From: an uncultured Bacteroidales bacterium
Lineage (GTDB): Bacteria > Bacteroidota > Bacteroidia > Bacteroidales > JAGODS01
Assembly (NCBI GenBank): GCA_964564355.1
Contig: CAZMDE010000004.1
Coordinates: 1-27,715 of the forward strand
Length of the DNA: 27,715 bases
Direction of reading: 5' to 3'
Notes under the pieces: model-generated
The model's input: only the letters and a program-made list of their open reading frames with translations
Told to the model about the DNA's origin: nothing
Databases searched by the model: none
Shown here: positions 1-27,715 of the stretch, piece by piece
Position numbering within the stretch: position 1 is the first letter of the stretch
Layout: each line of letters opens with the position of its first letter
Translations under genes and position numbers: made by a program

Positions 1-220
1 TATGTTGAGGAAAAAGCAAATGCAATAGCATTTTTAATTGTACCACAAAGTTTTTTAATATATTGCGAATAGCATGCAAATCTTCAGTTTTTGTTGGAAA
101 GCAGAATGATTAACATATATGAATTTATTAATATAAAAAGTGTTAAAATTAATTATGATTTGCTTTATTTATTATACACTCTAACCATCAATTAAAAAAA
201 AGTCTAATTTTACACTTTGA

Positions 221-271
221 TAATTTGGCAAATTGGTAATTTAGCAATTTACTGAATACTGATAACTGACA
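221..271 (+). repeat. Composite octamer + heptamer tandem tract upstream of uppS
   Basis: taatttgg-caaattgg-taatttag-caattt (221-250) followed by actgaat-actgata-actgaca (251-271). Confidence 0.6.
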
Positions 272-278
272 ATGTTTT

Positions 279-1052
279 ATGAGTTTTAAGGATAAAATAG
301 ATTTGAACAGATTGCCTCAGCATGTAGCAATAATAATGGATGGCAATGGAAGGTGGGCAAAACAAAGAGGTTTTGAAAGAATTTTGGGGCATGAGCATGC
401 TGTTTTACCAGTAAGGGAGACAACAGAAGCAGCAGCAGAGCTTGGAATAAAGTACCTGACTTTATATGCATTTTCTACAGAAAACTGGAAACGCCCGATT
501 GATGAGGTAAATGCTTTAATGAATTTATTAGTAAAAACTATAAATAAAGAGACTGAAACACTAAATAAAAATAACATACGTTTACTTGCAATTGGAAATT
601 TAAAAAGCCTGCCAGAAGATTCTTATTCAGAATTAATGGAAGCTATAAATGAAACTTCAAAAAATACAAGAATGTCTTTAGTTTTGGCATTAAGCTATGG
701 AGCTCGTTGGGAAATAGTAGATGCCGTAAAACAATTGATACTTGATAATTATACAGAATTGAGAATTGAGAATGGAGAATTGAGAATTAAAAATGAAGAA
801 ATAACAGAGGAGCTGTTTAGTCAATATCTTACAACAAAAGGGATTCCGGATCCGGAGCTAATGATAAGAACAAGCAGTGAATACAGAATAAGCAATTTTT
901 TATTGTGGCAATTAGCATATTCCGAATTATATTTTAGTTCAAAATTATGGCCTGATTTCACAAAAGAGGATTTCTATGAAGCATTATTGAATTATCAAAA
1001 TCGAGAGAGAAGGTTTGGTTTAACAAGTGAACAAATTAGTCCAAAGTCGTAA
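279..1052 (+). CDS. uppS: Isoprenyl transferase (undecaprenyl diphosphate synthase, cis-prenyltransferase)
   Basis: HVAIIMDGNGRWA, YAFSTENWKRP, RTS(S)EYRISNFLLWQ and C-terminal RRFG motifs; lies directly upstream of bamA, as is usual. Confidence 0.96.
   Translation: MSFKDKIDLNRLPQHVAIIMDGNGRWAKQRGFERILGHEHAVLPVRETTEAAAELGIKYLTLYAFSTENWKRPIDEVNALMNLLVKTINKETETLNKNNIRLLAIGNLKSLPEDSYSELMEAINETSKNTRMSLVLALSYGARWEIVDAVKQLILDNYTELRIENGELRIKNEEITEELFSQYLTTKGIPDPELMIRTSSEYRISNFLLWQLAYSELYFSSKLWPDFTKEDFYEALLNYQNRERRFGLTSEQISPKS
733..803 (+). repeat. In-frame heptamer tract inside uppS
   Basis: aattgat-acttgat-aattata (733-753), then agaattg-agaattg-agaatgg-agaattg-agaatta-aaaatga-agaaata (755-803); encodes QLILDNYTELRIENGELRIKNEEI. 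Confidence 0.9.
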
Positions 1053-1064
1053 GTAAACAGTTTT

Positions 1065-3656
1065 ATGAAAATTAAATATAAAAATTTACTAATTCTTTTT
1101 TTGCTTTCCATAGTATACTGTTTCCTGATTATATCGGGATTCACTGTTTTAAAAGCCCAGGTAATATTAGATGCAGAACAAATTAATATTGATTACAGTA
1201 ATCCAAGAACATATGAAATAGGGGGTATTACCATATCCGGAACGCAATACCTGGACAATAATATTCTTATAACCTTATCAGGATTAACGGTTGGAGACAA
1301 AATTGAGGTGCCGGGAGATAAGATAACAAAAGCCATTCAAAACTTATGGAAACAGGGATTGTTTGAGAATATAAAAATATCTGTTTCAAAAATTAACGGT
1401 GGGGTAATTTTTCTTAATATTTATTTAGAAGAAAAACCCCGTTTATCCAAATTCACATTTACAGGTTTAAGAAAGTCAGAAGCTAACAGCTTAAAGGATA
1501 AAACAAAACTTACGAAGGGGGATGTTGTAACTGAAAATCTTATAATGAGAACTTCAAATCTTATTAAAAATCATTTTACGGATAAAGGTTACATGAATAC
1601 TAATGTAAACATTATTCAGAAGCGTGACACATCGGTTACCAATAATGTTATTCTGATTATTAATGTAAATAAAGGGAAAAAAGGAAAGATTGGTAAAATC
1701 ACTTTTATTGGTAATAAAATACTATCAGAAGCAAAGCTTAAGAGGTTAATGAAAAAAACCAAGGAACATAAGTTTTTCAGAATATTTACAGCATCAAAAT
1801 TTATTGAATCAGAATACAAGGCAGATAAGCAAAAAATTATTGAAAAATATAATGAGATTGGTTTCAGGGATGCAAGAATAGTAAATGACTCGGTGTATAA
1901 AGAAAAGTTCGGAGTTCGGAGTTCGGAGTTCGGAGTTAGTAATAAAAATAAGGATGAACAACCGGGGAAATATATAAATATAGATATAAAGGTTGATGAG
2001 GGTAATAAATATTATTTCAGAAATATAACCTGGGTTGGAAACTCAAAATATACATCAGAAGAATTAAGCAGGGTATTGAAGATAAATAAAGGAGAGATTT
2101 ACAATCAGAAGAGATTAGATGCAAATTTATATATGAACTTAGAAGGTCAGGATGTAAGCTCTTTATATCTTGATGATGGCTATTTGTTTTTCAATGTAAC
2201 TCCAGTCGAAAAGCAAGTAGAAAATGATTCAATTGATATAGAATTCAGGATATATGAAGGCAAACAGGCAAGGATAAATAAAGTATATATTTCGGGAAAT
2301 ACAAAGACCAATGACCATGTAATTCTAAGAGAAATCAGAACAAGACCCGGTCAGTTATTTAACAGGTCAGATATCATAAGAAGCCAGAGAGAGCTAGCAC
2401 AACTAAAATATTTTAATGCAGAAAAAATCCAGATAAATCCAAAACCTAATCCACAGAATGGAACGGTAGACATAGAATATGTAGTAGAAGAAACATCATC
2501 AGACCAATTAGAACTATCAGGCGGCTGGGGAGGAGCAGCAACAGGACTTGTAGGAACATTAGGGGTTTCATTCAATAATTTTTCTCTAAGAAAAATTGCT
2601 AGAAGAGATGCCTGGCGACCGCTTCCTTCAGGAGATGGACAAAAATTAAGCCTGAGAGTACAAGCTAACGGGAGGCAATACCAATCATATAATGCATCAT
2701 TTACAGAACCCTGGCTAGGAGGGAAAAAACCTAATTCATTAAGTGTTTCTTTTTATAATTCAATACAAACAAATGGTTTAGCCAAGGGCGAAGCATCCAG
2801 ACAAGCTATAAATATTTACGGAGCATCAGTAGGCTTAGGAAAAAGGATTACCTGGCCTGATGATTTTTTCACACTTTACCAGGAAGTTGGTTATCAGAAT
2901 TACAAACTTGAAAATTACTTATCAACGTTTTTATTTGCTGATGGAACTTCGAATAATATATTTTATAATATTACCCTGGCAAGAAATTCTTTTGATGCGC
3001 CAATTTTTCCGAGAACAGGTTCATCAATTTCATTATCTTTAAAAGTCACACCTCCTTTTTCGTTGTTTACAGATAAAGACTATTCAGCATTATCTGCACA
3101 AGATAAATATAAATTGATAGAATATCATAAATGGAATTTTAATACTTCGTGGTTTACAAAATTAGCCGGCAATTTAGTGTTAAACACAAGGTTAAGATAT
3201 GGCTTTATGGGAGACTTTAATAGAGGAATCGGGATTTCACCATTTGAGAGATATTATGTAGGAGGTAGCGGGTTGTCCGGATTTTCACTAGATGGCAGAG
3301 AAATAATAGCAATGAGAGGTTATGCAGATTATTCATTAACACCCAGAAACAATTCCGGATATATAGGCGGTTCGATATTTAACAAATATACTATTGAATT
3401 AAGATACCCATTATCATTAAACCCGATGGCAACTATTTATTTATTAGGATTTGCAGAAGCAGGAAATGCGTGGACAAAATTTAAGGAATTTAATGCTTTT
3501 GATGTAAAAAGGTCAGCAGGTTTTGGAATCAGGGTTTTTTTACCAATGTTTGGATTACTCGGGCTTGATTGGGGTTATGGGTTTGATGAAATTCCCGGAA
3601 ATCCCGGAAATAACAAGGGACAGTTCCATTTTTCAATCGGGCAATCAATAGAATAA
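1065..3656 (+). CDS. bamA: Outer membrane protein assembly factor BamA
   Basis: Signal peptide, five POTRA-like segments, barrel start SSDQLELSGGWGG, MRGY loop motif, C-terminal FHFSIGQSI; uppS-bamA-skp order. Confidence 0.96.
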   Translation: MKIKYKNLLILFLLSIVYCFLIISGFTVLKAQVILDAEQINIDYSNPRTYEIGGITISGTQYLDNNILITLSGLTVGDKIEVPGDKITKAIQNLWKQGLFENIKISVSKINGGVIFLNIYLEEKPRLSKFTFTGLRKSEANSLKDKTKLTKGDVVTENLIMRTSNLIKNHFTDKGYMNTNVNIIQKRDTSVTNNVILIINVNKGKKGKIGKITFIGNKILSEAKLKRLMKKTKEHKFFRIFTASKFIESEYKADKQKIIEKYNEIGFRDARIVNDSVYKEKFGVRSSEFGVSNKNKDEQPGKYINIDIKVDEGNKYYFRNITWVGNSKYTSEELSRVLKINKGEIYNQKRLDANLYMNLEGQDVSSLYLDDGYLFFNVTPVEKQVENDSIDIEFRIYEGKQARINKVYISGNTKTNDHVILREIRTRPGQLFNRSDIIRSQRELAQLKYFNAEKIQINPKPNPQNGTVDIEYVVEETSSDQLELSGGWGGAATGLVGTLGVSFNNFSLRKIARRDAWRPLPSGDGQKLSLRVQANGRQYQSYNASFTEPWLGGKKPNSLSVSFYNSIQTNGLAKGEASRQAINIYGASVGLGKRITWPDDFFTLYQEVGYQNYKLENYLSTFLFADGTSNNIFYNITLARNSFDAPIFPRTGSSISLSLKVTPPFSLFTDKDYSALSAQDKYKLIEYHKWNFNTSWFTKLAGNLVLNTRLRYGFMGDFNRGIGISPFERYYVGGSGLSGFSLDGREIIAMRGYADYSLTPRNNSGYIGGSIFNKYTIELRYPLSLNPMATIYLLGFAEAGNAWTKFKEFNAFDVKRSAGFGIRVFLPMFGLLGLDWGYGFDEIPGNPGNNKGQFHFSIGQSIE
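1906..1937 (+). repeat. In-frame (AGTTCGG)4.5 tract inside bamA
   Basis: Four perfect AGTTCGG copies plus AGTT; encodes KFGVRSSEFGV. Confidence 0.95.
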
Positions 3657-3688
3657 TTAGGAATTAGGAATTAATAATTAGTAATTAG
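3654..3688 (+). repeat. Heptamer tract (KAATTAG)5 starting at the bamA stop codon
   Basis: taattag-gaattag-gaattaa-taattag-taattag; resumes as taattag-gaat at 3861. Confidence 0.85.
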
Positions 3689-3860
3689 TGCCTGTCCATA
3701 AAGTCATAAATAAAAAAAGTAACACAGAGATACACAGAGAAGACACAGAGTTTATTCACAATATTAATCTAATATTAAAGAGTTCATGAGATAAATGTTC
3801 ACAGAGAAGAAAAAATAAATGTTTCACATTTGGAAAATGTGAAACATTATGGACAGATAC
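3688..3860. mobile_element. 173-bp MITE-like / IS-remnant element
   Basis: Terminal inverted repeats gtgcctgtccataa (3688-3701) and ttatggacagatac (3847-3860) match at 12/14; taatta direct repeat on both sides (3682-3687, 3861-3866); no ORF; internal ACACAGAG x3 and a 14-bp hairpin at 3818-3848. Confidence 0.65.
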
Positions 3861-3902
3861 TAATTAGGAATAAATTTTAAATAACATTTAACTTATCAGA
3901 TT

Positions 3903-4454
3903 ATGAAAAAAGGAGTTTTTAGTTTAATATTTGTTTTAATGTTAAGCGGTTTTGCCAATGCACAGAAGTTTGCATTTGTAGATACAAAGTATATTCTTGA
4001 TAACATTCCGGAATATAAAGCTGCCCAGGAACAGCTTGATGAGTTATCCCTGCAATGGCAAAAAGAAATTGAAGTAAAGTTTGCAGAGATAGATAAAATG
4101 TATAAAGATTATCAGGCAGAAGCTGTGCTTCTACCTGAAGATATGAAAAAGAAAAAAGAAAACCAAATAGTAAGCAAGGAAAAAGAAGCCAAGGACTTAC
4201 AAAAGAAAAGGTTTGGCAATGACGGCGATTTGTTTAAAAAACGAGAAGCTTTAGTAAAACCAATTCAGGATAAAGTATATAATGCAATAGAAACAATTGC
4301 TACAACAGGAAATTATGGTATTGTCTTTGATCAGGCAGGAAGTCTAACCATTTTATATGGAGATTCGAAGCTTGATAAAAGTGATGATGTTTTAGAAAAA
4401 TTAGGAGTTACTCCAGGTAAAGAAAAGAAAGAAAAAGGAAAGTCCAAAAAATAG
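3903..4454 (+). CDS. skp: OmpH/Skp family periplasmic chaperone
   Basis: Signal peptide ending ANA-QK, FAFVDTKYIL start, coiled-coil core, YGIVFD segment; follows bamA. Confidence 0.92.
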   Translation: MKKGVFSLIFVLMLSGFANAQKFAFVDTKYILDNIPEYKAAQEQLDELSLQWQKEIEVKFAEIDKMYKDYQAEAVLLPEDMKKKKENQIVSKEKEAKDLQKKRFGNDGDLFKKREALVKPIQDKVYNAIETIATTGNYGIVFDQAGSLTILYGDSKLDKSDDVLEKLGVTPGKEKKEKGKSKK

Positions 4455-4524
4455 ATTTGTCAGATTTATCAGATTGTCAGATTTATCAGATTTTATATCT
4501 GTTAATCTTATAATCTTCTAATCC
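4453..4524. repeat. Degenerate palindromic element: (AGATT..)n followed by (..AATCT)n, period 8-9 nt
   Basis: agatttgtc-agatttatc-agattgtc-agatttatc-agattt, core hairpin cagat-tttat-atctg (4487-4501), then taatctta-taatcttc-taatcc. Confidence 0.8.
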
Positions 4525-4531
4525 AATTATT

Positions 4532-5488
4532 ATGGAGTACCTCATAAAAGCAGTAGATATTACCAAGCGATATATAAACCATACTGCTCTTAATAATGTA
4601 AGCATTTCCGTTCCGGAACAAAGTATCTATGGATTGCTTGGACCCAATGGAGCAGGGAAAACAACTCTTATCAGATTAATAAATCTAATAAATGCACCAG
4701 ATGAGGGTGAAATATATTTTGGTGGTGAAAAGTTATCAAATAAACATACTGCTTATATTGGTTATCTGCCTGAAGAAAGAGGTTTATATAAGAAAATGAA
4801 AGTCGGAGAACAGGCTTTGTACCTAGCACAATTAAAGGGCTTAAGCAGACATGATTCTTTAATAAAACTGAAATATTGGTTTGAGCGTTTTGAAATCCAG
4901 GATTGGTGGAACAGAAAAGTAGAAGAACTTTCAAAAGGTATGCAGCAGAAAGTTCAGTTTATGGTAACAGTTTTACATAGTCCCAAACTATTAATATTTG
5001 ATGAACCTTTTAGTGGCTTTGACCCAATAAATGTAAACATACTTAAGGATGAAATATTAAATTTCAGAAAAAACGGAGCCACTATCATTTTTTCTACTCA
5101 TAATATGGCTTCTGTTGAAGAGCTATGTGACCACATAACTCTTATTAATAAATCAAAAAAAATACTTGAGGGGGAAGTTAAGCAAATAAAAAAAGCCAAT
5201 AAGACTGATTTGTATGATGTAGAATTTGAAAAACCAGATACTATAGAAGCAGGAATAGAAAGTTTATTACCGGCAGGTTATACATTAATAAACCAGGTTA
5301 ATGAAGACGGATTAGTCAGAGCTAAGGTTCGGATTCCAACTAATTCATCACCAAACAAGCTGCTTGAAATGCTGTTTCCATATGTAACTATACATTCTTT
5401 TAAAGAGATTATGCCAACAATGAATGACATTTTTATTTCAATGATTGAAGCAGACATAAAAGCAATTAACAAAGAACAATTAATTTAG
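4532..5488 (+). CDS. ABC-2 type transporter ATP-binding subunit (NatA/YhaQ-like)
   Basis: Walker A GPNGAGKTT, signature LSKGMQQ, Walker B LLIFDEP, STH switch, C-terminal accessory domain. Confidence 0.93.
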   Translation: MEYLIKAVDITKRYINHTALNNVSISVPEQSIYGLLGPNGAGKTTLIRLINLINAPDEGEIYFGGEKLSNKHTAYIGYLPEERGLYKKMKVGEQALYLAQLKGLSRHDSLIKLKYWFERFEIQDWWNRKVEELSKGMQQKVQFMVTVLHSPKLLIFDEPFSGFDPINVNILKDEILNFRKNGATIIFSTHNMASVEELCDHITLINKSKKILEGEVKQIKKANKTDLYDVEFEKPDTIEAGIESLLPAGYTLINQVNEDGLVRAKVRIPTNSSPNKLLEMLFPYVTIHSFKEIMPTMNDIFISMIEADIKAINKEQLI

Positions 5489-5495
5489 AACAGTG
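5461..5495 (+). repeat. Degenerate heptamer tract across the ATPase stop / permease start
   Basis: agcaatt-aacaaag-aacaatt-aatttag-aacagtg. Confidence 0.45.
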
Positions 5496-6857
5496 AGTAG
5501 TAAAATATTAATAATAATAAAAAGAGAATATCTGACAAGGGTTAGGAAAAAATCATTCATTGTAATGACTATTCTAGGACCAATACTGATGGCTGCAATA
5601 ATAATATTACCAGTTTATTTAGCCCAGATGTCAGATGAAGTCAAGACAATTGCAGTAGTTGATGATACAGGTTTGTTTTATAAAAGATTTCCAGATTCCG
5701 ATAATTTAAAATTTATTTATCTTAATACGAAGATTAATGCTTCAAAGGAAAATTTTGTAAAAAGCAGTTTTTATGCATTATTATACATTCCAATAGATTC
5801 AAATAATGCTGTTGTACCGACTAACTTCATGCTTTATTCAAGTAAACAGCCAAGCATGATAATAAAAGCTTATCTTGAGAATATTCTTAAGAAAGACATA
5901 GAAAGCCTAAAGCTTGCTAAGTCAGGCATTGATGAAACTGTTATTGCATCTATCAATACTAATGTTAACATTACTACTATAAAAATCAAAAGCACCGGTT
6001 CAGAAGAAAGGAGCTATTCAGAAGTTAGCAGTATTCTTGGGCTTTTTGCAGGCTTACTCATCTACTTTTTTATTTTTATGTACGGGGCACTTGTATTAAG
6101 GGGAGTTATTGAAGAGAAAACTAACAGAATAATTGAAGTAATAATTTCTTCAGTAAAACCATTTCAGTTAATGATGGGGAAGATTTTGGGAATAGCAACT
6201 GTCGGTCTAACACAATTTCTTTTATGGGTTATTCTTACTTTTGGACTTGTATTCACTGTTCAAAAATCCTTACCAAGTATTTTTAAAAATAACAAAACAA
6301 TAAATAGCAATCAATTGTCAATGCCAAGTTATCAGTCAAATGAAAACAGCAAATTAGCAACTGAGAGTTCAAAACAAACAAAAGATGATAAAAGCGATGA
6401 AATAAAATCAGTTTTTGAAGCGATTAATTCTATCAATTTTCCAATAATGATATTTTCATTTTTATTTTATTTTATTGGCGGATATTTGCTTTATGCTGCA
6501 TTGTTTGCAGCAGTGGGAGCGGCAGTAGATAATGAGGCAGATACACAGCAATTTATGCTACCTATAACAATCCCTTTGTTATTTTCAGTAATAATGATAC
6601 AATTTATCGTAAATAATCCTGAAGGTCCTATAGCCTTCTGGCTTTCATTAATACCCTTTACATCTCCGGTAATAATGATGGTTCGCATACCATTTGGGGT
6701 ACCCTACTGGGAGCTTGCTCTTTCAATAACGTTGTTGATATTTACTTTTATAGGAACAACCTGGATGGCTGCAAAGATATACCGTACGGGGATATTAATG
6801 TACGGTAAAAAGGTTAATTATAAAGAATTATGGAAATGGCTAAGATATAGTGATTAG
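5493..6857 (+). CDS. ABC-2 type transporter permease (NatB/YhaP-like)
   Basis: GTG start; IIKREYLTRVRKKSF, EEKTNRIIEVIISSV and multiple hydrophobic helices; 4 bp downstream of the ATPase. Confidence 0.92.
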   Translation: MSSKILIIIKREYLTRVRKKSFIVMTILGPILMAAIIILPVYLAQMSDEVKTIAVVDDTGLFYKRFPDSDNLKFIYLNTKINASKENFVKSSFYALLYIPIDSNNAVVPTNFMLYSSKQPSMIIKAYLENILKKDIESLKLAKSGIDETVIASINTNVNITTIKIKSTGSEERSYSEVSSILGLFAGLLIYFFIFMYGALVLRGVIEEKTNRIIEVIISSVKPFQLMMGKILGIATVGLTQFLLWVILTFGLVFTVQKSLPSIFKNNKTINSNQLSMPSYQSNENSKLATESSKQTKDDKSDEIKSVFEAINSINFPIMIFSFLFYFIGGYLLYAALFAAVGAAVDNEADTQQFMLPITIPLLFSVIMIQFIVNNPEGPIAFWLSLIPFTSPVIMMVRIPFGVPYWELALSITLLIFTFIGTTWMAAKIYRTGILMYGKKVNYKELWKWLRYSD

Positions 6858-6938
6858 CAGATTATAGGATTCCAATATTATCAGATTAAATCTAATAATC
6901 TAACTTGAGAATCTTAGAATCTGCCAATCAGATAATCT
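6851..6938. repeat. Second degenerate palindromic (GATT..)n / (..AATC)n element
   Basis: tgattagc-agattata-ggatt...tcagatt, then aaatct-taatct-agaatctt-agaatctg-ccaatcag-ataatct; fills the gap between convergent genes. Confidence 0.7.
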
Positions 6939-6939
6939 A

Positions 6940-7236
6940 TTATTCACTGCATTTGTTAATACATTCAATCAAATGGTTTAGATTTCCCTGGTTAATGGAA
7001 TAATAAATTTCCTTACCTTCTCTTTTGGAATCTAAAATGCCATTGATTCTAAGTAAACTCAAATGATGTGAGGCAGCTGCCTGTTCAATCTTTAACTTTG
7101 TGTAAATCTGAGTAACATTCATTTTAGGTTTCTCAGTTAACATTGCAAGAACAGCAATCCTCATAGGATGTGCAATTGATCTTAATTTTTTAGCTGCTTT
7201 TCCAAGCTTCTTTTCATCTAAAACCTGCTTAGTCAT
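6940..7236 (-). CDS. ArsR/SmtB family transcriptional regulator
   Basis: AHPMRIAVL, SHHLSLL, REGKEIYYSI winged-HTH motifs; C-terminal CxxxC. Confidence 0.92.
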   Translation of the reverse strand: MTKQVLDEKKLGKAAKKLRSIAHPMRIAVLAMLTEKPKMNVTQIYTKLKIEQAAASHHLSLLRINGILDSKREGKEIYYSINQGNLNHLIECINKCSE

Positions 7237-7264
7237 AATTATTAAGTTTTAATTAAATAGGATA

Positions 7265-7272
7265 CAAAGATA
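7265..7272 (-). promoter_or_regulatory. Bacteroidota -7 promoter motif TATCTTTG for the ArsR gene
   Basis: Exact TAnnTTTG match 28 nt upstream of the start codon. Confidence 0.65.
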
Positions 7273-7325
7273 TATGATAATTATGATATTATACTAATTA
7301 TTTATATAAATAATGTTAAAAGATA

Positions 7326-9026
7326 TTAAATCAAATTAGCAAATTCAAATTTAGTAACATCAAACAAACCTTTATCACCTAATTTAAGTTCAGGAATAAC
7401 AAGCAAAGCCATGAAAGATAGAGTCATGAATGGAGAGGTTAATTTTGTACCCAGATTTATAACAGTTTTATTTATTGATTGATATATATCAGCAACCTGA
7501 TAAATATTGGCATTAGACATAAGACCAGCTACAGGCAAGGGGAGGATTTTGGAATTTGAATTATAAATGCTTAATTCTGAATAAGAAATACCGCCTTTGT
7601 TATCAATAATCATATTAATTGCATTAACTATATCCTCATCATCTGCACCAACAGCAATGATATTATGACTATCATGAGCGATACTAGAGGCTATGGCTCC
7701 ATATTTAAAGCCAAATCCTTTAATAAAACCAACTGCAGGTTTTGAATGCTGAATATCATATCTGTTGTATACAACAATTTTCAGAGTATCATTTTCAATA
7801 TCACTTACAATATTATTATCAAAGATTTTTGCCTTTTCGATAAGAGATTTGGTAAAAAGTTGTCCGTCTATAGCTTCAATCACCCTGATAGATGCCGGAA
7901 GCTTGAGGACGGAAGCTGGAAGTTCAATGTCTTTTAAGGTAATTTTATTGCAATGAAAGTTATTTAATGGTTCTTCTTTTAAAGAATTAATCAATGTATT
8001 TCCTTTATCAGCAACTTTTTCACCATTTATGTAAGTTGATAAAACGTTAAAGTTATTCAGATTGTCAACAATAATAAAGTCGGCAGGATCTCCTTCTTGT
8101 AATAATCCGACGTTGAGATTGTAATGTTTAACAGGGTTATAGGTACAGCTTCTGATAATATCCATTGTATTATAACCACTTTTTATTGCTTTTTTAATCA
8201 GCAAATTAATATGACCTTGTATTAAATCATCAGGATGCCTGTCGTCAGAACAGAACATTAGGCTATCAGGATATTTAGCAATTAAAGGAATAAGCTCGTC
8301 AAAATCTTTAGCTGCACTGCCCTCTCTTATAAGAATTTTCATTCCGAACTTGATTTTATCCTCTGCCTCACTTATTGTCATACATTCATGGTCAGTGCTT
8401 ATACCTGCCTTTGCATAAGCTTGAGCATCATTTCCTTTTAAACCAGGTGCGTGTCCGTCAACAGGTTTTTTATATTTTTTTGCTAATTCAATCTTGCCAA
8501 TTACTTCCCTATCATTATTCAAAACACCAGGGAAGTTCATCATTTCTGACAAATATTTAATCTCCTTAATGCTTAATAATTCCTCAGTTTCTTTCAATCC
8601 AAAATTAGCTCCAGATGTTTCAAAAGCTGTAGCCGGGACACAGGAAGGAGCACCGAAATAAAATTTAAAATTAACCTTCTTTCCATTATTAATCATAAAT
8701 TTTACACCTTCAATACCAAGAACATTTGCAATTTCGTGCGGGTCGGACACAGTTGCAACTGTTCCATGAACCACAGCAGCCCTGGCAAATTCTGAGGGAA
8801 TAACCATAGAACTTTCAATATGAATATGAGCATCAATTAGTCCAGGCAGGATAAAAGATTTGGTGATTTGGTGATTTGGTGATTTGATAATTTGATTATC
8901 TGACTGTGGACAGTGGACTATTTTAACAATCTTTCCATTTTCAATATTTATAGTTCCATAAAAGATTTCTTTATTGACAACATCAACAATATTTCCGCTT
9001 ACAGAAAACGTTTTAACTTTATTCAT
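7326..9026 (-). CDS. ade: Adenine deaminase
   Basis: PGLIDAHIHIESS, DPHEIANV, EMMNFPGV, DGHAPG, TDHEC, REGSAAKD, SDDRHP, AHDSHN, FMTLSFMALLVIPELK. Confidence 0.95.
   Translation of the reverse strand: MNKVKTFSVSGNIVDVVNKEIFYGTINIENGKIVKIVHCPQSDNQIIKSPNHQITKSFILPGLIDAHIHIESSMVIPSEFARAAVVHGTVATVSDPHEIANVLGIEGVKFMINNGKKVNFKFYFGAPSCVPATAFETSGANFGLKETEELLSIKEIKYLSEMMNFPGVLNNDREVIGKIELAKKYKKPVDGHAPGLKGNDAQAYAKAGISTDHECMTISEAEDKIKFGMKILIREGSAAKDFDELIPLIAKYPDSLMFCSDDRHPDDLIQGHINLLIKKAIKSGYNTMDIIRSCTYNPVKHYNLNVGLLQEGDPADFIIVDNLNNFNVLSTYINGEKVADKGNTLINSLKEEPLNNFHCNKITLKDIELPASVLKLPASIRVIEAIDGQLFTKSLIEKAKIFDNNIVSDIENDTLKIVVYNRYDIQHSKPAVGFIKGFGFKYGAIASSIAHDSHNIIAVGADDEDIVNAINMIIDNKGGISYSELSIYNSNSKILPLPVAGLMSNANIYQVADIYQSINKTVINLGTKLTSPFMTLSFMALLVIPELKLGDKGLFDVTKFEFANLI
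7551..7585 (+). repeat. Degenerate heptamer tract inside ade
   Basis: ggaattt-gaattat-aaatgct-taattct-gaataag; encodes YSELSIYNSNS on the minus strand. Confidence 0.45.
7890..7924 (+). repeat. Heptamer (GGAAGCT-like) tract inside ade
   Basis: agatgcc-ggaagct-tgaggac-ggaagct-ggaagtt; encodes ELPASVLKLPAS. Confidence 0.7.
8857..8918 (+). repeat. Octamer + heptamer tract inside the ade N-terminal region
   Basis: (gatttggt)3-gatttgat-aatttgat (8857-8896), then tgtggac-agtggac (8905-8918); encodes VHCPQSDNQIIKSPNHQITKS. Confidence 0.92.
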
Positions 9027-9045
9027 ACCTGAAATATTTATTATA

Positions 9046-9053
9046 CAAAAATA
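9046..9053 (-). promoter_or_regulatory. -7 promoter motif TATTTTTG for ade
   Basis: TAnnTTTG match 19 nt upstream of the ATG. Confidence 0.55.
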
Positions 9054-9148
9054 TTAAATAATTCTAAAAAGGCACTATAAAGAATTTTATCAAGCTTATT
9101 GAATAAACCAGAGAAGTAATGAAAGATTAATAATTGACAGATAAGTTC

Positions 9149-9493
9149 TTATAAAACATTAAGTTGTTTGAATACGTTTTCTTTGTAAGTAGCGCCAATC
9201 TGGAGTAGCTTCATTTTATCCTGAATCATAATATTCGGATACCTGACGTAAGCAATTTTATCTATTCTAACGATATAAGACTTGTGAACCCGAACAAAAT
9301 CCTTTTGTGGCAGGGTTTTCTCAATGTCTTTCATAGGGGTATGTACTTTGAAAGTATTTGCTGAAGTGTGTAAAAGAATATAATCTTTATGACCTTCAAT
9401 AAAATACAGGTCATCAAAATCTATTCTATACAAGGCGAGGTCGGACTTAACAAATATAAAATTTTCATTTGCATTATTCATATCTGCTTTCAT
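9149..9493 (-). CDS. Stand-alone LytTR DNA-binding domain protein
   Basis: FIFVKSD, IEGHKDY, FVRVHKSYIVRIDKI, IGATYK; no receiver domain. Confidence 0.88.
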   Translation of the reverse strand: MKADMNNANENFIFVKSDLALYRIDFDDLYFIEGHKDYILLHTSANTFKVHTPMKDIEKTLPQKDFVRVHKSYIVRIDKIAYVRYPNIMIQDKMKLLQIGATYKENVFKQLNVL

Positions 9494-9504
9494 AATAAAT
9501 TATA

Positions 9505-10683
9505 TTAAACTTTATTAATACTCGTATTGATTATACCGATAGCAATGCCCATTTCTTCTTCCGTAATTGTTAGTGGCGGAGATACACGCAAACAATCGCC
9601 AGCAAAAATGAATGAGTCTGTAATCAAGCCATTTTCCACGCATTTACTGATTACTTTCTGACAGATTTCCTCATTTTCTAAGCGAATTGCAAGCATCAAC
9701 CCTCTACCTCTTATTTCTTTGATTTTATCATTCTTTAAAAATTGCCTGAATAAATTTTCTAAAGTAATCGCTTTTTTATATATTTTTTCTTTTATAAGCT
9801 GTTTCATAAAAGTCATACCAGCAGCACAACATACGGGGTGTCCGCCAAAAGTGGTAATATGACCAAGCGTTGACTGACTTGACAGCTTATTCATCATAAC
9901 ATCAGAACTGATAAAAGCCCCAAGCGGCATGCCACCACCCAATGCTTTAGCAAGAACAAGTATATCAGGTACAACTTTATAATACTCGAATGCGAATAGT
10001 TCACCGGTTCTTCCGAAACCTGTCTGCACTTCATCAAATATCAATAATGCACCTGTATCATCACATGCTTTTCTCAGTGCTTTCAGATATTCTTTATCTC
10101 CATTAATGAAACCTGATTCTCCCTGGATACATTCTGCAACAACACAAGCAGTGCGTGAAGTAATATGTTTAAGATCATCAGGGTTATTGTATTTTATCAT
10201 TCTGACATCGGGCAGCAAAGGAAGGTAAGGGTTTCTGAACTGATGGTTACCAGCAATGCTCAATGCCCCATGAGTACCTCCGTAATATGAGTTTTCAAAA
10301 GAAATAAGCTCGGTTCTACCTGTAAATACTTTAGCTAATTTCAATGCACCCTCAATAGCTTCGCTGCCGGAATTCACAAAGTAAACAGAGTTAAGTGACT
10401 TAGGCAAATTATCAGTCAATAATGATGCATAATCTATCTGTGGCCGTTCGACAAATTCACCGTAAGCCATAACATGAAGGTATTTATCACATTGCAGTTT
10501 AATAGCTTTAATTATTTCAGGGTGTCGATGACCAAGATTGTTAACACCTATCCCTGCAATAAAGTCTATATATGATTTTCCTGATTTATCATAAAAATAA
10601 ACACCATCTGCCATGTTTACCTCAAACCCAAGAGGGTTATTTGAAGTGCGTGCAAGATGTTCAAATAGTTTCTTTTTTTCCAC
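9505..10683 (-). CDS. Class III PLP-dependent aminotransferase (acetylornithine aminotransferase-like)
   Basis: NSGSEAIEGALKLA, LIFDEVQTGFGRTG, AKALGGGMPLG (PLP lysine), TTFGGHP; GTG start. Confidence 0.92.
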   Translation of the reverse strand: MEKKKLFEHLARTSNNPLGFEVNMADGVYFYDKSGKSYIDFIAGIGVNNLGHRHPEIIKAIKLQCDKYLHVMAYGEFVERPQIDYASLLTDNLPKSLNSVYFVNSGSEAIEGALKLAKVFTGRTELISFENSYYGGTHGALSIAGNHQFRNPYLPLLPDVRMIKYNNPDDLKHITSRTACVVAECIQGESGFINGDKEYLKALRKACDDTGALLIFDEVQTGFGRTGELFAFEYYKVVPDILVLAKALGGGMPLGAFISSDVMMNKLSSQSTLGHITTFGGHPVCCAAGMTFMKQLIKEKIYKKAITLENLFRQFLKNDKIKEIRGRGLMLAIRLENEEICQKVISKCVENGLITDSFIFAGDCLRVSPPLTITEEEMGIAIGIINTSINKV

Positions 10684-10708
10684 GAAATATAATGTTTGAA
10701 TGCTGAAA

Positions 10709-10716
10709 CAAAAATA
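10709..10716 (-). promoter_or_regulatory. -7 promoter motif TATTTTTG for the aminotransferase-LytTR unit
   Basis: TAnnTTTG match 25 nt upstream of the GTG. Confidence 0.55.
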
Positions 10717-10856
10717 TAGAAATTATCTGAATAAATTGTTTAATGCTAATAATTAATTATTTATTCATAAGTTTCTTTTAAAAAATAATTCGTGTATTAA
10801 AGACATATGGAGTATCCAAATTTTAATTTCGGAAGCTGTATATTAAAAATTTTATG

Positions 10857-10864
10857 TAAATTTG
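10857..10864 (+). promoter_or_regulatory. -7 promoter motif TAAATTTG
   Basis: TAnnTTTG match 29 nt upstream of the ATG at 10894. Confidence 0.55.
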
Positions 10865-10893
10865 TGCTTTAAATTAATATTAATTACCGTGTT

Positions 10894-11736
10894 ATGAGAA
10901 AAATTATACTTAAAAGTTTATTAGCAATCAGTTTAGCTGTTACAACAGGTTTATATGCACAGATACCAAATGCATCATTTGAGAATTGGACTACAGTAGG
11001 TGGGGTTCAAAAGCCAGATGGATGGAGAACCTATGACATTCCAGGAGAATCGCCAACAATAACACCTTCTACACCGGGTTATAACAGTAGTACAGCCCTG
11101 GAAATGACTATTAAGAATTCTCTTGGCTACAATTGGTGCAGTGATATGGTAACAGGTTTTCAATACAATAAAAGGTCTATGTCAATGGTTGGATACCTTA
11201 AATCCAATAACCCACAGCATGATACACTTGATATAGGATTATTCTTTTTTAATAATAAACAACCCATAGGTGGAGGTTATTACCAAACTGACACCAATGC
11301 GGCAGCTTTTTATAAATTTACTATGCCTATTCAGTTTATAGAAGATTTAGACCCTGATTCAGCTTTAATATATATAACATATTTAAGCGAAGCCCCTACT
11401 CTTGGTGATGCATTTATAATTGATGAGCTTAGCTTTCCTTCAGATGTTTTTGTGGAAAGCAAATCAAATTCTTCAGATTTTAAAGTTGGTAATTTTTATC
11501 CTATACCGGCGAATGATTATGTAATTATTCCTGTGAAAACTTCAACTCAAGTTGATTTGAAGATACAGGTATATGACCTTGCAGGTAAAGAAATTAAATT
11601 AATTAGAAAAGAACATATTGGCAAAGGCATCAATAATATTGAAATACCTGTTTCAGATTTACCAGGAGGTTTATACATTATGTCAATTGAAAATAATAAT
11701 GGATTTAAAATCACAAAAAAGCTGATTATTGAGTAG
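10894..11736 (+). CDS. T9SS type A sorting domain-containing secreted protein
   Basis: Signal peptide, QIPNASFENW jelly-roll-like start, C-terminal YPIPA...YDLAGK...LPGGLY...KKLII T9SS tail. Confidence 0.88.
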   Translation: MRKIILKSLLAISLAVTTGLYAQIPNASFENWTTVGGVQKPDGWRTYDIPGESPTITPSTPGYNSSTALEMTIKNSLGYNWCSDMVTGFQYNKRSMSMVGYLKSNNPQHDTLDIGLFFFNNKQPIGGGYYQTDTNAAAFYKFTMPIQFIEDLDPDSALIYITYLSEAPTLGDAFIIDELSFPSDVFVESKSNSSDFKVGNFYPIPANDYVIIPVKTSTQVDLKIQVYDLAGKEIKLIRKEHIGKGINNIEIPVSDLPGGLYIMSIENNNGFKITKKLIIE

Positions 11737-11866
11737 AAACCGGAAGTTAGAAGCCTAAACTTCGCTCAGCATAACAATAGAATCCGGATGCTTCGACTAC
11801 GCTCAGCATGACAATAGAATTCGGAAGCTTCGACTACGCTCAGCATGACAATGGAAGCTAGAAAAT
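11735..11866 (+). repeat. 37-bp tandem REP-like repeat (about 2.8 copies) interleaved with heptamers
   Basis: Core TCGACTACGCTCAGCATGACAAT at 11793-11815 and 11830-11852, plus a partial copy ending at 11778; linkers agaatcc-ggatgct and agaattc-ggaagct; flanks agaaacc-ggaagtt-agaagcc and ggaagct-agaaaat. Confidence 0.88.
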
Positions 11867-11880
11867 AATTTCTAAGTAAT

Positions 11881-12537
11881 ATGAAATCATATAAGATTTT
11901 GCTTATAATATTTTTTTCTTTTTTGATTACTATTGGTTGTCAAAGGAAAAATCCTTCAGAGCCTCAACCCGGGAAGCATACAGATACTGCAAAAACTCAA
12001 CAAGCCTTAAATACTAAAAATATAAAAGATGAATCAAAATATGGCATAAAATCAGGAATCATCACTTTTGAGACAGATATTGCCGGTACTAAAGGTATGA
12101 AAAAGCTTTATTTTGATGATTATGGCAAACTTGAGAGAGAGGTTTTTTATGATGAGGAAATTCCAAGAGAGGGTTATGTAACAGCAGGGGGCTTTTTGTA
12201 TAGAATTTTATATAAACAAAAAACAGCTTACCGCTTAGGACCAGCAAAAAGTGGAAGTGCATACAGATTCAGCTGGAATTCTGTACCCGACATAGAAAAA
12301 AAAGAAGGACATGCCATTAAAACAGAGAATGTAAAAATAGCCGGGAAAATCTGTGAATCATATAAATTGGATAATTCCGGAATCATCACAAAATTTGCCG
12401 GTTGGCAGGGTATTTGCCTATATGCTATGCAAATGAGCAAGGTAGGCAATGCAGAAGCAAAGGCAGTAAAGATTAAGGAAAATGTTCCCATACCTGAAGA
12501 AATGTTTGAAATACCCAGAGGGTTTAAGGTTAAGTAG
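11881..12537 (+). CDS. Hypothetical lipoprotein (possibly DUF4412-like)
   Basis: Lipobox ITIG-C20; KIAGKICESY...WQGICL segment recalls DUF4412-type proteins. Confidence 0.7.
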   Translation: MKSYKILLIIFFSFLITIGCQRKNPSEPQPGKHTDTAKTQQALNTKNIKDESKYGIKSGIITFETDIAGTKGMKKLYFDDYGKLEREVFYDEEIPREGYVTAGGFLYRILYKQKTAYRLGPAKSGSAYRFSWNSVPDIEKKEGHAIKTENVKIAGKICESYKLDNSGIITKFAGWQGICLYAMQMSKVGNAEAKAVKIKENVPIPEEMFEIPRGFKVK

Positions 12538-12539
12538 GG

Positions 12540-12588
12540 AGTTCGGAGTTCAGAGTATAATAAAGCTTTCAGCAATCAGCATTCAAAT
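12540..12588 (+). repeat. Two short intergenic heptamer tracts
   Basis: agttcgg-agttcag (12540-12553; same unit as in bamA) and ttcagca-atcagca-ttcaaat (12568-12588). Confidence 0.55.
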
Positions 12589-12603
12589 ATTACAAAAGAT
12601 TCC

Positions 12604-13584
12604 TTAAGCAATATAGACTTCGAGAAGTTCAGCAATTCCATCGGGGATTAGGTTTAGGTTTGTTAAAACTGCGGGTATAAGAACAGCCTCTCCGGGATGA
12701 ATTGATTCTGTACCTCCATCATATTCAATTATTACATTTCCTTTTTGACCGATAAAAATTACAAAAGAGTCGTAAATGTCAAAATCGCATTCCAGTTTTT
12801 TATCGATTTGCAGGATATTGGTAGTAAAATAAGGACAGGCAGCAAGGTTAACGCTGCGGTTTAGTTGCTTTCTGAACGGAGTTTTGTAATCCAGTTCAAG
12901 TTTAAAATCAAGAGCATCAAGAGCTTGTTCAGTATGAAGCACCCTGAAATGACCTTTGGAATCAACCCTTTCCCAGTCAAATATTCGGTATGTAACGTCA
13001 GAGGTTTGTTGAATCTCGGTAAGCAGAATACCCGGACCCGTAGCATGCACTCTGCCAGAAGGAATAAAAATTACATCATCAGCCCTCACCGGAATATGAT
13101 TAATAATTTCCTTAATTCTACCTTTATTAAAATATTGTTTATAGGTTTCTTTAGTAAGTTCACGGTTAAAACCGCAAACTATTCCGGCATCCTTTTCAGC
13201 ATAGTTAATGTACCACATTTCTGTTTTACCATTTTCAATATTGTGTTTTTTAGCTATTTCATCATCCGGATGTACCTGAACAGAGAGCCACTCATTTGTA
13301 TCAATAAGCTTAATCAGAACAGGAAATTTGTTTTTAAACATGAGATATACCTTCTCTCCAACAAGTTCAGTCATATATACTTCAATAAGCTCATTAAGTT
13401 CATTTCCTGCAAGAAAACCATTAGATACAACAGAAGGGCTTTCGTCAACGCCAGATACAAGCCAGGCTTCACCACAGTTTTTCAGGGGTGTATAATCAAG
13501 GTTGAAAACACTTTTAATCCTGTTACCACCCCAAATCTTTTCCTTAAAAACAGGTTTAAACTTAAAGGGATAAAGTTCGTTCAT
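12604..13584 (-). CDS. manA: Type I phosphomannose isomerase (cupin)
   Basis: KEKIWGG, CGEAWLVS, FPVLIKLID, LSVQVHPDD, GKTEMWY, GRVHA, EIQQTSDVTYRIFDW. Confidence 0.92.
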   Translation of the reverse strand: MNELYPFKFKPVFKEKIWGGNRIKSVFNLDYTPLKNCGEAWLVSGVDESPSVVSNGFLAGNELNELIEVYMTELVGEKVYLMFKNKFPVLIKLIDTNEWLSVQVHPDDEIAKKHNIENGKTEMWYINYAEKDAGIVCGFNRELTKETYKQYFNKGRIKEIINHIPVRADDVIFIPSGRVHATGPGILLTEIQQTSDVTYRIFDWERVDSKGHFRVLHTEQALDALDFKLELDYKTPFRKQLNRSVNLAACPYFTTNILQIDKKLECDFDIYDSFVIFIGQKGNVIIEYDGGTESIHPGEAVLIPAVLTNLNLIPDGIAELLEVYIA

Positions 13585-13589
13585 AGGAT

Positions 13590-13617
13590 TTACGAATTAA
13601 AATTTACGAATTACGAT
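13590..13617 (+). repeat. Heptamer tract just upstream of the manA start
   Basis: ttacgaa-ttaaaat-ttacgaa-ttacgat. Confidence 0.75.
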
Positions 13618-13680
13618 TTAGCAAAGTAAACAAAATATTATTTATTTTTAATGAATAAATATTCATAAATAATTATTCAT

Positions 13681-13688
13681 TATTTTTG
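13681..13688 (+). promoter_or_regulatory. -7 promoter motif TATTTTTG for aroB
   Basis: TAnnTTTG ending 7 nt before the ATG. Confidence 0.6.
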
Positions 13689-13695
13689 CATTCGA

Positions 13696-14790
13696 ATGAA
13701 GAATAAAAAGAAAAAAGTAAAGGCAAACGGATATTCAATTTACATAGGTGATGGAGTTCATAAGGAGCTTTCAGCCTACCTTAAATTCAGCAAGTATGGT
13801 AATTGCAAGGCCTTTATACTAGTTGATGAAAATACAAAGCAATACTGTTTGCCTATTTTGCAGGAAAGAATAAAAATGCTGCAGGGTGCAGAAATATTAG
13901 AAATAAAAAGCAAAGAGGAAAATAAAACTCTCAAAACAGCCACTTATCTATGGACAGAGCTGATTCAACGCGGAGCATACCGCGATTCTTATATTATAAA
14001 TCTTGGAGGAGGAATAATATGCGATATTGGAGGTTTTTCAGCTTCTATATTTAAAAGAGGCATCCCATTCATAAATGTACCTACTACACTTCTTGCCCAG
14101 GTTGATGCATCAATAGGCGGAAAAACTGCTGTTGATTTTTATGACCTAAAGAATCAGATAGGTTTGTTCAGCAACCCAGAAGCAGTGTTCGTTGACCCTA
14201 CCTATTTATCAACACTACCCCATAGGCAATTACTTTCAGGTTTCGGAGAGGTAATAAAGCATGCACTTATTCGTGATGAAAAATACTGGAATATGATCAC
14301 AAAACAAACGTTGGAAAATGTTTCAGACTGGTACGATATAATACATAGTTCAATAGTTTTAAAGAACAAGATAATAAAATCTGATCCGACTGACACTAAG
14401 GTCAGGAAGAAATTAAACTTTGGACATACAATAGGTCATGCAATAGAGAGCTTGTCATTGCAGCGAGATGCTGACCCTTTGCTTCATGGAGAAGCAGTTG
14501 CAATAGGGATAATATGCGAAAGTTATTTGTCATTTCTTAAATCCGGGCTGCAAAAAGTTCAGCTTGATGAGATAACAGGTTACACCAATTCTGTATATCC
14601 ATTTTATAAGATAAAGGAAGAGGATTATGAAGAACTTGTATATCTAATGCTTGCAGATAAAAAGAATAAATCAAAGGGAATAAATTTTACTTTGTTGAAG
14701 AATATAGGTTCCAGCCTGATAAATAATTATTGCACACCTCCGGAGATAATACAAAGCCTTGATTATTACAGAAAGAGCCGTAATTCATAA
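13696..14790 (+). CDS. aroB: 3-dehydroquinate synthase
   Basis: GGGIICDIGGF, PTTLLAQVDASIGGKT, GEVIKH, LNFGHTIGHAIES, HGEAVAIG. Confidence 0.95.
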   Translation: MKNKKKKVKANGYSIYIGDGVHKELSAYLKFSKYGNCKAFILVDENTKQYCLPILQERIKMLQGAEILEIKSKEENKTLKTATYLWTELIQRGAYRDSYIINLGGGIICDIGGFSASIFKRGIPFINVPTTLLAQVDASIGGKTAVDFYDLKNQIGLFSNPEAVFVDPTYLSTLPHRQLLSGFGEVIKHALIRDEKYWNMITKQTLENVSDWYDIIHSSIVLKNKIIKSDPTDTKVRKKLNFGHTIGHAIESLSLQRDADPLLHGEAVAIGIICESYLSFLKSGLQKVQLDEITGYTNSVYPFYKIKEEDYEELVYLMLADKKNKSKGINFTLLKNIGSSLINNYCTPPEIIQSLDYYRKSRNS

Positions 14791-14813
14791 GGCTTCAGCC
14801 GAAAGCCGGGGGA

Positions 14814-16097
14814 TTAAATTATGAAGATATTGTCATTACTGAGATTTTCAAGCTTAACCGCAACTATCTTATTAATCATGTTTTTATCAAAGCGGGTCAT
14901 TACTTTTATATAATTATCAGTAAATCCGTACATAAAGCCATTATCATTATCCGATTCAAAAAGAACATTTTTTGTTTTTCCTTTGTTTTGCTTATAAAAC
15001 AAGATTTTTTTTTCATCTGACAGTTGCTGTAGTTTTTTGCTTCTTTGTCTGCGAATGCTGACAGGGACTTTATTATCCAAATTAAGGGCAAGAGTATTCT
15101 CTCTTTCAGAATATGTAAAAACATGAACGTAATTAATATCAGTGTTATTTACAAAGTTTAATGTATCTTCAAAATCCTTATCCGATTCCCCCGGAAAACC
15201 AACTATAATATCAGCTGCAATAAGGCAATCAGGAATTTTGGATTTAATAGTTTTAACTTTTTTATAAAATAACTCTGTATTATATCTTCTGTGCATTAGT
15301 TTCAGCACTTTGTCAGAACCAGATTGCAGAGGGATATGAAAATGTGGTAAGATTTTTTTTGATTTCGCAACAAACCCAATAATATCTTCATTAAGCAAAT
15401 CGGGTTCAATAGAAGATATTCTATATCTTTCTATACCTTCTATTTTGTCAAGCTCTTTAATAAGCTGAAGAAAACTTTCATTATTTTTACTTCCGAAATC
15501 ACCAATGTTTACACCTGTAAGCACTATTTCTATAGTGCCCTTAGCAGCAAGCTCTTCTGCACATTCAATAACACTTTCAATAGAGCCACTTCTGCTTCTA
15601 CCTCTTGCAGCTGGAATTATACAATAAGAGCAGAAATAGTCGCAACCATCCTGTATCTTTAGAAAAGAACGTGTACGGTCGCCAACTGACCATGAGGGTT
15701 TAAATTGAGGACTAAGCGAGGACTCTTCGTTCAACAAAGGAGTATTGATATTATCAGTTTCTTCAAGATAGTTAAGGAGGTCGTATTTTTCATTATTACC
15801 TAAAATCAGCTTTACACCTTCAATAGAGGTAAGTTTTTGAGGTTTGAGTTGGGGAAGACATCCAATAACAGCAATTTTAGCCTTCGGGTTTCTTTTATGA
15901 GCCTGTCTTATTGCAGATAAACATTTCTTTTCGGCTGTTGCAGTAACAAGACAGGTGTTTATTACGTAAATATCTGCTATATCATTAAAATTAACTATAG
16001 AATAATTTTTGTTATTAAATGTTCGTGATACTGTTGAAGTTTCAGCAAAGTTTAGTTTACATCCTAGTGTATGAAATGCTATCCTGTTATTTCTCAT
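14814..16097 (-). CDS. mtaB: tRNA N6-threonylcarbamoyladenosine methylthiotransferase
   Basis: FHTLGCKLNFAET, INTCLVT, radical SAM CDYFCSYC, HFHIPLQSGSD, C-terminal TRAM. Start moved from the ORF-track TTG (16121) to the ATG at 16097, because the extra 8 codons contain the promoter motif. Confidence 0.92.
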   Translation of the reverse strand: MRNNRIAFHTLGCKLNFAETSTVSRTFNNKNYSIVNFNDIADIYVINTCLVTATAEKKCLSAIRQAHKRNPKAKIAVIGCLPQLKPQKLTSIEGVKLILGNNEKYDLLNYLEETDNINTPLLNEESSLSPQFKPSWSVGDRTRSFLKIQDGCDYFCSYCIIPAARGRSRSGSIESVIECAEELAAKGTIEIVLTGVNIGDFGSKNNESFLQLIKELDKIEGIERYRISSIEPDLLNEDIIGFVAKSKKILPHFHIPLQSGSDKVLKLMHRRYNTELFYKKVKTIKSKIPDCLIAADIIVGFPGESDKDFEDTLNFVNNTDINYVHVFTYSERENTLALNLDNKVPVSIRRQRSKKLQQLSDEKKILFYKQNKGKTKNVLFESDNDNGFMYGFTDNYIKVMTRFDKNMINKIVAVKLENLSNDNIFII

Positions 16098-16101
16098 TGT
16101 G

Positions 16102-16109
16102 CAAAAATA
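16102..16109 (-). promoter_or_regulatory. -7 promoter motif TATTTTTG for mtaB
   Basis: TAnnTTTG followed by CACA-ATG. Confidence 0.65.
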
Positions 16110-16191
16110 GTTTTTAGACACGATATAGTTTAAAAATATGTCAAGTATTATGGAAGAAAAAAATAATTATTGTAGTTATATTTAAAAACTG

Positions 16192-16199
16192 TAATTTTG
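16192..16199 (+). promoter_or_regulatory. -7 promoter motif TAATTTTG for the small lipoprotein / FISUMP unit
   Basis: TAnnTTTG 26 nt upstream of the ATG at 16226. Confidence 0.6.
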
Positions 16200-16225
16200 C
16201 CTACTTAATTTTAAACAAAACTAAA

Positions 16226-16369
16226 ATGTTTAAGAAGTCAATAAAGATTCTAACCTATTTGTTATTATTTAGTTTTATAATTAGCATCACATCATGCGCA
16301 ATCACCAAACGTAAGTATGAAAAATGTGATGCATACAGTTATAAGAATAACATAAGAACAGATATTTAA
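16226..16369 (+). CDS. Small (47 aa) putative lipoprotein, not in the ORF track
   Basis: MFKKSIKILTYLLLFSFIISITSCAITKRKYEKCDAYSYKNNIRTDI*: basic N-region, hydrophobic H-region, lipobox ITS-C24; A-rich start context (aaacaaaactaaaATG) and upstream -7 motif. Confidence 0.75.
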   Translation: MFKKSIKILTYLLLFSFIISITSCAITKRKYEKCDAYSYKNNIRTDI

Positions 16370-16395
16370 CAAATAACAAATCTAAATTAATATTT

Positions 16396-17712
16396 ATGAA
16401 AAGACTTTATGTTATAATTTCCATAATGTGTATGATAGTATTATTATCAACTTGTAAAAAGGAAACAGATAATACCATTATTAACAAAAATCCTTCATCA
16501 ACTATACCAGTTTTAACCACTTTAGATTTAGTATCCGTTACTCTAAATTCAGCAAAGGGGGGAGGCCAAATTACTTCAGATGGCGGATTAAAAATTACAG
16601 CTCGCGGTGTTTTTTACAGCATGAATACAGATCCTACCATTGATGGAAATAAAACCATAAATGGCATTGGTACAGGCAATTTTACAAGTGAAATTACCGG
16701 TTTGTTACCGCATACTCTTTATTACATTAGGGCTTATGCAACAAATAGCTCCGGAACCGGTTATGGCGATATTAAATCATTTACAACTGATGTAATAAAT
16801 ACTTCGAGCTCAACTTCAGTTACTATCACAACAGCTAAGAGCGGAGGGACAATTTCATCTTCAATTGGTTTCAAACCAACATCCCGTGGAGTATGCTGGA
16901 GTATAACAGATAATCCTACTATTAATAATGACAGTAAAACTACAAATGGTTCCGGCACAGGGAGTTTTACAAGTATAATTACGAAATTAGCAGCAAACAC
17001 TGAATATCACGTAAGAGCATATGCAACTAACGGCACTTCTACTGAATATGGAAATCAAATGACGTTTAAAACAAAGCAATATGGTCCAGCGGTTAATGAC
17101 GTAGATGGTAATACATATCTTACAGACACTATTGGCAAGCAGATATGGATGGTAGAAAACCTGAGAGTTACCCGATTTAATAATGGTGATGCCATATCTA
17201 AGGTTACTGACAATTCAGAGTGGCGTAATATTACAACAGCTGCTTACTGTAGCTATAATAACGATGCAAATAACGCCATTATTTATGGTAATCTATATAA
17301 TTTGTATTCTGCAAATGATAGCCGGGGGATTTGTCCTACAAACTGGCATGTGCCACATGATGCAGATTGGAATGCACTTAAAACGTATCTTGGCGGTAAG
17401 GATATTGCAGGAGGTAAATTAAAAGAAGCTGGCACAACCCATTGGAATGACCCTAATACAGGAGCAACCAATGAAAGTGACTTTACAGCACTTCCAGGAG
17501 GTTATCGTCTTGACATTGACGGTACATTTAACTATGTTGGTGCTAAAAGTTTTTGGTGGTCTGCTACACCTATTAAAACTATTTCAAAAGCCGGAGGATT
17601 TTCCCTAGATTATAGCATCGCTGGAGACAATGGTATAAAGTATTATGAACCAGGAATTGGTTTTTCAATTCGTTGTATCAAAGATATAAAGCGTTATATA
17701 TCCACAAAATAG
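16396..17712 (+). CDS. Lipoprotein with two FN3-like repeats and a FISUMP (Fib_succ_major) domain
   Basis: LLST-C lipobox; two ARGV..PT..G.G.FTS.I..L...Y.RAYATN repeats; D.DGN.Y, QIWMVENL, CPTNWHVP, FTALPGGYR, WWS, GFSIRCIKD. Confidence 0.9.
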   Translation: MKRLYVIISIMCMIVLLSTCKKETDNTIINKNPSSTIPVLTTLDLVSVTLNSAKGGGQITSDGGLKITARGVFYSMNTDPTIDGNKTINGIGTGNFTSEITGLLPHTLYYIRAYATNSSGTGYGDIKSFTTDVINTSSSTSVTITTAKSGGTISSSIGFKPTSRGVCWSITDNPTINNDSKTTNGSGTGSFTSIITKLAANTEYHVRAYATNGTSTEYGNQMTFKTKQYGPAVNDVDGNTYLTDTIGKQIWMVENLRVTRFNNGDAISKVTDNSEWRNITTAAYCSYNNDANNAIIYGNLYNLYSANDSRGICPTNWHVPHDADWNALKTYLGGKDIAGGKLKEAGTTHWNDPNTGATNESDFTALPGGYRLDIDGTFNYVGAKSFWWSATPIKTISKAGGFSLDYSIAGDNGIKYYEPGIGFSIRCIKDIKRYISTK

Positions 17713-18088
17713 TCTGATTGATTCTGAAAAGGGAATCATCAACATGTGTAAAGAAATAGTTTAACCCCTAGAACTTACTTTACATAAACATTGCATTTAT
17801 CTAATATTCCGAAAAGGGTTTCTTTCAAACGTTATTTATAACGTAAATAAAATTGTTCCACGATGTTTTTATTTAAGCAGAAATGAATGTAATATCGATA
17901 TAGTATTTGTAATAGTCCAATTCTGATAAATCGGAATAAGTGCCTTGTACAATATCATTTACTCTATCGGTATTTCGCCATTCCGATAAATCGTGAGAAC
18001 TATTTTGTTAAAAGTAATGTTATTATATAAGAGTAGGAATCGCTTAACATAAAAGAAGAGTCAAAAATTTAATAGATATTGTTTCCCT

Positions 18089-18128
18089 AAGAAAAAAGGC
18101 TGCTAATTAATTAGCAGCCTTTTTTCTT
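18089..18128. terminator. Bidirectional intrinsic terminator
   Basis: Perfect 40-bp palindrome aagaaaaaaggctgctaatt|aattagcagccttttttctt with T-tracts on both strands, between convergent genes. Confidence 0.9.
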
Positions 18129-18149
18129 TAATAAAATTAGCCTTACTAT

Positions 18150-21100
18150 TTATTTTCCAATAATTATTTTTCGAATAGATTGATTCTTACCGTTTTCAAC
18201 TTTTAGGTAATAAATTCCATTCTGAAGTTTATTTACAATTATTTCTTTAGTAATCAATTTGTTATTGGTGTAAACTCTTTCTGAATACAAATTTTGTCCC
18301 AGTAAATTTGTAAGAGTTAAGTTAATATAATCCAAATGTTCAGTTTTATCGGGGTTATATTTTACAAAAAAGCTATTTTTACATGGTATAGGAAATACAT
18401 CAAGGATAGAATTATCTGATAAATGATTATTAATTCCAGAAATAATACGAAATGTATTCCATTGAGTAGTGTCTACAGCAGATATTGCCCTAATTCTCCA
18501 ATAATAGTTAACCTGGGGCTTTAATCCTGATATTGTAGTACCCGTAGCTGTTGCTATTGGTTTGCTTATAACAGGTGAAGGAAATGCTGTATCAATATCA
18601 TATTGAAATTCATAATTTTTTATTCCTGTAATAAGTTGCCAATAGAAAGACACGCTTGGAAATTTATATAAAGGTGATTTGGACGGGGTAACTTCATCAA
18701 TTGTAGAAAAGGTTCTTATATCGCTCCACTCAGATTTATCACCAGTACCTCCTTGTGACTGCACCCTCCAGTAATACTTAGTGCCGAATTTTAACGTATC
18801 GGATTTAACTAAGTTATATGTAGAACTTCTACTGATTTTATTTCTGGAATTAAACAATTTGCTATTATCAATTTCATAATTATATACATCATTTCCAATA
18901 ATATTATCCCATTGTAGTTCAACGATCGGCATTTGATTTATAGCACCATCCAGAGGTAAAACCGCATTAAATTTATTTATTGTAGTGAATTTAACAGGTT
19001 GAGACCAATCTGAAGTATCAATACTATTTCTTCCTCTTACTTCAATAAAGTATATTTTTCCGAACAATAAATTATTAATAATAAAATTAGTTAATCCATA
19101 AGTTGAACCTTTTATAGTGTCTTTAGTCTTAAATGATAAATCACTATCAATCCTGTAATCATAATCAGTAGCTCCAGAAAGTGATGTAAACTGGAGTGTC
19201 AGTCTTGGCATTTGATCAATTGAGTTATTTACAGGTGATATTATCCTGACTGTCTTTATTGTTGTAAAATTTCTCACAGGAGACCATTCAGAAGTATTTA
19301 ATGTACCCAGTGCTCTTACTCTCCAATAATACTTTGTATCATATTTTAATGAATTACAAATATTAAAGCTGTCTGTTACTATAACATCAATTAATGAAGG
19401 ATTAAATGTATCTGTTTTAGCAAGCTGGATTTGATAACCTGTTATACCTGTTATTTTGTTCCAGTTCACTTTCATATCAATTATTGGTTGGCTTACAGCA
19501 TTATCAGCAGGACTTATTTGGTTAGGATTGTTTAAAACAATAAAGGAAAATACTTCAGACCAATCAGAAGATAAAGTTGCATTCTTTGCTTTTACCCTCC
19601 AAAAATACTTTACGCCAAATTTAAGATTTGATGCATTTTTTTGGTTAACAGTTATAGATGAGTCAATATCAGGATTTGGGAATAAGCTGTCAGTATCAAT
19701 TTGTACTATATATTTTGCAGAACCTGAAATCTGCTCCCATAATAATAAAGAATTAGGCATTTGATTTATAGCACCATAAACAGGATAATATAATTCAGGA
19801 GTATCCGGCATATTGCCGATAGTAGAAAAAGAAAATGTATCTGACCAGGCAGAAGAATCTTTTGTTGTTTTTGACTTAACTCTCCAATAATATAATTTTT
19901 TATATAATAAGGTAGAAGCAGAAATTTTATAATTACCTCTGTTAGCGGTTGTATTAATTAATGGTTTTGCCGGAAAATCTGAATTTTCATCCACCTGAAT
20001 TCTATAAGAAGTTGCTCCGGTTATTTCTTTCCATGACAAAGTGGGAGTAAGTGGCTGATTAAAAGCATTATCAGAAGGTTTCAATAAAACTGGTGATGCA
20101 ATATGTCCGTCATTTGTTGAAAAGGAGAAAACAGACCATTTGGAAGTATCCGCATAAATTGCTCTTACCCGCCAATAATAGGTTGTTGATTTTAGTAAAT
20201 TTGTAAATGTTGCATTAATTGTTGTTCCTTTAAAAGATTTAAAAGTAGTGTGATTAGGATTAAATGTAATTGAAGTGTCTAGTTCACATTCATACTTACC
20301 GGCTAAAGCTGCCCACTTTAACACTAAATTAGTTGTAGTTTGATTTTTGGCTCCGTCTATAGGTTCAAGTAGAGTTGGATATTCAGTTACAGTAAAAGAC
20401 CTTGTTACAGACCATGAAGAAATATTATTTGCTCCCAGTCCTTTTACCCTCCAATAATAGGTTTTCCCAAATTTTAAACTGCCAAACAGGTATTTAGTTG
20501 AAGTGATGTCTTTTTTAATTATTGCCTTATTAAATGAAGGAGAACTGTCAACCTGAATCATATATGTATAGGCATCCTGAAGTGGATTCCAGGATAAATA
20601 TGGGCTGGGAGATTGATTAATAGCTGAATCTAATGGGCTTATTAATTGAGGTGCATCTGTTAAATTAAAAATGGTAGAGAATTTCCAAATATTAGACCAG
20701 GCTGATTTAGAAACTAAATTTCCTGCTTTTACTCTCCAGTAATATATAGTACCAACTGACAGGTTATTTAAATTAACAAATACAGCAGGAGGAACATCTG
20801 GCTTGGGCGGTTTATGGGTTATTGAATTTGAATCCTGAATCAAAAGAGGTGTGTTAAAATAAGGTGTAACATCAACTTCATAATAATAATTATAAGCTCC
20901 GTTGATTTTTGTCCATCTTATAGTAACAGGTATTTTTTGTTGTGGGGTTAATGTATCAGCAGGTAAGGTTTGAAAAACAGTATTTATTACTGTGAATTTA
21001 GAATATTTTGACCAAGCAGAAGTATCCTTTGGTAGTTGTGTATTTATATTAACTCCTATAGATCTAACTCTCCAGAAATATGTTTTGCCAAAAATAAGGT

Positions 21101-21347
21101 TTTTTGCAGTATAAATTATCTCTCCTTTTATTTCATGGTAACTATTATTACTATTAAGTGTATCAATAACAAGCTGAACATTGTAAAAATAGGCACCTGC
21201 AACAGGTCTCCATTTTAAAGGAAATTCCGGAGGGACATTTGTTGAGTCATTTGAAGGATTTATCAATGTTGGCGCATATACACCTTTCTGTGCTGAAATT
21301 GTTATAGTTAGCAAAACAAATACTATTGTGATAAAAATATTTCTCAT
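18150..21347 (-). CDS. T9SS-secreted protein of about ten tandem FN3/Ig-like repeats
   Basis: Signal peptide; ten roughly 95-aa units with P.L..P, W....GA..Y..Q.D....F, Y[YF]WRV and S.WS..F.T; C-terminal VFPIP..NLLGQ..NGIYYL T9SS tail. Confidence 0.9.
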   Translation of the reverse strand: MRNIFITIVFVLLTITISAQKGVYAPTLINPSNDSTNVPPEFPLKWRPVAGAYFYNVQLVIDTLNSNNSYHEIKGEIIYTAKNLIFGKTYFWRVRSIGVNINTQLPKDTSAWSKYSKFTVINTVFQTLPADTLTPQQKIPVTIRWTKINGAYNYYYEVDVTPYFNTPLLIQDSNSITHKPPKPDVPPAVFVNLNNLSVGTIYYWRVKAGNLVSKSAWSNIWKFSTIFNLTDAPQLISPLDSAINQSPSPYLSWNPLQDAYTYMIQVDSSPSFNKAIIKKDITSTKYLFGSLKFGKTYYWRVKGLGANNISSWSVTRSFTVTEYPTLLEPIDGAKNQTTTNLVLKWAALAGKYECELDTSITFNPNHTTFKSFKGTTINATFTNLLKSTTYYWRVRAIYADTSKWSVFSFSTNDGHIASPVLLKPSDNAFNQPLTPTLSWKEITGATSYRIQVDENSDFPAKPLINTTANRGNYKISASTLLYKKLYYWRVKSKTTKDSSAWSDTFSFSTIGNMPDTPELYYPVYGAINQMPNSLLLWEQISGSAKYIVQIDTDSLFPNPDIDSSITVNQKNASNLKFGVKYFWRVKAKNATLSSDWSEVFSFIVLNNPNQISPADNAVSQPIIDMKVNWNKITGITGYQIQLAKTDTFNPSLIDVIVTDSFNICNSLKYDTKYYWRVRALGTLNTSEWSPVRNFTTIKTVRIISPVNNSIDQMPRLTLQFTSLSGATDYDYRIDSDLSFKTKDTIKGSTYGLTNFIINNLLFGKIYFIEVRGRNSIDTSDWSQPVKFTTINKFNAVLPLDGAINQMPIVELQWDNIIGNDVYNYEIDNSKLFNSRNKISRSSTYNLVKSDTLKFGTKYYWRVQSQGGTGDKSEWSDIRTFSTIDEVTPSKSPLYKFPSVSFYWQLITGIKNYEFQYDIDTAFPSPVISKPIATATGTTISGLKPQVNYYWRIRAISAVDTTQWNTFRIISGINNHLSDNSILDVFPIPCKNSFFVKYNPDKTEHLDYINLTLTNLLGQNLYSERVYTNNKLITKEIIVNKLQNGIYYLKVENGKNQSIRKIIIGK

Positions 21348-21349
21348 AT

Positions 21350-21373
21350 TTTAGTGATTTAGTAATTTAGTAA
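21350..21373 (+). repeat. Octamer tract between the two T9SS genes
   Basis: tttagtga-tttagtaa-tttagtaa; a rotation of the taatttag unit at 237-244. Confidence 0.7.
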
Positions 21374-21393
21374 ATAAGACTTATGTTGTTTAA

Positions 21394-24381
21394 TTATTTT
21401 GTAACAATGATTTTTCCTGAAGATGACTGTTCACCTGCTTTCAGATTGATTATATAAGTACCGACAGGTAAATCTCCAATATTTAAAGACAATTTGTTAT
21501 AACCAGCAGCTTGCGATGGTTGCTCAATATATCTGACTAATATTCCTGAAAGGTTATAAATTCTAATTGTTACTTCTGAACGGTTCGTCAGACTATATGA
21601 AATATTTACAATATCTTTTACAGGATTTGGATAAACATTTAAAATTGTTTTTAATGAAATAGCTTTAGGTAATTCACTAATTCCTACATTAACTTTATAT
21701 TTATCAGTTGAAAAGAAACCTCTTCCATGAGTAGCTGCATAAATAATCCCGTAATTAGTTACATTTTTGTTAACTAAATTATTGGCGATGTAAGTATATG
21801 GTTTAAGAGGATTTCCTGAAGGTGCATAATCTCCGTCATATTTAAATAGATGCTGTCTTAACATAGTTACCGGAACATTTTCACCCATATTATCCTGCAT
21901 CCAAACAGGGTTTTCTGCGCTAATATTATCTGTTCTGTAAATGCCATACTCAGTTCCTATATATACTAAATTAGCATCATTCATTTCTATTAATGATGAA
22001 TAAACAGGGATAAGCGGGAAATTACCCTGCTTTGGCTGAAAAGATGGAGAATCATTTAATGCATCTTTAGATTCATAAATATATACTTGATTTCCGTAAT
22101 TTCCTAAAGTGACAATAATATGTGCCGAATTTTGAGGGTCAACAGCTATGGAAGTAATTATCCTGCCGTCAAAGGTATGTATCAGATCTGTAACAATTAC
22201 ACATGATTTACTTCTTACATCTGCCCTTAATGAATCATATCCAAATCTAATATTAGAAATCCTGTAGATATTCCCTGATGTAGTTCCTACATAAAGACAA
22301 TTACCATCCTTTGATAATGCAATTGTTCTAGTTGACCCATTAATAATTTTGGCTATTTTAAACCATTTAGGAGGACCTGAAAAGTCTAGAGCTCCTTTTG
22401 TCATCCATATCATTTTATTAAAACCTACAAAATATCTTGTTTGAATTTTGTCTTTTATTTGAACTGTATCCGTTTTCTTTAAATTTCTTTTTAGCTTATA
22501 ATCAAAAGGAAATGAATTATTCTTACTAGGAACAGTTATTATCTGGTCTTTTACATAGGATTGAGTTGAATCTGTTTTAAAAGTTATATAATCTTGTGAA
22601 TATATATCATTAAAAGTTTCCCACAATATTAACGGAGTTATAAAAGGAGCAGGGAAATTAGTTCCTAAAGGTCCCTCGCCAAGCATTCCCCAAGCTTTAC
22701 AATCTTTTGCTCCTTCAGCACAATACCGCCCGCTAAACCAGTCTCCAGGTCCCTGCCATGAAAATTCAGAGGTTTTTTTTGGATTACGTGCGTTTGAACC
22801 ACTTTGTGATGTTACAAAAACTGCATCAGGATTAATTAAAGAAAATGCTGACCATCCTCCGTCACCTCCCCATAATATTTGTGCAGCTTCTTTTGTATTA
22901 CCTTTTCCGTTAATATAAGGAGTGCTGTTGTCCTGTGTACCTCCCATTAACTCTCCTGTTCCTGAGCTTGCAACTGCATAAAACTGTGTAACATTATAAT
23001 TTTTATTTATCATCTGGTAGGTTTCACCTTTATCCATAGTTCTGTACATTCCTCCATCTGTTCCTATATAATATATTTTCGGATTTGCAGGATGAAAAAC
23101 TATTCTATGCATATCCACATGGATAGGATAACCACGCATGTCGCTTTTCATAATCCATGTTTTACCAAGTTTCCACTCCCATAAAGTTACTCCTGCTACT
23201 AATATTCTGTCAGGGTCATCAGGAAAAACAGCTATCTCATTATTATACCTTCCTTGACCGTAAGCTGATACAAAAATCTCAAAATTAGATGACCCACCCG
23301 GACCTATAACACTCCATGTTTTTCCTTTATCTGTAGACCGATAAACCCCTAATAATTCCTGGCTTGCATTTGCCACTAATGCATAAATATAATTTGAGTT
23401 AGAAGGAGCTACTGCTAATCTGATTCTTGATATGTATGTAATTTTACCATCTGAGCTAACAGGTACTGGCAAACCGGTTGTCCCTCCTGTTGTCATTATT
23501 TCAAATGTTCCTAAGTCACCAAATTGTTTTGATATATAACATTTGTTATCTATCACAGCTACTACAGTCCCATCTGTACCTATTTCAACATCTGTTGCGG
23601 TACCTGATTTTAAAGTAATCCAGCTTGACCCGTTATTTGTAGACATCTGCAAGCCTGTTTTATCCGCAGCCACAAAAACCCATCCATTAACAGGATTAAC
23701 AGCTATCCTGTCAATAAAAGCCCAATTTGCAGATTTTTGAGCAATTGTTCCCGGAATAGTGCTAGTTAATAATTCAAAATATTCTCCATCAGTACTTTTA
23801 TAAATTCCATTTCCTATAAATCCGGTATCTCCGGTACCATCTAAAATATTTACAAATACTTCACCAGTCCCGGCGTATATCGTTCCGTCAGGTCCCTGTG
23901 CTAAAGTGCTGATGTTTATATTAACAAATGATGATTCAGGAGTTGCTCCTTTTAATTGAATTTTTTTCCAGGATGTTCCGCCAGTCGTTGATTTCCATAA
24001 ACCTCCACTAACTCCACCTGCATAAATAATATTTGGATTTCTGTTGTCAATTACAATTGCCCGCGTTCTCCCGCCTACATTATCCGGTCCTTCAAATTTC
24101 CAGTAAGTGTTATCCTTGACTATTGGCAACTGTATAACTCCATCTATTCCTCTGTGTATATCCTGGATGTTTATAGTTCCGGTTAACTGGTTATTTCTCA
24201 TAGCTGCCCAATACCTCATTGCCCCTCCAATTCCTTTCTTTCCAGGCTCAGCGGAGGTTGTCCCTACGTCATTTTCGCTCTTTTTTAAATCGTACATTGA
24301 ATTTTGCAAACCGAAAATACAAGCACTTATTACAATTAATAAACAAACCAGACTTGTTAAAATTATTTTAATATTTTTCAT
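21394..24381 (-). CDS. T9SS-secreted BNR/Asp-box beta-propeller protein (VPS10/GH74-like fold)
   Basis: GPDNVGGRTRAI, Asp-boxes STTGGTSW, STDGEYF, STNNGSSW, STDKGKTW, TMDKGETY; GGTQDN, GGDGG, ATHGRG; YPNP T9SS tail. Confidence 0.9.
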   Translation of the reverse strand: MKNIKIILTSLVCLLIVISACIFGLQNSMYDLKKSENDVGTTSAEPGKKGIGGAMRYWAAMRNNQLTGTINIQDIHRGIDGVIQLPIVKDNTYWKFEGPDNVGGRTRAIVIDNRNPNIIYAGGVSGGLWKSTTGGTSWKKIQLKGATPESSFVNINISTLAQGPDGTIYAGTGEVFVNILDGTGDTGFIGNGIYKSTDGEYFELLTSTIPGTIAQKSANWAFIDRIAVNPVNGWVFVAADKTGLQMSTNNGSSWITLKSGTATDVEIGTDGTVVAVIDNKCYISKQFGDLGTFEIMTTGGTTGLPVPVSSDGKITYISRIRLAVAPSNSNYIYALVANASQELLGVYRSTDKGKTWSVIGPGGSSNFEIFVSAYGQGRYNNEIAVFPDDPDRILVAGVTLWEWKLGKTWIMKSDMRGYPIHVDMHRIVFHPANPKIYYIGTDGGMYRTMDKGETYQMINKNYNVTQFYAVASSGTGELMGGTQDNSTPYINGKGNTKEAAQILWGGDGGWSAFSLINPDAVFVTSQSGSNARNPKKTSEFSWQGPGDWFSGRYCAEGAKDCKAWGMLGEGPLGTNFPAPFITPLILWETFNDIYSQDYITFKTDSTQSYVKDQIITVPSKNNSFPFDYKLKRNLKKTDTVQIKDKIQTRYFVGFNKMIWMTKGALDFSGPPKWFKIAKIINGSTRTIALSKDGNCLYVGTTSGNIYRISNIRFGYDSLRADVRSKSCVIVTDLIHTFDGRIITSIAVDPQNSAHIIVTLGNYGNQVYIYESKDALNDSPSFQPKQGNFPLIPVYSSLIEMNDANLVYIGTEYGIYRTDNISAENPVWMQDNMGENVPVTMLRQHLFKYDGDYAPSGNPLKPYTYIANNLVNKNVTNYGIIYAATHGRGFFSTDKYKVNVGISELPKAISLKTILNVYPNPVKDIVNISYSLTNRSEVTIRIYNLSGILVRYIEQPSQAAGYNKLSLNIGDLPVGTYIINLKAGEQSSSGKIIVTK

Positions 24382-24434
24382 AACTAATTAAAAATAAATA
24401 CTCTAAATTGAATTTAATTAAATTTATCTGACTA

Positions 24435-24442
24435 CAAATTTA
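24435..24442 (-). promoter_or_regulatory. -7 promoter motif TAAATTTG for the T9SS pair
   Basis: TAnnTTTG 53 nt upstream of the ATG at 24381. Confidence 0.5.
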
Positions 24443-24517
24443 ATAACATTTTGATTGCAAACCTAAATTATTTTTTAATCAGATAATCTTAAAATCATGG
24501 AATCTTTGAATTTTTTG

Positions 24518-24525
24518 TAGTTTTG
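24518..24525 (+). promoter_or_regulatory. -7 promoter motif TAGTTTTG for parC
   Basis: TAnnTTTG 47 nt upstream of the ATG. Confidence 0.5.
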
Positions 24526-24572
24526 TCCTTTGATTTTAATCTAAAATTGTAAACCGTACGTCGTAATTAATA

Positions 24573-27449
24573 ATGATGGAAGAGGATGACATAGGGATAG
24601 GAGGAGAGGTGCAAAAGAGCATATCTCTGACCGGTATGTATAAAGACTGGTTTCTTGACTATGCTTCTTATGTTATACTTGAGCGTGCAGTACCTGATTT
24701 AAAGGATGGGCTTAAACCTGTTCAGAGACGCATTCTTCATTCAATGAAGGAGCTTGATGACGGGAGGTACAATAAAGTTGCTAATATCATTGGCCATACT
24801 ATGAAGTACCATCCTCATGGTGATGCTTCAATAGGAGATGCTCTTGTTCAGCTTGGTCAGAAAGACCTCCTGATAGATTGCCAGGGAAATTGGGGAAATA
24901 TATATACCGGCGACAGTGCCGCTGCATCAAGATATATAGAGGCAAGGTTATCTAAATTTGCGAATGATGTTGTTTTTAATCCAAAGACTACAAAATGGCA
25001 ATTGTCATATGACGGCAGGAATAAAGAACCTATTACACTTCCAGTCAAATTTCCACTTTTGCTGGCTCAGGGAGTAGAGGGTATAGCTGTAGGTCTTGCT
25101 TCCAAAATTCTTCCACATAATTTCAACGAGCTTATTGATGCTTCTATCAACTGTCTTAAAGGTGTAGAAACAGAAATTTATCCTGATTTCATTACCGGAG
25201 GCATGATAGATGTTGCAAGATATAATGATGGACTCAGAGGCGGGAAAATAAGAATCAGGGCAAAAATTTCCCAGTTTGATAAAAAGACATTAGTCATAAA
25301 TGATTTACCTTTTGGCACTACAACAACGCAACTTATAGATTCAGTTTTAACAGCCAATGAAAAAGGGAAAATCAAAATACGAAAGATTGAAGATAATACT
25401 TCAGAAAACGTAGAAATATTAATCCACCTTATCCCAGGAGTTTCACCTGACCTCACAATAGATGCTCTTTATGCTTTCACTGACTGCGAAATTTCTATTT
25501 CTCCCAACTCATGCGTTATTGATAATAATAAGCCAGTGTTTCTCGGAGTAAAGGAATTGCTTAAGATTTCTACCAATAACACAATTGACCTGTTGCAGAA
25601 AGAACTTGAGATAAGAAAGGCTGAGCTTGAAGAAGCCTGGCATTTCGCTTCGCTTGAAAAGATATTTATTGAAAAAAGAATATACCGCAAGATTGAGGAA
25701 TCCGAAACATGGGAAAACGTTATTGAAACTATAGATAAAGGTTTGAAACCTTATAAAAAGCTATTCAAACGTGAAATCACAAGGGATGATATTATAAGGC
25801 TAACTGAAATTAAGATTAAACGTATTTCAAAATTCGACTCTTTTAAAGCTGATGATATTATTAAAGACATTGAAATAAATATTGACGAAGCTGTTAATAA
25901 CCTTGAACACCTTGTTGATTATGCAATTTATTATTACAAACAGATAAAGAAAAAATACGGACAGGGAAGAGAAAGGAAAACAGAAATAAGGAATTTTGAT
26001 ACTATAGAAGCTACATTGGTGGCTCATGCAAATGAAAAATTATACTTTAATCTTGAGGAAGGTTTTGCAGGAACAGGTCTGAAGAAAGACCAGTATATTT
26101 GCGATTGTTCCGATATAGATGACATAATTGCATTCAGGAGTGATGGCACTTTCATTGTTACTAAAGTTGCAGATAAAGTATTTGTAGGAAAGGATATAGT
26201 TCACATATCTGTTTTCAAGCGTAATGACAACCGGACTATATACAACATGATATATCAGGATGGTTTGCGGGGCAATGCAATGGTTAAGAGATTCGCAGTT
26301 GACAGCGTTATAAGAGATAAGGAATATGTCCTGACAAAAGGCACGAATGATTCCAAAATACTCTATTTCACTGCTAATCCAAATGGTGAAGCAGAATTGA
26401 TTACTGTCTTTCTTGTTCCCAAACCCAAGCTAAGGAAGCTGCTCTTTGACTTTGATTTCAGCTCTATTGTGGTGAAAGGCAGGAACTCAATTGGTAATAT
26501 CCTTACAAAATACAGAGTAAGAAAAATTGCTTTAAAAGGTGAGGGTGTTTCAACTCTAAGCGCAAGGAAAATTTGGTTCGATGACACTGTGATTCGTTTG
26601 AATGCAGAGGAAAGAGGCAAGTACCTCGGAGAGTTTTCCGGTGATGAGAAGATTATTTCAATCATGCAATCCGGCAATTACAGGCTAACAGGCTTTGACC
26701 TTACTACCCACTTTGACGAAGACCTGATTTTTATAGCGAAGAGCGAAGAGCGAAGAGCGAAGACTGAAGAGCTTCCAAATGGAGACAATCAACAGACAAC
26801 TATCAACGATCAACAAATTTATACTGCTGTCTATGTTGATGGTGAGACAGGGCAATATTATTTGAAGCGTTTTAATATTGAGCCTTCAGATAAAAAGATT
26901 TGCTTCATAAGCGAACATCCGGAATCTAAGCTTGTTTTGATTACTAAAAATCCAGATCCAAAAATCAAAATAGAATTTAAGAAAATTAAAAATATACAAA
27001 GACCTGATGAGATTGTAATATGTGCAGATTTTATCAGTGTTAAAGGCTATAAAGCTAAAGGAAAACGCCTCACAACTCATGAAGTTGCAAAAATCACCCT
27101 GATAGAAGATGCATTAGTAGATAGCGAAAAGCGAGAAGCAAAGAGCGATGAGAAGGAGTTAAAGATTGAGGAGAAAAATACTGTTGAAGAAAAGATACCT
27201 TATAAAGAAAAAGCTATTCCGGGAAAACCAAAGAAGAATAAGGATTTAGTATCTACAGATAAACCAAAAGTCAAAACTCAAAAATTAGTTGAAGAAATTC
27301 CTGAAGAAAAGATTAAGCCTGCAAAAACAAAACAATCTCAGACAAATCCTGCTGAAGAAAAATCAGTTAAATCTAAAAAACCAGAACAAAAGCCTGACAA
27401 AAAAAAGAAGCCAGATAATGATAGCGATATCCAGATGAAACTGTTCTGA
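24573..27449 (+). CDS. parC: DNA topoisomerase IV subunit A (Bacteroidota-type gyrase/topo IV A subunit)
   Basis: ERAVPDLKDGLKPVQRRILH, YHPHGDASI, catalytic AASRYIEARL; divergent C-terminal domain and K/E-rich tail point to ParC rather than GyrA. Confidence 0.88.
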   Translation: MMEEDDIGIGGEVQKSISLTGMYKDWFLDYASYVILERAVPDLKDGLKPVQRRILHSMKELDDGRYNKVANIIGHTMKYHPHGDASIGDALVQLGQKDLLIDCQGNWGNIYTGDSAAASRYIEARLSKFANDVVFNPKTTKWQLSYDGRNKEPITLPVKFPLLLAQGVEGIAVGLASKILPHNFNELIDASINCLKGVETEIYPDFITGGMIDVARYNDGLRGGKIRIRAKISQFDKKTLVINDLPFGTTTTQLIDSVLTANEKGKIKIRKIEDNTSENVEILIHLIPGVSPDLTIDALYAFTDCEISISPNSCVIDNNKPVFLGVKELLKISTNNTIDLLQKELEIRKAELEEAWHFASLEKIFIEKRIYRKIEESETWENVIETIDKGLKPYKKLFKREITRDDIIRLTEIKIKRISKFDSFKADDIIKDIEINIDEAVNNLEHLVDYAIYYYKQIKKKYGQGRERKTEIRNFDTIEATLVAHANEKLYFNLEEGFAGTGLKKDQYICDCSDIDDIIAFRSDGTFIVTKVADKVFVGKDIVHISVFKRNDNRTIYNMIYQDGLRGNAMVKRFAVDSVIRDKEYVLTKGTNDSKILYFTANPNGEAELITVFLVPKPKLRKLLFDFDFSSIVVKGRNSIGNILTKYRVRKIALKGEGVSTLSARKIWFDDTVIRLNAEERGKYLGEFSGDEKIISIMQSGNYRLTGFDLTTHFDEDLIFIAKSEERRAKTEELPNGDNQQTTINDQQIYTAVYVDGETGQYYLKRFNIEPSDKKICFISEHPESKLVLITKNPDPKIKIEFKKIKNIQRPDEIVICADFISVKGYKAKGKRLTTHEVAKITLIEDALVDSEKREAKSDEKELKIEEKNTVEEKIPYKEKAIPGKPKKNKDLVSTDKPKVKTQKLVEEIPEEKIKPAKTKQSQTNPAEEKSVKSKKPEQKPDKKKKPDNDSDIQMKLF
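26735..26814 (+). repeat. Two adjacent in-frame heptamer tracts inside parC
   Basis: (agcgaag)4-actgaag (26735-26769) and aatcaac-agacaac-tatcaac-gatcaac (26787-26814); encode AKSEERRAKTEE and NQQTTINDQQ. Confidence 0.93.
27123..27150 (+). repeat. Degenerate AGCGAAG-family tract at the start of the parC tail
   Basis: agcgaaa-agcgaga-agcaaag-agcgatg; encodes SEKREAKSD. Confidence 0.7.
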
Positions 27450-27453
27450 TGTT

Positions 27454-27488
27454 AAGACATGATATATTAAAAAAAAATGTCATGTCTT
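27454..27488. terminator. Hairpin between convergent genes, possible terminator
   Basis: aagacatgatat ... atgtcatgtctt, 11/12 inverted match; T-tracts are weak. Confidence 0.5.
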
Positions 27489-27496
27489 TATGGTCA

Positions 27497-27715
27497 TTAA
27501 TTCTTAATAAACTTCTTATTATAAACCTTATTCCCTTCAGTAATAGTAATAAAATACATTCCGCTGCTTAAGTCACTTAATGATATTTTATTCAGTGTTG
27601 AATTCAGCCTGCCTTCAGTGATCAGCTTACCCATTACATTAAATATCCTGTAATGCCTTTCTAAATGATTATCGGATAATTCTATATATAGCTTGTCTTT
27701 AGCTGGATTTGGGAA
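27497..27715 (-). CDS. 3' end of a T9SS type A sorting domain protein (partial, continues beyond the window)
   Basis: FPNPAKDKLYIEL...IFNVMGKLI...ISLSDLSSGMYFITI...KKFIKN*; not in the ORF track. Confidence 0.88.
   Translation of the reverse strand, partial: FPNPAKDKLYIELSDNHLERHYRIFNVMGKLITEGRLNSTLNKISLSDLSSGMYFITITEGNKVYNKKFIKN

Follow-up and report, generated by a model that had tools for sequence, protein, structure and literature searches.

Short tandem tracts of 7- to 9-base words recur genome-wide, in many families, in a Bacteroidales genome

The stretch of DNA analyzed here (the window, 27,715 nucleotides from an uncultured Bacteroidales bacterium) raises the question of why short tandem repeats of differing sequence and fixed period lie at gene ends and, in frame, inside core genes. 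A first-pass annotation made from the sequence alone had read them as a candidate selfish-repeat system with, plausibly, an active writer, and as possibly the empty sites or scars of gene cassettes, an interpretation that our analysis partly supports. The account that we favor, with moderate confidence, is that the tracts in the window are part of a tandem-tract population spread over the whole genome, an extreme multi-family case of bacterial heptamer repeats, generated by word copying, slippage, and selection. The tracts in the window, called with TRF or, where degenerate, from the lag-identity profile and the sequence, are as follows.

222-275, + strand: compound tract 5' of uppS, AATTTRGC-type octamers (~3.8 units) and then three TAACTGA-family heptamers, ending 3 nt 5' of the uppS ATG (279); lag-8 identity 0.74, lag-7 0.67 (TRF, sequence).
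755-800, + strand: (AGAATTG)n, ~5 units, plus degenerate units, translated in uppS, which has ~8 extra residues here in alignment with PDB 1f75 (TRF).
1906-1937, + strand: (AGTTCGG)4.6 translated in bamA (TRF, 100% matches), within a 19-residue insertion missing in six same-order orthologues and also in P0003 and P0004; P0002 and P0005 carry other inserts at the equivalent position of this loop.
3654-3689, + strand: (TAATTAG)5.1, its first three bases being the bamA stop codon (ORF end 3656); it continues at ~3860-3873, 3' of the next feature (TRF, sequence).
3690-3866, no strand: MITE-like insert within the TAATTAG tract, with terminal inverted repeats (sequence) and period-11 CACAGAG-type repeats at 3722-3750 (TRF), of the kind found on both sides of the GxxExxY gene of contig C150.
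4453-4524, no strand: hairpin without cargo, (CAGATTNN)n and then inverse (NNAATCTG)n, beginning within the stop codon of skp/ompH; its unit family is that of the C107 four-helix-bundle cassette arms (TRF, sequence).
5461-5490, + strand: weak tract of degenerate AACAATT-family units at an ABC ATPase gene's 3' end (lag-7 identity 0.57, no TRF call).
6851-6938, no strand: second inverted element without cargo, of CAGATT/AATCTG type, from the ABC permease stop codon (sequence, ORF end 6857).
7551-7580, - strand: degenerate heptamers in ade at a lineage-specific insertion of 3-4 residues (lag-7 identity 0.61, alignment).
7890-7920, - strand: degenerate GGAAGCT-family tract in ade at a 4-residue insertion (sequence, alignment).
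8857-8918, - strand: (GATTTGGT)4.8 plus two heptamers, translated in ade as a 12-residue insertion ahead of the metal-binding HxH motif (TRF, alignment with five orthologues).
11735-11866, + strand: GGAAGCT-type heptamers around a 37-nt repeat of 2.6 copies, starting within the stop codon of a T9SS-tail ORF (TRF period 37, score 161; sequence).
12538-12595, + strand: (GGAGTTC)2.7 directly 3' of the stop of ORF 11881-12537, with weak heptamers at 12568-12595 (TRF, lag profile).
13590-13620, no strand: tract (TRF; ORF 12604-13584, Pfam).
21350-21373, no strand: (TTTAGTAA)3, covering part of the 46-nt gap between two large T9SS-tail genes, 3 nt 5' of the start at 21347 (TRF, ORFs).
26735-26814, + strand: (AGCGAAG)5.4 beside an ATCAACN-type run of 3.9 units in parC (TRF), the two unlike tracts forming one 20-residue insertion missing in 15 orthologues.
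27123-27283, + strand: variable C-terminal tail of parC, with decayed AGCGAAG-family units at 27123-27148 and AAACTCA-type units at 27261-27283 (TRF, alignment).

TRF called period 7 at 755, 1906, 3654, 12538, 13590, 26735, 26788, and 27123, and also at 27261, a tract absent from the first-pass annotation; period 8 was called at 222, 8857, and 21350, and the palindromic tract at 4453 was called at period 9 (17). The calls that match that annotation lie no more than a few bases from the positions it had given (733 became 755-800), with the one at 251 standing only as the end of a row, and those at 251, 5461, 7551, 7890, 8905, 11735, and 12568 are degenerate, with lag-7 identities of 0.47-0.67 against ~0.2-0.35 at other lags. 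The element at 6851, described as palindromic, is an inverted CAGATT/AATCTG-type pair. ORF ends and sequence agree that five tracts begin no more than 3 nt from a stop codon, and the recurrence of units at distant sites holds for AGTTCGG (1906 and 12538), GGAAGCT-type words (7890 and 11735-11866), and AGCGAAG (26735 and 27123).

Both TRF and lag profiles show that the pattern in the window is real and extends genome-wide. The 3.24-Mb genome (33% GC, 612 contigs) contains ~1,160 short runs of 7- to 9-base words (1,162 non-redundant tracts), or about one per 2.8 kb, and at that density the absence of period-7/8 tracts from both large T9SS ORFs, which had been remarked on before, is not a significant gap. 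The units are mostly of 7 nt, fewer being of 8, 9, or 11 nt. At a TRF score of at least 40, and compared with three third-order Markov simulations, the genome has 551 tracts of period 7 (controls 0, 0, and 0), 196 of period 8 (1-4), and 117 of period 9 (2-6), and period 11 is enriched too, while no enrichment was found genome-wide at periods 5, 6, 10, and 12 (one tract at period 5, four at period 6). Perfect lag-identity runs of 10-13 number 330 at lag 7 (control 6), but only 21 at lag 5 (control 14) and 28 at lag 10 (control 7). The fixed period, and with it the predicted excess of periods 7 and 8 over a control, is thus specific in TRF counts and, for period 7, in lag runs. Tract length has its mode at 31-33 nt, a typical size of ~4.5 units (~32 nt), and perfect runs fall steeply in number past ~34 nt. 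A focal length of this kind can also be obtained from length-dependent slippage.

The same words are reused far beyond what composition predicts. Only 143 distinct units occur where a composition null gives 360, the largest family has 30 members rather than 8, and 35 families rather than 7 have at least five. Within a family, one unit in one phase is found at as many as 30 loci whose flanks are unrelated: (AGTTCGG)n occurs at 25 loci and (ACTTACG)n at 26, each ~28-32 nt long. TAACTGA accounts for 37 tracts at ≤1 mismatch. Each of the seven families tested had a coherent phase for tract starts, for tract ends, or for both (p 1e-4 to 1e-10), with 4 of the 14 start and end tests not significant. 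Lineage specificity is seen in (AGTTCGG)3, which has 15 matches here, none in a genome of the same family, and is found in only 2 of 200 genomes of the same order. Because one unit recurs at dozens of unrelated sites, and because family members agree in the phase in which they start and end, local copying errors and local slippage alone are inadequate, as the first-pass annotation had argued.

Where the tracts lie follows their coding content. With ORFs taken crudely as longest open frames, so that percentages are approximate, 43% of the 1,162 tracts are intergenic (12.6% expected), 18% straddle a gene edge (4.4%), and 39% lie inside ORFs (83%). The share in ORFs is 73% for units that are stop-free in both orientations, 45% for those stop-free in one only, and 13% for those stop-free in neither, and tract orientation obeys the same rule. 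Tracts cluster close to the ends of tRNA genes and to stop and start codons: of 270 intergenic tracts, 111 are ≤6 nt from a gene (61 expected), and a tract lies no more than 25 nt away from 12 of the 30 tRNAs. Tracts at gene ends often provide the stop codon or adjoin the start codon. Inside genes, TRF and alignments confirm the reported translation of tracts in uppS, bamA, ade, and parC, where they coincide with lineage-specific in-frame insertions of 4-20 residues (3-4 for one in ade). Paralogues C53 and C79 have tracts of identical site and length with unlike units, and in C417 a GGAAGCT tract of 48 nt occupies the place of the single AAGCT in its paralogue C123. Since equal site and length go with different units, paralogue comparison shows that units are homogenized within a tract in place.

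Families that share unit, phase, and size but not flanks show that new tracts arise when an existing word is copied to unrelated sites, beyond slippage of local sequence. The copying may rely on short homology linking a nascent DNA end to some other tract, or on a protein; no enzyme that could write the tracts was found in the genome, and no target-site duplication, movement event, or responsible enzyme was observed. Because higher-order variant patterns shared between loci are rare (one on 4 contigs, one on 3), whole-tract copy-and-paste is no more than a possible route, and a process that rebuilds a word from a short template would be equally consistent. After landing, slippage adds, removes, and homogenizes units within the tract. 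Insertion is probably near-random before selection, with the stop-codon filter acting afterwards. Purifying selection sets the sites of survival: stop-free words stay in frame in protein loops and tails, even of essential proteins, and stop-bearing words survive only in a harmless orientation or at gene ends. The four-helix-bundle and GxxExxY cassettes would use inverted pairs of tract words as hairpin arms, and may accompany the tract system as passengers or partners rather than be the origin of most tracts.

Could the cassettes themselves be the source? A REP/RAYT-like system, in which a PF05635 (Avd-like) or GxxExxY protein binds or mobilizes its own arm word in trans and solitary tracts are cis sites or scars, seems unlikely to us. 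It is encouraged by the finding that all six four-helix-bundle (PF05635) genes of the genome and all five GxxExxY (PD-(D/E)XK) nuclease genes are framed by inverted short-repeat arms. Paired tracts thus do enclose cargo, and the link of heptamers to four-helix-bundle cassettes suggested by the first-pass annotation holds in this genome. Three cassettes take their arm words from the largest AT-rich families (AACAATT, AATCTGAT, and AAATTACC), 297 of 832 tracts are ≤1 mismatch from a four-helix-bundle arm word, the window has two hairpins without cargo made of the C107 arm word, and in Coxiella burnetii tandem heptamers lie immediately 5' of the S23p ORF (PMC4990558). However, an inverted partner lies no more than 600 nt away for only 13 of 832 tracts, compared with 8 in a reversed-unit control, and the reading as empty sites or scars therefore fails for ~98% of tracts, which are solitary and without an ORF. 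Within the window, a cassette-like look is confined to 4453-4524, 6851-6938, and the 3690-3866 insert, and no PF05635 cassette is present. The large, GC-richer families AGTTCGG, ACTTACG, GGAAGCT, and AGCGAAG lack any cassette in the assembly, the arm words of GxxExxY cassettes have only 0-3 solitary tracts each, chance landing beside a random tract would also favor abundant families, and PF05635 has no known catalytic activity. The genome also has one unclassified reverse transcriptase, one GIY-YIG match, and two Y1 transposases, whose GC-rich hairpins are unrelated to the tracts.

Ordinary microsatellites, growing in place from chance duplications with slippage that favors 7-nt loops (Mrazek's polymerase-footprint idea) and with no transfer between loci, we hold to be less probable still. 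In-place homogenization in paralogues, gradual drift between neighboring units of an array, and a heptamer excess that is common across bacteria (PMC4692102) all agree with such growth, and with mutS, mutL, recJ, and xseA present a special repair defect is neither required nor seen. This explanation is already strained by unit reuse and phase, and it cannot yield the 25-30 unrelated loci that a single GC-rich word occupies at a genomic GC content of 33%, nor does it explain the coherent starts and ends or the lack of excess at periods 5, 6, 10, and 12. More doubtful again is selection for regulatory elements at gene boundaries, such as putative mRNA leaders, 3'-end signals, or sites for RNA- or DNA-binding proteins. 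Tract ends 3-9 nt 5' of start codons and tract starts at stop codons do exceed uniform expectation, TAACTGA-family tracts stand in forward orientation directly 5' of ATGs, including that of uppS (cf. PMC4679880), and there is strong strand polarity, 8:0 for AAATTACT ahead of starts and 13:0 in the sense orientation past gene ends for CAATTAA, which has stops in both orientations and whose bias the stop filter leaves unexplained. Against this, a regulatory role is improbable for the 39% of tracts within ORFs, more than 140 words would require many readers, and adjacent tracts pair at random (51 distinct combinations among 52 pairs). That the tracts are an artefact of assembly or binning, this being a fragmented metagenome-assembled genome, is very improbable: contigs do end in tracts somewhat often (52 of 1,224 ends, 4%, against 2.3% of bases, in 612 contigs), but unbroken reading frames through tracts in conserved essential genes, with the tracts at loops, argue against it, as does the presence of this class of tract in relatives and published genomes.

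The tracts are, in our reading, an extreme, multi-family case of known heptamer repeats. Heterocystous cyanobacteria have STRR (short tandemly repeated repetitive) heptamers, and prokaryotes have long SSRs with heptanucleotide units (Mrazek et al., 2007, summarized in PMC4692102); these are likewise 7-nt tandem direct repeats with several families per genome, many dispersed loci, and a strong period-7 excess. Here, in contrast, there are >140 unit families and 8-, 9-, and 11-nt units, at ~1 tract per 2.8 kb, with 39% in frame in ORFs (bamA, parC, uppS), a ~4.5-unit typical size, and coherent phases within families. The direct TAACTGA repeats that MacGregor (2015; PMC4679880) described in Beggiatoaceae, Cyanobacteria, and five Bacteroidetes also place forward heptamers a few nt 5' of starts, as the TAACTGA family does at 251-275 ahead of uppS, with some copies inside ORFs and contig breaks in long arrays. 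That system has one dominant word and a proposed role as translational regulator (PMC4679880), whereas TAACTGA is a minor family here and tracts are equally common at stops and within genes. The G-rich, quadruplex-forming, intergenic repeats GGGAATC of Xanthomonas and GGGGAYT of Nostoc (Rehm et al., 2015; PMC4692102), whose arrays vary in length and sequence among close relatives, share dispersed intergenic heptamer arrays and some inverted pairs with our tracts, whose units are mostly AT-rich or mixed, without G-runs, and often coding. In the intervening sequence of Coxiella burnetii 23S rRNA, an S23p/PF05635 ORF lies in a stem loop with tandem heptamers of variable copy number 5' of it (PMC4990558), which resembles the six four-helix-bundle cassettes with inverted word arms. 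The cassettes here differ in lying between protein or tRNA genes, not rRNA genes, amid tracts that are mostly solitary and ORF-less. Rickettsia palindromic elements are palindromic, have a family consensus, and are considerably longer than the ~32-nt tracts. The analogy with them drawn by the first-pass annotation stands only for selfish-looking, short in-frame insertions tolerated in loops of essential proteins and not for the rest of the comparison, the tracts here consisting of a 7-nt word repeated in tandem, without a palindrome. Elhai and colleagues reportedly described, in 2008, small dispersed repeats (SDR, 21-27 nt) nested in Nostoc heptamer arrays; the insert at 3690-3866 is likewise a small non-coding element in a heptamer tract, that of TAATTAG, but is ~175 nt long, with terminal inverted repeats and CACAGAG-type repeats.

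The tract observation is confirmed in the assembled sequence. Most of the tracts listed in the first-pass annotation, each a short tandem run of a 7- to 9-nt word, were recovered by TRF with coordinates that were exact or off by a few bases; the tract at 733 corresponds to 755-800 in TRF, that at 251 marks a row end only, and one further window tract, at 27261, was absent from the earlier list. The tracts missed by TRF (251, 5461, 7551, 7890, 8905, 11735, and 12568) are degenerate, with an identity peak at lag 7 of 0.47-0.67. The two elements that had been described as palindromic, at 4453-4524 and 6851-6938, are indeed runs of a CAGATT-type unit followed by their reverse complements, and ORF ends and sequence agree that five tracts start in or beside a stop codon.

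Genes of the window (27.7 kb, contig C4).
First part: uppS, bamA, skp/ompH, ABC-2 transporter pair, ade, LytTR protein, argD-type transaminase
Second part: T9SS-tail proteins, mannose-6-phosphate isomerase-like, aroB, radical-SAM methylthiotransferase, Fib_succ protein, parC

Two other sites in the window were noted. At 11759-11856, right after a T9SS-tail ORF and between GGAAGCT-type heptamers, a 37-nt unit is repeated 2.6 times (91% matches), and its core might pair across unit junctions; this 37-nt/heptamer array lies upstream of a 218-aa ORF (11881-12537) that has no Pfam or NCBIfam match and carries a (GGAGTTC) tract at its stop. Rfam covariance models, applied to the window with E up to 1, gave zero matches on tracts and clustered matches only at 18073-18153, immediately downstream of a 1065-aa T9SS gene, where the sub-threshold hits (CsrC 3' end, Thr leader, STnc390) are read as a putative intrinsic-terminator-like hairpin.

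Across the whole genome (3.24 Mb, 612 contigs, 33.5% GC) there are 551 period-7 tracts, the window has nine clear ones, and the excess over a composition control is very large and restricted to particular periods.

Genome-wide TRF tracts by period (score ≥40) and counts in three third-order Markov simulations.
Period 5: 1 tract; controls 0
Period 6: 4 tracts; controls 0-1
Period 7: 551 tracts; controls 0, 0, 0
Period 8: 196 tracts; controls 1-4
Period 9: 117 tracts; controls 2-6
Period 11: 154 tracts; controls about 24

Perfect lag-identity runs are likewise in excess at lags 7, 8, and 11 (330 vs 6 at lag 7), with no excess beyond codon effects genome-wide at lags 5, 6, 10, and 12. When overlaps are merged, periods 7-9 amount to 1,162 tracts, or 1 per 2.8 kb, covering 2.3% of all bases and 8.9% of the DNA outside ORFs. 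The commonest tract length is 31-33 nt, and perfect runs fall off steeply past about 34 nt.

How the words are distributed bears directly on the origin of the tracts. The 545 strong heptamer tracts use just 143 words (rotation and strand collapsed) against 360 expected when words are drawn from the genome's own 7-mer spectrum; the biggest family, that is, the set of tracts sharing a word, has 30 members vs 8 expected, and 35 families have at least five members vs 7 expected. Several large families are above the genome in GC content. Flanks are unrelated among the 25 (AGTTCGG)n loci and among the 26 (ACTTACG)n loci, nearly all of which measure 28-32 nt. Phase is non-uniform in each of seven families tested, at the start, the end, or both (p 1e-4 to 1e-10), 4 of the 14 start and end tests being not significant. 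ParC and BamA relatives come from uncultured Bacteroidia/Bacteroidales MAGs at ≤76% identity (70-76% for BamA of the nearest), so this lineage is without a close sequenced relative. The triplet (AGTTCGG)3 occurs 15 times here and is present in 2 of 200 same-order genomes, and it was not found in the one same-family genome; tract density is 2.67 per 10 kb here vs 0.75, 0.68, 0.5, and 0 in relatives, whose words differ. Heptamer tracts with differing words were also seen at or near the 3' end of parC in several unrelated Bacteroidota MAGs (L026, L034, L041, L074, and L094).

Local slippage by itself would leave each tract to arise from its own surroundings, and family sizes, unrelated flanks, phases, lengths, and lineage restriction together rule out a purely local process; they indicate that particular words spread in bursts specific to the lineage. 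Slippage does act on tracts once they are in place. To look for empty sites, the flanks of tracts were joined and compared with the genome by BLAST, and only two paralogue pairs were informative. In the pair on contigs C53 and C79, with flanks about 90% identical, tracts of identical length occupy the same site and their dominant words differ (AAGTTTC vs CAGTTCT), which is direct evidence of homogenization in place. In the second pair, a 48-nt GGAAGCT tract in one copy faces a single AAGCT in the other, which fits either seeding or microhomology-guided insertion. Internal variant patterns are rarely common to loci (only two patterns are found on at least three contigs), so the item that is copied may be a word in fixed phase and number, and copying of a whole pre-existing tract may not be required. 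Larger composite mobile units were considered and rejected, as adjacent tracts combine at random (51 combinations among 52 pairs), and inspection of family flanks by eye revealed no target-site duplications. Loss of repair genes was also discarded as a cause: mutS, recJ, and xseA are all found.

According to crude longest-ORF gene calls, on which these percentages rest, 43% of tracts are intergenic, 18% lie across a gene edge, and 39% are within ORFs, vs 12.6%, 4.4%, and 83% expected for random placement, a strong enrichment outside ORFs (61% vs 17%). Placement follows the stop content of the word. Words that are stop-free on both strands lie within ORFs in 73% of cases, near the coding fraction, falling to 45% where one strand of the word has a stop and 13% where both do, and one-stop words are antisense within genes and sense at gene ends. 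Such a pattern is expected if insertion is close to random and a stop filter then acts on the tracts, and many tracts start at a stop codon because the tract itself often supplies the stop. Tracts also crowd gene boundaries, with 111 of 270 at ≤6 nt vs 61 expected from spacer length (p about 1e-11), and frequently end 3-9 nt ahead of start codons; 12 of 30 tRNA genes have a tract within 25 nt. The word CAATTAA, with stops in both directions, is found after genes with a 13:0 bias to the sense orientation, a polarity outside the reach of the stop filter, so an RNA-level or transcription-coupled effect is possible.

Each in-gene tract that was checked matches a lineage-specific in-frame insertion.

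In-frame insertions at tracts within window genes.
bamA, 1906-1937: +19 residues, missing from 6 same-order orthologues
parC, 26735-26814: +20 residues, missing from 15 orthologues
ade, 8857-8918: +12 residues vs 5 orthologues
ade, 7890-7920: +4 residues vs 5 orthologues
ade, 7551-7580: +3-4 residues vs 5 orthologues
uppS, 755-800: about +8 residues vs a solved UPP synthase (1f75)

These tracts are direct repeats of about 32 nt without an inverted half. A single 7-nt unit breaks the triplet frame, so units were presumably gained or lost until the frame was open again. The PDB alignment had suggested that a conserved motif of ade was overwritten, an idea that was dismissed, since same-order orthologues show a plain 12-residue insertion. 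The bamA tract lies in a POTRA loop (alignment columns 372-392) that is insert-free in the two closest relatives and carries an insert in two of the four nearest: the BamA relatives P0002 and P0005 have about 19-20 residues of differing sequence there, with no perfect heptamer back-translation in either. The differing inserts therefore mark a recurrent landing or tolerance site, and from the alignment the loop looks like a recurrent insertion hotspot. The linker region of MutL is partly encoded by AGCGAAG-family tracts (C265:3745-4371); mutL runs into the contig end, which places its N-terminal ATPase half outside the assembly and does not imply its loss. Arbitrary peptides of 4-20 residues are thus tolerated in essential BamA, ParC, UppS, and MutL, and since such proteins accommodate them, the tract process steadily supplies new loop insertions and new gene ends.

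The first-pass annotation had linked such tracts with four-helix-bundle cassettes, and in this genome the link is true: all six TIGR02436/PF05635 genes are enclosed by a pair of short-repeat arrays, one the reverse complement of the other. The five GxxExxY genes (PF13366; PD-(D/E)XK nucleases) all lie between inverted short-repeat arms of another type, often of period 9-11. Every cassette has its own word, and three are built on the largest AT-rich families; AACAATT, ATCAGATT, and GGTAATTT are the words for the four-helix-bundle cassettes of contigs C254, C107, and C12. One such cassette (C229:3894-4605) sits between two tRNA-Leu genes, with heptamer tracts starting 5-6 nt from the 5' end of each tRNA. 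At C58:10390-10683 there are four 18-nt ATCAGCGTT-type blocks at 92-nt spacing, and this word also makes up both arms of the GxxExxY cassette on C167. The window has no PF05635/TIGR02436 gene; its two hairpins carry the C107 arm word without cargo, and an insert at 3690-3866 has CACAGAG-type repeats resembling the arms of the C150 GxxExxY cassette. Among the 832 tracts examined for inverted partners, 297 differ from an arm word of a four-helix-bundle cassette at no more than one position. Only 13 of the 832 have an inverted partner at ≤600 nt, vs 8 in the reversed-unit control, and double flanking of genes is barely above independence (62 vs 43), so most tracts are neither cassette arms nor scars. 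The earlier interpretation is partly supported: dispersal and the cassette link stand; the view of most tracts as empty sites or scars fails on the scarcity of inverted partners, and no writer was found.

We consider it improbable, taking the reading as a whole, that some protein complex serves as a dedicated “word writer”, placing about 4.5 units (about 32 nt) of one particular 7-9-nt word, in fixed phase, at new chromosomal sites. One candidate would combine a pentameric Avd-like four-helix-bundle protein, as the ruler, with a polymerase or the lone reverse transcriptase, and each paralogue of the four-helix-bundle protein would set a word of its own; a pentamer would suit 4.5-5 units. If true, one templated, telomerase-like insertion mechanism would underlie bacterial heptamer repeats, IVS stems, and in-frame insertions in proteins. 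The enzyme candidates in the genome (one reverse transcriptase, two Y1 transposases, and one GIY-YIG match) show no link to tracts. The sole reverse transcriptase of the assembly (C398; L109:1207-2475) is a stand-alone, unclassified protein of 422 aa that adjoins porQ; its scores against the group II, retron, and DRT models are below the curated thresholds. The two IS200-like Y1 transposase genes (C155 and C210; L110 and L111) have REP-like, GC-rich hairpins on either side, and these bear no relation to the tracts. The tie between tract words and the hairpin arms of four-helix-bundle and PD-(D/E)XK cassettes provides concrete proteins and cognate DNA words for testing. A writer or binder, if found, would account for a widespread genome feature and possibly for the origin of rRNA intervening sequences.

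The mechanism we propose has three steps: one word reaches unrelated sites with fixed phase and size, slippage then reshapes the tract in place, and a simple stop-codon filter determines the sites at which tracts survive. The steps can be separated statistically because tract density in this genome is high enough, and the genome makes the tract mechanism testable.

Heptamer repeats have been reported for decades in cyanobacteria, Xanthomonas, sulfur bacteria, and a few Bacteroidetes, and we know of no accepted origin or function for them. Rickettsia palindromic elements are palindromic, much longer than the present tracts, and have a conserved family consensus. The analogy to them drawn in the first-pass annotation extends to in-frame insertion into conserved protein genes (bamA, parC, ade, and uppS) but not to palindromic structure. 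REP/RAYT palindromes are flanking elements mobilized by a Y1 transposase, whereas the Y1 hairpins here are unrelated to the tracts. In phase-variable contingency loci, gain or loss of a simple-repeat unit turns a dispensable surface or modification gene on or off; the tracts may resemble them in that one 7-nt unit would shift the frame, but the hosts include essential bamA, uppS, and parC, and the window assembly has no out-of-frame allele. In Coxiella, tandem heptamers precede the S23p ORF of the IVS (PMC4990558); hairpin cassettes of this kind, with a four-helix-bundle gene between inverted arrays, occur elsewhere in the genome and not in the window, and most tracts here are not arranged as inverted pairs. 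TAACTGA repeats directly upstream of start codons are found in Beggiatoaceae, cyanobacteria, and five Bacteroidetes (MacGregor 2015; PMC4679880), and here a forward TAACTGA tandem at 251-275 stops 3 nt short of the uppS ATG, with several cases ahead of start codons genome-wide. The tracts are also like the STRR or heptanucleotide LSSR class (bacterial heptamer excess, STRR, and the G-rich heptamers of Xanthomonas and Nostoc are summarized in PMC4692102), with which they share head-to-tail 7-nt units at many dispersed loci and a period-specific excess over composition; copy number in that class differs among strains, and paralogues here display turnover of units; that class is predominantly intergenic, and here 61% are intergenic or at a gene edge, yet 39% lie within ORFs. 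The present case is a dense, multi-family variant of this known, unexplained class in which nothing categorically new is demonstrated, and its contribution is whole-genome statistics that tell dispersal, slippage, and selection apart.

Follow-up and report, generated by a model that had tools for sequence, protein, structure and literature searches.

Heptanucleotides are the commonest long simple sequence repeats (LSSR) of prokaryotes and are depleted in genes, according to later papers (PMC4679880, PMC4692102) that summarise the work of Mrazek, Guo and Shah (2007). A preference for four units has been described for the heptamer GGGAATC (PMC4692102). Heptamer direct repeats with the unit TAACTGA occur in Beggiatoaceae, Cyanobacteria and Bacteroidetes (MacGregor 2015, PMC4679880), and stop codons in one orientation limit the placement of these arrays in genes. 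The TAACTGA arrays are mainly located just upstream of start codons and have been proposed to be regulator binding sites (PMC4679880).

Here we describe a heptamer tract within uppS, in a window of 27,715 nucleotides from an uncultured Bacteroidales bacterium. The tract belongs to this known kind of repeat. Like the prokaryotic LSSR and the cyanobacterial STRR heptamers, as far as these are summarised in the papers cited above, the present genome has head-to-tail 7-nt units, an excess of period 7, enrichment in non-coding DNA, depletion in genes and arrays of about four units (here a median of 4.6). In contrast to the described cases, the units fall into 137 families rather than one or few, they are AT-rich rather than G-rich so that G-quadruplexes are not expected, and about a third of the tracts are in frame in genes, including essential ones such as uppS and bamA. 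The AGAATKG family (K = T or G), to which the uppS tract belongs, resembles TAACTGA in that one heptamer occurs in short tandem arrays across distant phyla with no evident transfer mechanism (PMC4679880). It differs in that the uppS tract is gene-internal and predicted to be translated.

The palindromic elements of Rickettsia, which Ogata and co-workers are said to have reported in 2000, are reportedly a selfish, dispersed repeat that lies in frame in surface loops of essential proteins and is read through as extra peptide. The AGAATKG family is likewise dispersed, in frame and present in unrelated proteins, and its placement in a loop comes from the UppS model described below. However, the Rickettsia elements are palindromic and 100-150 nt long, whereas the uppS tract, at 35 nt, is neither palindromic nor accompanied by an inverted partner. 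A further likeness is to the intervening-sequence-like PF05635 cassettes described below, the inverted arms of which are arrays of the same kind as the uppS tract (and of the AGAATKG family itself in other organisms). The uppS tract, in contrast, is a lone array without gene or second arm, and its derivation from such a cassette is hypothetical.

We consider it probable that the uppS tract belongs to a population of short heptamer arrays of the LSSR/STRR kind, typically about 4.5 units long, that are scattered over the genome. As one of the arrays located in genes, it would extend a native segment of the protein, have passed through a survivorship filter and be neutral.

The uppS gene and its heptamer tract

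uppS encodes an essential cell-wall enzyme. By profile and conserved residues the gene in the window is a canonical member of the PF01255 cis-prenyltransferase family, with its activity predicted from this membership. UppS matches PF01255 with an E-value of 2.6e-84 and 282.6 bits (curated cut-off 27), residues 19-247 covering positions 1-219 of the profile, and it matches solved undecaprenyl-diphosphate synthase structures with E-values down to 1e-68. In an alignment of 56 sequences including the query, 59 columns are invariant and the query keeps all of them. These include the DGNGRWA motif (D21 G22 N23 G24 R25 W26 A27) and, in the C-terminal RxSxE/RRFG region, R197, E201, R203, S205 and R244 R245 F246 G247. 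A profile search of the whole assembly, which is 91% complete, gave uppS as the single PF01255 match, and the uppS-bamA gene order is also found on the contig of the closest relative. The features of the locus are listed in Table 1.

Table 1. Features of the uppS tract and its surroundings (positions are those of the window)
Feature	Position	Strand	Basis
uppS (undecaprenyl-diphosphate synthase), 257 aa, intact	279..1052	+	ORF list, Pfam PF01255, solved UPPS structures
Left part of the surplus, N157-R162 (NYTELR)	747..764	+	MAFFT columns all-gap in 120/120 homologues and 29/29 relatives
Predicted loop between helix 142-159 and helix 177-181, residues 159-175	753..803	+	AlphaFold2 model
Heptamer tract proper, (AGAATTG)2-AGAATGG-AGAATTG-AGAATTA, encoding (T)ELRIENGELRI(K)	755..789	+	TRF and direct reading
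First would-be TGA; actual codon GGA (Gly166), in the T-to-G variant unit AGAATGG	774..776	+	Direct reading, homologue columns
Right part of the surplus, R169-I170	783..788	+	Absent in 119/120 homologues
Putative units 6-7 (AAAATGA, AGAAATA), encoding K171(part)-N-E-E-I175	790..803	+	9/14 match to the phased unit
Second would-be TGA; actual codon GAA (Glu173), 21 nt past the first	795..797	+	Direct reading, TRF, homologue columns

Read directly from position 755, the units are AGAATTG, AGAATTG, AGAATGG, AGAATTG, AGAATTA, AAAATGA and AGAAATA. In the uppS frame, which starts at the ATG at position 279, the codons ACA GAA TTG AGA ATT GAG AAT GGA GAA TTG AGA ATT AAA AAT GAA GAA ATA encode TELRIENGELRIKNEEI. 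The tract has more than the three head-to-tail 7-nt copies that define a heptanucleotide repeat and is beyond chance. Its longest perfect run is 2 units, and TRF assigns period 7 to no more than 755-788, with 4.9 copies, 92% matches and a score of 61.

The first-pass annotation of this DNA had noted that a perfect (AGAATTG)n array would place two in-frame TGA codons in uppS, and direct reading bears this out. It had also stated that the mismatches of the repeat fall exactly on these would-be stops. Both TGA codons are indeed broken, but the mismatches at 789 and 791 lie elsewhere. Moreover, a distance of 21 nt separates the two would-be stops, which therefore represent one position of a single 21-nt unit and are not independent events.

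The last two putative units are a case of their own. With coding 14-mers of equal codon phase as the background, at least 8 of 14 positions match the phased unit with a probability of about 0.03, so that 790-803 finds weak support as repeat sequence. The residues K171-I175 fit their homologue columns (K/E-D/D-E-Q/I), and the stretch is more likely to be a native flank than a decayed repeat. With a unit likeness slightly above chance, this tail could nonetheless be a decayed unit, as was thought in the first-pass annotation.

Extra length and its place in the predicted structure

A search of 40 related genomes recovered 29 orthologues of UppS. Between the equivalents of D156 and I175 the query is 8 residues longer than all 29 of them, and in 117 of the 120 best UppS matches from a collection of 5.8 billion proteins the corresponding segment has 32 residues as compared to 40 in the query. 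The expectation that the segment would be about 7 residues longer than is typical was thus correct to within one residue. The nearest homologue (P0001, 77% identity) has a segment of 34 residues, +2 only, and the surplus of 8 residues is common to none of the 120 best homologues nor to any of the 29 relatives. On this evidence the extra segment is a lineage-specific lengthening. Neither a conspecific nor a close relative (>80% identity) was found in the searched collections, and the uppS flanks with a variable gap between them had no match in the metagenome contigs searched. The named relatives in the UppS protein search are Bacteroidales MAGs.

The surplus corresponds to 24 nt, which the alignment divides into 18 + 6 nt; gap placement within a repeat is ambiguous, and the ancestral sequence and the order of events are reconstructions by alignment alone. 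The hexapeptide I163-L168 (IENGEL) between the two parts of the surplus fits the homologue consensus V/I-K/E-N-G-K/E-L. In these columns of the 120 homologues G is present in 65 (the commonest residue in the column of Gly166), N in 35 and L in 58, while the column of Glu173 has E in 43 and D in 29. The first-pass annotation had named, as evidence that would refute it, orthologues of equal length with similar residues at this site; the orthologues do have similar residues, and it is the length that differs. Judged from the alignment, GGA (Gly166) and GAA (Glu173) look like native codons and not like mutated repeat units. The codons ATT GAG AAT GGA GAA TTG of IENGEL, in AT-rich codon usage, correspond to 2.6 units of the AGAATKG repeat. 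The AGAATKG tract thus probably sits on, and lengthens, a native coding segment that was already unit-like.

One explanation of the lengthening is purely local, namely a 21-nt (7-aa) tandem duplication (ELRIENG to ELRIKNE), or a three-unit slippage on the IENGEL seed, in either case followed by point changes. We regard such an origin as possible, though the chances are rather against it. This explanation would account for the TRF result for period 21, which covers 755-800 (2.2 copies, 88% matches) with a score of 71, slightly above that of period 7, and for the agreement of positions 756-776 with positions 777-797 at 18 of 21 sites. It also draws on the native-looking hexapeptide that already amounts to 2.6 units and on the fact that the frame is preserved by length changes in 21-nt steps alone. 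It does not fit well with a surplus that measures 24 nt instead of 21 and that the alignment splits in two, and further evidence against it comes from the other copies of the tract described below.

In an AlphaFold2 model of UppS, built on 56 homologues (mean pLDDT 85.8, pTM 0.84), residues 160-171 form a coil that lies between the helices 142-159 and 177-181. The suggested mapping on a predicted structure accordingly placed the surplus where a surface helix-loop had been expected, in the coil between the two helices. The block 161-170 has a mean pLDDT of 53, the lowest of the whole protein, and in HMMER alignments to the solved UPPS structures 1f75, 7jli and 3wyi the gaps are at the same spot as the loop. 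The surplus, a net gain of 24 nt (8 aa), is thus predicted to form a loop of low confidence that links two helices on the surface of a UppS which is canonical in other respects. As the tract lies within an intact, single-copy, canonical and essential gene, we infer that it must be translated, as a loop extension. This agrees with the earlier view of a real translated feature of an essential enzyme.

Most probably the tract does nothing useful and is a real, translated and neutral passenger, with neutrality and translation both deduced. It is very improbable that the extra loop is adaptive or selected in this lineage, for example as a new contact surface, or that the tract is a phase-variable switch. 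The persistence of the tract within an essential gene and the beta-hairpin-like pattern of its peptide (L-x-I-x-N-G-x-L-x-I) would be in line with a function. However, the same peptide is encoded in unrelated proteins, the model has its lowest confidence in the loop, and the insertion is present in no homologue (29 relatives and 120 best matches). Furthermore, a phase-variable contingency locus would have a long perfect on/off tract, whereas the longest perfect run in uppS comprises 2 units, and slippage by 7 nt would shift the frame of a gene that is essential and single-copy. For uppS itself the tract is of little consequence: the product appears to be a normal UppS with a tolerated loop extension of 8 residues, and annotation pipelines should not take the tract for a frameshift or pseudogene signal.

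Period-7 tracts, stop codons and survivorship

The assembly (3.24 Mb in 612 contigs, 33.5% GC, 91% complete) is rich in period-7 tracts. Perfect tracts of at least 3 copies number 188 for period 7, as compared to 9 for period 5 and 8 for period 6, and at a TRF score of at least 50 the counts for periods 6, 7 and 8 are 1, 258 and 98, respectively. At a score of at least 40, the 514 period-7 tracts fall into the 137 unit families mentioned above, while neither a Markov-1 random genome nor a triplet-shuffled genome of the same size contained any such tract. The uppS tract is therefore far beyond chance. Open frames of at least 150 codons make up 84% of the genome; among the 514 tracts, 185 (36%) are located within such a frame at a depth of 90 nt or more and 184 are outside any, so that the excess of period 7 over the neighbouring periods goes together with a non-coding bias. 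The median tract has 4.6 copies (mode 31-32 nt) irrespective of whether it is located in genes, at gene edges or between genes. A quantisation of in-gene tracts in steps of 21 nt was considered and rejected, as the mode is 31-32 nt both inside and outside genes. Period-7 tracts are fewer in the sampled relatives than in this genome (16 per 100 kb), with 6 per 93 kb in a genome of the same family and 4 per 108 kb in another relative. The contig of the closest UppS homologue has 4 in 7.8 kb, both uppS flanks included and the gene itself not.

Because a heptamer cycles through all three phases every 21 nt, an in-gene tract of three or more units needs either a unit that is stop-free on the coding strand or a break in every in-phase stop. 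Indeed, the consensus unit is stop-free on the coding strand in 164 of the 185 in-frame tracts (89%), as compared to 96 of 185 (52%) on the antisense strand, 40% of intergenic tracts and 53% of random heptamers. Among the tracts that are stop-free on one strand only, it is the coding strand in 78 and the antisense strand in 10 (p=3e-14). The genome-wide check of stop avoidance that had been proposed is thus positive in this respect. The remaining 21 in-frame tracts have a stop-containing unit, and uppS belongs to this minority.

The 20 stop-containing tracts without indels were used for a test of the mismatches. Together they have 633 positions, 20 would-be in-frame stops and 46 mismatches. 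23 of the 46 mismatches fall in the 60 stop-codon positions, which is an unconditional enrichment with a p-value of 3e-12. However, an open frame by itself needs 20 of these. Once one mismatch per stop is granted, 3 of 26 remain where 1.7 would be expected (p=0.24), and the 20 exceptions therefore have no significant excess beyond openness. The stop avoidance is real, but it is simply what survives and not a special adaptation. The earlier proposal that the tract was retained under selection for an open frame stands in so far as an open frame is a condition of persistence, but the mismatches at stops do not significantly exceed this need.

All AGAATKG tracts of the genome were also catalogued unit by unit. 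Intergenic tracts have 25 T and 19 G units, tracts antisense in genes 24 T and 4 G, sense tracts 2 T and 11 G at the stop phase, and 15 T and 14 G in the other phases. The 2 T units at the stop phase are terminal and followed by a base other than A, hence they make no stop. The G variant accounts for 48% of the units in non-stop sense phases and 43% of those between genes (Fisher p=0.81), and it is enriched at the stop phase only (p=0.04 and p=0.01). G at position 774 is therefore an ordinary T/G variant of the AGAATKG family. The idea of a once-perfect repeat that acquired mismatches at its stops is not supported: the G variant is ordinary (19/44 intergenic, 14/29 non-stop sense), and the codons concerned fit the homologue consensus. 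Selection sorted existing arrangements, and new mutation is not needed. The uppS tract would contain no stop because only versions with a G-variant unit or a native Gly or Glu codon at the stop phase persist in an essential gene, and the survivorship filter would have acted on pre-existing variants rather than through serial compensating point mutations.

This provides a quantified example of how non-triplet repeats persist in essential genes only as stop-free, in-frame arrangements in loops. In addition, what appear to be compensatory mismatches can be an illusion that results from survivorship, native codons and ordinary family variants.

Copies in other genes and the origin of the extra units

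The 31-mer at 757-787 is present in exactly 3 copies in the genome, all of them sense in long frames and all encoding ELRIENGELRI. Besides the copy in uppS, one is located on contig 26 in a 1699-codon frame with a DUF7948 domain, and a frame of 2659 codons on contig 97 has one in its T9SS C-terminal sorting domain. A fourth gene, on contig 219, contains ELRMENGELRVEN of the AGAATKG family. We estimate that three genes would have the exact 31-mer in the same phase with a likelihood of about 1% if the copies were independent, a hint that the sequence was copied from locus to locus and did not arise by purely local slippage.

In the DUF7948 protein the tract peptide aligns with native residues of seven orthologues, which have the pattern hydrophobic-x-hydrophobic-x-x-G-x-L-x-I/V-K-T-S, and the net gain is 1-2 residues. 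The T9SS sorting domain with the tract has 68 residues as compared to 66 profile positions, a net change of about +2. In both of these proteins the tract replaces native residues, while a tract in the neighbouring bamA gene of the window goes with a BamA that is longer by 19 residues. The net changes of +8, +1-2, about +2 and +19 aa include no multiples of 7 aa, and fit a patch-like replacement or repeated events better than a three-unit slippage. The +1-2 and +19 aa changes, as well as the identical 31-mer in two unrelated genes and in many phyla, therefore also count against the purely local origin set out above. In the probable reading of an in-gene member of the heptamer population, the extra units would have arrived either by local slippage on the native seed or as a microhomology-guided patch copied off another tract.

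Each of the gene sites with AGAATKG already resembled the tract peptide, with an N-G turn between alternating hydrophobic residues. Such resemblance of the native sites would favour microhomology-guided copying and tolerance alike.

Outside this genome, at least 119 contigs of GTDB species representatives from many phyla contain the exact 31-mer, as do at least 120 metagenome contigs. Taxa among the matches listed are Patescibacteria, Bacteroidales, Faecousia (with many copies), Ruminococcus, the isolate Vibrio scophthalmi, Cloacimonadota, Acidobacteriota, Ignavibacteria, Caldilineaceae and a cyanobacterium. The 31-mer pattern with K at the four variable positions matches 55 IMG/VR contigs. 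In some of the other organisms the flanks are GC-rich, and the AT-rich tract is therefore clearly foreign to its surroundings there.

Six genes of the present genome encode proteins of the family PF05635 (23S_rRNA_IVP, Avd-like), which is related to the Avd protein of diversity-generating retroelements (PMC10053308). Four of the six lie between inverted tandem arrays of 7-8-nt units, at a distance of 381-440 nt from one array to the other. A mirrored pair of arrays adjoins a fifth, and the sixth has an upstream array. The unit families at these genes are the commonest of the genome: AACAATT ranks 1 of the 137 period-7 families, and AAATTACC and AATCTGAT are ranks 1-2 of the 49 period-8 families. 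AGAATKG arrays also flank PF05635 genes (Pfam E-values between 1e-25 and 1e-26) on three contigs that come from other organisms, with the layout array(+), gene(+), array(-) in two of them (L241 and L248).

It is conceivable, though we hold it for doubtful, that the uppS tract is the solo end or a fragment of a dispersed and possibly mobile PF05635 element with inverted arrays. The array would have entered uppS as a copy made through template switching or recombination at microhomology, with only the in-frame, stop-free outcomes surviving. This view could draw on the bracketing of PF05635 genes here and, by AGAATKG arrays, in the three other contigs, on the top ranks of the unit families concerned, on the wide occurrence of the exact 31-mer with some GC-rich flanks, on the replacement of native residues, instead of an addition of 7 aa, in the DUF7948 and T9SS proteins, and on the change of +19 aa in BamA, which is no multiple of 7 aa. 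On the other hand, the 612 contigs of this assembly, which is 91% complete, yielded no PF05635 gene flanked by AGAATKG arrays. A PF05635 gene bracketed by two inverted arrays with units of a single family is seen at four other loci, whereas the uppS tract has no PF05635 gene nearby and no mirrored array within 1 kb that would make it one arm of a hairpin. Most tracts are solitary, with only 7 mirrored neighbour pairs among 856 tracts, and TTGT arrangements do not exceed the number expected from the frequency of each unit. Moreover, PF05635 proteins are not known to have a transposase-like activity.

In a broader and equally tentative form, the heptamer and octamer arrays, that of uppS included, might be arms or orphaned arms of a widespread and apparently undescribed class of small PF05635 cassettes. 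The arrays would have spread within genomes and between phyla (for AGAATKG, from Patescibacteria to Vibrio) and would have been written into essential genes at microhomology where the peptide was tolerated. The recurrence of units across phyla and the array-bracketed PF05635 genes bear on the origin of bacterial heptamer repeats, a question that has long been open.

A literature search for the AGAATTG repeat itself returned unrelated papers only. A cross-phylum repertoire of other unit families was not supported, as few families are shared with this genome apart from the AGAATGG variant. The notion of a privileged TTG-TTG-TGG-TTG cassette was likewise rejected, since this arrangement is about as frequent as the unit frequencies predict. 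Among the other tracts of the fetched loci, the arrangements were tTTT in 21, tTGT in 10, and tGTT and tTTG in 6 each, and in 121 of 255 cases at the loci of other organisms the tract is exactly 4.4 units long.

Repeat tracts within and beside genes

Tracts of the AGAATKG family (K = T or G), to which the heptamer tract of uppS belongs, are also found within three other long ORFs of the same assembly (G000). Those in the genes for the DUF7948 protein and the T9SS sorting domain protein both encode ELRIENGELRI, a peptide that takes the place of native residues in these proteins and adds, on balance, only 1-2 aa. The tract in the third ORF, an unassigned frame of 1694 codons, encodes ELRMENGELRVEN. 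In bamA, a neighbouring gene of uppS, the tract-bearing protein carries a net insertion of 19 aa relative to 28 relatives, which is more than the tract alone can encode. Arrays also border uppS itself: the upstream pair stops a few bases short of the start codon at 279, and in the contig of the closest relative (L032) heptamer arrays are located on both flanks of the gene.

Throughout G000, the mode of tract length is 31-32 nt (about 4.5 units), irrespective of whether the tracts are located within genes, at gene edges or between genes. Therefore, the preferred length is set by the generating process and not by selection on the reading frame.

Coordinates of repeat tracts, arrays and PF05635 genes
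Feature	Position	Strand	Remark
AGAATKG-family tract, DUF7948 protein ORF	G000:C26:9534-9568	-	sense to ORF
AGAATKG-family tract, T9SS sorting domain ORF	G000:C97:426-453	-	sense to ORF
AGAATKG-family tract, 1694-codon frame	G000:C219:1901-1942	-	sense to ORF
Perfect (AGTTCGG)4.6 tract, bamA	window 1906-1937
Octamer array (AATTTGGT type), then heptamer array	window 217-271		upstream of uppS
Heptamer arrays, uppS flanks	L032:4439-4471, L032:5291-5332		closest relative
PF05635 (23S_rRNA_IVP, Avd-like) genes	G000: C107:4642-4959, C254:3138-3449, C229:4083-4391, C12:12351-12647		loci L362, L364, L365, L367
PF05635 genes flanked by AGAATKG arrays	L248:2645-3214, L241:150-773, L190:830-1618		metagenome contigs, other organisms

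PF05635 genes bracketed by arrays

Four PF05635 genes of G000 each have inverted arrays of 7-8-nt tandem repeats on both sides, spaced 381-440 nt apart. The unit family differs from gene to gene, and the families at these four loci are the commonest of the genome. In other organisms, the arrays beside three PF05635 genes (L248, L241 and L190) are of the unit family of the uppS tract.

Occurrence of the uppS 31-mer elsewhere

The exact 31-mer of the uppS tract, AATTGAGAATTGAGAATGGAGAATTGAGAAT, recurs in at least 119 contigs of species representatives, spread over many phyla, and at least 120 metagenome contigs carry it too. Among the matches listed, it often forms a discrete 4.4-unit tract between unrelated flanks, some of which are GC-rich. 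In one Faecousia MAG, it lies within a larger repeated element found on at least 14 contigs.

Follow-up and report, generated by a model that had tools for sequence, protein, structure and literature searches.

The window analysed here, a stretch of 27,715 nucleotides, belongs to a 3.2-Mb metagenome-assembled genome (33.5% GC) of a freshwater Bacteroidales bacterium, and carries on its forward strand a reading frame (1065-3656, +) for a protein of 863 amino acids (P0001), which Pfam, PDB matches and synteny assign to BamA with five POTRA domains and an Omp85 barrel. The Pfam POTRA family PF07244 was detected in five stretches of the protein (E 9e-48), and five beta-alpha-alpha-beta-beta units were present in its AlphaFold2 model, while PF01103 (Omp85) covers residues 478-863 (E 1.6e-32) and the modelled barrel strands span residues 480-858. 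In addition, the protein matches the solved Bacteroidota BamA structures 9hj3_A and 9n2d_A in the PDB over its full length (E ~1e-214), and bamA is a single-copy gene, with one match in this genome (G000). Pfam identified a Prenyltransf gene (uppS) upstream and an OmpH gene downstream, and the same uppS-bamA-ompH order is found on the contigs of relatives. A conserved uppS-bamA-skp/ompH neighbourhood is typical of BamA, and the POTRA and Omp85 domains together with this synteny bear out the naming of the gene as bamA in the preliminary description of this DNA, which had been made from the sequence alone.

Positions 1906-1937 (+) of the window form a perfect heptanucleotide tract, (AGTTCGG)x4.57, of 32 nt (TRF: period 7, 4.6 copies, 100% matches, score 64), and the raw sequence concurs with the TRF call. 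The tract lies in frame within ORF 1065-3656 and is translated as (K)FGVRSSEFGV; the translation of P0001 across it, ...DSVYKEKFGVRSSEFGVSNKNKDEQPGKYINIDIKVDEG..., is identical to the one read previously. The chance expectation for 25 bases copying the preceding unit is about 1e-11 per 27.7 kb, so that chance cannot account for the tract. A hairpin or structured element at this site was considered and rejected, as the tract DNA showed no fold beyond shuffles on either strand (z -0.55 and +1.1). Public Logan contigs end at 1869 and resume at 1962, none of them bridging the tract to the bamA flanks, and their depth reaches about 110-120 over positions 1851-1977 compared with 3-6 in the flanks, a spike that arises because many other loci carry the same tract. 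The exact copy number of the bamA tract is taken from the assembly, which has a depth of roughly 3-6x here, and the protein cluster of P0001 contains no second strain.

The site falls in POTRA3 (about residues 206-312; 1680-2000, +), as delimited by the AlphaFold2 secondary structure. In the model (m2232f5b5f012), POTRA3 consists of b1 (residues 208-215), a1 (222-228), a2 (248-264), b2 (271-279), a loop (280-302) and b3 (303-311), and the predicted structure confirms that the turn between two beta-strands of POTRA3 to which the preliminary description had assigned the tract is that between beta2 and beta3. Between the invariant A270 and E312 the protein has 41 residues, compared with 22 in 117 of 120 close orthologues; in a second set of 89 orthologues, which are more distant, the same segment measures 21-24 residues, as it does in 206 of the 209 orthologues overall (22 in 199). 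Where 15-20 extra residues had been estimated before, the orthologue comparison gives exactly 19, that is, a lineage-specific 57-nt insertion in the beta2-beta3 hairpin at about F282-P300 (1908-1964, +; placement uncertain by a few residues), and the solved structure 9hj3_A shows a 19-residue gap opposite to it. The tract makes up 32 of the 57 inserted bases and the other 25 are non-repeat, which means that more than the tract is needed to account for the insert. This non-repetitive rest (1938-1964, +), which encodes SNKNKDEQP, has no period-7 signal, and blastn-short returned no other copy of its DNA in the genome, just chance A+T-rich matches of at most 15 nt. AlphaFold2 assigned pLDDT values below 50 to residues 283-298 and predicted no secondary structure in the loop. 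Going by this model, the POTRA3 insert is most likely a disordered surface loop that is tolerated by BamA; the predicted disorder would be compatible with function, and we infer that the insert is neutral. POTRA3 is a membrane-distal domain, and POTRA1-3 were found to be flexible in the BAM complex of F. johnsoniae (PMC12611786).

Long loops at exactly the same turn were also observed in two relatives that are 72-73% identical to P0001, namely P0003 (+20) and P0006 (+19), and at the protein level neither of them contains a 7-residue repeat. The preliminary description had named close repeat-free orthologues with an equally long loop as the observation that would count against its reading, and the loops of these two proteins do so in part. 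Two other close relatives, P0004 and P0005, have the canonical 22 residues in the A270-E312 segment. In the best tree, P0001 pairs with the insert-free P0005 (support 91/77), while P0003 and P0006 pair with the insert-free P0004 (support 93/91), and forcing the three insert-bearers to be monophyletic costs 21.4 log-likelihood units (AU p = 0.052). The tree thus favours a probably independent gain of the P0001 insert, though marginally so at this AU p value. Compared by eye in alignment A2, the loops of P0001 and of P0003/P0006 share two terminal residues only, out of 24 positions. The P0003/P0006 loci were not returned by the metagenome scan, in which the best match had 64% identity, and at the homologous site of the closest relative with DNA (L001; BamA 78% identical) an AGTTCGG-like seed is missing.

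The frame imposes a strict limit on changes of the tract. As anticipated from its unit length, adding or removing 1 or 2 units brings a stop within 5-25 codons (at residues 287-309), and three units keep the frame; since bamA is essential and single-copy, changes of the tract are viable in 21-nt (3-unit) steps alone. The largest in-frame block that can be removed is three units, after which a 12-residue insert remains, so that the earlier reading of the perfect tract as the mark of a recent event is supported only in part.

Other arrays of this kind lie in the window. An AGAATTG-family heptamer tract at 755-800 (+) is contained in frame in uppS (279-1052), where TRF counts 4.9 copies with period 7 and 2.2 copies with period 21. 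This gene (Pfam Prenyltransf, E 3e-84) is an essential gene adjoining bamA, and its product has 6 residues more than the UppS of L001 at the tract site (net 18 nt). Besides, TRF detected GGAGTTC x2.7, from the same unit family as AGTTCGG, at 12538-12556 (+), directly after the stop of ORF 11881-12537.

A genome-wide count of perfect arrays with three or more copies gave 188 at period 7 versus 8 at period 6, 9 at period 5 and 3 at period 9, and TRF called 900 period-7 arrays versus 136 and 16 at neighbouring periods. Of these 900 arrays, 280 are perfect and 129 have decayed to below 80%, and array lengths in this genome are mostly about 21-34 nt. The bamA tract is therefore not peculiar to BamA, being one of about 190 perfect heptamer arrays. 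The commonest unit is AGTTCGG/CCGAACT with 12 perfect arrays, all 12 of which lie in frame inside ORFs of 187-941 aa, in both orientations; AGTTCGG is stop-free in every frame on both strands and reads SSEFGVR or LRTPNSE. When gene placement was counted as ORFs of at least 150 aa, units that are stop-free on both strands were in ORFs in 47 of 57 cases (82%), compared with 83% for random positions, while ORFs held 46 of 94 of the units that are stop-free on a single strand, and 0 of 37 of those with stops on both. Perfect arrays are found in about 90 ordinary ORFs, and about half of the arrays are translated. As stop-free units occur in genes at the random rate, it seems that the main filter on short in-frame insertions is whether they keep the frame and avoid stops. 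Neither shared flanks nor target duplications were found when the 19 arrays formed by the two commonest related units were compared, and an element of the MITE or RPE type, or a composite mobile element, was rejected on these grounds, because the bamA tract does not fold better than shuffles and because the non-repeat tail in bamA is unique in the genome.

The accumulation of heptamers seems to be a lineage trait, with a host lineage that apparently includes the family relative G001, in which 6 arrays were counted in 138 kb. One array was found in 69 kb of G010 and none in 141 kb of G024, and other Bacteroidota bamA loci (L004-L106) yielded about 5 arrays in 1.17 Mb. Four exact copies in tandem, (AGTTCGG)x4, were encountered in over 116 stretches belonging to many phyla, among them the cyanobacteria; (AGTTCGG)x3 was present in 0 of 400 sampled Bacteroidota genomes, compared with 2 of 400 for a dinucleotide-matched control unit, and given this absence of enrichment AGTTCGG was discarded as a special, horizontally spread unit. 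Loss of mismatch repair was likewise dismissed as a cause. The MutL domain PF01119 was missed in this genome and in G001 and detected in all four other relatives, while a tblastn match at C265:3529-4371, which reaches the contig end, covers the C-terminal half of MutL, and MutS is present; since the MutL gene runs into the contig end, the apparent absence of PF01119 in this genome is an assembly cut.

Several known repeat systems resemble these arrays to different degrees. Rickettsia palindromic elements are 100-150-nt palindromic repeats with a consensus sequence that insert in frame into essential genes. Like them, the arrays described here are repeat DNA translated as extra surface loops of conserved proteins with function kept, whereas they are simple tandem repeats without a palindrome, a consensus flank or a target duplication. 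The short tandemly repeated units STRR1 (CCCCAGT), STRR2 (TTGGTCA) and STRR3 (CAACAGT) are known from heterocystous cyanobacteria, where they are mostly intergenic. The arrays of this genome differ from them in units and host, and half of them are intragenic, hence they are STRR-like without being a member of that group. Both STRR and the TAACTGA repeats share with them tandem heptamers and few favoured units per genome (PMC4679880). TAACTGA direct repeats were found in Beggiatoaceae, Cyanobacteria and a few Bacteroidetes, and carry forward-strand stops and sit mostly just upstream of start codons (PMC4679880), whereas AGTTCGG in the present genome is stop-free on both strands and intragenic.

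The closest counterpart is the class of long simple-sequence repeats with units of 5-11 nt (LSSR5-11), of which heptamers are the leading class in prokaryotes according to Mrazek (2007, cited after PMC4679880 and PMC4692102). As that work is represented in these accounts (Mrazek, Guo and Shah, 2007; PMC4679880; PMC4692102), the class shows a genome-wide period-7 excess with many units and about 4 units per array, as is the case here, and its arrays are sporadic and lineage-specific, again like those of this genome, and are thought to reflect a general expansion tendency rather than a function. The bamA tract, a tandem repeat beyond chance in a genome with a period-7 excess, belongs by these two features to the heptanucleotide LSSR class. 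In the same accounts, by contrast, LSSR5-11 were described mainly from genomes that are large and rich in GC (Burkholderia, Xanthomonas, cyanobacteria, actinobacteria) rather than from a 3.2-Mb Bacteroidales genome with 33.5% GC, and they are enriched in intergenic and depleted in coding DNA, while stop-free units here occur in genes at the random rate. With phase-variable SSR loci of Haemophilus and Neisseria (PMC2651432), the bamA tract has in common a perfect repeat whose unit is not a multiple of 3 and which lies in an ORF. In such loci, unit changes switch the expression of a dispensable gene, usually a surface or restriction gene, and alleles of different length coexist, yet bamA is essential, tracts of this kind occur in about 90 unrelated ORFs and there are just about 4 units per array. 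The bamA tract does not qualify as a phase-variable contingency locus.

We consider it fairly likely that the bamA tract is a passenger of a genome-wide heptamer proliferation, tolerated where frame and stops allow. The lineage would gather short heptanucleotide arrays (~21-34 nt) throughout its genome, and these would persist where the frame is unshifted and no stop codon is added. In bamA, an array may have landed or grown in the tight beta2-beta3 hairpin turn of POTRA3, where the 19 added residues would form a disordered surface loop accepted by BamA, and other slippage products would die, so that the tract would appear frozen and perfect. As single-unit slippage is inviable, 57 nt is not a multiple of 21 and L001 has no seed, the array probably arose by one multi-unit seeding step or by growth inside an older small insert, and multi-unit seeding might proceed, e.g., by template switching or conversion from another array. 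A related but less likely proposal, which we regard as rather doubtful, is that whole arrays of about 30 nt are written in one step, by repair synthesis or template switching from an ectopic array or by a dedicated enzyme, and not by local slippage. Perfect arrays in single-copy essential genes cannot be the product of growth one unit at a time, and this, together with net gains that are not multiples of 21 (57 nt for bamA and 18 nt for uppS), the use of few units at dozens of loci and array lengths of about 21-34 nt, would fit such one-step writing; if it were true, the tracts in essential genes such as that of bamA would be natural reporters of the process.

It is conceivable, though in our judgement unlikely, that a loop of about 19 residues was already present in a common ancestor with P0003 and P0006, that the heptamer array formed within this tolerant loop at a later time, replacing some of its sequence, and that P0004 and P0005 lost the loop or lie outside the clade. 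Such a history would agree with the near-equal lengths at the same turn (+19 here, +19 in P0006, +20 in P0003), with the 12-residue insert that survives removal of three units and with an AU test that does not clearly reject monophyly, whereas the best tree splits the insert-bearers at the likelihood cost given above, the loop sequences share 2 of 24 positions although the proteins are 72-73% identical, and two precise losses would be needed, with P0004 and P0005 having exactly the canonical 22 residues. Selection for the loop itself, by which a longer POTRA3 hairpin would have been fixed as a useful surface, e.g. for docking of a lineage-specific BAM partner or substrate, with the repeat as raw material, appears improbable. 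Long insertions do recur at exactly this turn in two sub-lineages, and departures are notable where hairpin length is otherwise extremely conserved; against this stand the translation of AGTTCGG in 11 unrelated genes in either orientation, an array placement equal to random expectation, the unrelated loop sequences of the two sub-lineages and the low pLDDT and lack of secondary structure in the model, and the description of the F. johnsoniae BAM names no partner on POTRA3 (PMC12611786).

An assembly artefact, in which the tract or its copy number was made by joining reads through a repeat common to many loci, is very improbable in our view. The excess depth at 1851-1977 and the failure of public contigs to bridge the tract and its flanks could be taken as signs of it, but both flanks are collinear with bamA and the frame is kept across the tract, a 32-nt tract should be shorter than typical short reads, and the in-frame position of all 12 AGTTCGG arrays is unlike random misjoins. 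Even less credible is a slippage switch by which a fraction of the cells would toggle bamA or make a truncated product: it would suit such a switch that the tract is perfect, that its heptamer unit is not divisible by three and that gaining or losing 1 or 2 units leads to early stops, yet the off state of this essential, single-copy gene would end in POTRA3 without the barrel, and tracts are found in about 90 ordinary ORFs including uppS, not in the surface or restriction genes that are typical of such switches.

The repeat type is already known, while the host lineage is new for heptanucleotide long simple-sequence repeats, and a low-GC Bacteroidales lineage now joins the hosts in which such heptamers have proliferated. 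The near-random gene placement observed here differs from what is reported for Xanthomonas and Nostoc, where coding regions are depleted, and the census sharpens the question of how arrays get started in genes whose single-unit intermediates kill the cell. For BamA itself, the POTRA3 beta2-beta3 turn appears to accept about 19 unstructured residues, probably in two independent sub-lineages, which makes this turn a candidate permissive site, e.g. for tags, in Bacteroidota BamA.

The perfect AGTTCGG tandem array (4.57 copies, 32 nt, 100% matches in TRF) occupies positions 1906-1937 of the forward strand and lies in frame within the bamA ORF (1065-3656, forward strand), its sequence and translation being identical to the string reported in the preliminary description. 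The ORF is complete: POTRA was matched five times, the Omp85 barrel (PF01103) covers residues 478-863 (E 1.6e-32), and the product, P0001, is similar over its full length to the solved Bacteroidota BamA chains 9hj3_A, 9n2d_A, and 9hiv_A (E ~1e-214). The gene stands in the usual uppS-bamA-ompH order and is present in a single copy in the genome of the window (G000), and the nearest BamA proteins with a name come from MAGs labelled Bacteroidales or Bacteroidota. AlphaFold2, run on an alignment of 82 sequences (mean pLDDT 81.4), places β1 of POTRA3 at residues 208-215, α1 at 222-228, α2 at 248-264, β2 at 271-279, and β3 at 303-311, with residues 283-298 between β2 and β3 falling below a pLDDT of 50 and carrying no secondary structure. 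The segment from A270 to E312, both invariant, measures 41 residues in P0001 vs 22 in 117 of the 120 top-ranking orthologues in the database and 21-24 in 89 further orthologues (42-69% identity), and a 19-residue gap lies opposite the insert in 9hj3_A. These data bear out both the proposed location at a normally tight POTRA3 turn and the estimated size of 15-20 residues, as the insert is exactly 19 residues (57 nt) long. The repeat accounts for 32 of the 57 nt; the 3' remainder (SNKNKDEQP) lacks a period-7 signal and is not copied elsewhere in G000.

Computed reading frames agree with the earlier suggestion that only three-unit steps are viable: gain or loss of one or two units introduces a stop at residues 287-309, within POTRA3 and ahead of the barrel, while steps of three units keep the bamA frame. 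Deletion of three units leaves 12 inserted residues, so the insert is more than three recent units, and the recent origin first read from the perfect tract is not demonstrated. A three-unit slip would itself require a pre-existing array. Because single-unit intermediates would be lethal in a single-copy essential gene, we surmise that the array probably either arose through a single seeding event of several units or was assembled inside an older small insert.

Parts of the region occur in six public runs, and those containing the sequence derive from freshwater metagenomes. For four runs, Logan contigs were placed on window positions 200-4000, where the bamA flanks are covered 3-6x and the tract bin 110-120x with many different loose ends, implying that in those samples the tract recurs at many loci and in many organisms. 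The contigs end at 1869 and resume at 1962, no bridge crosses the tract, and the four runs are uninformative on bamA allele length. Separately, the bamA-ompH spacer (3629-3882), which contains a TAATTAG array and the ACACAGAG repeat, displays, in the Logan contigs, depth spikes and several alternative joints skipping 57-103 nt, so that in the source samples this region either varies or is present in multiple copies.

The bamA tract is an ordinary array within a heptamer population that spans the genome and is not specific to BamA. G000 (3.24 Mb, 612 contigs, 33.5% GC, 91% complete) holds 188 perfect arrays of at least three copies with period 7, alongside 51, 8, 9, and 3 with periods 8, 6, 5, and 9, respectively. 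At a low TRF threshold, 900 period-7 arrays were found, 280 of them perfect and 129 below 80% identity, a continuum suggesting that birth and decay are still going on. Among 78 different canonical heptamer units, AGTTCGG/CCGAACT ranks first with 12 arrays, and related AACTxCx units come next. Each of the 12 arrays falls within an ORF (187-941 aa); three are read as SSEFGVR and nine, from the opposite strand, as LRTPNSE. Comparison of the 12 revealed neither a common motif in the flanks nor a target duplication. ORFs of at least 150 aa contain 47 of 57 arrays (82%) whose units are stop-free on both strands, 46 of 94 stop-free on one strand, and 0 of 37 with stops on both, against a background of 83% for random positions; the arrays therefore look as if placed irrespective of genes, with only frame and stop codons selecting afterwards. 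Within the window, a tract of the AGAATTG family (755-800) lies in frame in the essential undecaprenyl-diphosphate synthase gene uppS (279-1052, forward strand), where this region is six residues longer than in the 77%-identical UppS of the relative L001, a net gain of 18 nt and therefore not a multiple of 21. GGAGTTC, from the unit family of the bamA tract, occurs 2.7 times at 12538-12556, immediately following the TAG stop codon of ORF 11881-12537 and between convergent genes. Two units, AATCTGAT and AAATTACC, predominate among the octamers, with 17 perfect arrays each (e.g., window 8857-8894 and 4453-4493), and 104 perfect tetramer arrays were also counted.

Heptamer richness seems to characterise this family-level lineage, since six perfect arrays were present in 138 kb sampled from G001, the family's sole other species in the genome collection, vs one in 69 kb and none in 141 kb from two genomes of other families of the order, and about five in ~1.17 Mb of bamA loci from other Bacteroidota (L004-L106). 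On contig C1 of G001 (L107:2343-2468), three different heptamer arrays adjoin one another (CCGCTAC x3, TACTCAT x7.9, and CGCTACC x3.9). Exact (AGTTCGG)x4 forms more than 116 stretches in the species-representative collection, in hosts including cyanobacteria, Verrucomicrobiota, Omnitrophota, Acidobacteriota, Nitrospirota, and Bacteroidales; at the 80 loci retrieved, ORFs of at least 150 aa contain 64 of the 95 such arrays, and the modal length is 31-33 nt. Nevertheless, AGTTCGG cannot be claimed as a privileged unit, because its three-copy form was found in 0 of 400 evenly sampled Bacteroidota genomes vs 2 of 400 for the dinucleotide-matched control (AGGTTCG)x3. The reversed control (GGCTTGA)x3 gave 14, 4, and 4 matches in G053, G080, and G259, three genomes of one genus (g112), and none in the rest of the 400; this genus seems to be a further Bacteroidota lineage rich in heptamers, with a unit of its own. 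Heptamer-rich lineages are sporadic, each with its own favourite units. Loss of mutL in both heptamer-rich genomes was considered and rejected as an assembly cut: in G000 only the C-terminal half (residues ~341-617) is assembled, at a contig end (C265:3529-4371), mimicking gene absence in domain searches. mutS is present, and no significant single-strand structure was found for the AGTTCGG tract.

The main rival to a tolerated passenger loop is an older loop, common to relatives and later overwritten by the tract. Equally long loops do exist in two relatives, with 20 and 19 extra residues at the same turn in P0003 (73% identity) and P0006 (72%); in P0005 (78%) and P0004 (76%) the segment has its canonical length of 22 residues. 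The loops of P0003 and P0006 resemble each other, contain no exact 7-residue repeat in their protein sequences, and have only the two C-terminal residues in common with the P0001 loop. A BamA tree computed with the insert columns left out gave ((P0001,P0005) 91/77, (P0004,(P0003,P0006)) 93/91) with P0007 outside, and constraining the three insert-bearers together cost 21.4 log-likelihood units (AU p = 0.052). This result favours, without proving, that a single permissive turn gained an insert twice independently, and we regard an inherited, overwritten loop as unlikely. In the DNA of the insert-free relative L001 (BamA 78% identical), the homologous site contains no seed of the repeat. As far as alignments can tell, other variable loops occur in BamA of this order. 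BamA of six genomes (G022, G025, G004, G012, G003, and G035; e.g., L012, L019, L021, and L024) was matched in two segments separated by ~70-85 unmatched nt around query residues 232-250, at the POTRA3 start; P0006 has a nine-residue insert after POTRA3 β1 (columns 232-240 of the BamA alignment A2), and P0005 a six-residue insert in POTRA2.

Among long simple-sequence repeats, heptanucleotides are the leading class in certain prokaryotes (Mrazek and colleagues, 2007, as summarised in PMC4679880 and PMC4692102). Related cases are cyanobacterial STRR and the TAACTGA repeats of Beggiatoaceae, cyanobacteria, and a few Bacteroidetes (PMC4679880), as well as GGGNATC in Xanthomonas and Nostoc. As these sources summarise them, such repeats are emphasised as intergenic and depleted in coding sequence, whereas about half of the perfect arrays in G000 are translated. 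To the known cases the present one adds a lineage of Bacteroidales and, in BamA, a structurally well-defined site. In the F. johnsoniae BAM structure, POTRA1-3 are membrane-distal and poorly resolved, and the partners sit on POTRA4/5 and POTRA1 (PMC12611786), in agreement with a tolerant POTRA3 hairpin. The best explanation, and in our judgement a likely one, is that the insert is a tolerated passenger loop.
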